Source: Methanobacteriota archaeon
GTDB lineage: Archaea > Thermoplasmatota > Poseidoniia > Poseidoniales > Thalassarchaeaceae
Length of the DNA: 64,000 bases
NCBI GenBank assembly: GCA_002719615.1
Contig: PBHZ01000002.1
Span: forward strand, 49,007-113,006
Direction of reading: 5' to 3'
The notes beneath the pieces were generated by a model. That model was given only the letters and a program-made list of their open reading frames with translations. It made no database searches and was not told the origin of the DNA. Within the stretch, counting starts at the first letter, position 1. Each line of letters opens with the position of its first letter. A program made the translations under genes and the position numbers. Of the stretch, positions 1-64,000 are shown one piece after another.

Positions 1-2
1 AA

Positions 3-131
3 ACTCTAGCTAATGAAATCTTAGAAGATGTTTTATCTCCCGTAAAAGCCATGGCCGCCACTGTGAATATCTCTAAACTGGATATTATTGATTCAGGTAA
101 GATTGGTTGCTCAGTAAGTAGACTAAAATAA
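3..131 (+). CDS. 3' end of an unidentified protein-coding gene (5' part lies outside the window)
   Basis: Frame 3 is open from the window edge to TAA at 129-131 (..LANEILEDVLSPVKAMAATVNISKLDIIDSGKIGCSVSRLK*). No recognisable motif. Confidence 0.3.
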   Translation, partial: TLANEILEDVLSPVKAMAATVNISKLDIIDSGKIGCSVSRLK

Positions 132-149
132 TTTTATTTATATTTTCTA

Positions 150-234
150 TGGTGCTGGGAGTGGGATTTGAACCCACGAAGGCCTTGCCACCGGAGCTTA
201 AGTCCGGCCCCTTTGACCGCTCGGGTATCCCAGC
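150..234 (-). tRNA. tRNA-Leu (anticodon UAA), class II with long variable arm, CCA encoded
   Basis: Reverse complement reads GCUGGGA..CCGGA-CUUAAGC-UCCGG..long variable arm..GUGGG-UUCAAAU-CCCAC-UCCCAGC-A-CCA. It has a 7-bp acceptor stem, a T-loop UUCAAAU, and anticodon loop CUUAAGC giving UAA. Confidence 0.9.
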
Positions 235-314
235 AAGCCTATCGCCGAGGCTTCTTGCTTTCAATCGAACTGATAATTAACACCATATTACGATGCATAC
301 AGTGTACTAACTTC

Positions 315-329
315 CCGAACGTTTTAACA
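315..329 (+). promoter_or_regulatory. BRE/TATA-like promoter element CCGAAC-GTTTTAACA about 25 nt upstream of the GTG start at 351 (would imply a leaderless or near-leaderless mRNA)
   Basis: A purine-rich CGAA-type BRE-like element sits directly 5' of an A/T-rich box. A similar CGAAC + GTTAAAAC/GTTTTAAC arrangement recurs at 22425-22440 and 20365-20378. Confidence 0.3.
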
Positions 330-350
330 TTTTGAATACATCCGGGGGTC

Positions 351-3296
351 GTGGCAAATAGTCCTTCATTGGTTATAACTCTTAAAAGTGCTAAAATAGC
401 ACTTTTCCTAACAATGTTACTTTTAGCGCCCGTTTATTCACCACTTAATTCAAATTTGGAAGAAAATAAGGCAGTAGCAGACACATCTTATGTATCAAAA
501 AATACAAATTTGTATAGGCTATATTTTGCAGAACAAAATTCTAATGATTCTGGAGGAGGAGATGGAACAATAACAACCAAAGTTCCTGAGGATGGTGGAC
601 AGAAAACTGGAAGTGCTCTAGACAGCTCCATAGAATTTACAACACCAAAACTACGTTCTTCTATAGACTTTGAGACTCGCTCCTCGAGTGAACAGTCGAA
701 TTATTATGTTCCCTTGTATTTATTCATAAGGGCATCGGGCCCTAGTGGATCTAGTGTTGAATGGACCGTCACTCTGAAAGCCTCAGGTTCACAAATAGGT
801 TCTGCAACATTTAGTGCTGATGCCTGCGTTTCCGGTCTAACAAGTAGTTGTGGTGACTTTGATTATGAAATATTTTCAATTGATGTCGGCTCAAGGGATG
901 TATTTACTGTTTCCAAAGATCAAAGACTCGAAGTTATTGTTGATGCTTCGATGTCTGGATGCGATGGAGGGGGATTATTCTCATCATGTGAAGCTGAAGT
1001 TGCATGGAATGAAATCACTGGAGAAAATAGACATTCAAGTATAGAAGTGGATGCTAATGCTATTTCAGATAGTTTAATCATGGTACAAAGGGAAGGTTCT
1101 GAGTTAATCGAAGGGCCAGAACTAACTTGGTATCCTAATGATATAATTTCTGAGAGAACTATGCAATTTACCTTTGATGTTAAAAGTGCTTTTGGAAGAG
1201 ATGACATCGCGGATGTAAAGCTTCTGATGCGAGATCCTGACGGAATTTACAGAATAGATAAAGATATAGATTCATTAGATGACGAAGATATTGAAGATAC
1301 TTCATCTGGAATATTTGGTAAATACTTGTGGACCTATCCAATCGGCCCTAATGGATTAATTTCTGGAGAATATTCAGTTGAACTTGAAATAACTGATATT
1401 CAAGGTCACACAACTGTAATTGAGCATGAAACTATTCAAATGAAACAATGGGGTGTAGCTTTAAACCACAGATTTGATAGGTATGTAGAATTCATTGCTC
1501 CAGGAGAAACTACTCCAATTCCACTACAATTAGTTCATCGAGGAGACTCGACAAAATCAATGGACGTAGAATTAAATGTTCAAACTTCATTGGGTAGTTC
1601 CTGGCAGATTGAATTTGATTCACCAGGAGGCTACACATTAGACCAAGGAGGAGACATTCTAAATCCTATTCTGTCATTAAGAGCCCCTGATGACTTGAGT
1701 CGAACCCCCGGGAAAATAAAAATTACTGCGCAGGCTGAAGCCTTGAACGATGAAGGGATTCTTACCGTAGTTCATTCAGATTTATTGGAATTAGAACTAG
1801 AAAAGATAGATGTTTATCAACCTCCTGAGATATCTCTTTGGTCTGAAGAACATGATATCGCCATAGCGAATTCTACCAGAGGTGACTCAATAGATCCCAA
1901 TATACCTAGGTATGTCGAATACGGAGAATTTAATCCATTTATCCTCGAGGTTTTTAATACCGGTTTCGATGCCGACTCCTTCAGAATCGATATTTTGAAG
2001 CGTTCAAAGGCCATTTTCCAAGTATTTGATAATGATACCGGGAATAGAATTTTAGAAGATGAAGGTGATGGGACTTTTCATATTCCACTTTTAGAAAGAC
2101 ACTCGACTCAAACTTTGAAATTTAGTGTAAAACCTTCAGATGACAGGGAAGATGAAGATATTGGACAAATCGAACTGGAAATAATTAGTGAAGGCAATGC
2201 TTCTTTACGTTCAACTATTTTATTCACAATTCAAAGAACATTTGGAATAAGGGCCGAAGTATCTCATGATTGCGATGGGACACCTCTTGGTCAAATAGAA
2301 GTTTCACTTTGCTCTTCAAATTCTGATAATCCAACCGTTGACTTAAGGGCTAGAATAACAAATACTATGGAGAACGATCAAACTTCAACTCAATGGAGAA
2401 TACAAAATCCTGCCTCACTTGATAAAAATCTAGATATTAATCCAGTTTATGGTCAATGGCAGTTCACGGTCAAAGATAAGGATGGAGTATCTGTTCCAAG
2501 GGTCACATTAGGGCCCGATGATTACACTGAAGTTTTTGTTTCAATAACATTAACTGACCAAGTTGAAGCAGGAAATCATACCGTCTACCTAAGAATAATT
2601 GAAGATACAGAAGATCCTAATCCTCGATATTTTGATTTGCCGATGATTTTTGAAGTCGGCGAAGGAGATCCGGATTTAGAAATAGTACAAGTATCTCCGA
2701 TTTCGAGATTCATGCCAGGAGATTCCTATTCAATACAGATGAAAGTACGCAATGAAGCCAACACTCCAATTACCGTACTATTGGATTCTAGCGTCGAAGA
2801 AACAGGATGGAGCATAACAATAGAGGGAAAATCTGGATCTCCATTAATTGAATTGGATGCTTTTGATGAAGAAACATTTACTGTTGACTTGACAGTTCCA
2901 GAAGATGCGAATAACGGAGACAGAATACCAATTTCTATTACTGCGTCGCCCTTAGATACAGAGCAAAGTTTTTCTGATGAGTTCACCGCAAAATTTGAAC
3001 TCAATGCCGTTATAGAAATTTCTTCAATTAGTGAAATAATAATTAACGAGATTACGCATCCGAGATTTTCAACAATGATTTTTGCTTTAGTCTCAATTTT
3101 AATCATTTTTGCAGGTGTACAAAGTCGTTTGAATAAGAGAAAATGGGCAGCTCAAATAGCATATTTAGAAATGATATCTGATGATGGTAAAAATGATTTA
3201 TCAATCTCTCAAGAAGACAATATTCCATCTCCAATCCTAGCAGTGGAAGAAGAAATTCCTGATAAATATGACCAAGATGACATAGAACTCGTTTGA
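351..3296 (+). CDS. Large cell-surface protein (981 aa): N-terminal signal/anchor, repeated Ig/CARDB/NEW3-like beta-sandwich modules, C-terminal TM helix plus acidic cytoplasmic tail
   Basis: Long ORF with GTG start. The N-terminus KSAKIALFLTMLLLAPVYS is signal-like. Repeated modules have CARDB-like signatures (e.g. PGDSYSIQMKVRNEANTPITVLLD...FTVDLTVPEDANNGDRIPISITASP). C-terminal TM FSTMIFALVSILIIFAGV is followed by RLNKRK. Many N-x-S/T sequons. Confidence 0.8.
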   Translation: MANSPSLVITLKSAKIALFLTMLLLAPVYSPLNSNLEENKAVADTSYVSKNTNLYRLYFAEQNSNDSGGGDGTITTKVPEDGGQKTGSALDSSIEFTTPKLRSSIDFETRSSSEQSNYYVPLYLFIRASGPSGSSVEWTVTLKASGSQIGSATFSADACVSGLTSSCGDFDYEIFSIDVGSRDVFTVSKDQRLEVIVDASMSGCDGGGLFSSCEAEVAWNEITGENRHSSIEVDANAISDSLIMVQREGSELIEGPELTWYPNDIISERTMQFTFDVKSAFGRDDIADVKLLMRDPDGIYRIDKDIDSLDDEDIEDTSSGIFGKYLWTYPIGPNGLISGEYSVELEITDIQGHTTVIEHETIQMKQWGVALNHRFDRYVEFIAPGETTPIPLQLVHRGDSTKSMDVELNVQTSLGSSWQIEFDSPGGYTLDQGGDILNPILSLRAPDDLSRTPGKIKITAQAEALNDEGILTVVHSDLLELELEKIDVYQPPEISLWSEEHDIAIANSTRGDSIDPNIPRYVEYGEFNPFILEVFNTGFDADSFRIDILKRSKAIFQVFDNDTGNRILEDEGDGTFHIPLLERHSTQTLKFSVKPSDDREDEDIGQIELEIISEGNASLRSTILFTIQRTFGIRAEVSHDCDGTPLGQIEVSLCSSNSDNPTVDLRARITNTMENDQTSTQWRIQNPASLDKNLDINPVYGQWQFTVKDKDGVSVPRVTLGPDDYTEVFVSITLTDQVEAGNHTVYLRIIEDTEDPNPRYFDLPMIFEVGEGDPDLEIVQVSPISRFMPGDSYSIQMKVRNEANTPITVLLDSSVEETGWSITIEGKSGSPLIELDAFDEETFTVDLTVPEDANNGDRIPISITASPLDTEQSFSDEFTAKFELNAVIEISSISEIIINEITHPRFSTMIFALVSILIIFAGVQSRLNKRKWAAQIAYLEMISDDGKNDLSISQEDNIPSPILAVEEEIPDKYDQDDIELV

Positions 3297-3315
3297 TTAT
3301 TTTTGATATGTGTAT

Positions 3316-3329
3316 GAACTACGCTCCAT
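3316..3329 (+). promoter_or_regulatory. Conserved 14-nt upstream element GAACTACGCTCCAT, copy 1 (46 nt from its end to ATG 3375)
   Basis: Identical 14-mer at 41431-41444 upstream of the other TSP3-repeat giant gene. Both copies are preceded by TGTnn. It is GC-richer than the surrounding intergenic DNA. Confidence 0.4.
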
Positions 3330-3374
3330 TCTTCTTAAGACCCTCATATATCGCCATTGTTTCAAGGTAGTTTC

Positions 3375-6300
3375 ATGGATGCTCTGTTTTCGAAACCTGA
3401 TGGCGAAATACAACTCAGAAAGAGTCGTTCAGCCGTATTATTCAGTATGATAATGCTGGGGGCATCTTTATCTGCATTAGAATTTGGTATTTGGGAAGCA
3501 ATGGCAACTACTGATCAAGATGGTGATGGGTTAAGTTATGGTCTTGAGTTTTTTATAAATACCCAACCTCAAGATTGGGATACCGATAATGATGGTTTAC
3601 CTGATGGCTGGGAATGGCAATATGGGCTGGATCCATTGTCTTCTTCTGGAGATAATGGATCAACCGGAGACCCAGATATGGACTCATTGAATAATTTGAA
3701 TGAATATTTATATTCTATACCTTCTAATTGGGATTTTTCTGGCACTCCTAATGTATTAGATAATGGAGTGTGGTGGAATGGTACTGTTCCAGTAAGTAAT
3801 TGGGATGAAGAAAGTGCCATGCAACTACTTCAGGGCTCAGGAGGAGATGGTGCCGATGAAGATCCGAAGGGCAATATTTGTACAGATACCTTTGATAATG
3901 ATCATGATGGATTAGTAGATTCTTTCGATGATGATAATGATGGAGATGCAGATTGTAGTTCAGATGATGATGATGGAGACGGATTAATTGATGAGGACGT
4001 TAATGGTTGGGATACAGATGGTGATGGCATACCTGATGGTTGGGAAGTGGCATACGGACTAGATCCAACTTCTAATTCAAATATGGATGGAACGTTTGGA
4101 GATCCTGATGGCGACGGACTGATAAATCTCTATGAATATGTCAATCCTGCATGGAATACAAGAAACGGGAGTACATTCCCGCCCACCCAGTATTTTAGAC
4201 CAGGTCCTATTAACATGACCTTCACTACCTCTCCTTGTAATCCTGTTCTTGACTTAGGGCCAGGTGGATGTGAGATATTTACAGCCGAAGTAGATGGAAT
4301 TACTCAGACTGATCCTCAAAATAATGATACTGACGGAGATGGACTTAATGATTCATATGAGGCCTTAATCTTACTAACAGATCCAACCGAAGTTGATACT
4401 GATGGTGATGGCATATTCGATGGAATTGAAGTAAATGGCCTTTATGGATTCCCAGAACAACCTTCAGACCCAAGAGATAACAATACAGATGACGATCATT
4501 TGGATGATGGGGAAGAAGATGTTAATGGAAATGGTATTGTTGATGAGGGAGAAACAGATCCAACTAGGATAGAAGATGAAGGAGATATTGATAATGATGG
4601 ATTACAAAACTGGGAAGAAAACCTTACTTGTACCTTTTGGAATGTCTCAGATTCGGACGGTGGAGGAATAAATGATGGAGATGAATTAGATTTCATGAGG
4701 AATACCAATCCTTGTATTTCAACAATAGATTTAGAATTTATTATATTAAATTGGGATTCTGATGTTAATTCCCTACAATTAAATTCTACTGAAAACATAA
4801 ACCCAAATCCAATCGATTGGAGACAGAATGATGTTCCTATGGCTTATTATGTATTATCATCTGGTAATTTGACAGGTTTTAGATTCTCCAGTGTCGTTGG
4901 AGATACTCTAAGGGGAATAGATACCGATGCACCATTAGGAGTCACGTCAATAATCATTACTAATGGTTCATGGTGTTGGAATGCTACAGCAGGAGCCGTT
5001 AATGATCCTCATTGTGATGATGATTATCCAGATTTAGATTCTGACGGCTTAGCAGACTGGGAAGAATTAGAAGGTACTTGGGGATTTATTTCACGAATAA
5101 ACATGACAGATTCTGATGGTGATGGTGTCGATGATTTATCTGAAATCCAAAATTCCACTGATCCTTTGGAACCCTGTCATAATTTATTAGACACAGATGG
5201 TGATGGTTTGAATAACTATTTCGAAAATAATACTGGTTGCAGATTATCTTTTGGTATATCTCCGGGTAACCTGACTCTAGATACTTACCTTACGCTCTGG
5301 AATCAATCAGATTCGGATAATGGAGGGGTTTCTGATGGTCAAGAATATATAGATGGTACTAATCCACAGAATAATCCTGCTGATGATATTAATCCCACCG
5401 ATACTGATGGTGATGGAATACCCGATACTATTGAACAAGATATTGGTACTGATTGGCTAGATCCTGATACTGACGGAGGGGGAATTCCAGACGGACAAGA
5501 ATGTCCAGAATCATTTTGGTCGAGTAATTGTGTAGATTCTAATACTGACCCATTCAATTCTTCCGACGATATCGTGTTCAATTCTTTATTTTTTACCGCT
5601 TCTAATTTATCCGATGGGGCAGATCCAAATCTGAAACATTATTGGAGATGGCACACTTATGATTCATACACTGGCGTTTCGTGGGGTGTTAATTCCTCTT
5701 TAATTGGAAATAGTTTAATCCTTCCGCCATCAAATATTTCTCAAGGTATTTCCGATCCTGCTTTTTGGAATTCGTCTTCTGCAACCGATTGGGAAATACT
5801 ATTTGATAGTGGATTAATGACTCCTGGAATTGAGTTAATTGCTCCTTATAATGTATTTGAATTTGATAGTTGGACAGAATTTACCGCTGGTTTAAATTAC
5901 TCAAACTTTACTAGAGATATAATCATTGATACTTCAAATATTGATTCATTATTCGTTTCTGCACCAGAGGTTATTTTTTCCGATAACATAAGAGAAAACT
6001 CCACAGTTTTCACTGCTAGTAGTTATGCTACAGACTTACCAGAATCATATCTTTCAAACGCTGGGCAACTAGTGAACAATATTACTCAACAAGTAATTAA
6101 TGACTCAGGTGCAGTATCTGCTTGGGATAAAATACTAGCTATACAAGATTTTATCATAAATGGAAATGATACAGTTACTTTCTTGAGAAATCACGATGGA
6201 TCTTCGAGGCCAGTTGGTTTAGATACTGATAGCGACATTTCTCATTGGATTTTGAATTCCTCCTTTGAGGGGAGTTGTGATGAATTTACATCTCTATTTA

Positions 6301-9300
6301 CTGTCATGTTGAGGCATGCAGGAATGCCTACCAGAAAGGTCACTGGATTTGCAGGTGGCGATTGGGACGGCAAGTCATTTAATGTGTATGGCAAAGATTT
6401 CACTTGGTGGTCTGAAGTACATCTGCAAACAAATCAAAACCAAGGAAATCTCGATATGGGCTGGATTCCATTTGAAGCATGTCCCAGTATGTCATTAGTC
6501 GAAGTAGAAAATTTATCTTGGTATCCTGATTCAATAAAACGGGATCTTAGTGGTGATAATATTTCAGTTGAAGGAATTTTACAGTTTGTTGGCAATTCAT
6601 CCGTCGCCCCGAATATTGATTTATCATTATACTTGATCTCTCCATCGGAAATCTCTAATATCCCTGGTTCAGCATCCTTAGATGAGTATTTAGTTGCAAT
6701 AACTACTACTGATGAAAATGGTTTATTTAATCTCTCAGGATTACCATCAGAAGTTATAAGTCCTGGTTATGGATCATTAGTAATTCAGACGTCCAAGAAA
6801 AATTATGTTGGTGACCAAGGAATAAGTTTTTCTTGGACGATAAATATCACGGATGATGTCAATATTACCATAATTGAACCATTGCCTGTAAACCAACCAA
6901 TGTTAGGTGTAGGAGTAAATACTACTATATCTGGCCAAATGGCTTGGGAAAGTAATCCTAAAATAGACCCAACTCTGGTTGATAATTTAGAATTACAACT
7001 TAGCTATTCGACCTCTCTCGATGGAGATGTAATTATTTCTTCTGAAATAGGTGCAGGAGGATATTTTGAATTTATTATTCCAATACAGGATAATGAACCT
7101 CTTGGTATAATTACCGCAACCTTGGATTTCTTCGGCTGGCATCAAGATGATTTGAATAATTTATCTTCTCCATTGTATCATGCTAATCCGAAATCAATCA
7201 CATTACCACTTAACATCACCCCATCCCCGAATATGTCCATATCCTTAGAGAGCAGTAATCTGAATAATTCAATCATTGATATTAACTCCTTTATTTACAT
7301 GAATGGAACGGTACTGAGCCGAGGACTCAACCCAAGCGCAGTTAATGGTACATTGTCATTAGATATGCGCAGATCGGATTTAAATGGTCCTTATGTAAAT
7401 TTAAAGAACTGGATTCTAAATTCTTCATCATGGATTGGAACTCCCGGAGATTTTGAGATTGAATGGTTTTTCAATGAATCTGAAGTACCAATACCTGCAG
7501 GTCCAGTAGAAGTTAAATTCCAATTTAATGCTGATAATTTATCTGCTACGGATCAAGAAACATTTACGGATATTTACGGGATTAGGAGTGAAATAAATTT
7601 TAATTATACACTTTCTCCTGATATGAGAGGTGCTCCGATTGAAGTTGACGTACTATTAACAGATCATACGGGGACATCTCTTGCAAGCTTTTTTGGAGAC
7701 TATAGTCTAGATTTTGATGGTTCTCAAGTATGGAATCTTTCAGATCCTATTACTCCAAGATTATCAGTTGAGTGGACACCATCTTTAGATACTGTTCCCG
7801 GCGATTATTCATGGGAACTATATTATAATGGCTCCACTTGGCTAAAACCTTCAAGTATTTCAGATCAAATAAGAATTAGAGGTAGGGCTAATGTTACTAC
7901 AAACATCGGTTCTGAATGGTCTCAAGGAGGAGATTTGAGCAATCCTAATTGGATTAGTGGAGTTGCCAGAGATATCATCTTGGGAACAACTATTGTTGGC
8001 AATAATTCTTCTATTTCACTTACATTACAAGTCCCTTCGGGATTCCCCCCTTCTCCTGATGGTTTCCCTGCTGCACCAACAGTATATGACTTAGCATTTG
8101 GCTGGATAGATGAACAAACAGGAACTTACAATCTATCCTTCGTAATGCCCGGAGACGTTCCTTCGGGAGTATATGATTTACGTATAGATCTAGATTTTTC
8201 TGCTAATCCTCCTGCTGGTGGAAGATATTATCAAGATAATTCGGTATTACTCGTAAATGCAGGAATACAGTCGAAATTTTTAGTTACCGCCAATGACTCA
8301 TTTGCAATTGTTGTAGCAGGAGATAATATAGAATTAAATGCTACTATTAATGATATCGCAGATTTATCACGACTCTCAAACATAACTGTAGAATTGTATT
8401 TTGATTGGGGTGGACCATTGGAAAATTTATTGCAAGTTAGTCAATCCAATTCCGACGGTATTGTGTCTTTTAGTGCATTAATACCTTCAGATACTATTCC
8501 AGGCTATTATGAAGTAAGAATTTTCGCTCCAGATGATTTGACAGATAATTTAGATGATGAAAATGCAGGCCGTTGGTTGAATAACGAATCTTTTGTCAAT
8601 CTTACCGTACAAGTACCAAGCACTATTCAGATAGATTCTATTCCCTCTGAAGTCACTGCATTACAGTTTTTCACTGTATCTGGTATGGTAATGGATTCAG
8701 TAGATAGTAACAGAACTATACAAGGACCAGTGGATATTGAAATATTTTTCTTAGATGATCCAGACGAAATTTTAATTTCCGATTTCACTACAAATAATAA
8801 TGGAAGCTTCACTGTTTCAGTACCTACTGATGTTTCTGGAGACGGAATCTCTAGCGGGCTAAAGACGCTAATAGTAAGCGTAGTGAATGCATCTAGTCCT
8901 TTTTATCTAACTGGGACGGGGGATGCCAGTATTTTAGTCCGTGGAATAACTAATTTTGTAGATACTATTCCTCTGATTAATACTGTTGTAGATAGAGGAA
9001 ATTCAATATTAATAGGTGCTACACTTATTGAATTTAGCGATAATAATAAGCCATTAAGTGATTTCACTGTTTCAGTTAAATTTCATGATACATGGTTAAT
9101 CGAAAACGTAACTGGAGAAGAAGGAAACGTTGACTTCATATTCACAATCCCCAATAATCATCCATTAGGAGTTGTAAATGTAACATTTTTCTTTAATGGA
9201 TCTGGGACATTACATTCAACTATTAAAACAATCAATACAATAACAATTCGTTCTCCGACATTCATAGAAATTTATCCTATACTTGCCAATCCTTTCCCGG

Positions 9301-12300
9301 GAGACTTTTTTAATATCACTGGCTCTTTAATTTCAGATAATGGTTCAGCATTAATTAATAGACAAGGAACTTTACTAAATCCAACACTTACCTTCTCAAT
9401 AGATGGCGATTTTAATACCTTTACAGTTTCTTCCATATCCACAGATTCCGAAGGTAACTGGTCTGCTGAAATCAGATTAGATCTATCATTCCCCAGAGGC
9501 TCGCATGAAATTGGCGTACTATTTACTCCCGGAGTCGGTTATTTCAGTGAAAGTACAAATAATTCCTTATTTGATAGTAAAGGATATTCTTCACTCTCAA
9601 TTCTCAGTCCATCAGATCTTGATCCAGATAGTAGGACTACAAGGGGGGAATCACTCTCTGTCAATATATCAATTATTGACAATTCAGGACTCCCAGTAAT
9701 TTCTGTACCATTTGATATCAGTATTGAAGATGTTGTATTGGCAACAGGTTTCACCGATTCCAATGGAGAATCATCATCAATTATTTCTATAGATTCATTT
9801 ACTTCTCCTGGTCCTATAAAAATAGATGTCTCTTTTAGTGGCATAAATGGGACAACAGGTCTTCTTGGTGACGAATCTTGGACCAGAGTAGTGGTATTAG
9901 CCCCAACAATAATAGAGATACTAGAAATTAATGGGTCATTTATTGCTGGTGAAAAAATAACCTTCTCAGGTACTCTAACAGATGAACACGGACAAAGCTT
10001 ATTTGAAGGAGAAGAAAATTCAGGAGGAATCTTACATCTCTACATCGACAATGTCGATGTTGGGCCATTATACACTACTCAATCCAATGCGACTACGAAT
10101 TTTTGGAATATAAATTATGATGTTCCTTCAGATATAGATTATGGTCAACACTCGGCTTCTTTAAAATTCCTAGGAGGATTCACATGGGTAGATCCAATGG
10201 GTCAAGGAGATTCACTCAATCCTGAATATTATTTGCAATCTTCTGCTGATATTAACTTTAATATTTCTCAATTATCTCAAGTAATAATCACTACTCCAAC
10301 GACAGAAGTTGATCGTAATGATCTCGTTTTGATCGAAGGTCAATTAACTGACAAAGTAGGAAGGGCAATATCCAATAGAAGCTTACAGGTTTTCATGAAT
10401 GAACAGTTTGTGACAGACTTAAACGCCGATGAAAATGGAGAATTTAATGTTTTCATACCAATACCTCCCGACATGGATTTGGGGCCACAAAACGTCAAAA
10501 TAATTTTTACTGGTGAACAATTTATTCTACCTTCTAATTCTTCTACTATATTTGTAGTTCATGGACCGGTATTTCCCTTTGTATTTACTCCCAGTTCGGC
10601 AGCCGTAGGTGATTCTTTAATAATTCAAGGAACTGTAAAAGATAATTTACAAAATGGTTGGTTGTCTAATCATACCATAGAGATTCTCGTTGATGGGGTT
10701 TTGATGGGGATAACTAGCTCTAATTCGACTGGTGGATGGCAATTTGTATGGATTGTGCCAGAATCTTTAGATATTGGTAATCATACATTAACCGCCTTTT
10801 CCCCTGAACAAGGATACCATCGTCAAGGGATGTATGACACAAATCTTACGATAGCCTATCATACCGAAATCTCTCTTTCCGTAGAATCTTCTTCAGTCAC
10901 AAGAGGTGGCGAATGGAAGTTTAATGGAAGATTGTATGAAGGAGATACTCCTTATCAACTGGGGTTAGAAAATAGAGAAATTACAGTTTCATTAGATGGT
11001 GTAGAAATACAGAAATTATTAACAAATAACGATGGTTCATTCATCTATAATCATTCACTAGGTTATCAAATATCTCGAGGAATCCATGATGTCGAGTTTT
11101 CATTTGAAGGAGAATTGTATTATTTATCTTCTGAAACGAATATTTCTACATTTGTTAGATCTGACATACAAATAGAAATTTCGCCAATAACACATACAAT
11201 AATACGAAGTTCTGAAAATCAACCCATAAAAATACAAGGGTTTGTCAGGGAGATTGGAGGGCAGTTTAATGTATTTGAAAATTTAACTCTTAACCTGTAT
11301 TGGGGAGAAAGTAATTTGCCATTTAGAAATGATCCATGGGAAAATTCAGGAACATTCAATTTTCAGATTATTTCTAGTGCTCGTGAATTTATGAATCCTG
11401 GTATCAATATCTTAGAACTGGTGATTCAGTCAGACGACTCTCGTTTCTTGAATGGTGACACGATTGACATCGAAGTAAATGTCCTCGTGCCTGTAGACTT
11501 TGAATTTTCAAATCTTGACATGTCCATTGGTCAGAGAATATTGAAAGGTTCAGTTAATTTAACTGCAAATGATACCGGAGAGCCCTTATCAGGAATTCCA
11601 ATGTCTGCTTTATTACTTAATGGTACCACTACTCATTTTTCCTCTACCAAATTAACAGATGTAGATGGTAAATTTATTTACGAATTTAAATCATTAGCAC
11701 CACTCCCTCCCCTATCTGACAAATCATCATGGGGAGATCTACATGTCCAATTATCTTCAGATTCTAATTTTATTGATCCGGTCAGTTTATCAAAATTAAA
11801 TTTAGAGGGTAATTTAGATATAATTTATGAAGTAAAATCTGATAATTCATTTTTCCAATCAACAATCTTTGGTCTAGGATTTATTTTACTAGTATCATTA
11901 TTAGTAGGTGTATTTATTTTGTTGAATCGTCGTAAAATGTCTGAGATGTCTGAAATTGCTGGTATATTCAATTATGCCTCAGAACTTCTTGAAGCAGGAG
12001 ATGAAGTGAGAGCTGCAATCTATGAATGTTATCAGAATCTTTGTGAAGTTTTTATGCGTAGAGGATTCTTACGTCGTGGTTTCGAAACAGTTAGGGAATT
12101 TGAATTAGCAATAAGGCTAGCATTGCCTGAAATTAGTGAAAATTCATTGGTCTCATTAGATAGAATTTTTGAAGAAGCACGTTACTCTAGTCACGCTTTA
12201 GGGGAAACTGATCGCCAGAATGCACAACACGCTCTTTCTTTGGTCATAAATGAATTAGAAAATTTACAAGAAGTTCCTGATAGATATGAAAATTCAGAAG

Positions 12301-12314
12301 AATTAGAAAATTAA
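3375..12314 (+). CDS. Giant surface protein (about 2980 aa): N-terminal TM/signal anchor, about 20 thrombospondin-type-3-like Ca-binding repeats, transglutaminase-like core, long beta-sandwich repeat region, TM helix, cytoplasmic DUF4129-like tail
   Basis: ORF is open from 3357 (TTG); the first ATG is 3375. DxDxDGxxDxxE repeats (DTDNDGLPDGWEWQYGLDP, DTDGDGIPDGWEVAYGLDP, and others). Transglutaminase-core-like GSCDEFTSLFTVMLRHAGMPTRKVTGF...WWSEVHL...GWIPFE. TM FGLGFILLVSLLVGVFILL followed by NRRK. Tail ...VREFELAIRLALPEI...LDRIFEEARYSSHAL resembles DUF4129. Confidence 0.85.
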   Translation: MDALFSKPDGEIQLRKSRSAVLFSMIMLGASLSALEFGIWEAMATTDQDGDGLSYGLEFFINTQPQDWDTDNDGLPDGWEWQYGLDPLSSSGDNGSTGDPDMDSLNNLNEYLYSIPSNWDFSGTPNVLDNGVWWNGTVPVSNWDEESAMQLLQGSGGDGADEDPKGNICTDTFDNDHDGLVDSFDDDNDGDADCSSDDDDGDGLIDEDVNGWDTDGDGIPDGWEVAYGLDPTSNSNMDGTFGDPDGDGLINLYEYVNPAWNTRNGSTFPPTQYFRPGPINMTFTTSPCNPVLDLGPGGCEIFTAEVDGITQTDPQNNDTDGDGLNDSYEALILLTDPTEVDTDGDGIFDGIEVNGLYGFPEQPSDPRDNNTDDDHLDDGEEDVNGNGIVDEGETDPTRIEDEGDIDNDGLQNWEENLTCTFWNVSDSDGGGINDGDELDFMRNTNPCISTIDLEFIILNWDSDVNSLQLNSTENINPNPIDWRQNDVPMAYYVLSSGNLTGFRFSSVVGDTLRGIDTDAPLGVTSIIITNGSWCWNATAGAVNDPHCDDDYPDLDSDGLADWEELEGTWGFISRINMTDSDGDGVDDLSEIQNSTDPLEPCHNLLDTDGDGLNNYFENNTGCRLSFGISPGNLTLDTYLTLWNQSDSDNGGVSDGQEYIDGTNPQNNPADDINPTDTDGDGIPDTIEQDIGTDWLDPDTDGGGIPDGQECPESFWSSNCVDSNTDPFNSSDDIVFNSLFFTASNLSDGADPNLKHYWRWHTYDSYTGVSWGVNSSLIGNSLILPPSNISQGISDPAFWNSSSATDWEILFDSGLMTPGIELIAPYNVFEFDSWTEFTAGLNYSNFTRDIIIDTSNIDSLFVSAPEVIFSDNIRENSTVFTASSYATDLPESYLSNAGQLVNNITQQVINDSGAVSAWDKILAIQDFIINGNDTVTFLRNHDGSSRPVGLDTDSDISHWILNSSFEGSCDEFTSLFTVMLRHAGMPTRKVTGFAGGDWDGKSFNVYGKDFTWWSEVHLQTNQNQGNLDMGWIPFEACPSMSLVEVENLSWYPDSIKRDLSGDNISVEGILQFVGNSSVAPNIDLSLYLISPSEISNIPGSASLDEYLVAITTTDENGLFNLSGLPSEVISPGYGSLVIQTSKKNYVGDQGISFSWTINITDDVNITIIEPLPVNQPMLGVGVNTTISGQMAWESNPKIDPTLVDNLELQLSYSTSLDGDVIISSEIGAGGYFEFIIPIQDNEPLGIITATLDFFGWHQDDLNNLSSPLYHANPKSITLPLNITPSPNMSISLESSNLNNSIIDINSFIYMNGTVLSRGLNPSAVNGTLSLDMRRSDLNGPYVNLKNWILNSSSWIGTPGDFEIEWFFNESEVPIPAGPVEVKFQFNADNLSATDQETFTDIYGIRSEINFNYTLSPDMRGAPIEVDVLLTDHTGTSLASFFGDYSLDFDGSQVWNLSDPITPRLSVEWTPSLDTVPGDYSWELYYNGSTWLKPSSISDQIRIRGRANVTTNIGSEWSQGGDLSNPNWISGVARDIILGTTIVGNNSSISLTLQVPSGFPPSPDGFPAAPTVYDLAFGWIDEQTGTYNLSFVMPGDVPSGVYDLRIDLDFSANPPAGGRYYQDNSVLLVNAGIQSKFLVTANDSFAIVVAGDNIELNATINDIADLSRLSNITVELYFDWGGPLENLLQVSQSNSDGIVSFSALIPSDTIPGYYEVRIFAPDDLTDNLDDENAGRWLNNESFVNLTVQVPSTIQIDSIPSEVTALQFFTVSGMVMDSVDSNRTIQGPVDIEIFFLDDPDEILISDFTTNNNGSFTVSVPTDVSGDGISSGLKTLIVSVVNASSPFYLTGTGDASILVRGITNFVDTIPLINTVVDRGNSILIGATLIEFSDNNKPLSDFTVSVKFHDTWLIENVTGEEGNVDFIFTIPNNHPLGVVNVTFFFNGSGTLHSTIKTINTITIRSPTFIEIYPILANPFPGDFFNITGSLISDNGSALINRQGTLLNPTLTFSIDGDFNTFTVSSISTDSEGNWSAEIRLDLSFPRGSHEIGVLFTPGVGYFSESTNNSLFDSKGYSSLSILSPSDLDPDSRTTRGESLSVNISIIDNSGLPVISVPFDISIEDVVLATGFTDSNGESSSIISIDSFTSPGPIKIDVSFSGINGTTGLLGDESWTRVVVLAPTIIEILEINGSFIAGEKITFSGTLTDEHGQSLFEGEENSGGILHLYIDNVDVGPLYTTQSNATTNFWNINYDVPSDIDYGQHSASLKFLGGFTWVDPMGQGDSLNPEYYLQSSADINFNISQLSQVIITTPTTEVDRNDLVLIEGQLTDKVGRAISNRSLQVFMNEQFVTDLNADENGEFNVFIPIPPDMDLGPQNVKIIFTGEQFILPSNSSTIFVVHGPVFPFVFTPSSAAVGDSLIIQGTVKDNLQNGWLSNHTIEILVDGVLMGITSSNSTGGWQFVWIVPESLDIGNHTLTAFSPEQGYHRQGMYDTNLTIAYHTEISLSVESSSVTRGGEWKFNGRLYEGDTPYQLGLENREITVSLDGVEIQKLLTNNDGSFIYNHSLGYQISRGIHDVEFSFEGELYYLSSETNISTFVRSDIQIEISPITHTIIRSSENQPIKIQGFVREIGGQFNVFENLTLNLYWGESNLPFRNDPWENSGTFNFQIISSAREFMNPGINILELVIQSDDSRFLNGDTIDIEVNVLVPVDFEFSNLDMSIGQRILKGSVNLTANDTGEPLSGIPMSALLLNGTTTHFSSTKLTDVDGKFIYEFKSLAPLPPLSDKSSWGDLHVQLSSDSNFIDPVSLSKLNLEGNLDIIYEVKSDNSFFQSTIFGLGFILLVSLLVGVFILLNRRKMSEMSEIAGIFNYASELLEAGDEVRAAIYECYQNLCEVFMRRGFLRRGFETVREFELAIRLALPEISENSLVSLDRIFEEARYSSHALGETDRQNAQHALSLVINELENLQEVPDRYENSEELEN
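3513..5510 (+). repeat. In-frame array of thrombospondin-type-3-like calcium-binding repeats (protein-level repeat, degenerate at DNA level)
   Basis: Recurrent D-x-D-x-D-G-x-x-D-x-x-E motifs from TDQDGDGLSYGLE to DPDTDGGGIPDGQE. Confidence 0.75.
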
Positions 12315-12806
12315 TCATTCTAAATACAATTCTAATAAATTATTGGCCCATTTTCCACCGGATATTTTCTGATTTTTGCCTATTTCAAAAGTTTCAATCA
12401 TGCCTCCAAAGATTTCTGGAGATAAAATTCTAACCAAATTTCCACTTTCACTCCTACAAGTTTCGACAATGATTTCTGTTGGAAATTCAGTCGCCAAAGG
12501 TAATTTAATGTTTGAATCCTCCAAAATACCTCCAATATCAGTTAAAAATAAATCTAAACTTCTATTTTCTCTTGATGCAATCTTGTCTCCTTCGATGGCA
12601 TCTGATATTTCTGACATCATAGTCATGTGGCTGATTTTTACTTCATCTAGATGAGGTATACTATTCAGAAAAGAATTATGCATTATTTCTGCTGTGACAT
12701 CTAGTCCGACATTGGATATATCAGGAATCGATTTCTGTGTATTCAAATCATCTTCAATCGATAATTCTAGCCTCATCCACTCCATATTATCATGCGTTCC
12801 AAACAT
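12315..12806 (-). CDS. Hypothetical acidic protein (163 aa), 10 nt downstream of and co-directional with the XPD helicase gene
   Basis: ORF on the same strand as XPD (the XPD stop lies at 12817-12819). No motif recognised. The antisense ORF 12376-12654 is low-complexity and judged a shadow. Confidence 0.55.
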   Translation of the reverse strand: MFGTHDNMEWMRLELSIEDDLNTQKSIPDISNVGLDVTAEIMHNSFLNSIPHLDEVKISHMTMMSEISDAIEGDKIASRENRSLDLFLTDIGGILEDSNIKLPLATEFPTEIIVETCRSESGNLVRILSPEIFGGMIETFEIGKNQKISGGKWANNLLELYLE

Positions 12807-12816
12807 CTAACTCGGA

Positions 12817-14892
12817 TTAACCCATTGTTTCATTGTTCTCTTTCGCCGGCTCGGGAAAATACTCAAAAAATGACTTTGTACGTTTACCAGTTCTTTCCGG
12901 ATTACTTACTTCTATAGTCTGTAAAGAGCTTGGCATACAAATTTTATAATTCCTTTGTAAAAGTCTATTCTCAAGAAGCACTACTAATGCCCTATCTTCT
13001 CCTTTCCGTATAGGCCTTCCAATCGCTTGCATTAAACTATTTACGGCTGGTTGCGAACTTGAATATCTCCATGCTAATGAATTTCCAAAGCGTTTTTCAT
13101 AATATTTTTTCAATGCATCTTGTTGGGCACTCGGAGGAGCCAAAGGTAGTCCAACACATATTACGGCTTGGAGTATATTATCGGGGTAGTCGACTCCCTC
13201 GGAGAACTTACCTCCCAATACTCCCATCAATACTCCTCTCTCTCCATTAGATTCTAATTCGTAGAGTGACTTTTTGCTGGTTTCTATTTCTCTTTTAGAC
13301 ATCGCCCTCTTCTCTTCGATTACTCTAATACTTGGCCATACCTGTGGCAACCAATCTTCTTCTAAAGCTCTAAATTTTTCCATCATGACATAGCTTGGGA
13401 AGAATAATGCTACGTTACCTTTTGAATTTTCAATAGTTGAAAAAATATGTTGATTTATCTTGTTCGTATTCGATAATCCTCTAGATGTAAACTTAGTTGT
13501 GACATCTCTTGCTATCAATATAGGTCTTCTATTAGATAGAAAATCAGATCTATATTCTTTAGTAATATTTTTCCTATCTTCAGGAATCTGTAATACATCC
13601 GAATACATCGAAGGAGGATACAAAGTTCCAGACATCAGTATAGAACCACTAGTTTGTTCAAATAACGGTCCACTGATTACTCCTGGGTCAAGTAAAAAAC
13701 TATGTACTCTTATTGGCTGTTCAGTATATTCTGATTTTTCTCTTCCCCTAGAAGGGATTCTATCAATAACTAGAGCCAATGCTGAATTATCTCTGTACTC
13801 TATGCATATTTCCAATAGATATGCTAGTCTAGAACATGCTGTTTCTTCTTCATCTTCGCCAAGTTCTTCTGGCACGATAACGTACAATAATTTTATCATT
13901 CTCTCCATTACTTCAAATTTTTTCGTATGGCCTGCATCAAGTGATTCCATTAAACTTTCATTTATTTTATTTAAAAACTCATTTGTTTCTATTTTCATAT
14001 CTTTCTTATCGCCTAATTCTTTTTCCTTTGTATCATACCACTTTTCCATATCTTTCTTAAGTTTGTTCAATTGTCTTTTTAGTGTCCTAATACCTTCTAA
14101 TTCTCCAAAATCGAATGTATTGTCTATGTCAGATTCATTAATCTCTTTTTCTTTGTACCCTAAATACTCGTTAGTCTCATCGTAAGCGTGTTGAAATGCT
14201 AGAGGTTGTAGAAATGTTTCTAAACCATTTCTGACTCTATCGGGCAAATTATGTGCCTCATCGACTATTAGAATAGAATTAGATAGCTCTATTCCCATCG
14301 ATGAGAGAGAAGATTTCATTACATTTTCAATAAATACGTGGTTATAATCACATACTATCACATCAGCATCTTTGGCAGAAATTCTTGCTGATGCCCATGC
14401 GCAGATTTCTTCATCTCTGCTCAATCTAATGACATCTTCAACATGCATTGGTTGTTCGAGTATCTTATTTACAAGTTTCATTCTATTGCTTCTTCTTGCC
14501 CTTTCTTCAATTCCGCCTTCACAGCTACATTCTCCAGTTATTGCATTTACATCGTAGCACATACTTTCTCTACCAATCATATCGGTCAATTTTATCTGTA
14601 ATTCATTACTCACCTTTTGATTAATTTTTTTTATCGTATCTACTACTATTTTGTGCTGTGATTGCCTTCCTGTTAGAAATAATATTTTCTTCCCATTTCT
14701 AGATTTATTCTTTATTTTAAGTGCTGCTGCGAGGGATGCAGCAGTTTTACCAATTCCTGTCGGGGCTGAAGCAATCAGAAATCCATTCTCTTCAAGTACA
14801 TTTATTGAGTCTAGTAACATCTCTTTTTGAGAATCTCGTAAGTCATCATGAGCAAAGAATTCACATGCAGATACCAAATCTTCCCCGCCCAT
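12817..14892 (-). CDS. xpd: XPD/Rad3-family (DinG-like) Fe-S DNA helicase
   Basis: Walker A ASAPTGIGKTAASL and DEAH box VDEAHNLPD. Four Cys in the Fe-S insertion (MCYD, GECSCEGG, EICAW). C-terminal helicase motifs QAIGRPIR. Length of 691 aa is typical. Confidence 0.9.
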   Translation of the reverse strand: MGGEDLVSACEFFAHDDLRDSQKEMLLDSINVLEENGFLIASAPTGIGKTAASLAAALKIKNKSRNGKKILFLTGRQSQHKIVVDTIKKINQKVSNELQIKLTDMIGRESMCYDVNAITGECSCEGGIEERARRSNRMKLVNKILEQPMHVEDVIRLSRDEEICAWASARISAKDADVIVCDYNHVFIENVMKSSLSSMGIELSNSILIVDEAHNLPDRVRNGLETFLQPLAFQHAYDETNEYLGYKEKEINESDIDNTFDFGELEGIRTLKRQLNKLKKDMEKWYDTKEKELGDKKDMKIETNEFLNKINESLMESLDAGHTKKFEVMERMIKLLYVIVPEELGEDEEETACSRLAYLLEICIEYRDNSALALVIDRIPSRGREKSEYTEQPIRVHSFLLDPGVISGPLFEQTSGSILMSGTLYPPSMYSDVLQIPEDRKNITKEYRSDFLSNRRPILIARDVTTKFTSRGLSNTNKINQHIFSTIENSKGNVALFFPSYVMMEKFRALEEDWLPQVWPSIRVIEEKRAMSKREIETSKKSLYELESNGERGVLMGVLGGKFSEGVDYPDNILQAVICVGLPLAPPSAQQDALKKYYEKRFGNSLAWRYSSSQPAVNSLMQAIGRPIRKGEDRALVVLLENRLLQRNYKICMPSSLQTIEVSNPERTGKRTKSFFEYFPEPAKENNETMG

Positions 14893-14973
14893 AGAAAGCG
14901 TCTGAAAATAGAACGACCAAGAAGATTGGCTTTATATTTTTTAAAATTAGTCATTCTGAGTTAATTTGTAGGG

Positions 14974-14996
14974 GCCTCGTGTGTGTGGCACGAGGC
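14974..14996. other. Perfect 8-bp GC-rich hairpin (GCCTCGTG-tgtgtgg-CACGAGGC) in the XPD upstream / small-ORF downstream spacer
   Basis: Read directly from the sequence. It is strongly GC-rich against an AT-rich background and lies 20 nt 3' of the stop of the minus-strand ORF 15016-15261. Confidence 0.5.
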
Positions 14997-15015
14997 GGTG
15001 TGTGTAGAATTGTAT

Positions 15016-15261
15016 TTACTGATTCCTCTCAGAAAATTTTGATCTTCTTGATAATCCATTAAATATTCTTGTGTTTCTATATTCTATTCCTCTTGGGAAT
15101 CTAGGAGCTTCTTTGGCATTATAGCCTACCGCGTTGGATAGTCTTGCTCTATGAGCAACTCCTCTGAAACCTCTTGTAAATTTATCTACTGAATTTGGGG
15201 TATTGGCGAGGGGGTTTTGAGGCCCCCCCGCATTTTTTGTGTGCATCCCATCCTCGCCCAT
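15016..15261 (-). CDS. Possible small Arg/Gly/Asn-rich basic protein (81 aa), translationally coupled to the upstream RHH gene. Alternatively this segment is a structured ncRNA.
   Basis: ATG sits 8 nt after the RHH stop and is preceded by GGTGAGAGA (SD-like, as upstream of several other genes here). The product is low-complexity with no recognisable fold, and the region holds several GC-rich stems. Confidence 0.35.
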   Translation of the reverse strand: MGEDGMHTKNAGGPQNPLANTPNSVDKFTRGFRGVAHRARLSNAVGYNAKEAPRFPRGIEYRNTRIFNGLSRRSKFSERNQ

Positions 15262-15269
15262 TCTCTCAC

Positions 15270-15653
15270 CTATTGAGCGTTTGATTCGCTATCATATCTT
15301 ATCTGAATTTCTTTCATTCTGGAAGAAAGTAACCTATCTACAGTTTCACCTTCAATAGTCTCACGTCTAATTAATTCCTTAGCTCCTTGTTTTAACACAG
15401 ATTCTGGTAATTCTCCATGTATTTTACAGAAATCTTTCATTCTAACTGACAAATCTGGCCCCAGATTAACCTCTACTTTAGTTCCCAAAGAGGGCAAAGG
15501 ATTTGTAATATATTTTTTTATTGCTTCTCTTATCACATCAGATCTGTTTCTAGTACCTTCTAAACCAATTCTTTGGTCTAACTCTAGTAGGAAATCTTCC
15601 GGTATTCTTAGCGATACCATCGGACTGTTACCTGACATGCGAGATGACTTCAT
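15270..15653 (-). CDS. Ribbon-helix-helix (CopG/MetJ-type) DNA-binding protein, apparently with two tandem RHH units
   Basis: MVSLRIPEDFLLELDQRI...RSDVIREAIKKYI is a classic RHH. A second RHH-like unit follows: VEVNLGPDLSVRMKDFCKIHGELPESVLKQGAKELIRRE. The ORF is open to 15716, but the extra N-terminus looks non-native, so I prefer Met at 15653 (or 15638). Confidence 0.7.
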   Translation of the reverse strand: MKSSRMSGNSPMVSLRIPEDFLLELDQRIGLEGTRNRSDVIREAIKKYITNPLPSLGTKVEVNLGPDLSVRMKDFCKIHGELPESVLKQGAKELIRRETIEGETVDRLLSSRMKEIQIRYDSESNAQ

Positions 15654-15804
15654 TGAATATGCCAAAAAGCATAATAGATATAAATGTAATGCAATTGAAG
15701 TGCATTTGAAATACAAATTATGATAATTTTAAATTTAATATTATTATTTTGAGTTTATTTGAAATGGAGGGACTACCTGCCAAATATGGGAGAGAGGTTT
15801 TTTT

Positions 15805-17124
15805 ATGAAAATCATAAATGATACTATTCACGGGCAATTCAAACTTAATGGCGTCTGTCAAGAATTACTCAAAACACCTGAAATGAATAAACTTAGTCAT
15901 ATTAAACAATTAGGATTAGCCCATTTAGTCTTCCCGGGGGCTCATCATACGCGTTTTGAACATTCTCTGGGAGTTTCTCATGTAGCAGGTATGATGGCTG
16001 ATCAATTAAAATTAGATAGTCACGAGAAGTTAACTGTACAAGTAGCAGGTATGTTACATGATGTTGGGCATGGCCCATATTCGCATACATTAGAACACAT
16101 ATTACATGAAAGAGGAGGGTTAGATCACATGTCAATCACTGAAGGAATTATTTTAGGAAATTACGATATAATTAGAGATACTGAATCTTCCACTCAAAAT
16201 GACAGAATTCTTGTTCCAGATATTCTTGAAAAAAATAATCTCGACCCCAAAGAAGTAGCCAATCTAATTAGGGGTCCAAATGCGGGCGGAACTGAAAGAT
16301 CGTTACTTTCTTGGTCCGAAGGTAAAGAAGATTTCATTCATACTGATAATACCCTTGCTCACTTAGTTCATGGTTCAGTAGACTGTGATCAAATAGATTA
16401 TTTGTTGAGAGATTCTCACTTTACTGGAGTAAAACATGGTGTGATTGATCACAGAAGATTGATATCAAGTATGACCAGGAGAGGAGGAGATATATCGATT
16501 AAAGAAGGCGGCCTGACTTCACTGGAAGGAATGTTAATGGCCAGAGGATTAATGTATAGTTCTGTATATTTTCATAGGGTTACTCGAGTCACTGAAGTGA
16601 TGTTGTCTAGTGCTGTTGAAAGGAGCATAGACGATCTACCAGAACCAGTTGAAATGCAAAGATTTGTTGATTCCGAAGTATGGAGTGCTCTAAATGAAGC
16701 AAATAATTATTCTAGAGATGTTATTTGTCGGTTCAAGTATCGAAATTTAATGAAAGTATGTATTAGCAGAAGGCGTCAAGAACTCTCCGAAGATCAAGTA
16801 TCTAGATTAGTTGAAATGGCAAATGATTCCTCGAAAAGACGTATTTTTGAAGATGATATTGCTCACAGGGCTGGACTATCTCCAGGATATGTATCTATTG
16901 ATATGCCAAGTGTAAAACTTCTTCTTTCGGAGCCTAGAATGTCAAAAGTTGACATAAAGATAGTAGGAGAAGATGGAAAAATACGTTGGTTTAGGGAACA
17001 TACTCCTATTGCAGAAGCTTTGAGAAATCGTCAAGTAAGCCAATCAGCAGTTTATGTTATGACAATACCCAGTCACAAAGATATAGTTTCTAATTTAATT
17101 GAGAGCCACCTGTTTAATTCTTAG
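15805..17124 (+). CDS. HD-domain phosphohydrolase (dNTP triphosphohydrolase / SAMHD1-like, COG1078-type)
   Basis: HTRFEHSLGVSHV, LHDVGHGPYSH and DCDQIDYLLRDSHFTGV motifs appear in canonical order. Confidence 0.85.
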   Translation: MKIINDTIHGQFKLNGVCQELLKTPEMNKLSHIKQLGLAHLVFPGAHHTRFEHSLGVSHVAGMMADQLKLDSHEKLTVQVAGMLHDVGHGPYSHTLEHILHERGGLDHMSITEGIILGNYDIIRDTESSTQNDRILVPDILEKNNLDPKEVANLIRGPNAGGTERSLLSWSEGKEDFIHTDNTLAHLVHGSVDCDQIDYLLRDSHFTGVKHGVIDHRRLISSMTRRGGDISIKEGGLTSLEGMLMARGLMYSSVYFHRVTRVTEVMLSSAVERSIDDLPEPVEMQRFVDSEVWSALNEANNYSRDVICRFKYRNLMKVCISRRRQELSEDQVSRLVEMANDSSKRRIFEDDIAHRAGLSPGYVSIDMPSVKLLLSEPRMSKVDIKIVGEDGKIRWFREHTPIAEALRNRQVSQSAVYVMTIPSHKDIVSNLIESHLFNS

Positions 17125-17186
17125 TAACTAGAATTACCATAGACATCTAATTAATTAAGGGACATTATTCAAAAGGAGTAGATTAG

Positions 17187-18596
<1,410 letters not shown>

Positions 18597-18621
18597 ATTC
18601 AGTATGCTTCATATAATTTCA

Positions 18622-20319
18622 TTATTTGACTGCATCTTCAACCATAATCTCTTGATCTAAATTTGCCCTATTCACAAGAATATAACCTATGCCAATTATC
18701 CCTATAATCATTACAATAATTATTGGCATGATGTATGATAAACCTTCTTCATCTTCGTTTATCTGCCAATTCACTGTTTCACTTGTAATATTGCCTCCTC
18801 CAAAAGCGTATTCATCTACTATCTGCATCGGAGTCAATATTATACATTTCAATTCCTCAGCTCCTGATTTACTATTTCTCCAATCAAATATTATCTTCCC
18901 TACCTCTCCTGCCTGAACCAAGGCATCGGGATAATTGTTTGTTTCCGCACTTTCTCCAGTACTATTTAGGTAGCAAGATATCGCAAAATGAGCTGCCGCA
19001 GTTCCTTCATTTACGACTTCTCCTATCATCACTACTGATCCTTTTGCTTCATTTTCATCACCCTCAGATTTCAAACTTAACCACTTTATATCTGGAGTAT
19101 TTTGATCGATTATGGTTATTTTATCATTTGTTAATTTTATTCCTGTTGTCCCATAATTGCCAATTACTGAATTTTCCGGATTCCAGGCTGTTCTATATTT
19201 TATTACATTAATTATAGCTTCTTCTTGCCAAGTATCTTCTGTGGCCCATATATTATCATCAGACCAGCCTATTTCAATAATTCTTTCTCTACCGCCATCT
19301 ATGTATGATCTACCATCATTTCCACTAAAATTAGTATATGTAGGGACTCCATATAGGCCTTTAATTTGATATTCTACCCAAACTGCATCAAATTGAATAT
19401 ATTGTCCTTTTATTCGTCTTTCCCATTTATCGGTTAAATCTCCCGAACCTACAGTGTCGTTACTCCAATGTATGTTACTTTCGGGCATTGCTCTAACATC
19501 ATGATCATCCAAACTACCATCGAAAACAGTTCCTTCATTAAGAGAAATTGATGCATTATTATCATTCAGTAAAATCGGACCAGACCGTAAAAAATTACTT
19601 GAAAAAGCATTGATATCTCCGGTGGATGAGATTTCTGCAGCAATTATGGAAGAGTTATATAAACTGAAATTACCAGATATATCAAGACTATATTCACGGA
19701 GTCCTGAAATCATCATATTACTATATTGCAATTCACTGGCTAAATAATAATTACTAAATCCATCATGGATTATCGATATATTACTTATTCCCACGGGTGT
19801 CGAACCATATCCACAAATTCCTATAGATATTTCATCATCATTTGACTGAGATGAATAGGAGAATTGAGAATTATTCATCATGAATATTTCATTCCCTATG
19901 TAAGCTGTTGCACCATTGAAATTAGTACCACTTGCAGAATTAATTATAATTTCAAAATCTTTTTCATAAGGAGAAATATCTAAAGTAATTGTTGATCTAT
20001 TGAAGTCATCACAGTAACCATATCCTACTAAATCTGTAGGCATACTCTCTGATGTAAATATTGAACTCTCAAGAACAACAAAACCTCCTTCATCTATTGT
20101 TAGTTTGGAGTCTGTAGAAAAAGTTATTACAGAATTGATAATTGTCAATTTTCCACCATCTACAATTCTTATATTTCCGTCAATTTCTTGATCTTCTGTC
20201 CAAGTTATATCCGACTCAATTAAAATTTCATTTGTATTCTCTGCCATACTATTTCCAATAATCATTTGACCTGAAATAAACATTGTCAAAATCAAGATTA
20301 CCATTTGTCTCTTAACCAT
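18622..20319 (-). CDS. Cell-surface protein (565 aa): N-terminal signal/anchor, beta-helix-like and CARDB-like regions, C-terminal TM anchor
   Basis: N-terminus MVILILTMFISGQMIIG. C-terminal TM LSYIMPIIIVMIIGIIGIGYILV followed by NRAN. CARDB-like VVMIGEVVNEGTAAAHFAISCYL. Sequon-rich. Confidence 0.75.
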   Translation of the reverse strand: MVKRQMVILILTMFISGQMIIGNSMAENTNEILIESDITWTEDQEIDGNIRIVDGGKLTIINSVITFSTDSKLTIDEGGFVVLESSIFTSESMPTDLVGYGYCDDFNRSTITLDISPYEKDFEIIINSASGTNFNGATAYIGNEIFMMNNSQFSYSSQSNDDEISIGICGYGSTPVGISNISIIHDGFSNYYLASELQYSNMMISGLREYSLDISGNFSLYNSSIIAAEISSTGDINAFSSNFLRSGPILLNDNNASISLNEGTVFDGSLDDHDVRAMPESNIHWSNDTVGSGDLTDKWERRIKGQYIQFDAVWVEYQIKGLYGVPTYTNFSGNDGRSYIDGGRERIIEIGWSDDNIWATEDTWQEEAIINVIKYRTAWNPENSVIGNYGTTGIKLTNDKITIIDQNTPDIKWLSLKSEGDENEAKGSVVMIGEVVNEGTAAAHFAISCYLNSTGESAETNNYPDALVQAGEVGKIIFDWRNSKSGAEELKCIILTPMQIVDEYAFGGGNITSETVNWQINEDEEGLSYIMPIIIVMIIGIIGIGYILVNRANLDQEIMVEDAVK

Positions 20320-20411
20320 TAAACTTCGCTTCTATGTATACTCCATGAATAGTTCGGTCATTTGTTCGGTTTTAACGATAGACTCTTTGCCTCATTCATA
20401 TTGGGATTACT

Positions 20412-21065
20412 ATGGAAGCAGTGGAGTTTTTGGTAAATGTCATTACAGTTTTGATTTTATACGGTCCAGCATATCTTGCCAATACAGGGGCGATGTTGTT
20501 TGGAAAATGGATTCCGGATGCTACCGGAATTCCAAAAATACCCATCGATCGAGGCCATAATTGGTATGATGGAAACAGGATACTTGGCGATGGTAAATCC
20601 TGGAATGGCCTTTTAGGAGGTTCTTTTGTTAGTGCATTATTGATGCTAACTTCTCATACTCTATGGGATGGAAGGTCATTCGACAACTCCAAACCATTTG
20701 TAGATCCATTAGAATTGACAAATGATTCGGATTGGTTCTGGGTGTTTAATGATTCATTGACAGCATTTATTCTCGGGTTTTTATTGGGATTAGCATGTTT
20801 GATAGGTGACTCGCTAGGTTCGTTCATCAAAAGAAGAAAAGGTTTGAAGAGAGAAGGAGATATTAGTTCAAAAGCACCGATTTTGGATACAATGCCATTT
20901 GCTATCTCAATCTTCTTATTTGGTTTTATTTTATTCCCAGGTCAAATTTTAACCCAAGATGTTCTAGTAATGCCAATAATCATTTTACTGACCTTTACAC
21001 CAATAATACACCGTATGACAAATATTTTGGGCTATAGAATGGGTCTAAAGGATGTTCCTTACTAA
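20412..21065 (+). CDS. carS: CDP-archaeol synthase (CDP-2,3-bis-O-geranylgeranyl-sn-glycerol synthase, DUF46 family)
   Basis: PAYLANTGAMLFGK, RILGDGKSWNGLLGG, GDSLGSFIKRRKGLKREGD and a C-terminal LGYRMGLKDVPY, collinear with what I recall of A. fulgidus CarS. Polytopic membrane protein. Confidence 0.85.
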   Translation: MEAVEFLVNVITVLILYGPAYLANTGAMLFGKWIPDATGIPKIPIDRGHNWYDGNRILGDGKSWNGLLGGSFVSALLMLTSHTLWDGRSFDNSKPFVDPLELTNDSDWFWVFNDSLTAFILGFLLGLACLIGDSLGSFIKRRKGLKREGDISSKAPILDTMPFAISIFLFGFILFPGQILTQDVLVMPIIILLTFTPIIHRMTNILGYRMGLKDVPY

Positions 21066-21117
21066 CAATTGCATATGTTCTTATTGTCTATTATCTTCCG
21101 ACTATATGGGGGCATTT

Positions 21118-22389
21118 ATGGACATACTAATCATAGGCAGTGGAGGAAGAGAACATGCTTTAGCAATCGGCTTTAGTGAATCTGAATCTGTTAATAATAT
21201 ACATGTCGCACCTGGAAATGTTGGTACATCTAAAATAGCGCAAAACCATGATGTAGACATACTACAAATTCAAGAAATACATTCTCTAGCATGTGAATTA
21301 GGTGTAGATCTTGTGGTCATCGGACCAGAAGGGCCACTGGTTGAAGGAGTAGCGGATAATTTAATAGCTTCTGGAATTCCATGTTTTGGCCCTACCTTAA
21401 GATGGGCAAATCTAGAAGGCTCAAAGAAATTTGCAAAAGAAATTATGGAAGAACTAGGAATTCCTACAGCAAATTATGAAGAATTATCCCAGATATCTGA
21501 AAATTATGATATATTAAATAAATTCGATCCTCCTTGGGTAATAAAGAGAGATGTTTTAGCCTCTGGAAAGGGAGTAACAGTAACTCATTCGAAGAAGATA
21601 GCAGTATCGGCAATAGATAATGCTATAGAATCCGATGGACGTGTTTTGGTTGAGGAATATCTAGAAGGTGAAGAAGCCTCAATTCTTGTTATAATGGATG
21701 AATCTGATTATATTTGCTTGCCACCTAGTCAGGACCATAAACGACTTAAAGACAGTGATGAAGGCCCTAATACTGGAGGTATGGGGGCTTATGCTCCTGC
21801 ACCCGTAGTTACTTCGTCTATACTTAGGAGAGTGGAAGAAGAAATTGTACAACCTATTCATTCCTTTTTAAAAAATCAAACAAATCCTTACAGAGGATGT
21901 TTATATGTTGGAATTATGATAGATAATGAAGGAGCACCCAGAGTGGTAGAATTCAATGTAAGATTCGGAGATCCCGAAACTCAAGTAACTGTACCACTCA
22001 TCTCTTCTGATATTGGTGAATTATTCTTCTCTGCCGCAACAGGGAATCTTTCTAATGCCAATGTAAACTTTCATGATTTCAGTTCTGCAACAGTTGTTCT
22101 TGCATCAAAAAATTACCCTTCTAAACCTGTCATTGGAGACAAAATATCTGGCAACGATGTTTTTATTGAAGAAGGAGAGATAAGGGCTTTTATTCATTAT
22201 GCAGGGACAAAAATAAATGATCAAGGAAACTATGTTTCGTCAGGAGGCAGAGTTCTCTCCGCAACTGGTATTGCCCCAACATTAAATGAGGCTGTGGAAG
22301 CTGCATATCAAATAATAAATAATATCGAATTAAAAGACTCTCAACACCGTTCAGACATAGGTTTTAGGGCCTTTGAGAGGCGAATATAA
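21118..22389 (+). CDS. purD: Phosphoribosylamine--glycine ligase
   Basis: [17 protein letters not shown]-terminus, ATP-grasp core, [14 protein letters not shown]. The ORF is open from 21052, but the canonical PurD N-terminus begins at ATG 21118. Confidence 0.95.
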
Positions 22390-22424
22390 AACTCGTTCTC
22401 TGGCTCAATAAGGGTATTACTCCC

Positions 22425-22440
22425 ACGAACGGTTAAAACA
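22425..22440 (+). promoter_or_regulatory. BRE/TATA-like element ACGAAC-GGTTAAAACA upstream of the aglB-giant gene
   Basis: Same CGAAC + GTTAAAAC/GTTTTAAC composition as at 315-329. It lies about 57-72 nt upstream of ATG 22497. Confidence 0.3.
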
Positions 22441-22460
22441 ACCCGTCAATTCGCCGCGAT

Positions 22461-22481
22461 GTTGAGCCTTCAGGCTGCAAC
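22461..22481 (+). promoter_or_regulatory. 5'-leader stem-loop (8 bp with a 1-nt bulge, UUCA loop) immediately 5' of the GGTGA Shine-Dalgarno-like sequence of the aglB-giant gene
   Basis: GTTGAGCC-TTCA-GGCTGCAAC. Positions 61-64 pair with 78-81 and 65-68 with 73-76, with G77 bulged. GC-rich in an AT-rich spacer. Confidence 0.35.
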
Positions 22482-22496
22482 GCACGGTGATATAAT

Positions 22497-25400
22497 ATGG
22501 AAAAAAATGAAGAGGCGGCAAAAGGTAATTTCTTTTATCAAGATATTACTTCTGTTCCTATAATATTAGCTACGTTGATGGTGCTATATTTTGGAATCAG
22601 TTTTGCTGTCAATGGAGATATAGGAAATGAAGAATATATGAACGTCTTGATTCTACCTTTATCCGCTGCATTTGCATCGGCTATTGGTAGGATTAGTACA
22701 TCTCTGCAATTTTCCAAATCCAATACATTACAATCTTTTATCATTCCAATCACGATTGTAGCATTAGCTTTCACAATAGACTTTATAGCTAACTTCAGTA
22801 ATAATGTCTTTATTCTTACATTTACATTGGTTGGGCTAATGTCTATCCTTTTATCTAATTCTAATCGTATTGAAGAAAATAATCTTCTTCTTTCAACTGT
22901 GATAGGATTTCATCTTGCTATTTCTTATGCTTCTAGTTTAACTTTTGATCCTGGACTGGATATAGACTCTCAAAGAACCGATATTGGCATAGCCTTCATA
23001 TCATTCTGGTTAGCATCAATTTCTATTGGTTTTACCTTAGTTGGGTTTTTGAAAGGTGTAATCGATAAAGTTGGAAAAAATCCATTATTTGCAGATATAC
23101 CTATCTTTAAAGAAAATAAATCATTTGTAATATTTTCAAGTATAATTTCTATTGTATACATCATCCCTTTATTCCGATATGATAGTTTTGAAAGTTTAGG
23201 AGTTATATGGGCCGTATCTACAAGTTTAATAATTTTATTTTACGCATATTGTTATTTTGAAAAATGGCATGTTCTTGGTTCTTTGATTCTCGTCAATTGG
23301 TTTATCTTTACTATGGCCCATCTTCAAGAAATCGGTAATAATTTCTATCCAAGTATATTTGAAGAAGAAAGTTTCACAGGTGCATTTTCTTGGTTCTTCA
23401 TAACATTCTGGCTAAACGTAGGAGCAATCACTCTATCTTCAAAAGGTTTCTTTGGAGATATAGCACCAAGAAGAAGTCCAAGTAAATTTAGAATGTGGTG
23501 GGATTCAAATTATTATTCAATTCTAATTCCACTTTCTTTTATCGTCGCTTTGACAGTCAGGGTCGTTTGGAATGTCATACCTGCAATGAATGCACCAGGT
23601 ACAGGAACCTGGGATATGTCCGGAGGTTCAGATCCTTGGTACATGAAGCGTATAGTTGACTATATTTTAGCCAATAATAGCCATCTCATTTTTGATGCCG
23701 ACAGAGCATATCCAATGGGTGCAATAAATCCTAGACCTCCACTTTTCACATGGTCTTTGGCATTGGGTGGTATGGGATTATCGTGGATTCTTGAATCTGA
23801 TAATACTGGCGAAGTTGTTTGGTGGAGTCTCGCTTCTCTGCCAGCTATTTATGGGGCTTTAGTGGTTTTCCCTGTGGCAGGAATAGCCAATAGAGTACAC
23901 GGTAAAAAGGCCGCTATCATTACCGCTTGGCTTATTGCTTTGATGCCAGGACACATTAGTCGTTCAACATTCGGAATGGTAGATCACGACTCTTTTGCAA
24001 TTTTACTCTTGTCAACGGCATTTTACTTTTGGATTAAATCTATTTCTAGCATGAATCAGGAGCGTATTTTCCAAAAAACATCATCAAATCCTCTATATTT
24101 GTTTGCTGGAATAAGAGAGACCTGGCGCAGGAATCCTAAGGTAATGTCCAATGCTACTTTAGCAGGAATCGCTTTCGCCGTTATGGCTTTGGGTTGGAAA
24201 GGTTTCGTTTATGGCCCTGGAATCCTGTTTCTTGTATTTTCACTACAGGTCTTTTTCAATCTATTTCGTTCCAAAGATAGTCTACAACTCACGGCTGCAA
24301 GTTTGCAAATGTTATTTACAGTTCTTTTGATACCTTTGCCGTTTTATGCATGGCCTGGTTTAAATTTGGTTTTGGATCCTAGTGGATTACAACCTTTGTT
24401 CTATATAATCGGTTTTACGTTACTTCTTGGTTGGACATCTTGTTCCTTTAGAGACAAGCCGTGGTTACTTGTTTTAGGTGTTGGTGCTATCCTAATATCT
24501 CTAACACTGGCCTCATTGTATTTATTGCAAGAAGCGAATTTATATGCCGGATGGGACATACTTTTCTCTGGTGGTTTTTACTTTGATAAAAACAAAATCT
24601 TCGGGACAATTGGTGAAGCTCAAGCACCTAGTAGAGGAGTTTTATTCGCATCATATGGTCCAATTGTAGCATTAATAGGATTAGGTTGTGCTTTTGTTTT
24701 CCTTTGGAGAGGCGCCAGAACAAACAAAATGGCATTTACTTTACTTGGCTCTTGGGGAATTATTTCCACCTATATGGCATGGTCTGCTGGGAGATTTATC
24801 ATTAACGCAACACCTGTGATGGCTATCTTGGGAGGAATAGGAATTGCAATGCTTTGGCAATCCGCTAACTTTGCTAACTTTTCCAAAGAATGGAGAAATT
24901 CGGGTATAGGTACTCCTCGTGCTAGATTTAATTCTCTTTGGCCTGCTACCAAGAGAAGTGTTGGAGTACCCGTTTTGATGGTTGTCTTCATGCTAGTTTT
25001 TACTCAACATGTGACTTATGGTATTGATTCAGGGATACCTAGGAACTCACAATCTGCAACAGACGTTGATAAAGCCATTTACGACATAACTCCAGATATT
25101 TTAAGGGAAAATTTACTAGGCGAATTCTCTATACTTGGTGGAGGAGATTATGATCCTTCATCAGTCAATGGGTTGGAATATATGGGTACTTTTGGCCCTA
25201 GTTTTAATTCGTATGGTTGGAATGACGCATATGCATGGTTAGAAGAACAAGATAGGGATAAAGGATTTAGTAATCGTCCAGCATTCTTATCTTGGTGGGA
25301 TTATGGATTTAGTGCCTTAGCACAAGGGCAGCACCCAACTGTAGCAGACAATTTCCAGTCAGGAATACCGCATAGTGGAGGTATGCTTCTATCTCAAGGT

Positions 25401-28400
25401 CAAGATGACACAATCGCACTTTTTATTGCTACATTAGCCATGGGTGATAAGAAATACAACAATGATAAAGTTAGCCCCGAACTTTTAGATTCGATATTAG
25501 ATCCAATGAGTACTACTCAAGTTCAAGAGTTTGCAGATATCCTTTCTAATAAAAAATCCTCATTCGTATTAGATAGGACAATTAAATTACATGCATCATC
25601 TGATGATATAGAATTACTTAGTGGGTATTTGCTAGATTCTAATGGTATTCCTTCGACCACTGAAGAATGGATTGTAGTTGATGCAAGTGGTCTACGAACC
25701 TCACTTGGTGAAAATAAATCGGCAGCACTTTCTTTGTACAACCAAACCCGTGGTTCATCTTCCGTATCTTCTACTGCTTCATCTTGGAATGACAATTTAC
25801 CTCCAAGTCATTACTACATTGGTAATTATAAATATACTAATGATTTAATTCAGGACTTTGATTCTCCATCTACAGCGATTCACAAAACTAATTCTAAATT
25901 AGCTATGTTGAGAAATTTCTTAGTCACAGCATTCGAAACCGATGAATTAGTTGATATTTATCATTCACTTTCTTCTATTACCTATTCCGTTCAAGATTAT
26001 GATAACTCCCTAGGAGAGAATGTAGAAAGAAACAATGAGATTAGATATTTTGCTATCGATAACCGTTTGTACCCATTGGGAGGTGCATATTATGAGGACT
26101 ATGGCTATCACCGCGGTCAAACTACAGGAATCTTCCATGCTCCAACGGGATTATCGGGCTTAGATATGGATGATTACATTGCTACTTTCTATCAATCTCA
26201 GAGAGGAGATGGCCCCATTGTCCCGAGAACTCCTCAGGAATATAATGACGCATACCTTTCGGACTTAGAATTACAACAAAGTGGTGCATTATCTGATTCT
26301 TCACAAGTAATTAGATATGTGGATATAGACTATCAACATCAAGAAAACTTTTTTGAAACAATGGTTGCAAAAACTTACGTTGGTTATGGTTCTAGCACAT
26401 TAGGGCTTGAAGGAGATGCAGAAACTCCATCGGTTTGGGTCAATCCCTCTGCCACAAATAGAATTGGCGCACCTGGATCTTATTTGCAGAATGCATGGAC
26501 TCTACCAGGTGCAATGATGAATCACATGGTTATCTCTAATTGGTATGATAATGACTACGATAATGATGGAACACTTAATGCTAATGATGATTCTAAATGT
26601 GAGGCTTCTATTGAAAGTAATACGACATCAAATTTAACGGTAGGGGATGAAAATATAGAATTGTATGATGCTTCCCAATTTCCATTTATTGGAGGGGCAT
26701 CTCTTTATCATTTTGAAGGTAATCTTTCCATTGATTGGACTGGTAAAGACGGCAACACTCTAACTGGAGTATCTGGAATAAGTAAAGATGTTAGCATGAA
26801 TTCATTACTTTCTCATAATCCCAATCCTTTGTGCAACTCTATTTATGATTCGAATCATTTTGTCAAGATTCTCAAGTATTACAGCGGTGCAACCATCGAG
26901 GGAACTGTCTCTCTTGATGGAGAAGGAATTGTCCCAAACGCACGAATATTAATCGAGAGAGATGCATTTAGTGGTGAAGATGTAATCGATCATGATTCTA
27001 GAACTTATTGGATACCAATAGGATATACAGATGCTAATTCTGAAGGAGAATTCTCATTCACAGTGCCGTCAGGAAAAATACGAGTTTCTGCTTTCATTGG
27101 TGAACCAGACCTAGATTCAGCACGTGCAGCCATAATGAGTTCTGATGTCGGACAGACAATGTTCGAGTTAACTATCGAAAATAACAATCAACAAAGAGCA
27201 ATCAATCACGTTTCAGGAATATTAGGAAATGTCTCTGGTTCTACATGGCTATCTGAAACTGTAATCAACGTATCTGGAGAACAAGGACATAGTAACGGAG
27301 CAGAAAAAATTGAAGTTTCCATAGATGTATCCTCGTCCTCTTCTTCTGGAGTATTGTCCTGGTCTGGAAATGCTGATTTTGATGGAGATCCAATCTTGGA
27401 TGCTCAAGTAATTCTTTCTCCCTCTTCAGAAAAGATAGTTATGGATGATTATATAGTTACTACTTCTAATGGTTCTGTTGAAGGTATTGATTTACAATTC
27501 CAAGGCGAAGGAGAGGTTTCATTTAGTGGCCCAGGAAGCGTACGATCTGATAACATACTATCTGTTTCTGATTTTACAGGTACTCACATACAAAGTATTT
27601 ACAATAATCATAGTGTTTCTGGGGATGGATTGTTTACCGGAGTAGGACAGATTTCAAATGCATTAATACATGATATGATAGAAATAAACGACTGTGAAAA
27701 TAATTCTATTCCAGAAGGAGAGAATATTTGTAAACTAGCAGAAGAAGAATATCTAATGGATGGTAGTATTAATGCATCTGGTAAATATACGTCCGTTGGA
27801 GTATCAACTTTTACTAGGTCACTAAATCAGGCAACACTAATTGGCTCAGGGACATTTACCACTAGCGATGATGAGGATTTGGATTCATATGGAATTATTA
27901 ATGGTACAGGAACATTTTCCGGAACTGGTATATTTAGTGGTCCAATGGTTCAACCTGGTACATTTACAGTCAATAATGCAATTCCTGGATTATATGACAT
28001 TTCACTAATACTTGAAGATGGTTCAACGGTTGATTTAGATGATACGTTCAATGTCCCATTACTATCCTCCTTAGCACCTGTTCTAGTTGATGTTCCAGCA
28101 GGCTCGATATCGGGCTCATTAATCGACTCTTCAGGAGAAGTTGTAAATTCGCCAATTTCATTGATACCCGATGATAATACATCAGTATCTGATGATGCTG
28201 TTGAAGATTGTTCAATCGTGGGCTATGCACCTTGTTTGATTTATCCTGATGAAGAAGGAAAGATAATATTCGGCCCAATAACTCCTGGATCATATATTGC
28301 AGAGATTGATTCGGATATGGATGGAATGCCCGAAGTAAAAGAAATATTTGTCTTTGACACAGATACGCCAGTTGATGCTATATTCCCTTCTCCTTTGCCT

Positions 28401-31400
28401 GATACTTCTGATATCCATTTCACAATATTGGATGAAGGGGAAACTCTTGGAGACCTAAATATCTCATTCTATCCTGTTAATGCCCCAGATCAGCAAGTAT
28501 CAGCAAAGTATAATTCAGAATCAACAGATTATTTTGTCGAATTGACTCATGGTACTTGGATTTTAAGTCATAATATTGATGATAATAAGCAAATATGGGA
28601 GAGTATCGATGTAGGCTCAGAAGATATGAATTTAGAAATAAATATAGAAATTAGTAAGAAAATTTCTGGTATAGTAAAAAATACAATACAAACTGATCCA
28701 ATAACAGGAGACCCAGTTGAAGATGCTTTGCCAAATACTCTGGTTTCTTTCTATTGGAATAACTTGAGCACATCAACATATACAAATTTAGAAGGTGAAT
28801 TTGAAGTTACATTACCGATAAATTCTGTCGTTGACATCTCAGTACAGTATTCGCTCGATAAAGCATACTCTTCTAATATTAGATTCACTGTCAATGATAT
28901 TTTGTCAGACTCTCAAAATATCACACTAATAGTTGAAGAATCTGTGATAATTGAAGGTACTGTAAGTATAGATGTAATAGGTAATTATTATTCAGATACA
29001 TTGAAAGATTGGAGTGAAATCAGTGTTATTGCCTCTCAAACGCCTGAAAATTCCAGCCTCCCAGAAATCAGACAAATTGTAGATTCCAGTGGAAATTTCC
29101 AAATGTATATGAAAGAAGGGGATTGGAAATTTAGTTTAACAGGTAATTCATTAGAAAGTACTGATCAAAATATTTCTATAAATAGTACGAACAAAATCGT
29201 TGATTTAACAATGGTATCAGCAAAAAGTACCATTTTAATCGATTTTTACATAGATCATAGTGAGGATGGTAATATTTCTAATGGAACTCCAGTATCATAC
29301 CCATTTGCTATAAAATCTTTGAATCCTTTCATACCTGACAGAGAAATTTCATCAGATAGCTCTGAATGGATTTCAGAAGGTCGTGCAGAAGTAAGTCTAA
29401 CTCCCGGTTCGTATTCAATAGTAATTGATAGGCCAAATCCCGATTCTGGAAATTTATTTGATACACTTTATACCACAAATGACAATATTCACATTGGTCT
29501 CATATCCGAGAATATTTCAACATCCATAGCCTTCGAACCTAATTGGCTTACTAATATCACTTTCAATAATGAAAGTGGAGGTGCACTTTCTGATCATCTT
29601 GTAAGATTTAAAGACATTGAAAATGGATGGTTATTATCCTTTATGACCGATTCTTCTGGCTCAATTTCAGAATATATTCCTGAAGGAGAATGGATGGTTA
29701 TAATAGAAACCTTTGAGGCTGATGTTGGTATTTATCAAAGTCTAAGGGAATCAGTATCCATTTCTTCATCTTCGGCAGGCCTTAATTCATCTATGAATAC
29801 TGCAGAGGTTGCCATGGTAAATATTATTTTGTTAGATGATAATTCACCTTTATCTGATGTCCAAATTAATCTCATAAGTACCGAAAGAGGTATCGTAGAT
29901 TCTCCATATTCAAATGATTTAGGAATAATTGATTTAAAAATAGAGCCAGGTTTATGGAATTTGGAATTGAATTATACTGACTCTGAAGGAGTTATGTGGA
30001 TTATTGAAAGTATGCCAATTTCTGACTCAGGCCTTACAGCTGGAAATAATACAGAGGTATTGCTAAATGTGACTAAGTTAGTCACAGTAAAAGGAACAGT
30101 ATTTTGGGATCTAAATGATAATCAACAACCCAATTTAGGAGAAGGTGTTTCCAATGTTACTGTAACATTAAATTCAACAACAGAAAATCATATTCTAACT
30201 ACTGATGAAAATGGAGCATGGTCAACATATTTATTATACGGAGGAACATGGAATATCTCTACATATATTGAGGGTTTTAGTAATGAATCATCTACTATAT
30301 CTCTAATATCAAATTCTAATTCAAAACATATACAGATTACTGCAGGGACAGTTCCTGTTTCTGGTAGTATATCTTATATTGATGAGGATCAATTCAATCA
30401 GATAAAAGACGATCTTACAATACTTTTAGTTCCAGCCGAAGGAATAATCAGAGATCGAGTAATTCCTAATTTAGTGTTGGATTCTAGTAGTTCATGGAAT
30501 GGAGAGTGGAATGCTATGGTTGAACCCGGAGATTGGACTGTCTGGGCATTTGGTTCCTCATCCTCAGATGTTACATATCTTGTTTCAGTAGATTCCATTG
30601 ATGTCGGTGTAGATGGCGGAACAATCGATTCTGAATTATCACTTGGTGGTAAATTATTACTCAATACTGAATGGCTGGATTATGATGGGATATCTCACCC
30701 ACTTACTGATATTGAATCGCATAATATTGTTATAAAGCTACAGGAATCAGGTATAAGTTGGGATGAATCTTTGAATTCTGAAGGGCTACTAGAATTAATA
30801 TTGCCAGTTGGAAGAATGGATGCTTCTAGTTCGTTTAACATAACTCAAGAAGAAAGAGATATGGATTATTATGGCGGTCAAGGAGCAACTATAAGGCCAT
30901 CCCAAGACACTCCCGTGACTACTCTAGTAATTGATAGATTATCTAAACAAGATATTTCTGTATCGGATATTGGAGATGGTCATGCTCTTCTCTCTCTTAA
31001 CAATACAAATTGTGCAAGTGATTGTGATTATGAAAATGTTGAATTTAGATTAAAAATAGATTATTTAGGTCATCAAGCATTCGATAGTTATTCGGTTACT
31101 GCTGTTGTTCCTGGTGCAGATGGCGATGAATGGGCAGTCGAATTCAAAAACTCTACTGGCTCATGGACTTCGTCTACTACAATTGATCTAGGATTACAAA
31201 ATACACTTGTTTTGGATAACTTTGATGTTCGCGTAAACCCACCCAATGAATCAGTTGCTCATCACTTATCTAATGGTCACCAAATAAGAATCATCTTCAC
31301 TACTGACCAAGGATATAGTCTAGAACATCCATTATTGGTGAATGTACCTCAAAATAATATGTTTAGTTCAATAGGATACGCTGAAGAAGTAATCGGTGTT

Positions 31401-32177
31401 GCTCCCGGTGCACCATCAATTATCAATTTTGATTTCATCAATGATGGAAATGGAGATGATGTATTCACATTTGACTTCTCTGTAGATTCCTCGGAAAATT
31501 GGAATATAGCAGGAATAAACTCTCAGCCAATTGCTCCATTTTCAGAAGGTCAAACCTCGGTTACAATTACTCCTCCAATTAATATGTCTGAAGATCCCTA
31601 TAAACTAAGTCTTTCAGTAACCGACACTGCAGATAATTCTTATGGTCCATTTGATGTGATTATTCAAAAATCATCTCCAATACTATCTTTGTCCTCTTCA
31701 TCAAAGATTCAACTATTGAGTGGTGATTCTGGGCCAATAGCTGGAGAAATTGCCACATATCTAGTCAAAGTAGAAAATGATGGACTTATCGATGCCGAGT
31801 CAGTAGAACTAAATGTGATTCTTTGTGAAGATATCTATTGTAATGAAAGAATAAATGTCAACGGTTCTGATATTCGCAATGTACCTGCAAATGGTGAAGC
31901 CACCTTCTATGTTGAAATGAATTTCAAAAATATTGAAGTAGGTAAATATTTCGTTCAAATATACTTCACAGATATACCTCGAATAGATTCCAGTGATCTT
32001 ATGTCTTGTGTAGATTTGACTCCTGGTCAGACAGAATGTACCATGGAAGCCCAAACTCTAGCTCCTGGTACAGATACGGAACAACCTATTTTGGGTTATG
32101 CTGTTGGTATATTTTTAGTAATCATAATTTTATATATAATTAGTCGCTCCACCAGAAGACCGGGAGCACCATTCTAG
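22497..32177 (+). CDS. aglB: Giant fusion protein (3226 aa): polytopic N-terminal block + STT3/AglB oligosaccharyltransferase core + about 2000 aa of beta-sandwich (CarboxypepD_reg / SdrD-B / CARDB-like) repeats + C-terminal TM anchor
   Basis: STT3 motifs occur in canonical order: GGSDPWYMKR, MVDHDSF (DxD-type), GTIGEAQ (TIxE) and SWWDYGFS...VADNFQSG (WWDYG). C-terminal repeats include IEGTVSLDGEGIVPNARILIE and VKGTVFWDLNDNQQPNLGEGVSNVTVTLN. Terminal TM is ILGYAVGIFLVIIILYIISRSTRR. Confidence 0.85.
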   Translation: MEKNEEAAKGNFFYQDITSVPIILATLMVLYFGISFAVNGDIGNEEYMNVLILPLSAAFASAIGRISTSLQFSKSNTLQSFIIPITIVALAFTIDFIANFSNNVFILTFTLVGLMSILLSNSNRIEENNLLLSTVIGFHLAISYASSLTFDPGLDIDSQRTDIGIAFISFWLASISIGFTLVGFLKGVIDKVGKNPLFADIPIFKENKSFVIFSSIISIVYIIPLFRYDSFESLGVIWAVSTSLIILFYAYCYFEKWHVLGSLILVNWFIFTMAHLQEIGNNFYPSIFEEESFTGAFSWFFITFWLNVGAITLSSKGFFGDIAPRRSPSKFRMWWDSNYYSILIPLSFIVALTVRVVWNVIPAMNAPGTGTWDMSGGSDPWYMKRIVDYILANNSHLIFDADRAYPMGAINPRPPLFTWSLALGGMGLSWILESDNTGEVVWWSLASLPAIYGALVVFPVAGIANRVHGKKAAIITAWLIALMPGHISRSTFGMVDHDSFAILLLSTAFYFWIKSISSMNQERIFQKTSSNPLYLFAGIRETWRRNPKVMSNATLAGIAFAVMALGWKGFVYGPGILFLVFSLQVFFNLFRSKDSLQLTAASLQMLFTVLLIPLPFYAWPGLNLVLDPSGLQPLFYIIGFTLLLGWTSCSFRDKPWLLVLGVGAILISLTLASLYLLQEANLYAGWDILFSGGFYFDKNKIFGTIGEAQAPSRGVLFASYGPIVALIGLGCAFVFLWRGARTNKMAFTLLGSWGIISTYMAWSAGRFIINATPVMAILGGIGIAMLWQSANFANFSKEWRNSGIGTPRARFNSLWPATKRSVGVPVLMVVFMLVFTQHVTYGIDSGIPRNSQSATDVDKAIYDITPDILRENLLGEFSILGGGDYDPSSVNGLEYMGTFGPSFNSYGWNDAYAWLEEQDRDKGFSNRPAFLSWWDYGFSALAQGQHPTVADNFQSGIPHSGGMLLSQGQDDTIALFIATLAMGDKKYNNDKVSPELLDSILDPMSTTQVQEFADILSNKKSSFVLDRTIKLHASSDDIELLSGYLLDSNGIPSTTEEWIVVDASGLRTSLGENKSAALSLYNQTRGSSSVSSTASSWNDNLPPSHYYIGNYKYTNDLIQDFDSPSTAIHKTNSKLAMLRNFLVTAFETDELVDIYHSLSSITYSVQDYDNSLGENVERNNEIRYFAIDNRLYPLGGAYYEDYGYHRGQTTGIFHAPTGLSGLDMDDYIATFYQSQRGDGPIVPRTPQEYNDAYLSDLELQQSGALSDSSQVIRYVDIDYQHQENFFETMVAKTYVGYGSSTLGLEGDAETPSVWVNPSATNRIGAPGSYLQNAWTLPGAMMNHMVISNWYDNDYDNDGTLNANDDSKCEASIESNTTSNLTVGDENIELYDASQFPFIGGASLYHFEGNLSIDWTGKDGNTLTGVSGISKDVSMNSLLSHNPNPLCNSIYDSNHFVKILKYYSGATIEGTVSLDGEGIVPNARILIERDAFSGEDVIDHDSRTYWIPIGYTDANSEGEFSFTVPSGKIRVSAFIGEPDLDSARAAIMSSDVGQTMFELTIENNNQQRAINHVSGILGNVSGSTWLSETVINVSGEQGHSNGAEKIEVSIDVSSSSSSGVLSWSGNADFDGDPILDAQVILSPSSEKIVMDDYIVTTSNGSVEGIDLQFQGEGEVSFSGPGSVRSDNILSVSDFTGTHIQSIYNNHSVSGDGLFTGVGQISNALIHDMIEINDCENNSIPEGENICKLAEEEYLMDGSINASGKYTSVGVSTFTRSLNQATLIGSGTFTTSDDEDLDSYGIINGTGTFSGTGIFSGPMVQPGTFTVNNAIPGLYDISLILEDGSTVDLDDTFNVPLLSSLAPVLVDVPAGSISGSLIDSSGEVVNSPISLIPDDNTSVSDDAVEDCSIVGYAPCLIYPDEEGKIIFGPITPGSYIAEIDSDMDGMPEVKEIFVFDTDTPVDAIFPSPLPDTSDIHFTILDEGETLGDLNISFYPVNAPDQQVSAKYNSESTDYFVELTHGTWILSHNIDDNKQIWESIDVGSEDMNLEINIEISKKISGIVKNTIQTDPITGDPVEDALPNTLVSFYWNNLSTSTYTNLEGEFEVTLPINSVVDISVQYSLDKAYSSNIRFTVNDILSDSQNITLIVEESVIIEGTVSIDVIGNYYSDTLKDWSEISVIASQTPENSSLPEIRQIVDSSGNFQMYMKEGDWKFSLTGNSLESTDQNISINSTNKIVDLTMVSAKSTILIDFYIDHSEDGNISNGTPVSYPFAIKSLNPFIPDREISSDSSEWISEGRAEVSLTPGSYSIVIDRPNPDSGNLFDTLYTTNDNIHIGLISENISTSIAFEPNWLTNITFNNESGGALSDHLVRFKDIENGWLLSFMTDSSGSISEYIPEGEWMVIIETFEADVGIYQSLRESVSISSSSAGLNSSMNTAEVAMVNIILLDDNSPLSDVQINLISTERGIVDSPYSNDLGIIDLKIEPGLWNLELNYTDSEGVMWIIESMPISDSGLTAGNNTEVLLNVTKLVTVKGTVFWDLNDNQQPNLGEGVSNVTVTLNSTTENHILTTDENGAWSTYLLYGGTWNISTYIEGFSNESSTISLISNSNSKHIQITAGTVPVSGSISYIDEDQFNQIKDDLTILLVPAEGIIRDRVIPNLVLDSSSSWNGEWNAMVEPGDWTVWAFGSSSSDVTYLVSVDSIDVGVDGGTIDSELSLGGKLLLNTEWLDYDGISHPLTDIESHNIVIKLQESGISWDESLNSEGLLELILPVGRMDASSSFNITQEERDMDYYGGQGATIRPSQDTPVTTLVIDRLSKQDISVSDIGDGHALLSLNNTNCASDCDYENVEFRLKIDYLGHQAFDSYSVTAVVPGADGDEWAVEFKNSTGSWTSSTTIDLGLQNTLVLDNFDVRVNPPNESVAHHLSNGHQIRIIFTTDQGYSLEHPLLVNVPQNNMFSSIGYAEEVIGVAPGAPSIINFDFINDGNGDDVFTFDFSVDSSENWNIAGINSQPIAPFSEGQTSVTITPPINMSEDPYKLSLSVTDTADNSYGPFDVIIQKSSPILSLSSSSKIQLLSGDSGPIAGEIATYLVKVENDGLIDAESVELNVILCEDIYCNERINVNGSDIRNVPANGEATFYVEMNFKNIEVGKYFVQIYFTDIPRIDSSDLMSCVDLTPGQTECTMEAQTLAPGTDTEQPILGYAVGIFLVIIILYIISRSTRRPGAPF

Positions 32178-32211
32178 AATCACCAGTGATTACGGATGCG
32201 TATGATTTATT

Positions 32212-33450
32212 ATGACACAAAGTTTTGATAATTTAGAGCTTCTACCAGAGCCTGAAGATCCAGATATTCTGACTGCTATTGACAAGAATGCACCAGGATA
32301 TCCGGGCCAGCTTTATGGGGTAAGCGATAAAGATGCAAAGATTTTACGTAGATTTTTTGTGCCTGTAAAACGCTTTATTTGGCCTTGGGGGGCGTTAGCG
32401 TTCACATTTTTTACTGCCTTTCTTATAGTTGGATGGCCATTTATTGATGCCTTCCTTTCTCCATATCTTCCAGATTCTGAATGGGCGTATGAAGATACAG
32501 GGATCAGAGAAATACAGAATATGGGCTATTTGGGAGAAGGCATAAGAGTCTGTATGGTCGATACAGGGATAGATCTTAATCACCCAGATTTAATGCATAT
32601 TTCTTTATCTGGATTCAGAGATTTCTACTATAATGATCATTCTGATATTAGAGATATAGGGGATAATTTTCACGGGACTCTGATGTCTGGTATATTACTA
32701 TCAAATGGAACATTCATTGGAGCGGCTCCAAAAATCTCTCTATCTGTTGCAATATCTCTAGGGCCTTCAGGAAAATCTGGTCAAGAAGATATGGTTTCAC
32801 AGGCGATAAGATGGTGCAGAATTTCGCAAGATGCAGATATTATCAGCTTAAGTCTTGGAGCTAACCCAGGAATGGGAATGGATGATGAATCTGAGACAGT
32901 CATTGCAGTTCAAGAAGCATTAGATGCTGGTATCTTTGTAGTTGCTGCTGCAGGAAACACTGGACTAGATGAAGAAATAACAGATGTTTCCATCCCTGCC
33001 AATATTGAGGGCGTTATTTCAGTAGCTGCAACAAATAAAAATGGTAATATTTGGAAAAATAGTGCAATCGGATCATCTATAGATTCATATACGGGAGAAG
33101 AAAGACTCTTCCCAAATCAAAAACCAGAAATTTCTGCCCCGGGTGTCAGACTGTATTCTACATATTCATCTAGTTCAGATTCTTCTCTTTATGCTTATTC
33201 TTCTGGTACTAGCGATTCAACGGTTTTGGTTACAGGTGCCTTAGCATTAATTTTGGAGAGATATTACGAAGATATTGCTGGAGAAGATGGTAAAATAGAT
33301 TACTCAGAAATCAATCGAGTTAAGTTAGCATTGGCAAATTCAGCAATTTCTGATGATAAAAACATGCCTCATCATCCTCAAAAAGGATATGGTAAATTAA
33401 ATGCTATTTCTTGGTCCGATGAAATTAAAATTGAGTTCGGTGTCGAGTAA
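32212..33450 (+). CDS. Membrane-anchored subtilisin-family (S8) serine protease
   Basis: Catalytic triad contexts VCMVDTGIDLNHPDL (Asp), HGTLMSGIL (His) and SGTSDSTVLVTGALALI (Ser). N-terminal TM WGALAFTFFTAFLIVGWPF. Confidence 0.9.
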   Translation: MTQSFDNLELLPEPEDPDILTAIDKNAPGYPGQLYGVSDKDAKILRRFFVPVKRFIWPWGALAFTFFTAFLIVGWPFIDAFLSPYLPDSEWAYEDTGIREIQNMGYLGEGIRVCMVDTGIDLNHPDLMHISLSGFRDFYYNDHSDIRDIGDNFHGTLMSGILLSNGTFIGAAPKISLSVAISLGPSGKSGQEDMVSQAIRWCRISQDADIISLSLGANPGMGMDDESETVIAVQEALDAGIFVVAAAGNTGLDEEITDVSIPANIEGVISVAATNKNGNIWKNSAIGSSIDSYTGEERLFPNQKPEISAPGVRLYSTYSSSSDSSLYAYSSGTSDSTVLVTGALALILERYYEDIAGEDGKIDYSEINRVKLALANSAISDDKNMPHHPQKGYGKLNAISWSDEIKIEFGVE

Positions 33451-33540
33451 ATAATTTAAAACATAATATTCTCTGTAATATGACATTCTCACATTGCCAT
33501 TACTCCTATCTTTAAATGAACACAACACTCCTCAAACATT

Positions 33541-36500
33541 ATGAGGGAGCGCTTTAGAGTGAGTATTATGAGTAACAATGTAAGGTCAAGAAGTTCGTTT
33601 CTAGTTTTCTTAATGATTTCTAGCCTTCTAGTTTCATTTATCGGTCCAGTTTCTACAGTTTCTGCCTCAAACGAAACCTCTGTGGGGACAATTACCGGTA
33701 CTGAAACATGGTCTGGGCTTCATCAATTAACTGGAGATGTTACAATTGCAACAGGTGCGCAATTAATCATCAATCCAGGCACAACTATCTCTGCATCCAA
33801 TGGAACGCATATTGATGTAAGAGGGAGTATTTGCATAGGTGAAATCAGTTGCGGTGCTAGTTCTAATGCTAATCCAAGTCAAAAAATAACATTCCAATGG
33901 TCTAATCCAGTCAATGAAAGTGCTACAGGCGATTGTCTCGATCTAGAACAAAATGGACAAAAGATTACGGTTACAGACCCCTCTTGTTACGAGGGTATCC
34001 TTATCAGGAGTTCTATTGACTTGTCATTAACCGGCATCAGATACTTGGTAATGGATGGGGCTTATGGTGTCCCTCATTTTATTGATGCCGTAAATGAATG
34101 GAGATATGGAGCACTGGTTATTGACGGAGCTAGTCCTGTTATCACAAACATAGATTTCAATGATATCAACACTTCCAGTGTTTTAACAACCAGTCTCGCT
34201 CAACCTACATTTATCGATAGCTCATTTTCCGTAGGTAATGATGATGAAAGTGGAGTTGGTGGTTCTGCAATGCAAATTTATGCATCTGGATCTTCAGTAG
34301 CACCATTTACATTAGATAATCCATATTTCAAAGATGGAACAGAAAGAGGTTGTGAACAAAACGCGGGCGGACGTTCTGCAATGTGGATACAGGATTCTTT
34401 TGTTGATATCGATAATGCTGATATTCAATTCGGAGACTATGGATTATCAATTCGAAACTCAGCCGGGGAAATATCAAATTCAGTAATTTCAGTTACTTGC
34501 ACAGGCGTAGGGATTCAAGGTAAAAGAACTGTAAGTTCCAACTCTTTTCCATTTGACGTACTCAACAATGAGATTACAACTGATCAAGGAGGACCAATAG
34601 TAGTTACTTCCCAAGGCTTAACAAATATAATTTCAAATGAAATTTCAGGATCTAGTCAGGGTTCGGGAATAGTTGTAGTTGCCAGTCAGGCAGAAATACA
34701 CAATAATGAAATCGGCCCAATTGGAGGTTGGAATGGAATATGGTTACGAAGTACATTTGATGTAGTTGTCGAGAATAACAGTATTGCAGAAACTAATGCT
34801 GAACCAATTGTTGCAGGTAGTTATTACTATTCGGATACAGCCATATCACGTTTATACCTTGCAAATAATGAAATTTCAACGGATGGTACTGGAACGTGTT
34901 CAAGCAATAAGTGGTGGGGCGGTGAATTTGCATGTCCTGCTGTAATGATATTCAGAACAGGAACAACTATTCATGATAATGATATTTCAGCCGGTGCTGC
35001 AAATGGAATTATGGCTATTGGGTCATTGTTAGATGTACAAAGAAATACGTTCGATGGGGCATCAACAGGTGCGGTAATAAAGAATTATGATGATGGCGCT
35101 TTAGGAAGTCAACAGTATGGTTCTCTGGCATTTTTTGCTGAAAATACATGGTTAAATGTTGAAAAGACTTACAATATTACGAAGAGTTCTGTAACTGTTC
35201 AATCTGAGTCAATACCTAGTGCGCCTTCCGGTGAGCATCCGGTTCGTCTCTCTTGGCCGGATCAAGAAGCATGGTCATACAATAATTTTCAAACATCAAT
35301 AGTCCCTCCTCCAATAAAAAATTGTCCTGCTTGTGATGAGATATTACCCAGAAACTTTCCTTTGGCAATTAGTATGGACAATAATTCTACTGTATTTACG
35401 TTTTCTAATCTGACTAATCTAGATACCGATAATATCTTTATTGAAACTCAACCAACACACTATGCAGTTCAAGTCAGCCGTGCAGAATTAGTACGATTAC
35501 AAGCACTTATCAACGGTCTAAAGGTATCTGAAGCTTTGGTTTTGATAGAAGATGCACTAGGAAATGATTTGTATTCTCTAATTACCGATGAAAATGGATA
35601 TACTCCCTGGTTTTCTTTACCTTCCAATTTCCATCTTGACTTCAGAGGACTGGGTGGCGGAGATAATCCGGATGGCTTCGCTGATGATGAATACGAAGAC
35701 TCATGTTTCGATGGCATAGATAATGATGGTGATTTGACTCTAGACATGGATGATTCTGATTGTGACTACTCACAGGGAACTAGGGAACTTTCACGTTACT
35801 TCTATACAATATACAAATTTGATGCAGGTTATAAAACCGGAGAATTTACACTCGATGAATCAACATATCAAGACTCTATAGAATTAGAAAATATCGCACC
35901 GACCGTTTCAATAACTCAAGATGATTATCATTCCTACAGAAATATCGTAAATATAACTGGAAGTGCGCATGATGGTATCTTATCCAACGCATATGCAACT
36001 GATGAACTCGCACAGTGGAGTCAGAGAGGTTATGTACACAGTGTAGAAGTCAAGAATCCATTTACAAGTTCATGGGAAACTGCTTCTCTTGCAGTAGATG
36101 ATAGCGGCGCTGATCCTGCTAAAGTAACAAGGTTTAATCATCCATTCAAAGATTGGTATTATGAACTTGATATGTCAGATAAACAAGAAGGCAATTATCT
36201 GTTTGAATTCCGTGCCTTCGATGGTACTGATTACAGTCCAGTTGTTTCTAAATTAATTAAGTTAAACACCGAAGCACCAACTATCTTAGTAACCAATCCT
36301 AGTTCACTTTCCACACATTCTGATGGTACAATTCATTTCGAAGGTTATGCATCTGATTCATACGGTTGTGATATTGGAGAATGTAACAAAGATATTGATA
36401 AAATCTATCTCTTGATTGAAGGGCCATCCATTGGCGATATAGATGGTGATGGGGAAGACGACTCATTTAGGATGCCAGTCCCAGTAGATGCAAGCGAAAT

Positions 36501-37878
36501 GGGCGAAGATGGTTATTGGAATTGGACATGGGATTTTAATTCACGACCACGTGAATCTGCAGAATACACTGTAACAATCTGGGCTTCGGACTCTGACTTT
36601 TGCATTGGGGTGATAGATGTATGTCAAGCATATACATTGTCACTAATTGTTGATAATACTAACTTAGCACCAATTATTAATATTAATCAACCTGTAAATG
36701 GTATGCGTTTATCAGTTTCAGATTCAAATCTTGTTAGTGGTGTTGCTAGAGACTTCGATGGAGATATTTCTAGAGTGGAAATAGAAGTAAAAGATATTGA
36801 ACGAGATTTTATGATAGTTGCAGAAAAAACTATTATCGACTTCTCTGAAAATGGTGAATGGAATTGGACATGGGATACAACTAACTTGTTAAGACATGAC
36901 TCATCATATTTGTTGAGGTTTAGATCATATGATGGTTACGATTACAGCACATGGACTTCAATAGAGATTATCGCTGATAATCCTCCAGGTAAAGATAATA
37001 CCCAGCCAATATTTAGTGCTGATGGCTGGATAGAAAATATTGTTTTGTATTGTGATACCATATCTAAAGCATCAAACAGATGTACTACTGGGGAAATTAA
37101 TTTATTTGATTATTTTAGTGATTTAGAAGATAATATTGAATATATTTCTGTATTCAATAACGATGATTTACCCTATGATGATAATTATGGAATAGTTGTT
37201 AAGGTTTCTAATTCCGGAATCGCAACTTACAATCCGACTGATATGAATTATTATGATACTGATATATCAACTTGGTCACTTCCCAATGTAATATTCGAAG
37301 CCACTGATTCTTTGGGGTCTAAGATAAACTCTAATCCAGTTTCTTTTGAAGTAAAGCCTATCCAGTTTGTAATCTCAGAACCTGATAGTAATTCAGTTGA
37401 TGATGAAGGAGTTGTAGTCTATTCTGGAGTTGGATTACCTGGTCAAAAGGTATCCGTGATAATTAATGGTAATCAGATAAATAGTACAATTGTTTCTTCT
37501 AATTCAACATGGGAATTGGGAGTCCCCGGTTCTAGAATCTCTGGTTCTTCAGTCACTCCTTCGTTTGTGATGGGGGGACAAGATCCTGTTATTGTTGAAA
37601 CAATCTACAAAGGCACTCAAGAAGAGAGTGGTTTCCCAACCGGGATTGTCATTGGTTTGGTCATAGTAATATTATTAATTAGTGCTTTTGGATATTTCTT
37701 TGTAGAGTTAGAAACAGATGAACAACCAAAAACGGATATTGAAGTGAATAAAAATTTCGGCCTTGAAAACCAAGTAGAAACAGATTCAAATAAACTTGAG
37801 AAACATGAAGATCACCCAGGATGGTTATGGGATCCAGAAAAAGAAGAATGGATACCAGACCCAGATCATTCTTGGTAA
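33541..37878 (+). CDS. Giant surface protein (1445 aa): signal peptide, right-handed parallel beta-helix (PbH1) repeats, Ig-like modules, C-terminal TM anchor with Trp-rich acidic tail
   Basis: Signal FLVFLMISSLLVSFIGPVSTVSA. Successive beta-helix rungs: VLNNEITTDQGGPIVV, ISNEISGSSQGSGIVV, IHNNEIGPIGGWNGIWL, VENNSIAETNAEPIVA, IHDNDISAGAANGIMA. TM IVIGLVIVILLISAFGYFFV. The start could instead be ATG 33568. Confidence 0.8.
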   Translation: MRERFRVSIMSNNVRSRSSFLVFLMISSLLVSFIGPVSTVSASNETSVGTITGTETWSGLHQLTGDVTIATGAQLIINPGTTISASNGTHIDVRGSICIGEISCGASSNANPSQKITFQWSNPVNESATGDCLDLEQNGQKITVTDPSCYEGILIRSSIDLSLTGIRYLVMDGAYGVPHFIDAVNEWRYGALVIDGASPVITNIDFNDINTSSVLTTSLAQPTFIDSSFSVGNDDESGVGGSAMQIYASGSSVAPFTLDNPYFKDGTERGCEQNAGGRSAMWIQDSFVDIDNADIQFGDYGLSIRNSAGEISNSVISVTCTGVGIQGKRTVSSNSFPFDVLNNEITTDQGGPIVVTSQGLTNIISNEISGSSQGSGIVVVASQAEIHNNEIGPIGGWNGIWLRSTFDVVVENNSIAETNAEPIVAGSYYYSDTAISRLYLANNEISTDGTGTCSSNKWWGGEFACPAVMIFRTGTTIHDNDISAGAANGIMAIGSLLDVQRNTFDGASTGAVIKNYDDGALGSQQYGSLAFFAENTWLNVEKTYNITKSSVTVQSESIPSAPSGEHPVRLSWPDQEAWSYNNFQTSIVPPPIKNCPACDEILPRNFPLAISMDNNSTVFTFSNLTNLDTDNIFIETQPTHYAVQVSRAELVRLQALINGLKVSEALVLIEDALGNDLYSLITDENGYTPWFSLPSNFHLDFRGLGGGDNPDGFADDEYEDSCFDGIDNDGDLTLDMDDSDCDYSQGTRELSRYFYTIYKFDAGYKTGEFTLDESTYQDSIELENIAPTVSITQDDYHSYRNIVNITGSAHDGILSNAYATDELAQWSQRGYVHSVEVKNPFTSSWETASLAVDDSGADPAKVTRFNHPFKDWYYELDMSDKQEGNYLFEFRAFDGTDYSPVVSKLIKLNTEAPTILVTNPSSLSTHSDGTIHFEGYASDSYGCDIGECNKDIDKIYLLIEGPSIGDIDGDGEDDSFRMPVPVDASEMGEDGYWNWTWDFNSRPRESAEYTVTIWASDSDFCIGVIDVCQAYTLSLIVDNTNLAPIININQPVNGMRLSVSDSNLVSGVARDFDGDISRVEIEVKDIERDFMIVAEKTIIDFSENGEWNWTWDTTNLLRHDSSYLLRFRSYDGYDYSTWTSIEIIADNPPGKDNTQPIFSADGWIENIVLYCDTISKASNRCTTGEINLFDYFSDLEDNIEYISVFNNDDLPYDDNYGIVVKVSNSGIATYNPTDMNYYDTDISTWSLPNVIFEATDSLGSKINSNPVSFEVKPIQFVISEPDSNSVDDEGVVVYSGVGLPGQKVSVIINGNQINSTIVSSNSTWELGVPGSRISGSSVTPSFVMGGQDPVIVETIYKGTQEESGFPTGIVIGLVIVILLISAFGYFFVELETDEQPKTDIEVNKNFGLENQVETDSNKLEKHEDHPGWLWDPEKEEWIPDPDHSW

Positions 37879-37978
37879 TTGCATTACAAAATTTTTTGGT
37901 TAAATATGTTGTCAATTTAAAAAATGCATGAATCTTTTCTCACCAACATTATTGAATGATGATTCGGGTTGACCGGCT

Positions 37979-40507
37979 ATGCCAAGCGTGCCTACAACCC
38001 GCCCTGGAGTTCAAGAAAGGATTTTTCTTCATCTAAGGGACTTTGTAGATCATTCAGGAAAGGTAGAAGTGCCATTTGCATTATCTCAAATGGGTATTGC
38101 TAATGCTGTTGCAATAGCTAGATCAAATGTTCCGAGAGCCATAGCAGGTATGAAAGATAATGGCCAATTAATAGAGAGACAAGCACATGTCGCTGGTGTA
38201 TCAAGAAAAAGAAAGGCGTATTTTTTAACTTCAGAGGGTGCTAAAATCGCTGATGAAATTTGGGCCAAAGTTTCCCAACAGACTGTTAGGTTAATTCTTC
38301 CAGATGGGCGCTCTGAAGATGTCGCTTTGTCGGATGCTGTAGAAATGTCAGATTTACCCCTGCGTCATGTTGACATATTGAGATATATGGATGAGAATGG
38401 TTCAGTGGACCTCTCTTCTCTATCTCCTGATTTAATTGAGAGAGATTTATCAAAGCATATTGAAAAACAACTTGTTTCTTATCTCAATGATATTCCAAGA
38501 ACTAGGAGATTCTTCGGTCGAGAGAAAGAACTTGATAATATGGTGGCCCTTCTAGAATCCAAATCAAACTCAATCTTAGTTCCTGGTATTGCAGGAATAG
38601 GAAAAACTGCTTTAGCAGCTAAATTATTAGAAAAATTTACCCACAGGAGAAATTTATTATATCACCGATGTCAAGATTGGGAAGGTTCTCGTTCATTCCT
38701 TGAAGCCTGTGCGGAATGGCTATCGGCAATAGGTGATAACAATCTTTCAGATTATATTGCTTCAACTCCAGTTCCACAATCTTCTATCGCTGTCAATTTA
38801 ATTTCTCAAGGTCTTATGGATTCTCCTGCTTTGATAGTAATAGACGACTTACATAAAGTAGGAGATGAGTCTTTGATTTCTCTTCTAAGGGGATTGACTC
38901 TCAGAATATCTAATCTAAAAGAAGTTGGATTGGTGATGTTTTCAAGATCATTTAGGATGGTTGTACCAGAATCTGATTCAAGTGGTCAAATTGTTACTTT
39001 AGTTATACCTCTTGAAGGTCTCGATGAAGACTCAAGTAAACAAATATTGACTACTATGCCAAATCTTGAAAACCAACAATTTATGCATATTTTTACACTT
39101 TCGAGGGGACATCCTCTTATTCTCGAGCTAATTAATAGAGGTAATGTTGGTGAAAAATTTCATTCAACATTAGAAGCCTTTGTAGATCAAGAAATTTTTA
39201 GTCGACTTTCAGGCTCTGAAAAAAGGTTATTGGGTGCAATAGCAGTATTCCGCGAACCAATCATTCTTGAAGCAATTAATTCTATTGAAAGTGAAACAGA
39301 TATGTTAGATGAATTAGTTGAAAAAGGCCTTGCTAGACAATCCGATGCAGAATCTTACGATGTTCACGATCTCGTTCGTGAATTTCTTGTAAGATCTATG
39401 GAAGAATCATTACGTCACGAATTACATTCCAATGCTGTTGAATGGTATAGGAATAAATATGAAAGTGCCGCTGATAGAATTGAATACATTCACCATTTAC
39501 ATTTCTCAGAGAATAATGAAGAATTGTCAAAGGTTTTGATTTCTGAAGGGCATGATTTAGTTAAAGCTGGCCATACTGAATTATATTCAATATTAAAATC
39601 ATTAGAATCAGAAGATTTTGAAAACAATAGTTGGGGATTGATAAGGGAATTAAGAGGTAATATTCTTTCAATTCAGGGTCACTGGGACGAAGCGGAAATA
39701 GAATATGATGCTGCAATGAGAAGTATTGGTAAAAATAAGATGATTTCAGAACTGTCTCGCCTTCTTTCGGCTAGAGCCGATATTGCTGTGAAGCGAGGAG
39801 CAATGGATGATGCTTTGGAATTACATAGAAAGGCATTGGAAATTCAAATATCAATCAGGGATGCAGTAGGGGCAGCAAAATCATATAACAATATGGGTTA
39901 TATTTTTAGAAGAAGGAAAGATGTTAGACACGCATTAGAAGTGTATGGTAATGTAGAAGATTTACTTAAATCTGAGAATAATCCGGAATTATGTGATGCC
40001 CGTATCCGTCTGTCTTCTGCATTTTTGGAAATGGGAGAGTTAGATAGGTCCAGAGAACACGCATTACTTGCTTTCGAAGAAACTGACAATAATGGCCAAG
40101 CATTTCTTCACGCTAGATCGAGAGCAGTACTTGGTAGATATTATGCCAAAGTTTCTGATAACGAGTTAGCTCTACATCATTACTCGGGGGCTTTAGAAGA
40201 ACTATCCAAGCAAGATGATCCTAGAAGCGTTGTGGAGGTATCTTTGCTTCTAGGGCAAGTATTGATGGATGCAGGTAGAAATGAAGAAGCAGCTAATCAT
40301 TATCTTGGAGGATTAGCCGTTGCGGAAGCAAATGATTTCCGTATGATGCAGGGAGAACTATTATCTAGGCTTGGAGAAGTTGAAACTGATCGTTCACAAA
40401 GAATGAATTATTTACAGAGTTCATTATCTGTTTTCAGAGAATTAGGAGCAGTAGATAGGATGAAAGATGTTCAAAATTCAGTTCATAGGGCAATAATGGG
40501 TCATTAA
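37979..40507 (+). CDS. STAND-class NTPase: N-terminal MarR-like winged helix, NB-ARC-like P-loop ATPase, C-terminal TPR array (putative signal-sensing transcriptional regulator)
   Basis: wHTH: ALSQMGIANAVAIARSNVPRAIAGMKDNGQLIERQ...RKAYFLTSEG. Walker A VPGIAGIGKTALAAKL, Walker B ALIVIDDLHKV, and an NB-ARC GxP-like SRGHPLILELI. TPR-like repeats (AAKSYNNMGYIFRRRKDVRHALEVY and others). Confidence 0.8.
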   Translation: MPSVPTTRPGVQERIFLHLRDFVDHSGKVEVPFALSQMGIANAVAIARSNVPRAIAGMKDNGQLIERQAHVAGVSRKRKAYFLTSEGAKIADEIWAKVSQQTVRLILPDGRSEDVALSDAVEMSDLPLRHVDILRYMDENGSVDLSSLSPDLIERDLSKHIEKQLVSYLNDIPRTRRFFGREKELDNMVALLESKSNSILVPGIAGIGKTALAAKLLEKFTHRRNLLYHRCQDWEGSRSFLEACAEWLSAIGDNNLSDYIASTPVPQSSIAVNLISQGLMDSPALIVIDDLHKVGDESLISLLRGLTLRISNLKEVGLVMFSRSFRMVVPESDSSGQIVTLVIPLEGLDEDSSKQILTTMPNLENQQFMHIFTLSRGHPLILELINRGNVGEKFHSTLEAFVDQEIFSRLSGSEKRLLGAIAVFREPIILEAINSIESETDMLDELVEKGLARQSDAESYDVHDLVREFLVRSMEESLRHELHSNAVEWYRNKYESAADRIEYIHHLHFSENNEELSKVLISEGHDLVKAGHTELYSILKSLESEDFENNSWGLIRELRGNILSIQGHWDEAEIEYDAAMRSIGKNKMISELSRLLSARADIAVKRGAMDDALELHRKALEIQISIRDAVGAAKSYNNMGYIFRRRKDVRHALEVYGNVEDLLKSENNPELCDARIRLSSAFLEMGELDRSREHALLAFEETDNNGQAFLHARSRAVLGRYYAKVSDNELALHHYSGALEELSKQDDPRSVVEVSLLLGQVLMDAGRNEEAANHYLGGLAVAEANDFRMMQGELLSRLGEVETDRSQRMNYLQSSLSVFRELGAVDRMKDVQNSVHRAIMGH

Positions 40508-41314
40508 TCATAAAACTCTGATTCTTTCTTCATCCTGTTGACCTAGATAGTGACTAAATTCCGGTCCTATTTGTCTAGAGATGGCTATATTTCCATTATA
40601 TTTATCTCCAATATGGTATAATACTTCACTTTCTGCAAGGTGAGGCGCATTGTTTTTATCTGATAAATGACATAGAACTATACTCTCTAATTTTGTATGC
40701 ATAACTTCAGAAAGTAATTTACCTGTTTGAAAATTAGATAAGTGCCCACCCCTGCCAGAAATTCTTCTTTTCAGAGATTCAGGATAACTACTCATAAACA
40801 ATTTTTTTTGATCATAATTAGCTTCTATTGAAATATGTCTACATCCATCGAGATATTTTTTTAATTCTATTGTAGATTCTCCCAAATCTGTAAGAAAGGC
40901 AGCCTTTTCTCCTCTTCCACTGTTCGTAATAATTGCAACATTATCAGCTTTATCATGGGGAATTGGAACGCCTATAAAACTAAAATTATGACCACATTCA
41001 ACTATATCTAGGTTGTTAAAAGTCTTACATGTATTAATTGGTTCCCAGCCCATTTTTATCGCTGTTTGTATATTACAGTGTAATTCAGAGCCCCATTTTT
41101 TTGACGCCCTTTCTGCCGAGTTAGAATGATCTCCATGATGATGCGTCACAATAATTGAACTAATATCTCTTCCTTCCAGGCCAATACTTTTCAGTTTCTT
41201 TTCAGTCTGTAACAGTGAAAAACCACAATCGATTAAAATATTCTCATTATCAGTGCTCAATAGAGTAGCATTACCTTTACTACCTGACCCAAGATGAGTT
41301 ATTTTTAGGCTCAT
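40508..41314 (-). CDS. Metallo-beta-lactamase-fold hydrolase (YycJ/PhnP-like)
   Basis: HxHxDH motif IVTHHHGDHSN. N-terminal LGSGSKGNATLL..ILIDCG. Downstream His/Asp ligand positions (PHDKADN, CHLS). Confidence 0.85.
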   Translation of the reverse strand: MSLKITHLGSGSKGNATLLSTDNENILIDCGFSLLQTEKKLKSIGLEGRDISSIIVTHHHGDHSNSAERASKKWGSELHCNIQTAIKMGWEPINTCKTFNNLDIVECGHNFSFIGVPIPHDKADNVAIITNSGRGEKAAFLTDLGESTIELKKYLDGCRHISIEANYDQKKLFMSSYPESLKRRISGRGGHLSNFQTGKLLSEVMHTKLESIVLCHLSDKNNAPHLAESEVLYHIGDKYNGNIAISRQIGPEFSHYLGQQDEERIRVL

Positions 41315-41430
41315 GTTGTACCTAGCGGCATGTATCTTGGTCTATGAATAAATGGTTTTTTTTAATACTTAATTATAGTTTTTTTATTGTTTTAATATAT
41401 CTTCAAAACATTTATTTTTTCTTTCTGTCC

Positions 41431-41444
41431 GAACTACGCTCCAT
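41431..41444 (+). promoter_or_regulatory. Conserved 14-nt upstream element GAACTACGCTCCAT, copy 2 (52 nt from its end to ATG 41496)
   Basis: Identical to 3316-3329. It lies in the divergent spacer between the MBL hydrolase and the 1902-aa TSP3 giant. Confidence 0.4.
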
Positions 41445-41495
41445 CAGTATGATAAATCACTTTACTCTGCTAAATCTGTTAATCGGTGAGTATCA

Positions 41496-44400
41496 ATGCG
41501 TCGCAAACAGATAAGTGCCTTATTATTATCCTTCCTCATGTTGGCTAGTTTGGCATTTGTATCGCAGACAAGGCCACAGTCATCAGTTTCATCTATTGAT
41601 CCAAATGTAGCGGAGGGAGGGGATCCTCCAATCACAGATCAAGATGGAGATTTAATACCAGATATGCATGAATTTATTTTCAGTGAGGATATTAATCTCC
41701 AAATTAATACTTTTAATTTGATTATAGAAGGATTAGATTCTTACAATGCAACCGATAATGTAACCGATCGAGATAAAGATGGCGCTTCTGCTTTAATGGA
41801 ATATTGTTGGCCCTTTACTTTGGATGCTTGTTTGGATTCTGAAAAAAGAAACTCATTAACTGGTAAATCACCAGAGGAATCAATTTCCGGATTAAGGGAA
41901 TATTTAGACCCACGTATAGCAGATACTGATGGAGATGGATTGCCCGATGGTTATGAAATATATATGTGTACCAATGGAGGAGTTGGTTCTATTAACCCAC
42001 TAACAAATGCTTGGGATTGTTTATATTTTGACCCTCTAGATCCTAAAGATTTGGTGGATGATTTTGATAGATGTGAAATAGATTTTACTTGGGGTTGTGG
42101 AGACGGATTTGATTTTAATAAAGATGGTATTATTGATATAGGCGAGAGGTTCACCAATACCGAAGAGTATCTTTATGGCTCTCCTGAAGATTGGGTTACC
42201 GAAAGAGATGGCCTTTGGTGTGTTGGAGATATTCAAGGATTATCACCATCTTGTCAAACTGAAGTTCAAAGAGCTACATTAGATGATGGTTGGCTAGGTA
42301 CAGATCCAAGATTTGCAGATTCAGACTATTATGTATGGTCTGATTTTGAAGCTTTAGAACTCACCTCACTTGGAGATGGAATACCCGATGGTTGGGAGGC
42401 GTATAATGGACTTGATCCTAGAAATTCCTCTGATGCAATTACGGATTTGGACTCTGATGGTTGGGATGAGAACAGAGATGGTTACATAACTCCTGATATA
42501 ACAATCTCAACATCTCACTGGGGTGAAGAATTTAGTAATTATGAAGAATATTTAGTTGATTCAGATTCAGGCTTTGGCGTCATACCAGGAGTAACTGGGG
42601 CAAGAATCAATTCTGCAGATGGAGAATTAATTTCTTTGAATTATAAATCCGATGTAGAATTTGTTGATACCTCAATCCATAAAATAATTGCTGATTCTCA
42701 AAGAGATAGATTACTTGTAGGTTCTAAATACGGCATTACAGTAATAGATCCTTTTAGAAATACATCATCATTATTTCCTTTGGAGCATGGTACAGAAATG
42801 AATGTCATGGAGAAATATGAGTTAGGAGAAAAAAGTTACTTATTTTTTGGAACTAATAAGGGGTTACACACAATCCAATTAGATAATGGATTGCCTGTTA
42901 CTGAATCTGAAAAAGTATTTACTTTAGACTCCATAGAAATAATTACTAAACTACAAACACAGAGTGATAATTTGAATTTATTAATTGCTAGTGATACCAA
43001 GATATGGACAATTCAATTATCTGAAGATTTTGAAGATTCAGTTGAAGATGTTAAAATAGATTATTTAACTAAGGTTTCTAATTTAATTAATCACGAAAAT
43101 GCATCTATAACTACATCCGTCCATGTTGAGATGCAAGGGCGAATTCCTATACTATTCGTAGGTACTGATTCTGGTTTAATCGCTTGGAATACTACAGATG
43201 GAACAAATTCTATTGGAAATCCTTATTGGGTATTCAACAGAACTAATGCTGAATATTTTATAAATGAGAATATTTATGATCCCACAGCTACTCCTAGAGT
43301 AAATATTTTACAAAAGGAAGAAAATGATGGTGCAACTCCTGGTCTATGGCTTGGCATGTCGGGAGGTCTTTATCTCGTCGAATTGGATATTATAACTTCT
43401 CAACCCACTGAAGCATTCAATAGTGACAGGATGTTAAACATAGAAAATATTCTAGATGGCGCTAATGATATCAGATCTGTATTTTCATACCAGGGAATGG
43501 TTATAATTGGGTCATCATATGGCTCATGGTGTCTAGAAGGTAACGCTCAAGATGGTATCCTTGGCATGTATCTAAATCAAACTAGGATTCCTGGCTTAGT
43601 TACCTCATTTGCAATGATTGAAAATCAAGGACAAGAGTGGATTTTTGCTGGCATTTCTCCAGGAAAATATATGAATATCGCTTCATTAAATCCATTATCA
43701 AATGACTCCGATTTAGATGGTATGAATGATGGTTGGGAGTTTATCAATGGTTTAGATCCCACAGATCCATTTGATGCAGCGAGGGATCCTGATTATGATG
43801 GAGTTAGATATTTCACAGAAGAAGGAGTATTATTTGATCGATTGTGGACTAATTTGGATGAATATAGATTTAGTTCAATTTCTGATTCTGGAGTAAATAG
43901 TACAGATCCTAGGCAAATGGACTCAGATGGAGATGGACTAACTGATGGAGAAGAATATTGGGGTTGGTTTACTGATTCAACCATTTTTGAATGCCACTAT
44001 ATAAATAAAAATTATATCTGTGATGAAGAAACTGGTATTGATGCTCTCAAAGTTCACATGGAAGGGTGGCTTGGTTCAGGTACTGGAGGAGGAACAGATG
44101 GCCCTACAGATCCCACTAATCCAGATTCAGATGGAGATGGTATGCCAGATGGATGGGAAATAGAAAACAGAAGATGGATAGGCGATACTTATACAGGTGG
44201 TAATTCTTGGTCTTTAGATCCCAGAAATCCTTTAGATGCAGATCAGGATGCAGATGGTGATGGTTTGAGTAATTTATGCGAATATAAGTGGAGTAATTTA
44301 CTAGATTTAACTCTACGAGAAGGTTTGGATAGTCATGGTGAATCTGCTGAAGCTGCTCTAAATTGGTCTCGTACAGATCCTAATTCGATTGATTCTGATG

Positions 44401-47204
44401 GAGATACGATACCAGATGGATGGGAAGCTAGATATAAGTGCAGTTGGTCTCCTAGGAATGCAGGTATAAACCCCCTAAATGGGTCAGATTATTTGAGTAA
44501 TCCAGATGGTGATGGGTATGATGTTAATCATAATGGAGTATTAGAATTAAATGAACAATTAGTTAATTGGATGGAATATTATTTGATGTCAGATATTCTG
44601 TACCAATCTAGTACTTCTTCTGGAATATCTTATCCTGATAATTTCTCAACACAGCTATCTCATGAATCATGGGAAGGATTAGCTGACACTCCTTTTGGCG
44701 ATCAATCTACTGTATTTTATTCTTTTTTGGTCGATGGTATGATTCCTTCAGACTTAGGGACATCTGATCCATTAAAGGCTGACTCCGATAGAGATGGTAT
44801 GCCAGATGGTTGGGAGTTTTACCATGCTAGGTGGAGTATTTTTGATCAAAAATGGTCATTAAATCCTGTTAATGAAAAAGATAATTTAGAAGACTATGAT
44901 GGAGATGGAATGAATAATTGGGAAGAATATAACTCAATTTCAACTAATTTAAGTGAAAATGATAATTCTATATCTTCTCCTCAGTTTTTCTTAATGAGCG
45001 TCTTAGGTGAAATAACTCCTGTCCCTTGGATAGGGGCTGAATCAGCATTATCTTTTGGAGACTTTATTTCGGAAGAACAAATAAATTTAACTGGCCTTAC
45101 TACAGATCCCAATAATCCAGATTCTGATGGCGATGGTATTTTAGATGGCATAGAATTACTATTCACTCAGTGGAACTCAACAGATCAAGTCTGGACTCTT
45201 AATCCCTTGGTCCCTGGGGATGGGTATTATGATTCTGACAATGATGGTATAACCGATATTGTAGAATTAAATATGACAAATAATAATCCTGTAAATGGCG
45301 GATTGTCTCCTTATGACGCTCCTAAATTCTGGGATGAAGCAAATTCAATAGATAATCAAGAATCGATAAATAGAATTTACAGAATAATATTTTCCAAAGA
45401 AGGTCGTGCCGATTTGGCCATGGAGCAATTTGTAGATTGGGAGTCTGGAAAACCAGCAAAACCACTATTGGAATCAATATTTGGAATTACTGATCCTAAT
45501 TCTCAAGACACAGATAGAGATGGTATGAGTGATGGTTATGAATATTGGTTCACAGAGTGGAATCTTGAAAATAATTCATGGTCTATGAATCCGTTAACTG
45601 ATTACGATGTAAATTTTGACTCTGATCAAGATTCTTTTGATTGTAATGGAGATGGTGAAATATCTGATTCAGAATCTTTCGATAATTTGGCGGAATACGA
45701 TTCAAGAATATATGGCAAGAGACTTGCAATAGATACTATTCCAAATGGTTCTGGTCTTATTTCATATGGTTCGGATGCAATTACTGCTCAAATTGAAGAG
45801 AATGGACTCTCTCATTCGGCTGCGAAAAGTATTCTATACACTTTGTTTTCTTCGAAGAGTATTTCTTCATCAGAAAAAATTGGTCTGATAAATGAGGTTG
45901 ATCCTAATAATTTCAATATAAGTTTGGCAGGTATTAGTGACCCAAATGATGCCGATTCAGATAGAGACGGCATGCCAGATGGTTGGGAGTACTGTTATTC
46001 TATTTATGGTGAATTTTTACCTGTAAATGCTTATCGCTGGTCATTGAACCCACTAAACCCATTGGATATCTCTTATGATCCTGATTCAGATGGGTGGTAT
46101 GATAGATCGTTCGATGATACTCCTGCAACCCAAGGAAAATGGGTCGATCGACAATTTATCCAAGATTCTGATGAAAATCAGCTGGACTCCGGAGTTTTAG
46201 AGTTATATTTCAATAATTTAATGGAATATGAAAATGGTACTCATCCTCTAGATGATGATTCAGATGATGATTCAATTATCATGATTCCGATTTTTGAGAA
46301 TGGTTTTGTAACAAATTATATCAGAGACAGTAGTCTTTCTGATGGGCGTGAAATTTTCAAATATGGAACAAACCCACTTGATAATGATACTGATGGTGAT
46401 ATGATGCCAGATTTTTATGAATATTCAAGAGGATGGAATGAGACTAATGATAATTGGTCCTCTTATCTACAAATTGCTGTGGAATGGTATCAAGTATCTT
46501 CTACCAATTGGAAACCAGTAGATGTCTCAAAAGGTTACATTTCTAGGCCTTCTTTAAACTGGACATGGTTTACTCACGACCCGACTAATCCAAATGATGC
46601 GGGCCAAGATGCAGATAATGATGGAGATTGGGTCTGTTCTTCTGGCTCGTGTATTTATCAACCATATACTAACTTCCAAGAGTATTATGCAACAGTTAAT
46701 GCGACCCTTTCCTCACCTTCTCTTGTTCGTGCCGCTAATTTATATGATTGTTCAGGAAATATTGTAGAAGAATGGTGGCAACTCAGAGAATCCTTGCTAG
46801 GAACTTGCTCGGGGAATACTGCAATTTCTACCAATTATTTACGTATGAATAGAATTAGTGAAACTGATTCTCTTTATGCTTTAGTGATTAATGACAATGA
46901 CGAAAACTATGAAATTATTAATGCATCCGATGATATAATTCTAACAAATGGAGCTTGGACAGATCAATACAATAGATTTGCTGGCGATCAGTACCATCTA
47001 CCAAATATCGGACTTGGTGAATATGTATTTGGCTGGTGGAATCTAGATTTAGATGGAGACATGATTGCCGAAGGAACAGATCCAAAAAATTGGGACACTG
47101 ATGGAGACTGGCTTAATGACTATTTTGAAATTAATGATGATTTATTAGACGGAATTAGAGGAAACAGTGGCTCACCAATAAGATATGATGATAGAACAAC
47201 ATAG
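41496..47204 (+). CDS. Giant secreted protein (1902 aa): signal peptide, TSP-type-3-like Ca-binding repeats, embedded Reg_prop-like beta-propeller, long array of DxDxDG..W(S/T)(L/M)NP modules, no C-terminal TM anchor
   Basis: Signal ISALLLSFLMLASLAFVSQ. Repeats DTDGDGLPDGYE, DSDGDGMPDGWE, DSDRDGMPDGWEF and others. Propeller-like blades LLVGSKYGITVIDP, LFFGTNKGLHTIQL, LFVGTDSGLIAWNT, LWLGMSGGLYLVEL. SD-like GGTGA lies 6 nt upstream of the ATG. Confidence 0.85.
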   Translation: MRRKQISALLLSFLMLASLAFVSQTRPQSSVSSIDPNVAEGGDPPITDQDGDLIPDMHEFIFSEDINLQINTFNLIIEGLDSYNATDNVTDRDKDGASALMEYCWPFTLDACLDSEKRNSLTGKSPEESISGLREYLDPRIADTDGDGLPDGYEIYMCTNGGVGSINPLTNAWDCLYFDPLDPKDLVDDFDRCEIDFTWGCGDGFDFNKDGIIDIGERFTNTEEYLYGSPEDWVTERDGLWCVGDIQGLSPSCQTEVQRATLDDGWLGTDPRFADSDYYVWSDFEALELTSLGDGIPDGWEAYNGLDPRNSSDAITDLDSDGWDENRDGYITPDITISTSHWGEEFSNYEEYLVDSDSGFGVIPGVTGARINSADGELISLNYKSDVEFVDTSIHKIIADSQRDRLLVGSKYGITVIDPFRNTSSLFPLEHGTEMNVMEKYELGEKSYLFFGTNKGLHTIQLDNGLPVTESEKVFTLDSIEIITKLQTQSDNLNLLIASDTKIWTIQLSEDFEDSVEDVKIDYLTKVSNLINHENASITTSVHVEMQGRIPILFVGTDSGLIAWNTTDGTNSIGNPYWVFNRTNAEYFINENIYDPTATPRVNILQKEENDGATPGLWLGMSGGLYLVELDIITSQPTEAFNSDRMLNIENILDGANDIRSVFSYQGMVIIGSSYGSWCLEGNAQDGILGMYLNQTRIPGLVTSFAMIENQGQEWIFAGISPGKYMNIASLNPLSNDSDLDGMNDGWEFINGLDPTDPFDAARDPDYDGVRYFTEEGVLFDRLWTNLDEYRFSSISDSGVNSTDPRQMDSDGDGLTDGEEYWGWFTDSTIFECHYINKNYICDEETGIDALKVHMEGWLGSGTGGGTDGPTDPTNPDSDGDGMPDGWEIENRRWIGDTYTGGNSWSLDPRNPLDADQDADGDGLSNLCEYKWSNLLDLTLREGLDSHGESAEAALNWSRTDPNSIDSDGDTIPDGWEARYKCSWSPRNAGINPLNGSDYLSNPDGDGYDVNHNGVLELNEQLVNWMEYYLMSDILYQSSTSSGISYPDNFSTQLSHESWEGLADTPFGDQSTVFYSFLVDGMIPSDLGTSDPLKADSDRDGMPDGWEFYHARWSIFDQKWSLNPVNEKDNLEDYDGDGMNNWEEYNSISTNLSENDNSISSPQFFLMSVLGEITPVPWIGAESALSFGDFISEEQINLTGLTTDPNNPDSDGDGILDGIELLFTQWNSTDQVWTLNPLVPGDGYYDSDNDGITDIVELNMTNNNPVNGGLSPYDAPKFWDEANSIDNQESINRIYRIIFSKEGRADLAMEQFVDWESGKPAKPLLESIFGITDPNSQDTDRDGMSDGYEYWFTEWNLENNSWSMNPLTDYDVNFDSDQDSFDCNGDGEISDSESFDNLAEYDSRIYGKRLAIDTIPNGSGLISYGSDAITAQIEENGLSHSAAKSILYTLFSSKSISSSEKIGLINEVDPNNFNISLAGISDPNDADSDRDGMPDGWEYCYSIYGEFLPVNAYRWSLNPLNPLDISYDPDSDGWYDRSFDDTPATQGKWVDRQFIQDSDENQLDSGVLELYFNNLMEYENGTHPLDDDSDDDSIIMIPIFENGFVTNYIRDSSLSDGREIFKYGTNPLDNDTDGDMMPDFYEYSRGWNETNDNWSSYLQIAVEWYQVSSTNWKPVDVSKGYISRPSLNWTWFTHDPTNPNDAGQDADNDGDWVCSSGSCIYQPYTNFQEYYATVNATLSSPSLVRAANLYDCSGNIVEEWWQLRESLLGTCSGNTAISTNYLRMNRISETDSLYALVINDNDENYEIINASDDIILTNGAWTDQYNRFAGDQYHLPNIGLGEYVFGWWNLDLDGDMIAEGTDPKNWDTDGDWLNDYFEINDDLLDGIRGNSGSPIRYDDRTT
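41637..42480 (+). repeat. TSP-type-3-like Ca-binding repeat block I of the 1902-aa protein
   Basis: DQDGDLIPDMHE ... DTDGDGLPDGYE ... LGDGIPDGWE ... DLDSDGWDENRDG. Confidence 0.65.
43700..47140 (+). repeat. TSP-type-3-like repeat block II, organised as a higher-order module (DxDxDG-MPDGWE - Trp-rich linker - W-S/T-L/M-NP)
   Basis: At least eight successive modules, e.g. DSDRDGMPDGWEFYHARWSIFDQKWSLNP, DSDGDGILDGIELLFTQWNSTDQVWTLNP, DTDRDGMSDGYEYWFTEWNLENNSWSMNP, DSDRDGMPDGWEYCYS...YRWSLNP. Confidence 0.7.
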
Positions 47205-47240
47205 TGTCTAGTTAATTTGTGGATATGAGGTGGGGTAGTT

Positions 47241-47714
47241 ATGTCTGAAGACAATCACGGAATTCCGAACATTGATTCTCCGGTTGAAGATAAATTATTA
47301 TTCCTTCAGGAAAATATGGTTAACTTTGTTAATCAATATAACCTTCCATTGGTGGAGGTTTCTTTAGTACTATCTAAATATATTAAAATTCTATCTAAAT
47401 CCTTGGAATCTGAGGCAAAAAAAGAAAATGAGACTATACCAGACTCAATAATGTCTCCTTTTCCAGTAAAAGATTCCACTCAGCCATCTATTATTTCCTC
47501 ATTCCCATTGGAAACTATACTGGAAAACGTCGACAGAGATAGGATGGATATTTTTGATACCATTATTAGAACAGTCATTAATTCTACTGAACTCCCCTTC
47601 ATAAATGCTATTACATTACTAAGAGACTGGGAATCCATAACTCGTAACCAATTGTCTCAATCTACTAAGCCAGGACATCTTTTCAGCCCTATTGAATTAC
47701 CTGAAGACTTTTAA
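47241..47714 (+). CDS. Hypothetical protein (157 aa)
   Basis: ORF preceded by the SD-like GAGGTGG. No recognisable motif. Confidence 0.5.
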   Translation: MSEDNHGIPNIDSPVEDKLLFLQENMVNFVNQYNLPLVEVSLVLSKYIKILSKSLESEAKKENETIPDSIMSPFPVKDSTQPSIISSFPLETILENVDRDRMDIFDTIIRTVINSTELPFINAITLLRDWESITRNQLSQSTKPGHLFSPIELPEDF

Positions 47715-48043
47715 CTCTTAGAAATATTTTTTAAAGCAATTATTTTATTTGAGAACCACCATGAATCTATAATTGACCAGATGTATAGTATTGGCCAAAG
47801 TAGTACAGTTAATATCAATGGTAATTGTATTAGAGTCCAACCAAATGCTTTGTTATGATGGCCATTGAAATGTTGGCCTAGATAAACGAAGGGAACTAGT
47901 GAAACAAGTACGGAAAAAATAGGTCTAAAAGCCCCCCAAGGGCCAACTCCCCCACTCAATTCATGCCATATTACCCTCATTACACCTAGACGACTGACAT
48001 CCTCATCTTCGGTTTCAACGGTGACTGCGTATTCCTCTGCCAC
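47711..48043 (-). CDS. Hypothetical small membrane protein (110 aa, about 2-3 TM helices)
   Basis: Hydrophobic segments IFSVLVSLVPFVYLG and LIQLPLILTVLLWPILYIWSII. Its stop codon overlaps the stop of 47241-47714 within the palindrome TTAA. Confidence 0.5.
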   Translation of the reverse strand: MAEEYAVTVETEDEDVSRLGVMRVIWHELSGGVGPWGAFRPIFSVLVSLVPFVYLGQHFNGHHNKAFGWTLIQLPLILTVLLWPILYIWSIIDSWWFSNKIIALKNISKS

Positions 48044-48104
48044 ATCAAAGCCTACAAGTCTTCAGCAATCAATTTAACGTAATAAAAACATACTAATGAG
48101 TCAT

Positions 48105-48629
48105 TCACTCTTCTTCCCATGATGTCGAAATAGTCGGATTGCCAAATTTATCAAACCACTCCACTGGTTCACCTCTTCTATTCATGGCTAAATCATCTTT
48201 AACTTGTCGAGGAATTTCCTCTCTGCCAGGATGCCAAGTTTCATCCTCAAGCCATATTTCTAAGTTTTCTTTTTCTATTTCGATATCCATTGTTCCTCCC
48301 AACGGTTTTTCATCAATTACAAATGATACTTTACCCTTTATTGCAGCTTGCCTAGATATTGAGAAACTTGTCTTATTAACATTGATATTCATAGTCATTG
48401 CATCAAAAGCTGTGTCTAGTATCCTCTGAGAAGTGATAGATTGCATGAAAATATCTATTGAATCAGAATTACCACTTACCTCAATAGTTTCTCTTTTAGT
48501 AGGAAAAAGCTCCTTTTTTAGGATTTTATTAGGTTTCCAATCTGGAAATATATTATTTATGGAACAAATGACTTTCTCTGCATCTTCGTGTGGTTGAATT
48601 TTTGTAGAGACTTTTATCGTGTATGCCAT
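48105..48629 (-). CDS. Possible UPF0201/COG1931-type predicted RNA-binding protein
   Basis: The N-terminal pattern YTIKVSTKIQPHEDAEKVICSINNIFP resembles the v.v.a.v.PTED.eKV..A..N.FP signature I recall for this archaeal family. The ORF is open to 48647; I prefer Met at 48629. Confidence 0.45.
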   Translation of the reverse strand: MAYTIKVSTKIQPHEDAEKVICSINNIFPDWKPNKILKKELFPTKRETIEVSGNSDSIDIFMQSITSQRILDTAFDAMTMNINVNKTSFSISRQAAIKGKVSFVIDEKPLGGTMDIEIEKENLEIWLEDETWHPGREEIPRQVKDDLAMNRRGEPVEWFDKFGNPTISTSWEEE

Positions 48630-48718
48630 GATAATACCAGAAGGCATTAGGCCATATTATTATCTATCAAGGCCACATTTACGCGAATACTTCAAACCAT
48701 AAATTATGAGGCAGGTCT

Positions 48719-49447
48719 ATGGCAGAACGTTCATCCTTAATGTCCCTCGCTCTTTTATTGGCGCCAATTTTCTGTCTAACTGCTTTGAGAACTATCTTAC
48801 CTGCTTTAGATGGAGTACTTTCAGATGACACGTTGTCAAAATTATTTGCATATGGTTTTTCACTATTTGTAGGTTTTTTGATGGTTCTAAAATACAATAT
48901 TATCGAAGATCATGAATATCATCGCTCAAAAGCAATACGTAAACTTTCGAACTCGTATAAATTAGAGGACAAAGGATTATGGGAAGATAGTGATTCCACA
49001 ATAAGAGAGTTAGAACTGAAAGCCAAGAGCAATTTCAAAGGTAAGAATGCTTTAAAATCTGAAAAGTTAATGAAGGGACAGATTGGAAATATCAATAATG
49101 AAAAATATGATGATAATTCACTGAACTATTTTGAAAAAAATCTAGAAATATTGCCTGATAAAGAAATTTTTGAAGAAAATGATCATGGAGATACAAAAAC
49201 AACTTTATTTTCAAAATTCAAATCAATATTGGATAAGGTTATTGATAATGCTGCATTAAGAGAGATAGACAAAAGTAAAAATAATATCAAACCGAAATTA
49301 TATTCAGAACCTGATATTGCCCTAGATGATAAATGGAATACATCAGGGTTAAAGAGAATCAACAAAGTAGTAACATGTAATTCTTGTCATTCGTTGAATG
49401 ATGGGGAAACAAATTATTGCGGAGCTTGTGGTAATTATCTTTCTTGA
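48719..49447 (+). CDS. Membrane protein with C-terminal zinc ribbon (242 aa)
   Basis: Two N-terminal hydrophobic helices (LMSLALLLAPIFCLTAL, FAYGFSLFVGFLMVL), a Lys/Asn/Glu-rich linker, and a terminal CNSCHSLNDGETNYCGACGNYL (CxxC...CxxC). Confidence 0.55.
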   Translation: MAERSSLMSLALLLAPIFCLTALRTILPALDGVLSDDTLSKLFAYGFSLFVGFLMVLKYNIIEDHEYHRSKAIRKLSNSYKLEDKGLWEDSDSTIRELELKAKSNFKGKNALKSEKLMKGQIGNINNEKYDDNSLNYFEKNLEILPDKEIFEENDHGDTKTTLFSKFKSILDKVIDNAALREIDKSKNNIKPKLYSEPDIALDDKWNTSGLKRINKVVTCNSCHSLNDGETNYCGACGNYLS

Positions 49448-49496
49448 AAAGGGAACGGTTGAAAAAAGTCGGTGTTTAGGAGAGGTTGGGATTCAT

Positions 49497-50642
49497 ATGG
49501 TAGATAAGCGTGATTACTATGAAATTCTTGGTATTTCCAAGGAATCTAGTGAATCCGAAATCAAAAAAGCATTTCGGAGTCTTGCTAGGAAATTCCATCC
49601 TGATAAAAATCCTGATGACCCCAGTGCTGAAAATAAGTTCAAGGAGATTCAAGAAGCATATGCTATTCTATCAAATCCAGAAGAAAGACGAAAATATGAC
49701 ACCTATGGACACAACAGGCCTGGAGGTTCTCCATTTGGCCCAGGAGGCTTTCAAGGAGTCAATATCAATATCGATGATTTATTTGGAGGGGGCTTTGAGA
49801 GTATTTTTGGACAAATTTTTGGTAACTCCCGATCCAACAATCGTAGAAAAAAAGGAGGTGATTTACTTGTCAGGCATACAGTTCCATTTCAATCTGTATA
49901 TGATGGACTCGAGGATGAACTAGAAATTGAAGCCTTAACGTCATGTAACAATTGTAATGGTAGTGGTTCCAGAGATCCTAATGGCACCAGATCCTGTCCA
50001 TCTTGTAACGGAAGAGGAAGAGTTCAAAGAATAGAAAGAGTAGGTCCTTTTGCACAACAAGTGGTTTCTGATTGTCCATCTTGTAATGCATTAGGAACTA
50101 TAGTAACTAACCCTTGTAAAACCTGTAATGGCGCTGGGAACTCTTATCAAAATAAAAAAATAAAATTTTCTGTCCCTCCCGGAATTGCATCAGGAAATAG
50201 AATAAAAATTTCTGGCCAAGGAGAACCCCCTCGAGGCAACATCGGAGAAAATGGAAACTTATTTATTGAGATAGAAGTTTTAGATCACCCATGGTTTGAA
50301 AGAGATGGAGCAGATATTTTAATGGCGTTACCTGTTAATTATGCAGATCTACTATTGGGAACTACCGTTACAATACCTCATATTGATGGTAAAGAACTCC
50401 AAATAAAAATACCTCCAAATTCCAAACCTGGAGATACAATAGCATTACCAAGACGTGGTTTGCCACACATGAGATCAAGTAGAGGAAGAGGATCAGTTAC
50501 CGTATTGTTGAAACTAGAAATTCCAAAAAAGATTTCTAGGTCTTTAAAAAATAAATTAAAAGAATTAAAATCTGATATTAGTAACTCTCAATCTCTCGAA
50601 GATAGTATAATTGAAGAGGCCAATAATCGTAGAGGAAAATAA
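49497..50642 (+). CDS. dnaJ: Chaperone DnaJ (Hsp40, type I)
   Basis: J-domain DYYEILGISKESSESEIKKAFRSLARKFHPDKN, a G/F-rich region, and four CxxCxGxG zinc-finger repeats (CNNCNGSG, CPSCNGRG, CPSCNALG, CKTCNGAG). SD-like AGGAGAGG lies upstream of ATG 49497. Confidence 0.93.
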   Translation: MVDKRDYYEILGISKESSESEIKKAFRSLARKFHPDKNPDDPSAENKFKEIQEAYAILSNPEERRKYDTYGHNRPGGSPFGPGGFQGVNINIDDLFGGGFESIFGQIFGNSRSNNRRKKGGDLLVRHTVPFQSVYDGLEDELEIEALTSCNNCNGSGSRDPNGTRSCPSCNGRGRVQRIERVGPFAQQVVSDCPSCNALGTIVTNPCKTCNGAGNSYQNKKIKFSVPPGIASGNRIKISGQGEPPRGNIGENGNLFIEIEVLDHPWFERDGADILMALPVNYADLLLGTTVTIPHIDGKELQIKIPPNSKPGDTIALPRRGLPHMRSSRGRGSVTVLLKLEIPKKISRSLKNKLKELKSDISNSQSLEDSIIEEANNRRGK

Positions 50643-52742
50643 CTATTCTTCTTCCCAATTTATTGTTTTATTTGAAGCGGCTGCAACAGATTCTCCATTT
50701 ACTAATCCAGAAATTTGAAAATTCATATTTGTTGGTTTATTTTTCAATCCAATCTTTAGGAAAAGATTACTTTTGGGTTTTAGACTATCCAAATAAATTT
50801 CATCTTCTTGAAAAATCTTTTCTGGAGCAATAGTATCTATTCTTACCATTTCTCCCTCGGATGAATATATTCTAATTGCTGCCAAATTCCATGCGTGCCT
50901 GTTTATCTTAATCCCAAGTAAAATATCTAAATTGCTTATCTTCCATAGGTATATCTCTAGATTATCTGTAATATGCCTGAGGGCGGGTTTACCCCATTCT
51001 TGTATCACCGAATCCCATGGACTATCTCCAAGTTGATGTAATGATGAAAGAATTATTTCTTTATCTATTTTTTTTTCTATCCTATCCTTTAATTTATTCA
51101 ACATTATTAATTCATGTTGCTCAATATGCATACTATTCTTATCGCCCTTAAATAAAGTATTTCTATTCCACCAAATTACAATAATCATTGGCGTTAGAAA
51201 CATCACTCCAGCAATTATATAGAAGTTGGTAAACAATCTAGATAAATCTTCTAATTCTCTATTCTCAATCTGGTATTGTCTAATTTCTGGTGCTTTGAAA
51301 TGATAATTTATGAGTTCCGAGCTACTATTATTTTTTTCAATTCGAATTGCATGAATTCCTTGTGGAGCAATTATCAAAGTCTGATCAGTAGAATTAATTA
51401 TCGCTCCACTAGTTTGATTCAGTATTAAAATTTTGAAACTTACTCCTCCTCCAGTATTATTGAAATAAACCTTTGAACCATTCTCATCTGTAACTTCAAA
51501 GGCAAAAATATCTATGTAATCCTGAATCCCTAAATTTCCAGAATATTCTCCCATTCCTGAATCTACTAATTCCCAACGTTCGTCCCTTGTTTCTGGTTGC
51601 CAGATAAAATCGGGAGCATCTCCTAAACTCTTCCCATCTCCGTAATAATCAGTGTTTATTCTTATCGACCATGGTTGTGTAAAATTCGATTTTATTCTAA
51701 ACTCGATTGAGATTGTCAAATATGTCGAATTTATTGTTTCAGGACAAGAACTTATATTTTCTAAATATTTCATTTCAACAGAATTTATTTCATGAATAAT
51801 GATATCCAATATGAAATCATTAGGAAAATGACAAATGGGCTTTATAGACATCTTAGAACCTAGTTCTATTAGTACAGAATCACCTTCTGTATCTGAAGCA
51901 GCAATGTGTCCATGATAAGTATCGTTGAACACTAAGGCATCCCCATGTGTCCATGGATTTGTCAACTCCCTCAAGTCTAAGGATTCTCTATTTGCATCAT
52001 ATCTTACAATTTCGAATTCATATGTAGAATATTCCGATTCAACCGATGAAATCACTCTTAGCCATAGTTCACCTTCTGGATATTCAAAAAAGTATTCAGT
52101 ATCATGCCCAGAAATTATGCTTCCTATTCGCTCTTTTATTTCATTATTCCTCATCCATATTTCTATTTCCATTCCACTAGAAGATCTAAAATTTGGTAAT
52201 AATAACACATCTCCTTCATTTCCTACTATCCTTACCGCATCCTTGTCATTAGGGGATTCTAAAGCGCCAGCAAAAACAACTCCTTCTGTCTCAAGATTGT
52301 TTGATTGGCAACGATTCATTTGGCATGGTGAAAATGTTTCTATCTCTTCGAAATCTTCTTGTTGACTCGGAGAAGGTACTATGTCGGGCAAATCACCTTT
52401 CTCGCTCCATATTTCGCTACTAATTATGGAGTCAAATTTAATCAATTCTTTACTAATACCCTCTTCTAATAGTAATTGCCATGAAATATTTCCTTCAACT
52501 ACTCCCTCCCATTCTACACTGTGTGGATCTGAATTTGTATGAATTAAACCACTATTATTTACGATTAATTCCATCCCTTGACATGCAGTTTGTTCACAAT
52601 TATATTCTATCCAAACAGGACCAGTCGTATTTATCGAATCACTAAAAATTTCTATCTTTTCTTCACTTTGGGCATTCACTCCTACTAAAGTATATGATAT
52701 TGCTAAAATAATAGTCAAAACACACGCCGCTACTCTTCTCAC
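50643..52742 (-). CDS. Type-I membrane protein (699 aa): signal peptide, extracellular region with PPC/pre-peptidase-like beta modules, one TM, about 170-aa cytoplasmic domain
   Basis: Signal AACVLTIILAISYTLVGVNA. PPC-like D-x-D-containing segments (SPNDKDAVRIVGNEGDVLLL, ASDTEGDSVLIELG, IQDYIDIFAFEVTDENG). TM FYIIAGVMFLTPMIIVIWW. Confidence 0.75.
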   Translation of the reverse strand: MRRVAACVLTIILAISYTLVGVNAQSEEKIEIFSDSINTTGPVWIEYNCEQTACQGMELIVNNSGLIHTNSDPHSVEWEGVVEGNISWQLLLEEGISKELIKFDSIISSEIWSEKGDLPDIVPSPSQQEDFEEIETFSPCQMNRCQSNNLETEGVVFAGALESPNDKDAVRIVGNEGDVLLLPNFRSSSGMEIEIWMRNNEIKERIGSIISGHDTEYFFEYPEGELWLRVISSVESEYSTYEFEIVRYDANRESLDLRELTNPWTHGDALVFNDTYHGHIAASDTEGDSVLIELGSKMSIKPICHFPNDFILDIIIHEINSVEMKYLENISSCPETINSTYLTISIEFRIKSNFTQPWSIRINTDYYGDGKSLGDAPDFIWQPETRDERWELVDSGMGEYSGNLGIQDYIDIFAFEVTDENGSKVYFNNTGGGVSFKILILNQTSGAIINSTDQTLIIAPQGIHAIRIEKNNSSSELINYHFKAPEIRQYQIENRELEDLSRLFTNFYIIAGVMFLTPMIIVIWWNRNTLFKGDKNSMHIEQHELIMLNKLKDRIEKKIDKEIILSSLHQLGDSPWDSVIQEWGKPALRHITDNLEIYLWKISNLDILLGIKINRHAWNLAAIRIYSSEGEMVRIDTIAPEKIFQEDEIYLDSLKPKSNLFLKIGLKNKPTNMNFQISGLVNGESVAAASNKTINWEEE

Positions 52743-52804
52743 GTTTTATCGAAAGACTCTTTACATTAGAATCCTTCAAGCGAAATGTATCACTCGTAGT
52801 TAAT

Positions 52805-54589
52805 ATGGTGGCGCGCCCCTTGGCTCGTGGTGTAGATTCTCGAGTGCGTTTTTCTCGTATTTTTTCACTAGGGGATAGGAAGAATCCCACTTCATGGACT
52901 CCTGCTATAATTTTGAATGAAGATGACCCAACTCTCCCTGTTTCATTAGCTCCCTTTATTTCATACAGGGATTCTACATCTTTACCTGCCAATATTTCTA
53001 TTACTACACGGGGTAAATTTTGTTATCCATTTGATTCTGTGGATACATGGTCTTCAGTTGAAGGATTAACTCTACCTCCGAGCCTAGTAGATTCTGATTC
53101 AGGTAAATTAAGTATATGTGGCGAAATATTGCTAGTTTCTTGGCAGTCACTACATCATGACAAATCTCTTCTCAATGACGAAATTGACCCTTCCATAGTT
53201 ATTTTAGTTGATTCTCCGCAACTTGTACAGACTCAAGGCTTGTTAGTTGACGCTATAGATTCTATAAGAATCAGATTCCCTTCTTCTTTAATTTGGACTC
53301 CTGGTATTGGCGGGCCAGATAACTGTGCTCTACTATCATGGTTAGGTGTTGATTTGTTTGATTTATCTCGTTCTAGAAGTGCAGCCTCCCTAAATATTCT
53401 TCTCACTACTTTAGGGCCTAGGGAAGTGGACAATTCAATGAATGAAGTGGCAGATATGAAAGCTCAATGTGAAGAATGGAGAAAATCAATTTCTGCGACT
53501 AGGGCAGCAATAAGGGATGGTTCTCTGAGGGAATTAGTAGAAAAACAAAGCCTTTCTAGTCCTAGATCTGTTGAAAGGCTCAGAATTCATGATATGAAAA
53601 TCAGCAATCAACAGGGAGAAAGAACTGGACTTTCAAGAATATTGGGAAATAAAGCTAGATTGCGTTGTAATTCCTTTACTAGTCGCTCAGATCCTTTAAT
53701 TCAAGATTGGCATAAGAGAATCTCTTTTGATCATACTCCTCCTTCTCATCAAACGACGGTACTAGTCTTATTACCTTGTTCAGCAACTAAGCCTTACAGG
53801 CTTTCACAAAGCCATCAAAGGTTCTCCAAATCTATCAATTCAAGAGGCGTTCACGAAGTCATGGTAACTGCACCATTGGGTCTTGTTCCTAGGGAACTAG
53901 AAGATATCTGGCCTGCAAGTAATTATGATATTCCTGTGACAGGAGAATGGGATGTAGATGAGTTAAGAATCATAAAAGAAATACTTTTTAATTTAGTCAG
54001 CAGAATAGGTTATTCAAGGATAATTAATCACTCTGGAATAGATTTTGGTGAATGTGAAGTAGAAATTATTGATACTAGGAAAGATTTTTCTGCTGGCTCT
54101 AATGAAGCCCTTTCAATGCTTAATGAAGAGATAAATAAGGCTGTAGAGGACTTTAAATTACCAAAAATAAAAGAAAATATCCATCGCTTAGAGAAGCTTA
54201 AATCACTTTCTAGATTCCAACATGGAAGTGATTTATGGTTAGAGGGTACAAAAGTTGAAGGCCGTCCTCCAATTTTTACCATAAAAAAAGACGGGCTACA
54301 GTTAGCCCAATGGAATCCCAGAAGTGGTAGATTCGCGTTTTCCAAATCCTGTCTCAAAATTCTTGACAAACATGATACTCTTCCAAGAGTTTTTTTATAT
54401 CAGGATCATTCTTGGAAAGGAGACCTTTTTTCTACCAATGTTAGCAGTAAAAGTGGGGAAATTAGACGTGGAGACGAAGTACTAGTTTTTCAAAATAGTC
54501 GACTAATTGGTTCAGCAAGAGCTGAAGCGCCAGGTTGGGAATGGCCAAATGGGCCAGGAAGATTAGGTAAAGCTCAACACCGCCTTTGA
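52805..54589 (+). CDS. arcS: Archaeosine synthase ArcS-like protein (TGT-like N-domain, DUF5591-type core, C-terminal PUA)
   Basis: LLPCSATKPYRLSQSH (PCxxxKPY signature of the ArcS/DUF5591 core). C-terminal PUA-like RRGDEVLVFQNSRLIGSARAEAPGWEW. Length of 594 aa is typical. Confidence 0.7.
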   Translation: MVARPLARGVDSRVRFSRIFSLGDRKNPTSWTPAIILNEDDPTLPVSLAPFISYRDSTSLPANISITTRGKFCYPFDSVDTWSSVEGLTLPPSLVDSDSGKLSICGEILLVSWQSLHHDKSLLNDEIDPSIVILVDSPQLVQTQGLLVDAIDSIRIRFPSSLIWTPGIGGPDNCALLSWLGVDLFDLSRSRSAASLNILLTTLGPREVDNSMNEVADMKAQCEEWRKSISATRAAIRDGSLRELVEKQSLSSPRSVERLRIHDMKISNQQGERTGLSRILGNKARLRCNSFTSRSDPLIQDWHKRISFDHTPPSHQTTVLVLLPCSATKPYRLSQSHQRFSKSINSRGVHEVMVTAPLGLVPRELEDIWPASNYDIPVTGEWDVDELRIIKEILFNLVSRIGYSRIINHSGIDFGECEVEIIDTRKDFSAGSNEALSMLNEEINKAVEDFKLPKIKENIHRLEKLKSLSRFQHGSDLWLEGTKVEGRPPIFTIKKDGLQLAQWNPRSGRFAFSKSCLKILDKHDTLPRVFLYQDHSWKGDLFSTNVSSKSGEIRRGDEVLVFQNSRLIGSARAEAPGWEWPNGPGRLGKAQHRL

Positions 54590-54665
54590 TGTATTTTATC
54601 TGCATTTATATCCGTAGCGATTAAAGAGGAAGGGTTAGTCGCACGCTTGTCTAAGGTGGTTATGA

Positions 54666-55121
54666 ATGGCACGCATGCACAGCAATGGTAAAGGAAGTAG
54701 CGGCTCAAAGAAGCCCGATTCCTCTGCGCCTTCTCCTTGGTCAAATAGTGACAAGAAAGAAGTGGAGAAGTTAATAGTCGAACTTTCAAATGCTGGAAAT
54801 TCTAATGCTTCTATTGGCACCATCTTAAGAGATCGCTATGCAGTACCTGATGTAAGATTACTGATGGGGGAAAGAATTTCAAAAATTCTTTCAAGAAATG
54901 ATATCACCAATACATATCCTGAAGATATGATGAATTTAATGCGTCGAGCTCTGGGACTAATTGACCATTTGAATAATAATTCTAAAGATTTACATAATCG
55001 AAGACAGTTAGCATTATGTGAATCAAAAATACGTCGATTATCTCGTTATTACAAGAGAAAGGGTACTCTTCCTGACTCATGGACATACAAAAGAGATCAA
55101 TTAAGACTAATGGTAGAATAA
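54666..55121 (+). CDS. rps15: 30S ribosomal protein S15 (uS15, archaeal S15P/S13e form)
   Basis: MARMHSNGKGSSGSKKP N-terminus and ...DLHNRRQLALCESKIRRLSRYYKRKGTLP C-terminal helix-rich domain. SD-like AAGGTGG upstream. Confidence 0.93.
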   Translation: MARMHSNGKGSSGSKKPDSSAPSPWSNSDKKEVEKLIVELSNAGNSNASIGTILRDRYAVPDVRLLMGERISKILSRNDITNTYPEDMMNLMRRALGLIDHLNNNSKDLHNRRQLALCESKIRRLSRYYKRKGTLPDSWTYKRDQLRLMVE

Positions 55122-55157
55122 TTTTTAATAGAAGTTTTCATTTACTTTTTCTACCTC

Positions 55158-56024
55158 GTGATTATGATGTATGATTTACTTCAGGACGATTTATTTTCTT
55201 CTGTTTCTGATATTTTCCTGGAGTTTTCATCTCTTGTAAAAAAATCTAGACAAAAAATATTTTTATTTGCACCTCCTACTTTACATGGTGCATTAGCATT
55301 AATTCCTCTTGAAGCCGCATTATTAGATGAAAATATCCCTTATCGCCGGTCATTTTCTGAAGATAATAAAACCAGTTTCCCTTGTATAAATATTTTAAAA
55401 AAAGATATTCTATTAGGTTCTTATCTAGAAAATAATAGTTCTAACCTTACTATCTCGAGTAAAATAGTCAATGGACTAAGTGGGGCACATGGTGATCGTA
55501 AACAAGGTCCATTGAATTCAATATTACAATCGCATGCACTTGCGCAGACCATATCTCCTTCCAGTTCTAGATTGAAGTATTTACGACCATGGGCTTTATC
55601 AGGCAGTTGGATTGATGCTTCATTGGATAATACATATGATCCAGTTTTTTCAAAAATTAAAGAAATTCTGGTAAACGAGGGAACTATCAAAATAGTTCCC
55701 GTAACAGAAGTTAAAAAACCATATATGGAAAATTACAGTTGGATTGATGAAACAGCTCTGACTAACTTGTCTATTTCTTGGGATGAACTCGATATTGAGA
55801 ATAAATCAGTTTTAATTTCAAATCTAGTAAAACCAGTATTGAATAAATCCTTACCATCTACTGCTCGTATTGAGGAACTAGTTTGGAATTGTGTAGTTGG
55901 TAATGATTGGCAGACTGACTTGGCAGGTCAATTATCAATATTGGAGAAAAGTTGGCATCTAAAAGATGGGAGATTACATGCTAGCAATTTGATAGAAAAA
56001 TTATTGATAAGAGGGTATCTATGA
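55158..56024 (+). CDS. Hypothetical protein (288 aa) directly downstream of rps15
   Basis: ORF begins 37 nt after rps15 on the same strand. No catalytic motif recognised. The N-terminus has DHH-domain-like spacing but lacks the Asp/His motifs. Confidence 0.6.
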   Translation: MIMMYDLLQDDLFSSVSDIFLEFSSLVKKSRQKIFLFAPPTLHGALALIPLEAALLDENIPYRRSFSEDNKTSFPCINILKKDILLGSYLENNSSNLTISSKIVNGLSGAHGDRKQGPLNSILQSHALAQTISPSSSRLKYLRPWALSGSWIDASLDNTYDPVFSKIKEILVNEGTIKIVPVTEVKKPYMENYSWIDETALTNLSISWDELDIENKSVLISNLVKPVLNKSLPSTARIEELVWNCVVGNDWQTDLAGQLSILEKSWHLKDGRLHASNLIEKLLIRGYL

Positions 56025-56027
56025 AAA

Positions 56028-57080
56028 TTATTCACCGACATTAAATCTCTGATAAACTTCATTCGTGGTTTGAGTTACTCTAATGAAAGTAGTACATTTA
56101 GGTAAATCTTTGATTCTTCTTGCGCCAACATAGGAACAAGCAGATCTTAAACCCCCTAATATCGATTGAATAGTATCTTCCATCGGGCCTCTGTATGGAA
56201 CCCGAACTTCTTTACCTTCAGGTGCCCTGTGTTTGGCAATTTCTCCATAATGTGTTTCCATTGCTTTTGCCGATGACATTCCGTAAAATGATTTGTATAT
56301 TTTACCATTCCCTTCTTCGACTATTTCTCCTCCGGACTCATCGTGCCCGGCAAACATTCCTCCCAACATTACAAAATCTGCACCTGCAGCGAAGGCCTTT
56401 GCAACATCTCCTGGGGACGAGCATCCTCCGTCAGCCATAACATGGCCCAGTAATCCATGTGCTGCATCAGCACATTCAGATATTGCAGACAATTGTGGAT
56501 AACCTACACCCGCTACTTTCCTTGTAGTACATACAGAGCCAGGTCCAATTCCAACCTTTACTATATCAGCACCTGCAAGAATCAATGCTTCAGTCATTTC
56601 TCTTGTTGCAACATTTCCTGCGATAATTATCTTAGAAGGAAATTCTTCTCTGACTCTTTTTACAAATTCAAGAAAAATTTCTCTATAACCATTTGCAACA
56701 TCTATGCATATCATTTTTAGATTTTTATTAGTTGCTACCTTTCTCCTAACGAGATCAAAACTATTTTCGGTTGATCCGCATGTTATTGCAATATATTCTG
56801 GGTCAATTCCTTGTTCCCATGCTTCTGAATACTCTTTTGTGGAATAAAATTTTTGAGTACAAGTTAGCATTTTGTATTTTTGTAAAATTTTTGCGACAGA
56901 GAATAATCCGGTGGTATCCATGTTTGCAGATACTATTGGTACGCCACACCATTTTTCATCCGAATGTCGAAAACTAAATTCACGTTCTAAATTAACATCT
57001 GATCTAGAAACAAGGGTACTGCGCTTCGGTCTTATTAATACATCATTAAAAGTTAGCTTAATATCTTGTTCTATACGCAT
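56028..57080 (-). CDS. guaC: GMP reductase (bacterial GuaC type, IMPDH/GMPR family)
   Basis: Collinear by eye with E. coli GuaC from the first residue: [98 protein letters not shown]. The canonical N-terminus is at ATG 57080 (ORF open to 57110). Confidence 0.93.
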
Positions 57081-57157
57081 CCAGACCTTAATTATCGAAT
57101 GTACAAGCACTTAAGATTCTTCTGAAAGAGTTTGATATTAATTTTGATAAATTTTTT

Positions 57158-57925
57158 TCATTCATTTCCTTCACGGAAGACACTTATTCTTTTCATCTTC
57201 ATTTGTAAATTAGATTCAATTATGCTTACTATCTCTTTTATAAATTCAGCCTTCAAGCAAGATACTTGACCTTCTTGGGTGTCAATTATCATAGAGGCTA
57301 ATGCCCAAACAGATTCTTCTACAGGATCGGAGAATATTTCTTTCATGTCTTCAATATGTATCTTAATTTCTTCACTAATGCCTGTTAAATCAATTATTTG
57401 TTTGATGTAGTGTTCCCAAAGTGTAAGTAGATTGTCCCATTTTATCATGTCTACTTCACCCCTTAAAGGAGGTAATATTTCAATTAAAGCTCGTGAATAT
57501 AATTTGCCATTAGGTTCTTCGTCCAAATATCTTTCTTCTAATTCATTTACAGACGGGAATATGCTGCCAAAATCCTCTGGAGGTAATGACGGCTCTATTA
57601 ATGAAATAATTCTAAATCTTTCTCTACCAATGGCGTCATACATTAAATTTGTACCCTGTTCCTCCATTTTTTCAACTTTCACCAATGTACCTATATCAAA
57701 AGGAATAGACCAACTATTCAACATTGTCATCGCAGGATTGGACATTACGTGCCCATAAAATAAATCATCTATTACAACATCATCTAACATTTGTTTATAT
57801 CTAGGTTCAAAAACGCGCATAAGCATTTTCTCTCCAGGCATCAATAATGAATTGAGAGTGAACAGAGGTATTAGTTTTTGATTATCTTGTAAGTCAGTAA
57901 CTTCTTCAAACCTACATATATCCAT
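57158..57925 (-). CDS. Stand-alone LON N-terminal (substrate-binding, PUA-like fold) domain protein
   Basis: IPLFTLNSLLMPGEKMLMRVFEPRYKQMLDD matches the lPlFpl..v.fPg..l.l.iFEpRY..m signature of the LON N-domain. No AAA+ or protease module is present. Confidence 0.8.
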   Translation of the reverse strand: MDICRFEEVTDLQDNQKLIPLFTLNSLLMPGEKMLMRVFEPRYKQMLDDVVIDDLFYGHVMSNPAMTMLNSWSIPFDIGTLVKVEKMEEQGTNLMYDAIGRERFRIISLIEPSLPPEDFGSIFPSVNELEERYLDEEPNGKLYSRALIEILPPLRGEVDMIKWDNLLTLWEHYIKQIIDLTGISEEIKIHIEDMKEIFSDPVEESVWALASMIIDTQEGQVSCLKAEFIKEIVSIIESNLQMKMKRISVFREGNE

Positions 57926-58045
57926 GCAATCACTCCTACCTTTAATGATATGAATAGTTGTCTATATTATTTAACAAATTTATAATCGATGTAACAAGAA
58001 AGTAACTCGGGAATATTTTTTCAACTATGATACAGGGCAAGCGTC

Positions 58046-60844
58046 GTGGTTGTTAATACCAAACCGAATTTTGGTAAAATTAGGTTCAAAGGGGAACTTA
58101 GGCCATCCCAAGTGGATTCTTCTAGTATTATCAGCAAGCAATTAAATAAAGATGAAAAAAATCTACTCATAGTTGCACCTCCTGGATCTGGTAAAACAGT
58201 ACTAGGATTATATGTATGGTCCGATTTAGTTAGATTACCGGCATTGATTTTAAGTCCCAACTCAGCAATCCAAGCCCAATGGATAGCTAGGGCAAGAGAA
58301 CTATTCGATTTAGATGGGAAGGATCAGAAAATAGGTACGTCTTCAAGAAAAGATAGTTTACTTACTTCTTTAACATACCAATCCCTCACTATTCCAAAAA
58401 AGAATGATGATAATTTAGATGATGCTGCCATGGCAATTTGGATTGAAAAACTTATTTCTGATGGCGAGGCCTCAAATCATGAAATAGCCAAAGAATGGAT
58501 ATATGATCTTGAAGAACATAACTTGCAATATTACAAAGAAAGATTAGGTATTTATCGAAAGAGAGTAAGGGATGATTATGCAACAAAGGGAAATGCATTA
58601 TGGTTATTGCATGATTCATCAAAAGAGAAATTAGAGATACTAAGAGAATCAGGCATTGGATTGATAATTCTAGATGAATGCCATCACTTATTGGGTCATT
58701 GGGGAAGAATTTTATCCGATATCCGTGAATATTTTGGAAATCCTATTGTCTTAGGTTTGACTGCTACGCCTCCAAATTTTGACGGGATTAATCTAGTAGA
58801 TTTAGAACGTTATCAAGAGTTTTTTGGAGAAATTGATTATGAAGTACCGGTCCCTGCTCTTGTCAAAAATAACAATCTTTCTCCTTACCAAGATTTAGTA
58901 TATTTCGTTAGACCTACGACTGATGAATTGGAGTATATTGCTAATGTTGATAAAGATTTTAATAATTTGATGGAGGAAATTAGTAGAAAACCAAATTTTG
59001 ATTCTGAAAACAGATGTCAAGGATTAGATGACTGGTTATTTGATATCCTTTCCACTCTTGATTTACCAGGGGGTGCTGCAAAGAATTGGAATTCTTTTGT
59101 CAAAAGAGATAAATCTTTAGCGAATCTCTCAAGATTGTATTTATTTCAAAAAGGATTGAGTTTACCTAGTACAATACCTCCTTTGGAGAGAAACATAATT
59201 GATGCCAATCTAACTAAACATGCCATCTTATTACCTTTACTTGACAGATATATAAGAAATGGACTAATACGCTCAAAAAGTAAACAAGATCATGATTTGG
59301 CTAATGATGCAAAGAAAAAATTACGAATGCTGGGGACTCAAATAACTGAAACCGGCATGCAATCTTGTGCATCTCCAATAGGAAGAGTGATGGCATACGC
59401 TTCTGCAAAATATTCTGCATTGATTAATATCCTCTCATCTGAAATGGATGTACTTGGTGACGATATTCGGGCAGTTATTGTTACTGATTTTGAAAAAACT
59501 TCTGCTACAAAATTAATACATAATGTTCTTGACAAGGAAGCAGGAGGGGCTATAGCCGCGTTCAGGGCATTGTTAAAAGATAAATACACAGATAAATTGG
59601 ATCCGATACTTATGACTGGTTCAACTGTTTTAGTTGACGATGATCTTTCAGAAAAAATTATGCCTAAATTTAAAAATTGGGTCAAAAATAGGAGTTTAGA
59701 AATTAGTTTTGTTAAGACAAAGAAAGAAGGATATTATGAAATAAGTGGGCGAGGTTCCCAGTGGACTCCTAGGTATTATACTGAGATGATCACTGATTTA
59801 TTCCAAGAAGGAGTCACTAAATGTTTGGTAGGCACTAGAGGACTTTTGGGGGAGGGTTGGGATGCTAGTAAAATCAATGTTCTGATTGATTTGACTACCG
59901 TAACTACAAGCATGAGTATTAATCAATTAAGAGGTCGTTCCTTCAGATTAGATAAGGATAATCCAGAAAAGGTAGCAAATAACTGGGATATTGTATGTTT
60001 AGCTGAAGAATTTAGTAAGGGATTTGATGATTATTTTCGTTTCAAGAAAAAGCATTCAAAATTATATGGTGTTTGTGATGATGGGGCTATTGAGAAAGGC
60101 GTAGGCCATGTTCATGCATCATTTACCGAAGCAAGGCCAGAAGGAATCTCGGAAATAATGAGTATTTTTAATGAAGAAATGATACAAAGATCAAGAGATA
60201 GAGAAAAAATAAGACAATTATGGGCTATTGGTCAACCTTTCAATTCACAAGCCAAAAAAGCATTTGAATTAAAAATGAAAAATGATTTTGGTCAGGGATT
60301 CCCTCCATCTTTGAAAATAGGAAGGGCCGAATGGACAGAGGAAAATCTCATAATTTCAATAGCAGAATCTGTAGTACGTTCTTTCAAGGAAATTGGTTTA
60401 ATTCGTTACAATGCTACAGTTTCAGCAGGAGAAAGAGGAGGCGGTTGGATACGTACCTTTTTGGAATATTCCAACGATTTAGAGTCGCAACTTTTTACAG
60501 AAGCAATGGAAGAAATACTTTCTCCACTAGATAACCCTAGATATATAATACCCAGAGAAATCAAAGTCATTTCTGATACTTGGATTAGTAAAATGCTACC
60601 TGATGTAGTTGGAAAGTACTTTCAAAAATCAATCAACAAGATTGCTATGTACCATTCTATACCCAAAAAAATCTGTCAAAATAAGGAAGATGCTTTAATA
60701 TTCCAGAAAAATTGGAATTGGTTCGTAAGTCCAGGTGAGATAACATATGTTCACAATAAAACAGGTATGGAGAAAGTTCATCACGCAAATAGAAATAATT
60801 TATATCCGCAAGGTTTTCTTCATACTAAAGATGTATTTATCTGA
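58046..60844 (+). CDS. Large SF2 helicase (ResIII/DEAD-DEAH-like, DECH box) with an uncharacterised C-terminal region of about 280 aa
   Basis: LRPSQ, Walker A VAPPGSGKT, motif II LIILDECHHL, motif III GLTATPP, motif V/VI LLGEGWDA ... NQLRGRSFR. GTG start. Confidence 0.85.
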   Translation: MVVNTKPNFGKIRFKGELRPSQVDSSSIISKQLNKDEKNLLIVAPPGSGKTVLGLYVWSDLVRLPALILSPNSAIQAQWIARARELFDLDGKDQKIGTSSRKDSLLTSLTYQSLTIPKKNDDNLDDAAMAIWIEKLISDGEASNHEIAKEWIYDLEEHNLQYYKERLGIYRKRVRDDYATKGNALWLLHDSSKEKLEILRESGIGLIILDECHHLLGHWGRILSDIREYFGNPIVLGLTATPPNFDGINLVDLERYQEFFGEIDYEVPVPALVKNNNLSPYQDLVYFVRPTTDELEYIANVDKDFNNLMEEISRKPNFDSENRCQGLDDWLFDILSTLDLPGGAAKNWNSFVKRDKSLANLSRLYLFQKGLSLPSTIPPLERNIIDANLTKHAILLPLLDRYIRNGLIRSKSKQDHDLANDAKKKLRMLGTQITETGMQSCASPIGRVMAYASAKYSALINILSSEMDVLGDDIRAVIVTDFEKTSATKLIHNVLDKEAGGAIAAFRALLKDKYTDKLDPILMTGSTVLVDDDLSEKIMPKFKNWVKNRSLEISFVKTKKEGYYEISGRGSQWTPRYYTEMITDLFQEGVTKCLVGTRGLLGEGWDASKINVLIDLTTVTTSMSINQLRGRSFRLDKDNPEKVANNWDIVCLAEEFSKGFDDYFRFKKKHSKLYGVCDDGAIEKGVGHVHASFTEARPEGISEIMSIFNEEMIQRSRDREKIRQLWAIGQPFNSQAKKAFELKMKNDFGQGFPPSLKIGRAEWTEENLIISIAESVVRSFKEIGLIRYNATVSAGERGGGWIRTFLEYSNDLESQLFTEAMEEILSPLDNPRYIIPREIKVISDTWISKMLPDVVGKYFQKSINKIAMYHSIPKKICQNKEDALIFQKNWNWFVSPGEITYVHNKTGMEKVHHANRNNLYPQGFLHTKDVFI

Positions 60845-60883
60845 CAATTTACTTTATAATCAAGATATTTTTTTGATATATTT

Positions 60884-60961
60884 TGGTGCTCGTGCCGGGA
60901 TTTGAACCCGGGTCGTCGCCTCGAGAGGGCGACATGATGGGCCGAACTACACCACACGAGC
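60884..60961 (-). tRNA. tRNA-Glu (anticodon CUC), CCA encoded
   Basis: Reverse complement reads GCUCGUG-UG-GUGUAGUUCGGCCCAUCAU-G-UCGCC-CUCUCGA-GGCGA-CGA-CCGGG-UUCAAAU-CCCGG-CACGAGC-A-CCA. Confidence 0.9.
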
Positions 60962-61002
60962 GATAAGTTGGCGTGAATGACTAATGTTTATGAAAACAAT
61001 GT

Positions 61003-61371
61003 ATGAATCTCTTTACATCAATCTTCACTTTCACTTTCACTATACTCTCTTTTGCCTTTCTTAATATGCTAACTGCCCTTCATGAGTTTATGAAGCAGAA
61101 TATGTATAATACTAATGAGATAACCTATAGGAAACGAGCAGAGCCTTGTAGAATAGTATCTTTTGATTTATTAATACAAACAAATGATACTACTGAGTCA
61201 GTAAATAGTCAAAACAATGGTCTTTTGGTAAATGATAGCGGAATATTATCCTCTGATAATACATGGCAACCATTACGTAATACTATATTACCTGTAGCAA
61301 TTAATAAATCCAGTTGGAATGGTCTTGTAAAAAGATTTAATGAAAGTAAAGAAAGTCCTGTGAGGGCATAA
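61003..61371 (+). CDS. Hypothetical protein (122 aa) with an N-terminal hydrophobic segment
   Basis: ORF whose stop (61369-61371) lies 1 nt before the ATG of the next ORF, which suggests coupling. No motif. Confidence 0.4.
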   Translation: MNLFTSIFTFTFTILSFAFLNMLTALHEFMKQNMYNTNEITYRKRAEPCRIVSFDLLIQTNDTTESVNSQNNGLLVNDSGILSSDNTWQPLRNTILPVAINKSSWNGLVKRFNESKESPVRA

Positions 61372-61372
61372 A

Positions 61373-61630
61373 ATGTCTGGAACTAGAAGATTAAGAGAAG
61401 CTGTTAGAGTATTTCTTGAAAAACAAGGTTCGGCCAATACTGTTGAAATATTTGATCATCTAAACAATCGTTTTCGATGGGGTGCAACAATGAATCAAGT
61501 TGGTAATATTCTAGCAAAAGATATCAGATTTGACAAAATTGGACATACTAGAGGTGAATTCCGAGGTAGTGTTTACACAGTATGTGTTTGGGCAATAAAT
61601 AACGATGCTTCAGTAGTAATGAGCCAATAA
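61373..61630 (+). CDS. Small winged-helix protein (85 aa), HARE-HTH-like
   Basis: LREAVRVFLEKQGSANTVEIFDHL......QVGNILAKDIRFDKIGHTRG..Y has the spacing I associate with HARE-HTH domains (..vL...g.p....ei.........v...L..d.rF..vg.g.y). Confidence 0.45.
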   Translation: MSGTRRLREAVRVFLEKQGSANTVEIFDHLNNRFRWGATMNQVGNILAKDIRFDKIGHTRGEFRGSVYTVCVWAINNDASVVMSQ

Positions 61631-61665
61631 AGTCAAGTTTACATAACATCTCCACAGTATTAAAT

Positions 61666-62562
61666 ATGGGCAACAAATACAAATCATGGCTAACTCTTTT
61701 CCGTGCAGGAAATGGTTTTGGAGGCGTTATCGCGGTATTCCTCGGAGCTATAATGGCGCTAGAAAACATCCCTCATGACTATCTACTTCACATTATTATT
61801 TTACAAGCCTTATCTGTGTTTTCATTTATGGCATCATGGAATGCATTAAATGATTATTTTGATTTTGAAATAGATAAAATCGGTAAGCCAAATAGGCCAC
61901 TACCCTCAGGGGAAATATCCCTAAAAGATGCAAAAATAGCAATTACATTTCTAATGATTATTTCTTTAATTTCTATGATTGGAGCCGGTTTCTTAGCCCA
62001 TAACTCTGATAATGGTTTCAAATCCTGGTCACCATCTATATTTATTTGGCTTATAGCATTATTACTTTTAATTAACTATGAGTCTGAATCAAATTATAGT
62101 TTAAATCTAAAAAATCGTGGTCTCCCAGGAAATATTGCAATTAGCGCTTCAGTCGCTATGGTCGTTTTATTCGGTTCCGCAGGAGTTTATCAATCGACAA
62201 ATAGTAAAGTTATTTCAATTGCAATAATCGGATTTCTTTTCAATTTAGCAAGAGAAATAATAAAAGATGTTGAAGATATGGATTCTGACGAAGGACGAAA
62301 TACCTTAGCAATGAAAATTGGCCCTGAAAAAACTAGAATTATAGCATATCTAATATCATTATCAACCTTAGTTTCAATATTTGTCCCTTTTGCTTTAGAT
62401 TTATTCGAACAGCAATATCTTATATTGGTATTACCCAGTATTCTGTCGTTATTGATGGTAAAAACTAAACTTTCTCTCGCTCAAGATTATGCAGCACAAC
62501 AATTACTCAAAAAATCATTATACTTATGTCTGGGAGCATTTACAATTATTTCATTAATTTAA
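61666..62562 (+). CDS. UbiA-family prenyltransferase, most likely digeranylgeranylglyceryl phosphate (DGGGP) synthase
   Basis: First Asp-rich motif NALNDYFDFEIDKIGKPNRPLPSG and second KDVEDMDSDEG. About 8 TM helices and 298 aa. The archaeal context (carS in the same window) favours DGGGPS. Confidence 0.75.
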   Translation: MGNKYKSWLTLFRAGNGFGGVIAVFLGAIMALENIPHDYLLHIIILQALSVFSFMASWNALNDYFDFEIDKIGKPNRPLPSGEISLKDAKIAITFLMIISLISMIGAGFLAHNSDNGFKSWSPSIFIWLIALLLLINYESESNYSLNLKNRGLPGNIAISASVAMVVLFGSAGVYQSTNSKVISIAIIGFLFNLAREIIKDVEDMDSDEGRNTLAMKIGPEKTRIIAYLISLSTLVSIFVPFALDLFEQQYLILVLPSILSLLMVKTKLSLAQDYAAQQLLKKSLYLCLGAFTIISLI

Positions 62563-63518
62563 AATAATTCTCTAAAGGTATGCCATGCATTTTCATTACA
62601 CATATATGTAAGAAGGGACATTTGAGCCCACATTCTATTTTCTGCTTGATCGAATACAACACTATTCTTAGAATCAATTACCCCATCTGTGACTTCTTCC
62701 CCTCTATGTGCAGGTAAGCAATGCATGAATAAATAATCAGAATCCGCACCAGAAACCAAATCTTCGTTCACTTGAAATCCATCGAAAGCATTCTTTTTAT
62801 CTTTCATATGTTCTTCACCCATTGAAACAAAAATATCTGTGTATATCACGCCAGCATTTTGAACCACTTTTTCAGGATCATTCGACGAAATAATTCTTGC
62901 ACCAGTTTTTTCAGCAATATCACTCGCTCTTTTGATGATTAATTCATCTGGTTCATAACCTACAGGTGTTGCATAACTGAAATCATGTCCCATCGATACA
63001 CTAGCTAGTAAAAGGTCATGTAAGACATTATTACCATCACCTATCCAAGTTATATGGCCATTTATCTTTTCTTTATTTTCAGTAATTGTCATCAAATCCG
63101 CAGCAGCTTGACAGGGATGATGTAAATCTGAAAGAGCATTTATTACTGGGATCGTGGAATGCTTTGCCAATTCTTCTACGTCTGAATGTTTAAAGCATCT
63201 GTATGTCATTCCATCCAAAAAACGTGACAAAACTGCAGCGGTATCAGCTATTGATTCACTTTTTCCTAATTGTATATCATTAGAAAGCAGTGTCAACGGC
63301 TGCCCCCCTAATTTACTTACTCCAACTTCGAAAGATACTCTAGTTCTTGTAGATGGTTTTTCGTAAATTGACCCAATTGACATTCCTTCTAGTGGTCTAA
63401 AATCCTCTACTAGGCCTTCTCCATTTTTAATTTTAATAGCCCAATCAATTATGTCCGGAATTTCTTCGTAAAAATCGTCAATTGCTAATAAATCCTTTTT
63501 TTCTTCATAATCGTTCAT
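62559..63518 (-). CDS. argF: Ornithine carbamoyltransferase
   Basis: STRTRVSFE, HPCQAAADL, GDGNNVLHDL and FMHCLPAHRGEEV (the HCLP motif and DxNNV are typical of OTCase rather than ATCase). The ORF is open to 63566. The start at ATG 63518 is chosen to limit overlap with the upstream gene and is uncertain. Confidence 0.88.
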   Translation of the reverse strand: MNDYEEKKDLLAIDDFYEEIPDIIDWAIKIKNGEGLVEDFRPLEGMSIGSIYEKPSTRTRVSFEVGVSKLGGQPLTLLSNDIQLGKSESIADTAAVLSRFLDGMTYRCFKHSDVEELAKHSTIPVINALSDLHHPCQAAADLMTITENKEKINGHITWIGDGNNVLHDLLLASVSMGHDFSYATPVGYEPDELIIKRASDIAEKTGARIISSNDPEKVVQNAGVIYTDIFVSMGEEHMKDKKNAFDGFQVNEDLVSGADSDYLFMHCLPAHRGEEVTDGVIDSKNSVVFDQAENRMWAQMSLLTYMCNENAWHTFRELF

Positions 63519-64000
63519 CTTCAATATCTCCTGCATATCCATCTCTTGTATCGCCCATTCCTCCAAACATTGTTTGAGCGAAGGTCAATACATCTGCTAA
63601 TCCGTCTTCAACTTCACTAGACAAGGGAATCAATCCTGGTTGAATTGCGGCATTTTGCATCATTCTCAATTGTCCAATGGCGAATTCTGCTCTCTGACTG
63701 CCAGAGCGAGCATCATTAGCCTGATTCTCTGATTCTTCATACAAAGCCACCTCTAATATATCCAAATTATCTCCCCATTCCATTATTTTTTCCAACTCTT
63801 CAGGTTCCAACAGATCAGTTTTAGATAAGAAATTTGCAGTTGGCAGTCCTAATCTGAAATGAACTATAGAAGATAGTAACATTTGGGAAACAAAACCACT
63901 TGGCGTTCTTGATAACATGGGGTCAAACAGGAAAACAAGACATGCTCTTCCCTGCCCTAAAACATCAACAAGATGACTTGATGCTTCTCTGAAGGCAAAT
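63505..64000 (-). CDS. GPN-loop GTPase-like protein, C-terminal part (N-terminus lies beyond the window edge)
   Basis: The frame stays open upstream of the annotated Met to the window edge (..FAFREASSHLVDVLGQGRACLVFLFDPMLSRTP..). FVSQMLLSSIVHFRLGLPTANFLSKTDLL matches the ...rl.lP.i.vlnK.DLl segment of GPN/ATP_bind_1 GTPases. The GPN motif itself is not in the window. Confidence 0.6.
   Translation of the reverse strand, partial: FAFREASSHLVDVLGQGRACLVFLFDPMLSRTPSGFVSQMLLSSIVHFRLGLPTANFLSKTDLLEPEELEKIMEWGDNLDILEVALYEESENQANDARSGSQRAEFAIGQLRMMQNAAIQPGLIPLSSEVEDGLADVLTFAQTMFGGMGDTRDGYAGDIEDERL

Follow-up and report, generated by a model that had tools for sequence, protein, structure and literature searches.

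In the textbook picture, archaeal AglB works alone and has some 600-1000 aa. In eukaryotes, the oligosaccharyltransferase (OST) subunits ribophorin I/Ost1, ribophorin II/Swp1 and OST48/Wbp1 are luminal beta-sandwiches with one C-terminal helix that stand beside STT3, and NOMO, a protein of the ER that is regarded as a spacer, forms a rod of prealbumin-like domains. Tandem CnaB/prealbumin-like beta-sandwiches also build the Gram-positive pilins and MSCRAMM stalks (BcpA, SpaA, RrgB, SdrD and the TIE protein of B. anthracis), which are sortase-polymerised or wall-anchored adhesins without an enzyme module. Few archaea of the surface ocean are as abundant as those of Marine Group II; to our knowledge, the group has no cultured representative, and its cell envelope is essentially unknown.

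The aglB gene described here lies in a stretch of 64,000 nucleotides (the window, analysed as a whole) from a Marine Group II archaeon. Its product, a giant AglB of 3226 aa, finds both its best sequence match and its best fold match in AglB-L of Archaeoglobus fulgidus (A. fulgidus), an archaeal OST of known structure (PDB 3WAJ, 3WAK, 5GMY, 7E9S). The two proteins share a GT-C/STT3 core of 13 membrane helices, the GGxDPWY loop Asp, the DH(D) and WWDYG motifs, and an extracellular C-terminal domain. A. fulgidus AglB-L, however, has 875 aa, in line with the statement of the initial annotation of this DNA that characterised AglB enzymes are several-fold shorter (here about 3.7-fold), and it lacks the 10-helix N-terminal module, the 1740-aa beta array, the second anchor and the conserved cytoplasmic tail of the giant AglB. 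The extracellular domains of the two proteins show no recognisable sequence similarity.

The giant aglB locus across Marine Group II

The gene and its downstream neighbour are located as follows.

22497..32177, + strand: complete giant aglB ORF, 3226 aa plus stop, uninterrupted; the ORF is kept in 52/56 complete Marine Group II loci
32212..33450, + strand: gene of an S8 subtilase, 35 nt downstream of aglB; membrane-anchored; Pfam Peptidase_S8 E 1.3e-36

The ORF begins with ATG and runs for 3226 codons with zero internal stops, which bears out the uninterrupted frame of 9.7 kb in the initial annotation. That annotation had also raised the concern of a chimeric assembly, a missed stop or a frameshift, by which a normal aglB and the gene of a surface protein behind it would appear as one, and had proposed a survey of related MAGs and SAGs for the fusion. 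Among 56 complete loci of Marine Group II (Poseidoniales), the ORF is interrupted in four, as such an artefact could explain, but 52 independent assemblies carry the same frame of 3100-3400 codons as a single ORF with APF at its end; among them are a PacBio assembly, single-cell genomes and two long-read contigs (0.7 and 1.6 Mb). Orthologues of full length (3100-3340 aa) form more than 100 protein clusters from NCBI, ENA, JGI, Tara and Logan, and the giant AglB is colinear and conserved over its full length, with the frame kept across 45-92% identity. A chimera or frameshift is effectively refuted by the 52 intact loci, and its probability is practically nil. The giant form is typical of the order Poseidoniales and already present in databases: some orthologues are annotated as STT3 or “dolichyl-phosphooligosaccharide-protein glycotransferase”, and the GTDB species genomes contain 446 matches to the giant family.

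The gene order CarS, PurD, aglB, S8 is found at every locus where it can be judged, and an S8 homologue lies downstream in 55/55 loci with enough flanking sequence. The S8 peptidase carries an N-terminal signal anchor and is a possible candidate for a processing protease. No other STT3 gene was seen within the 64-kb window. A 9.5-kb orthologue in SIMO Bin 19-2 is listed as aglB/GT66/K07151 in a published supplementary table; among the gene-table entries listed for this bin, the giant aglB is the single COG1287/K07151 entry. According to the published metatranscriptome, this orthologue is transcribed and enriched in situ (log2 fold change 2.05). In the literature on AglB, N-glycosylation and the S-layer of Marine Group II/Poseidoniales, no description of the giant-AglB architecture was found. 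The only trace found is an entry in a gene table together with a mention of transcript enrichment.

The STT3 core and its catalytic motifs

The transmembrane core and the four motifs that are diagnostic of STT3/AglB are placed as follows.

23502..25019, + strand: STT3/AglB transmembrane core, aa 336-841, located by Pfam and NCBIfam profiles, AglB alignment and Foldseek
23622..23651, + strand: GGSDPWYMKR, aa 376-385, with the first external-loop Asp (D379); aligned to GGNDPWY of A. fulgidus AglB
23976..23996, + strand: MVDHDSF, DxD-type motif, aa 494-500, with D496 and D498
24603..24623, + strand: GTIGEAQ, TIxE motif, aa 703-709, with E707
25290..25313, + strand: SWWDYGFS, WWDYG motif, aa 932-939; WWDYG (aa 933-937) aligned to WWDYG of A. 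fulgidus AglB

These spans enclose the nucleotide ranges of the initial annotation, whose canonical order of the four motifs is upheld. A significant match to an STT3 profile, which it had named as a check, was obtained both with Pfam STT3 (PF02516; E 3.5e-16, 60.2 bits against a cut-off of 24.5, aa 378-781), which matches 10/10 members of the giant family tested, and with NCBIfam archaeo_STT3 (TIGR04154; E 3.5e-49, aa 344-967). The TIGR04154 score of 167.9 bits is far under the curated 450-bit cut-off of this archaeosortase A system-associated subfamily; judged by this score, the giant AglB is a relative of the subfamily and not a member. Alignment with A. fulgidus AglB (3waj/5gmy; E 2.8e-12) matches up GGNDPWY, DH and WWDYG, with D496-H497 paired with the D-H of that enzyme (vDHd versus nDHh). 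Foldseek ranks 1-19 are all AglB, STT3 or PglB (E down to 6.4e-9, probability 1.00), obtained with a core-containing AlphaFold model of moderate quality (pLDDT 68; TM-score 0.35-0.47 normalised to the target), and pLDDT is below 50 for the catalytic loops and the WWDYG region in both models.

All four motif patterns are present in 120/120 homologues, with pairwise identity down to 44%, and the motifs are invariant in alignments of diverse family members. The TIxE assignment (T-I-G-E, aa 704-707) stands at the pattern level, without alignment to a solved structure; T704, I705 and E707 are invariant in the homologue alignment. The core is the best-conserved region of the protein, with about 70% identity in that alignment versus 30-55% in the extension. 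The DK/MI motif of the Ser/Thr pocket was not located in sequence and profile searches of the extracellular domain against the solved AglB C-terminal domains; the block IRYFAIDNRLYPLGG is a tentative candidate for it. The core is a genuine AglB/STT3 core inside one protein that is anchored at both ends.

Flanking modules and the wider STT3 family

The regions around the core are delimited as follows.

22497..23501, + strand: N-terminal extension, aa 1-335, with 10 predicted membrane helices and the N-terminus predicted inside the cell
25020..26546, + strand: enlarged extracellular catalytic-side domain, aa 842-1350, mixed alpha/beta in AlphaFold models
26547..26846, + strand: clade-specific insertion/linker, aa 1351-1450, low pLDDT
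26847..32066, + strand: extracellular beta-sandwich array, aa 1451-3190, prealbumin/CnaB/CarboxypepD_reg-like, acidic and sequon-rich
32088..32144, + strand: C-terminal membrane anchor ILGYAVGIFLVIIILYIIS, aa 3198-3216; its hydropathy of 2.72 is the highest in the protein
32145..32174, + strand: conserved cytoplasmic tail RSTRRPGAPF-COOH

Regarding the N-terminal module, the approximately 330 aa of extra polytopic sequence that the initial annotation placed before the core are confirmed: the AglB alignment begins at about aa 339, and ten confident AlphaFold helices occupy aa 19-314 (aa 19-39, 47-67, 76-97, 103-121, 125-146, 156-185, 209-225, 236-254, 258-278 and 293-314), mostly with pLDDT 80-93. 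The placement of K/R in the loops agrees with the positive-inside rule, and the invariant residues include E126, R160, W171, E255, E278, G280 and the cluster G317-F319-G320-D321. Profile searches of Pfam and PDB gave zero matches to the module, which appears, on sequence comparison, to be family-specific and without detectable relatives. Its derivation from a duplicated STT3 membrane domain was ruled out (hhalign probability 0.3%).

Past the core, the initial annotation had recognised about 2000 aa of repeated beta-sandwich modules. A long beta stalk is indeed present; its all-beta part, however, spans about 1740 aa (aa 1451-3190) and is preceded by an enlarged mixed alpha/beta periplasmic domain (aa 842-1450), which refines the boundary of the stalk, and its repetition is seen at the profile level only. 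BLAST self-comparison of the protein gave zero internal repeats, and profiles detected a duplication between aa 1830-2217 and aa 2303-2678 (E 2e-11). Among the domain names proposed for the modules, CarboxypepD_reg (PF13620) is retained, with 38.1 bits summed over weak stretches against the Pfam whole-protein cut-off of 32.3 and matches in 9/10 family members (best E 6.2e-19) and support from the fold matches, whereas SdrD_B (PF17210; 18.8-20.9 bits against 29.7, aa 2534-2589) and CARDB (PF07705; 14.9 bits against 22.7, E 0.032, near aa 3076-3114) stay under their cut-offs in this protein; SdrD_B is found in 1/10 homologues (E 5.4e-6). Rather than a variable repeat array, the extension is an orthologous region, colinear and inherited vertically.

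In the domain of aa 842-1350, the blocks that are invariant include IRYFAxDxxLxPLGG, YHRGQTTGIF and PGAMMN, and conservation is 50-74% except in the variable aa 1001-1100 (27-43%). Searches of aa 985-1620 and of the aa 1100-1345 profile against PDB sequences, including the solved AglB C-terminal domains, gave nothing significant. In the linker that follows, gaps take up 58-68% of homologue residues and identity is 11-12%, and the first beta domain past it (aa 1451-1600) is 69-75% conserved, which is level with the catalytic core. An all-beta fold is modelled for aa 1600-2040 with pLDDT 85-93, and the top Foldseek matches of aa 841-2040 are the Bacillus anthracis TIE protein, Gram-positive pilins, SdrD and alpha-2-macroglobulin. 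Because the TM-scores are low (0.13-0.26), only the domain type matches that of pilins and MSCRAMMs, and the “adhesin-like” label would reflect this modelled fold resemblance only. The beta array holds 33 N-x-S/T sequons versus 23.4 expected, and the density in the extension is 1.9 per 100 aa versus 0.2-0.7 in cytoplasmic neighbours. The invariant Cys pairs C1733/C1745 and C1905/C1913 and a DxDxDG-like site (D1938, D1940, D1942), a possible candidate for Ca binding, agree with an extracellular location.

The second membrane anchor at the C-terminus, likewise anticipated by the initial annotation, is the sole strong membrane-helix candidate past aa 840, and equivalent helices are found in homologues. 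A weak hydrophobic stretch at aa 1853-1871 falls within the all-beta region. The tail after the anchor is conserved, with [AP]PF terminating 117/120 homologues. As a general sorting signal, RRPGAPF was ruled out, with zero other ORFs in the window carrying the tail. With respect to the PGF-CTERM signal of archaeosortase A substrates, the PGF tripeptide is absent ahead of the C-terminal helix, the C-terminus reading ...EQPILGYAVGIFLVIIILYIISRSTRRPGAPF, and an NCBIfam sorting-signal search of the giant AglB gave zero matches.

The initial annotation had suggested that such a fusion would be a new architecture. This does not hold, given the more than 100 public orthologues, the GTDB matches and the similar extension in more distant proteins: among the best 150 cluster representatives, 83 are STT3 proteins that measure 2000-2999 aa and likewise carry a C-terminal anchor behind a homologous extension. 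Two of them are named by source, both from uncultured Thermoplasmata (e.g., MFA5772382.1). Their core is 30-37% identical, and their beta-sandwich extension is homologous and colinear (E 1.5e-48 over 1128 columns); pairwise phmmer detected almost nothing of the latter, and profile-profile comparison was needed. A C-terminal membrane helix is present in 82/83, followed by a basic tail in 78/83. In contrast to the giant AglB, these proteins are about 1000 aa shorter and lack the 330-aa N-terminal module, with the D-loop motif at about aa 30-150; they also lack the ...APF tail, nine of them have a PGF-CTERM-like signal, and no S8 gene is adjacent at the one locus examined. As these proteins carry both the homologous extension and the anchor, the fusion is old and not unique to the giant AglB.

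Proposed function and implications

The giant AglB is probably a genuine, catalytically competent OST (GT66/STT3) of this Marine Group II archaeon (Poseidoniales, MGIIb/Thalassarchaeaceae), in the giant form typical of its order. The core has the usual acidic residues (D379, D496/D498, E707), and WWDYG would serve as the Ser/Thr-binding motif on the outer face. By analogy with the solved AglB and PglB, the enzyme would transfer a dolichol-phosphate-linked glycan to Asn of N-x-S/T sequons in exported proteins at the outer membrane face. We infer its activity, donor, acceptor and status as sole OST from sequence and analogy, and we also infer the roles of the extension, the N-terminal module and the tail. 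As the extracellular part (about 2350 aa) is tethered at both ends, it forms an arch, which, going by modelled fold and topology, is probably a glycosylated scaffold or spacer. Such an arch, rigid and itself N-glycosylated, would hold the enzyme in the glycoprotein coat of the cell or offer substrates to it, instead of working as an adhesin in its own right. Glycosylation of neighbouring giant proteins, as suggested initially, is plausible.

The conservation of aa 1451-1600 at the level of the core suggests tight functional coupling of the enzyme and the beta array, while the invariably adjacent S8 protease makes a shorter mature enzyme possible. In the latter case, the exported precursor would be cleaved, e.g., by the S8 subtilase, into an AglB of normal size (about aa 1-1350 or 1-1600) and a C-terminally anchored surface glycoprotein, and the fusion would serve co-expression and co-localisation only. 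The signal-anchored S8 peptidase directly downstream at all 55 loci fits such processing, as does the indel-rich, low-confidence and poorly conserved linker of aa 1351-1450 exactly between the enzyme and the beta array. We nevertheless regard it as rather unlikely, with the core-like conservation of the first beta domain speaking against a cut at this point and the 2000-2999-aa relatives retaining the fusion, the one examined having no S8 gene next to it.

It is highly improbable that the STT3 module is non-catalytic and serves as the polytopic anchor or glycan-binding module of an adhesion fibre, a recruitment of the OST fold that the initial annotation had entertained. The similarity of the extension to pilins and MSCRAMM B domains, the failure to find the DK/MI motif and the score under the NCBIfam subfamily cut-off would agree with such a change of role. 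A mere anchor or lectin is unlikely, however, because none of the 120 homologues lacks a catalytic motif and conservation peaks in the core; the motifs are invariant even in diverse alignments, the fibre evolves faster than the core, and no other STT3 was found in the window or among the gene-table entries listed for the MAG.

Going beyond a catalytically competent OST in giant form, a single-chain “holo-OST”, in which the N-terminal module, the arch and the tail act as built-in accessories of translocation-coupled glycosylation, is distinctly improbable. The 10-helix module may then supply or recycle lipid-linked glycan; we know of no identification of the flippase/dolichol-phosphate handling step in Archaea. 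The arch and the returning C-terminal helix may replace the eukaryotic non-catalytic subunits in substrate capture, spacing and docking, and the RRPGAPF tail may link the protein to a partner in the cytoplasm, e.g., the secretion apparatus. The comparison with the eukaryotic subunits and NOMO, i.e., beta-sandwiches with a single C-terminal membrane helix at STT3, is a speculative functional analogy; the subunits are separate there and one polypeptide here, and no sequence homology of the giant AglB to ribophorins or OST48 was detected. A Pfam NOMO1-like match is borne by a Thermoplasmata relative (P0140).

The N-glycosylation enzyme of Marine Group II appears to be a protein of about 3200 aa with 24 helices that is doubly tethered, and other uncultured Thermoplasmata have giant STT3 proteins, too; the textbook view that archaeal AglB stands alone is therefore incomplete. 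The giant AglB family is a natural experiment on which extra domains an OST needs, with the eukaryotic complex adding comparable beta-sandwich, single-helix subunits as separate proteins. The orphan membrane module, physically joined to an OST, is a candidate for lipid-linked-glycan handling. If the single-chain reading were true, Marine Group II cells would glycosylate proteins during translocation by means of one 24-helix polypeptide. As a large conserved surface protein, the giant AglB is also a candidate virus receptor, marker or enrichment target for Marine Group II cells.

Domain organization of the giant AglB

A single ORF that starts with ATG and runs for 3226 codons (window 22497-32177, + strand) encodes the giant AglB, confirming the uninterrupted reading frame reported in the initial annotation. 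Its product is organized as follows.

aa 1-335, N-terminal module: 10 membrane helices, N-terminus inside (AlphaFold, conservation)
aa 336-841, STT3 core: 13-helix GT-C membrane domain (conservation, Foldseek)
aa 376-385, GGSDPWYMKR: motif 1
aa 494-500, MVDHDSF: motif 2
aa 703-709, GTIGEAQ: motif 3
aa 842-1350, extracellular domain: mixed alpha/beta, enlarged (conservation, models)
aa 932-939, SWWDYGFS: motif 4
aa 1351-1450 (window 26547-26846, +), linker/insertion: variable, clade-specific, low model confidence
aa 1451-3190, beta array: tandem beta-sandwich domains (model, Foldseek, Pfam)
aa 3198-3226, C-terminal anchor and tail: membrane helix, then RSTRRPGAPF-COOH (hydropathy, conservation)
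window 32145-32174 (+), cytoplasmic tail RSTRRPGAPF-COOH: terminal [AP]PF

All four STT3/AglB motifs were found in the canonical order initially described, and the profile search proposed at that time gave a Pfam STT3 match at aa 378-781 (E 3.5e-16, 60 bits) above the cut-off of 24.5 bits. The NCBIfam archaeo_STT3 profile scores 168 bits over aa 344-967 (E 3.5e-49), well under its 450-bit subfamily cut-off. Among solved structures, Archaeoglobus fulgidus AglB-L (875 aa; E 2.8e-12) is the closest, and its GGNDPWY, the D-H of its second motif and its WWDYG align with GGSDPWY, D496-H497 and WWDYG, respectively. The STT3 core is the best-conserved part among 120 homologues (~70% identity), and all four motif patterns are kept in 120/120. 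A Foldseek search against the PDB placed AglB, yeast and human STT3, and PglB at ranks 1-19; AlphaFold confidence is low in the catalytic loops.

The extra polytopic membrane sequence noted ahead of the core corresponds to ten predicted helices, mostly at pLDDT 80-93 (model from 34 family sequences; mean pLDDT 68, pTM 0.61). Lys/Arg clustering in alternate loops of this module is consistent with a topology in which the N-terminus lies inside and the module runs into STT3 helix 1 at its cytoplasmic start. E126, R160, E255 and E278 are among its invariant polar residues, and E278 belongs to a conserved HLxEIGN block (aa 275-281). Nothing was matched in Pfam or in a PDB profile search, and no similarity to the STT3 core was found.

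The extracellular domain (aa 842-1350) shows 50-74% identity among the 120 homologues, except for a variable stretch at aa 1001-1100 (27-43%), and contains the conserved blocks IRYFAxDxxLxPLGG and YHRGQTTGIF. It has no sequence match to solved AglB C-terminal domains because it is too diverged, and the DK/MI motif was not located. Lineage-specific inserts sit at discrete sites along the extracellular part and include the ~100-aa insert of the window's clade (aa 1351-1450), a TSP3-like, Asp-rich insert in homologue P0026 and a Gly/Ser-rich one in homologue P0047.

Structure prediction of the beta array, which covers aa 1600-2040, gave an all-beta fold (pLDDT 85-93) with very long strands at ~aa 1660-1815. 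Foldseek matches include the B. anthracis TIE protein, Gram-positive pilins, SdrD, alpha-2-macroglobulin MG domains and the Sulfolobus protein SlaB, and CarboxypepD_reg is present in 9/10 family members. Beta-sandwich modules were thus correctly recognized in the initial annotation, but their description as repeats holds in part: BLAST found no repeats among the domains, and an old block duplication is visible only at the profile level. The array is acidic, its Cys pairs are invariant, and it carries 33 sequons against 23.4 expected from composition.

Hydropathy analysis revealed numerous hydrophobic segments before aa 840 and, past this point, aa 3198-3216 as the sole strong membrane-helix candidate, in agreement with the second, C-terminal anchor previously proposed; a weak hydrophobic stretch (aa 1853-1871) falls within the all-beta region. 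The chain ends in [AP]PF in 117/120 homologues, an ending that no other ORF in the window shares, and more distant MGII-type (Marine Group II, Poseidoniales) proteins terminate in PF or RF. The tail was rejected as a PGF-CTERM, whose signal it lacks, and it matches no known sorting or docking motif.

Conservation of the gene and its locus

A protein search with the giant AglB yielded 501 relatives, the best 120 of which are nearly all 3100-3340 aa long, with 100% query coverage and 42-92% identity, and come from NCBI, ENA, JGI, Tara and Logan. Relatives carry names such as 'Candidatus Poseidoniales archaeon', 'STT3 domain-containing protein' and 'dolichyl-phosphooligosaccharide-protein glycotransferase, uncultured marine group II/III'. 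When one genome per GTDB species was scanned, 446 encoding stretches turned up, and MGII accounts for all of the best 80. Identity to the window is 97% for isolate SAT1553 and 94% for an MGIIb-N1 Thalassarchaeaceae genome.

An intact ORF of 3100-3400 codons ending in APF is present in 52/56 loci complete at both ends, including a PacBio assembly, 0.70- and 1.60-Mb long-read contigs and single-cell genomes. The gene order is fixed: genes for a 565-aa membrane protein (57/57 loci), CDP-archaeol synthase (CarS; 62/62) and PurD (67/67) lie upstream, and an S8 subtilase gene (55/55) lies downstream. These intact loci and the fixed order rule out an assembly product, and the survey of related MAGs and SAGs envisaged in the initial annotation finds the fusion conserved. 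The giant aglB is a real, conserved gene. In the other four loci (of the set L004-L083) the ORF is broken into fragments of ~600-2700 codons, probably through MAG consensus errors or as pseudogenes. Neighboring genes in the window are the following.

3357-12314 (+): 2985-aa protein with transglutaminase core, bacterial TSP3 repeats, CarboxypepD_reg and DUF4129
18622-20319 (-): 565-aa protein with signal-like N-terminus and C-terminal membrane helix, no Pfam match
32212-33450 (+): S8 subtilase with N-terminal signal-anchor helix, 35 nt downstream of giant aglB
33541-47204: conserved block with a 1445-aa beta-helix/Big_7 protein, an 842-aa AAA_16/TPR STAND ATPase, a metallo-beta-lactamase-fold gene (minus strand) and a 1902-aa protein without Pfam match

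With 2.85 sequons per 100 aa (~2x expected), the 2985-aa protein ranks first in the window for sequon density and is therefore likely a heavily N-glycosylated surface protein. An orthologue with 44% identity has the 33541-47204 block in the same order at its loci (L001-L003).

A published coastal study lists the orthologue of MAG SIMO Bin 19-2 as gene 305 (27778-37315, 9.5 kb), annotated aglB/GT66/K07151 and flanked by purD and a 'halolysin' S8 gene (PMC9723583). Enrichment of its transcripts (log2 fold change 2.05) was seen while that genus was active, and it is the only COG1287/K07151 among the SIMO Bin 19-2 table entries listed (PMC9723583).

Relationship to other long STT3 proteins

When aa 1-1200 were searched exhaustively against 1.84 billion cluster representatives, 800 relatives were obtained. 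Ten of the top 150 are MGII-type (3146-3228 aa, C-terminal PF or RF), and the match begins at or near the N-terminus in 9/10. Another 83 are 2000-2999 aa long and match only query aa ~330-1000, and therefore lack the N-terminal module; a C-terminal hydrophobic helix is present in 82/83, in most cases with a basic tail after it. In profile-profile comparison of the extension alone, that of the MGII proteins is homologous and colinear with that of the 2000-2999-aa proteins (E 1.5e-48 over 1128 columns), and the STT3-stalk-anchor fusion is therefore old. The architecture is thus not new, contrary to what had been suggested; what sets the MGII proteins apart from these shorter ones is the N-terminal module, several insertions and the APF tail.

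PGF-CTERM-like signals (P-G/S-F, helix, basic tail) terminate 9/83 of the shorter proteins (P0139, P0156, P0157, P0165, P0185, P0188, P0189, P0228 and P0233), which may themselves be archaeosortase substrates. The two source-named 2000-2999-aa proteins are from 'Thermoplasmata archaeon' MAGs. The gene for P0140, a 2449-aa long STT3 from a Thermoplasmata MAG (L084/L085, positions 1-7762), directly follows a >8300-aa ORF (8356 aa) at a locus also holding a 1077-aa Ig/PKD protein, which suggests that in other lineages, too, long OSTs are found grouped with giant surface proteins.

Predicted function and significance

The invariant motifs, a core evolving more slowly than the stalk, single-copy synteny and in-situ transcription point one way: the giant AglB is most likely the working oligosaccharyltransferase and not a decayed anchor. 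The first two also argue against recruitment of the OST fold as an anchoring module, an alternative raised in the initial annotation. By analogy with solved AglB and PglB, the loop Asp, the DxD motif and the TIxE Glu would activate the acceptor Asn with metal assistance, the +2 Ser/Thr would be bound by WWDYG, and the glycan would be moved from a dolichol-phosphate carrier at the outer face of the membrane.

Held in the membrane at both ends, the ~2350-aa extracellular part has to form an arch. The rigid build of this arch from tandem beta-sandwiches, a possible Ca-binding (DxDxDG-like) motif and the sequon enrichment suggest that it serves as a glycosylated structural scaffold or spacer, which may be comparable in principle to NOMO and to the beta-sandwich, single-helix accessory subunits of eukaryotic OST. 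The main rival reading is that the giant AglB is a precursor cut in the linker by the adjacent S8 protease; the invariable adjacency of the protease gene and the variability of aa 1351-1450 fit this less probable reading, and the subtilase may process the giant AglB. For the N-terminal module, the arch and the tail, the proposed roles are hypotheses.

Sequences of the giant AglB are already public under generic annotations, one being listed as 'aglB' in a supplementary table, and no literature discussion of its size, double anchoring, N-terminal module or tail was found. The giant AglB is not a new class of system, but archaeal glycobiologists would find it surprising, and it has ecological relevance.

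Follow-up and report, generated by a model that had tools for sequence, protein, structure and literature searches.

Conserved Poseidoniales array of surface-protein genes, a signal-anchored protease and a candidate STAND regulator beside the sole N-oligosaccharyltransferase gene of a Thalassarchaeaceae genome

Using a 64,000-nucleotide stretch of DNA (the window) from a Thalassarchaeaceae MAG (MGIIb, Poseidoniales; genome size 1.67 Mb), we identified an array of seven genes that encode, in order, a giant AglB, an S8 subtilase, a beta-helix giant, a wHTH-STAND-TPR protein, a convergently oriented MBL-fold hydrolase, a 1,902-aa TSP3/propeller giant and a 157-aa protein (p157), and we observe that all three families of Poseidoniales have the same genes in this order and orientation. 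We think it probable that this array is a vertically inherited core locus specific to the order, in which the sole N-oligosaccharyltransferase, single-copy surface proteins present order-wide and a cytoplasmic sensor-regulator would be functionally coupled. Our analysis reproduced exactly the coordinates and strands of the six ORFs that an earlier note on this DNA had placed between positions 22497 and 47204, together with the spacers of 34, 90 and 100 nt, and the domain assignments made there for these ORFs hold, as judged by Pfam, PDB profile matches and motifs, the DNA-binding domain of the STAND protein being a candidate one; between the STAND gene and the MBL gene there is no spacer. The surface-protein ORFs listed in that note occupy 57.3% of the window (approximately 57% was claimed), and, when scored with a crude heuristic for surface proteins, no other 64-kb window in the genome is as dense in them (0.52, where the genome averages 0.18). 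An Rfam search of the window returned two tRNAs and nothing else; sigma-70 and terminator scans are uninformative for archaeal DNA.

Orthologs of the AglB, S8, beta-helix and STAND genes are colinear in all 41 genomes analyzed (18 genera, three families), with the MBL and 1,902-aa genes next in each of the 20 genomes sampled, and with p157 present in 19 of these 20 (none was detected in genome G018). In a further 80 loci, 56 contain the complete seven-gene array and none violates the order; the remaining loci lack terminal array genes, which most probably reflects contig or locus ends, although these loci were not inspected one by one. The only differences between lineages are the presence or absence of a trio of pilin-like genes and of one extra giant, and two insertion points in other lineages hold these added surface genes, i.e., the pilin-like trio and a second, TM-anchored giant. 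The flanks are conserved with the block (carS and purD upstream; p157 and an RNA-binding protein downstream). The conserved upstream edge, followed by carS and purD, is a gene for a 565-aa surface protein with a signal peptide and a C-terminal TM (18622..20319, minus strand), an ortholog of which is found at the same place in 9 of 11 sampled Poseidoniales genomes, with 24-66% identity; none was detected in genome G031, and the match in G026 is partial. In the sister order MGIII, giant AglB is present and the remainder of the block is absent.

These findings bear out the view of the earlier note that the genes are not a random collection, in that their order and orientation are kept across the whole order Poseidoniales, and comparison with relatives shows the linkage to be conserved. 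The term island, used there, does not stand in the sense of something variable or mobile, as this is a core chromosomal block with housekeeping genes conserved alongside it. In other archaea, large clusters of surface-protein genes often form variable islands; the cell-wall-associated island of Haloquadratum walsbyi, also a dense cluster of giant surface-glycoprotein genes, reportedly varies between strains, whereas the MGII block is invariant across an order. The idea that the window is a hypervariable metagenomic island of this kind, or an assembly chimera of different populations, has next to no probability and is refuted by conserved order and uniform composition: independently assembled genomes (41) and loci (80), some of the genomes being single contigs, agree in order and content, and there is no break in GC or tetranucleotides inside the cluster, where GC is even and no 5-kb segment exceeds the genome's 88th percentile for tetranucleotide distance. 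The same order in so many genomes and loci points to a vertically inherited core locus.

Conserved linkage alone is weak evidence of joint function, because background gene-order conservation is high: 105 of 190 adjacent ortholog pairs (55%) are retained between MGIIa and the source genome, with collinear runs of 9-13 genes elsewhere in the genome. Large surface-like proteins make up approximately 18% of the genome, which contains 104 ORFs of at least 800 aa, so that chance neighbors of such genes are common, and the conserved block also includes unrelated housekeeping genes (carS, purD, dnaJ and S15). Together with promoter signals that vary from gene to gene, these observations fit synteny without function, in which rearrangement is slow, surface genes are many, and AglB, S8, the giants and STAND act independently. 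We regard this explanation as somewhat unlikely, since it does not readily account for the lack of a single rearrangement in 41 genomes and 80 loci despite gene gain and loss inside the block, for the AglB-S8 spacing being tight in every case, or for the insertion by other lineages of further surface genes at exactly this locus. In addition, all giants of the block are conserved, whereas a 400-kb sample of MGIIa contains 17 other large surface-like ORFs, only 7 of which have a full-length ortholog in the source genome; the giants of the block have no paralogs in the genome, and are unique orthologs rather than members of expanded adhesin families. The module of the earlier note is upheld as regards conserved gene order, and weakened by the high background synteny and the mixed promoter signals.

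The first gene of the array (22497..32177, plus strand) encodes a giant AglB of 3,226 aa, which a genome scan identified as the sole STT3 of the genome. The STT3/AglB core lies at aa ~339-970 (Pfam STT3 PF02516, cut-off 24.5 bits, with a score of 60.2 bits for the ORF and of 66.9 bits when the whole genome was scanned; PDB match AfAglB 3WAJ, with the alignment starting at aa 339). The motifs GGSDPWY (D373/D379), D496-H497-D498 and WWDYG (933-937) are intact, and the catalytic motifs are invariant in 10 orthologs from three families; no DK/MI motif could be placed in the external domain, which is divergent. Approximately 13-16 TM segments lie within the first 840 aa, with an N-terminal extension (aa 1-338) accounting for an extra ~7, and these are followed by an ectodomain of ~2,200-2,350 aa, where a single CarboxypepD_reg-like domain is the only recognized fold (a PDB profile search returned the STT3 core alone). 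The C-terminus consists of a further TM helix and a short, basic tail, of which the last residue is an invariant Phe. Orthologs of ~3,160-3,540 aa are present in all 41 Poseidoniales genomes. The protein resembles Archaeoglobus fulgidus AglB-L (AfAglB, 3WAJ/5GMY) in its 13-TM GT-C core, DXD-type motifs 1 and 2, WWDYG motif, external catalytic domain and single copy, but is approximately four times longer, with the ~7-TM N-terminal extension being found in Poseidoniales only, and with the addition of a ~2,200-aa ectodomain without recognizable folds and of a second, C-terminal membrane anchor.

The genomic setting of this AglB also differs from that of a well-known system. In the Haloferax volcanii agl cluster, aglB lies with glycosyltransferases and flippase-related genes. 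As in that cluster, AglB here occupies a conserved chromosomal neighborhood for surface glycoproteins; unlike in that cluster, its neighbors are candidate substrates, a protease and a regulator, and glycan-assembly genes are absent, as no glycosyltransferase, flippase or sugar-biosynthesis domains were found in the ORFs from 12315 to 57110. AglB scores 168 bits with the NCBIfam archaeosortase-associated STT3 model TIGR04154, under the 450-bit cut-off. Since none of the cluster proteins has a PGF-CTERM (PGF motif, hydrophobic helix, basic end), we rejected archaeosortase sorting of the cluster giants; C-termini with LPGF or VPGF occur on three other proteins of the genome. Upstream of aglB (22425..22496, plus strand) we identified a BRE/TATA-like element, ACGAACGGTTAAAAC, a leader of ~55 nt that includes a short hairpin of GC pairs, and GGTGAT as ribosome-binding site, and this layout, consisting of a TATA-like box, a (G)GTCAGGT(C/G)GCC-type stretch, a hairpin and GGTGA/GAGGGA, is recognizable in 10 genomes from the three families. 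We do not claim a structured RNA in the leader and dropped this candidate, because RNAalifold gave thin support for the hairpin (4 consensus pairs, one compensatory change).

The second gene (32212..33450, plus strand) encodes a signal-anchored S8 subtilase of 412 aa (Pfam Peptidase_S8, PF00082, E = 1.3e-36, 285 of 288 profile positions) with the triad D117 (MVDTGID), H154 (HGT) and S334 (GTS). It is laid out as a cytoplasmic N-tail, one TM (signal anchor, aa 55-82) and an external catalytic domain, with no propeptide, and the N-tail motif LPEPEDxxIL.AID is conserved in three families. This gene adjoins aglB in all genomes with contiguous sequence, at a gap of -20 to 91 nt, and is probably co-transcribed with it. 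The third gene (33541..37878, plus strand) encodes a 1,445-aa beta-helix/Ig-like surface protein (Pfam Beta_helix and Big_7; an Ig-like fragment was all that matched in a PDB profile search), which begins with a signal peptide and ends in a TM followed by a 53-aa cytoplasmic tail. Full-length orthologs are present in all 41 genomes, with 38-93% identity, and the gene has its own TATA-like box, CTTTAAAT, ~30 nt 5' of the ATG, as well as a T6 run after the stop codon. In MGIIa, the beta-helix genes are preceded by TGATAC repeats. The tail motif PGW(L/R/K)WD...W(V/I)PD is invariant, with G1427, W1428, W1430, W1437 and D1440 the invariant residues in a protein whose overall identity at the order level is ~38%. 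The protein has no paralog in the genome apart from this tail motif, which is also found, as PGWLWD..WVPDP, on two other anchored giants. The membrane-bound members of the block, by their predicted topology, carry strongly conserved cytoplasmic segments, i.e., the S8 N-tail, the beta-helix tail and the AglB C-terminus.

A different role for these proteins is conceivable. The beta-helix fold is typical of carbohydrate-active enzymes. S08A peptidases dominate the peptidase transcripts of MGII and have been given a nutritional reading (PMC5069720), the highly transcribed genes include subtilases (PMC9723583), and thrombospondin-type genes have been discussed as adhesion factors of Poseidoniales (PMC6461757). 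All four points speak for a nutrient-acquisition or particle-attachment locus, in which S8 would serve feeding, the beta-helix protein would either act on polysaccharides as an enzyme or be an adhesin, the TSP3/propeller protein would be an adhesin for particles, and AglB would be a neighbor by descent only. We consider such a locus unlikely, given that the S8 protease is membrane-tethered, has a conserved cytoplasmic tail and sits close behind AglB everywhere, that other S8 paralogs are present in the genome for feeding, and that the beta-helix protein has no match to a catalytic family in Pfam or profile searches.

The fourth gene (37979..40507, plus strand) encodes the wHTH-STAND(NOD)-TPR protein, a cytoplasmic protein of 842 aa with a P-loop STAND domain (Walker A GIAGIGKT, Walker B LIVIDD) and TPRs; no other protein of the block is as well conserved (50-99% identity). 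Residues 173-491 have PH0952 (6MFV) as their best relative in a PDB profile search (E = 2.6e-34), which is also the top Foldseek match, and the AlphaFold model contains a TPR superhelix at aa 497-840 (pLDDT ~85-90) with an LGN/Rap-like TPR domain. In the same model, aa 11-98 form a helix-helix-helix-beta-hairpin-helix arrangement that fits a winged helix, at a pLDDT of 41-77; this N-terminal domain matches PadR at E = 0.0057, below cut-off, and a profile of aa 1-172 found no solved relative among PDB sequences. Residues 28-84 are invariant among 17 orthologs. PH0952 of Pyrococcus horikoshii, MalT and AfsR likewise have a P-loop NOD and, after it, a superhelix of TPRs as sensor. MalT carries a C-terminal LuxR HTH and AfsR a SARP domain; the block protein differs from these two in having an N-terminal extension of ~170 aa, with winged-helix-like topology and a second small domain. 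We class it as a candidate signal-transducing regulator, the N-terminal domain of which may bind DNA. The adjacent MBL-fold hydrolase gene (40508..41314, minus strand; Pfam Lactamase_B/B_2; HHHGDH) is convergent with the STAND gene and divergent from the 1,902-aa gene, and its position is kept in 79 of 80 loci and in all 20 sampled genomes. In other lineages the MBL gene heads an operon with three type-IV-pilin-like genes, which the source genus has lost; this trio (157, 743 and 361 aa) has 4-nt overlaps, class-III-type N-termini and weak DUF7289/Pilin_N matches. It occurs in MGIIa and family f2, and within MGIIb in some of the genera.

The sixth gene (41496..47204, plus strand) encodes a secreted Ca-binding protein of 1,902 aa. 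The TSP3-type motif DxDxDGxxD occurs in it ten times in exact form, and a Reg_prop-like beta-propeller spans aa ~330-700, which matches 4A2L (E = 9.5e-7) and was all that a PDB profile search of this giant returned; TSP3_bac and CglD/MtsD matches are sub-threshold. A signal peptide is present and a membrane anchor absent; the C-terminus, SPIRYDDRTT, is conserved, and full-length orthologs with 36-86% identity are present in each of the 20 genomes sampled. The gene for p157, a helical cytoplasmic protein of small size (47241..47714, plus strand), invariably comes after this last giant gene, at a gap of 0-41 nt, and is present in 69 of 80 loci and in three families, with a conserved C-terminus, PG(H/Q)LFSP(I/L)ELPE(D/N)(F/W); its confident AlphaFold model (pLDDT 88, pTM 0.83) has no PDB fold match at E<1.

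Examination of the region upstream of the 1,902-aa gene identified a promoter-proximal box, GTCCGAACTACGCTCCAT, followed by a TATA-like ATGATAAAT (41427..41457, plus strand, 69 nt upstream of the gene, with the box itself at 41427-41444). CGCTCCA occurs in all 75 Thalassarchaeaceae loci, with the remaining spacer unalignable, and the box is at the same place in families f2 and f3. The form GTCCGAAC-NN-CGCTCCAT is common to this gene and to two other giant surface genes outside 22497-47204, and is absent from the AglB, S8 and beta-helix genes. A second copy, GTATGAACTACGCTCCAT, followed by CTTAAGA (3312..3329, plus strand), lies 45 nt upstream of the gene for a secreted transglutaminase-core/TSP3-repeat giant of 2,985 aa (3357..12314, plus strand; Pfam Transglut_core, TSP3_bac and DUF4129), which also contains ten DxDxDGxxD motifs, and the box upstream of the orthologous giant is conserved in families f1 and f2. 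The pattern GAACNNCGYTCCAT occurs twice in the genome, with both occurrences in the window, upstream of the 1,902-aa and 2,985-aa genes. Second copies of the 14-mer in the MGIIa genomes G026 and G031 were set aside as chance matches because they lack the GTCCGAAC half and have no gene downstream. The cis-elements look like those of a block under mixed regulation, and the possible self-regulation of the earlier note finds no support in them. The block is not one operon, and its likely transcription units are [AglB-S8], [beta-helix], [STAND], [MBL, on the other strand] and [1,902-aa gene-p157].

In Sulfolobales, SlaA and SlaB are anchorless and TM-anchored partners, respectively, and both are heavily N-glycosylated. 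The MGII block resembles the slaA/slaB operon in pairing a large anchorless surface protein with a TM-anchored partner; it differs in that its two genes are non-adjacent and not co-transcribed, share no sequence similarity with slaA/slaB and give no sign of very high expression. A two-component S-layer built on the same logic, with the beta-helix protein as stalk, the 1,902-aa protein as canopy, and a dedicated glycosyltransferase and protease, would be in keeping with one anchored and one anchorless large glycoprotein that are single-copy and universal in the order, both rich in sequons and both beside the sole OST. We hold it to be quite improbable, since the two genes are split by STAND and MBL and have different promoters, Pfam and PDB profile searches gave no similarity to known S-layer proteins, and transcript coverage is ordinary. 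In published coastal metatranscriptomes, transcript coverage is ~0.1-0.2 compared with 0.5-1.4 for ribosomal protein S15, in the two sample columns with appreciable counts (PMC9723583), and genes 305-311 of the orthologous locus in genus O1 have similar, moderate coverage in the supplements of the same study. Transcript levels of the block are ordinary and not S-layer-like in these tables. Regarding co-expression, one published DESeq table gives log2FC values of +2.05 for aglB, +1.91 for beta-helix and +1.05 for the 1,902-aa gene, which trend upward together, with STAND flat and with only aglB approaching significance (PMC9723583).

In the core-locus reading that we prefer, AglB, held in the membrane at both ends, would glycosylate its sequon-rich neighbors as they emerge, the signal-anchored S8 protease would trim or release envelope proteins, and both the beta-helix protein, with its TM anchor, and the TSP3/propeller protein, secreted and Ca-binding, would serve the MGII envelope as structural or adhesive components. 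Transcription would be controlled by the wHTH-STAND-TPR protein, with its TPRs sensing a ligand, and the [1,902-aa gene-p157] unit would belong to a small regulon marked by the GTCCGAAC-NN-CGCTCCAT box. Another reading is an outside-in circuit for envelope sensing, in which the STAND TPRs would bind short, invariant cytoplasmic motifs of neighboring membrane-bound proteins and the winged helix would control the GTCCGAAC-NN-CGCTCCAT regulon of secreted Ca-binding giants; the TPR ligands would then be PGWLWD..WVPDP (the beta-helix tail and two other anchored giants), LPEPEDxxIL (the S8 N-tail) and PGHLFSPIELPEDF (the p157 end). We view this circuit as very improbable and offer it as speculation; if true, the making of the outer components of the glycoprotein envelope would be coupled to the state of that envelope in the most abundant archaea of the surface ocean.

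Marine Group II are among the most abundant planktonic archaea and are uncultured. Public annotations of the block genes read hypothetical, "TPR protein" and even FtsY, and our search of the available literature library found no paper naming AglB together with MGII. The locus is a variant of an envelope/glycosylation neighborhood. It provides a short list of universal, single-copy envelope candidates beside the sole N-glycosylation enzyme, which is itself an unusual, doubly anchored AglB fusion of ~3,200 residues common to MGII and MGIII, and it adds a conserved sensor-regulator and a sharply defined promoter box common to three giant surface genes.

Using Pfam, NCBIfam and PDB searches to assign domains, and hydropathy for transmembrane (TM) segments, we were able to uphold the domain calls of the earlier note, and the coordinates claimed for all genes were matched in full by the ORF list. 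The first gene (22497-32177, +) encodes an STT3/AglB enzyme in which GGSDPWY, DHD and WWDYG are kept. Its catalytic core begins at approximately aa 339 by alignment to Archaeoglobus AglB, with approximately seven additional TM segments ahead of it, then an external region of ~2,350 aa and a final TM helix 10 residues away from the C-terminus. The S8 subtilase (32212-33450, +; triad D117/H154/S334) has a 55-aa cytoplasmic head and a single TM helix, and is without a propeptide. The beta-helix protein (33541-37878, +) contains Beta_helix and Big_7 domains, a signal peptide, and a C-terminal TM helix carrying a 53-aa tail. These are followed by a P-loop STAND NTPase with a TPR sensor (37979-40507, +; Pfam and PDB profile match), an MBL-fold hydrolase (40508-41314, -; Pfam), a 1902-aa protein (41496-47204, +), which is secreted without a membrane anchor and carries the exact DxDxDGxxD motif ten times as well as a propeller segment of the Reg_prop type, and a 157-aa protein, p157 (47241-47714, +). 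A 110-aa two-TM ORF (47711-48043, -; consensus ...FGVGAWG...YD(A)W(R)DA), under the 150-aa listing threshold, has a 4-nt overlap with the end of p157, and its position is kept across the three families. The sole Rfam matches in the window are two tRNA genes, at 153-234 (-) and 60887-60961 (-).

The listed surface ORFs occupy 57.3% of the window, in agreement with the share of ~57% proposed earlier. The genome as a whole (1.67 Mb in 30 contigs, ~88% complete) encodes unusually many large exported proteins, with 104 ORFs of at least 800 aa, one of them of 5,503 aa (contig C30). By a crude heuristic, surface-like proteins of 500 aa or more account for ~18% of its DNA, and their density is highest, genome-wide, in this 64-kb window. 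PGF-CTERM-type ends are present in three proteins of the genome (C16:75682-78939, C18:133419-136514 and C19:17925-26213).

Gene order was compared in 41 genomes from 18 genera and three Poseidoniales families, and in 80 loci from independent assemblies. Each of the 41 genomes contains one full-length orthologue of AglB, S8, the beta-helix protein and STAND, and these lie on one strand and in identical order wherever contigs permit. In the genomes sampled for the flanks, the MBL gene and the 1902-aa giant lie downstream of STAND (20 of 20), as does the 157-aa protein (19 of 20), and a 565-aa surface protein (9 of 11), carS and purD lie upstream of AglB. The entire seven-gene array is present in 56 of the 80 further loci and its order is broken in none; terminal genes missing from the remaining loci most probably reflect contig or locus ends. 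At the level of the order, STAND is the most highly conserved protein of the block, with 52% identity; the AglB core is ~40% identical and its ectodomain 27-33%, S8 42%, the beta-helix protein ~38-39% and the 1902-aa giant 36-43%. The earlier note had proposed an island and not a random collection of genes. The second part of this claim is borne out by linkage kept throughout both samples; the first is not, since a gene order that is fixed in 41 genomes and 80 independent loci, and kept in all three families, is that of an inherited core locus, and therefore of neither a hypervariable island nor an assembly artefact. The cluster is also uniform in GC content and in tetranucleotide usage, with no composition break of the kind expected from mixed populations. 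In G026, a single-contig MGIIa genome (loci L123 and L154), the AglB and S8 orthologues are split into several frames, with an N run around AglB. Since the close relative G031 has intact genes, this has the look of sequencing error in an older composite assembly rather than of gene decay.

Outside the order, AglB of the sister order MGIII is also a giant (~2,300-2,390 aa, with a C-terminal anchor), without the 338-aa, 7-TM N-terminal extension. There is no S8, beta-helix protein or STAND gene near AglB in MGIII, and no MGIII orthologue of the beta-helix protein; STAND homologues (~28% identity) occur in one MGIII family only. The giant AglB is thus a class-level trait, and the block an order-level invention. 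Among the neighbours of MGIII AglB (loci L114-L122; genomes G048, G044, G057, G042 and G100) are genes for a PGF-CTERM protein, for an archaeal pilin and for a further giant of ~2,200 aa, and none of these is homologous to the Poseidoniales neighbours.

When 400 kb of a complete MGIIa genome was compared with the window's genome, 105 of 190 adjacent orthologue pairs (55%) were still neighbours, collinear runs of 9-13 genes also occurred elsewhere, and housekeeping genes sit inside the conserved block too, so that conserved order is moderate evidence at most for joint function. Three features speak for something beyond inertia: AglB and S8 are separated by -20 to 91 nt in every family; every giant of the block is a single-copy orthologue, whereas of 17 other large surface-like ORFs in the MGIIa sample just 7 have full-length counterparts in the window's genome; and additional surface genes occur in other lineages at two fixed points of the block (examples are G031, locus L028, and G026, locus L027). 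At the first, between the STAND and MBL orthologues, three genes with class-III, type IV pilin-like N-termini (361, 743 and 157 aa; 4-nt overlaps) are part of an MBL-led operon. The second, between the 1902-aa orthologue and p157, holds another TM-anchored giant, ~1,800 aa long, whose tail is rich in Pro and Trp. Both insertions are present in MGIIa, family f2 and some MGIIb genera, and neither is found in the window's genus, where they have been lost.

The membrane-bound members of the block contain short, strongly conserved cytoplasmic segments, i.e., LPEPEDxxIL.AID in the S8 head, a conserved terminal Phe in AglB, PG(H/Q)LFSP..LPE at the end of p157, and, in the tail of the beta-helix protein (37720-37878), (H/Y)PGW(L/R/K)WD...W(V/I)PD, which is invariant across the order in a protein whose overall identity at that level is ~38%. 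These segments imply cytoplasmic partners, of which the STAND TPR sensor is, speculatively, one candidate. The related motif (D/E)(E/H)(Y/H)PGWLWD...W(V/I)P(D/E) occurs in three TM-anchored giants of the genome, the beta-helix protein and two others, and a second tail motif, PPLPxxGLPEGW(S/T)xEQWxxYG, in two giants of this genome and in the extra MGIIa giant; besides the beta-helix protein, the proteins of the genome with Trp-rich tails of either type are C7:86560-90999, C19:9079-12495, C1:43739-48511 and C18:172929-176360.

Transcription units and cis-elements were read from the sequence. AglB is preceded by a canonical BRE/TATA-like box and a leader, and the 34 nt between AglB and S8 are too few to hold a promoter. 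A separate TATA-like box precedes the beta-helix gene, which ends in front of a T6 run; an A/T-rich stretch of its own lies upstream of STAND; and the 1902-aa gene and p157 are separated by 36 nt without a T-run. The AglB leader contains a possible short GC hairpin (22461-22481), recognisable in several lineages and backed by no more than one compensatory change and four consensus pairs. Among loci L154-L160 (MGIIa, f2 and deep MGIIb), the 140 nt in front of the beta-helix gene contain one to four copies of TGATAC(A/T) in MGIIa genomes and in some deep MGIIb lineages; none is present there in the window's genus, and none was seen in the f2 genome G027.

The MBL/1902-aa spacer contains an 18-nt box, GTCCGAAC-NN-CGCTCCAT, whose distance to a TATA-like hexamer is constant. 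Part of this box is present in 75 of 75 Thalassarchaeaceae loci, in a spacer that is otherwise unalignable, and it is recognisable in all three families. Allowing at most two mismatches, the 1.67-Mb genome has exactly three copies of the box (41427-41457 with the hexamer, 3312-3329 and C9:55634; consensus GT(C/A)(C/T)GAAC-NN-(C/T)GCTCCAT), each 45-69 nt upstream of a giant exported-protein gene: the 1902-aa gene, a 2,985-aa TSP3/transglutaminase-like gene (3357-12314) and, on a different contig, a gene for 1,371 aa. A reversed-box control gave two matches, neither upstream of a gene. The box also precedes orthologues of the 2,985-aa and 1,371-aa genes in other genera and families, and its core pattern is ~9 times commoner than the reversed control across the 41 genomes. 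This candidate operator or activator site is the strongest evidence of co-regulation in our analysis, and ties the 1902-aa gene to giants beyond 22497-47204; the genome scan did not link it to AglB, S8 or the beta-helix gene.

A profile of 17 STAND orthologues matched PH0952, a solved archaeal STAND protein that also has a TPR sensor, with E=2.6e-34. PH0952 was likewise the top Foldseek match, ahead of LGN and Rap, which are TPR proteins that bind peptides. In the AlphaFold model (mean pLDDT 69), aa 11-98 form helix-helix-helix, beta-hairpin, helix, then come a second small domain and the NOD, and the protein ends in a TPR superhelix of high confidence. Residues 28-84 are invariant among orthologues. 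A profile search of the PDB found no solved sequence relative of this N-terminal block and model confidence is low over it, so DNA binding by this domain is no more than plausible.

In published tables for a genus-O1 MAG (PMC9723583), the orthologous locus is genes 302-311, in identical order, with STAND mis-named FtsY. In the two sample columns with appreciable counts, coverage was 0.35-0.38 for aglB, 0.16-0.19 for S8, beta-helix and STAND, and 0.07-0.10 for the 1902-aa gene, compared to 0.5-1.4 for ribosomal protein S15 (PMC9723583), which argues against S-layer-like abundance. DESeq log2 fold changes in the same study were +2.05 for aglB (adjusted p=0.06), +1.91 for beta-helix, +1.05 for the 1902-aa gene and -0.05 for STAND (PMC9723583), and weakly favour joint behaviour of the surface genes. 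We found no description of the array, or of the MGII giant AglB, in the literature searched. What stands of the interpretation in the earlier note is that genes for surface glycoproteins and glycosylation form a neighbourhood here that is conserved and not random, that a STAND regulator resides in it, and that, as we infer, its genes are functionally coupled; the block is a core locus of the Poseidoniales, and not an island or a single regulatory unit.
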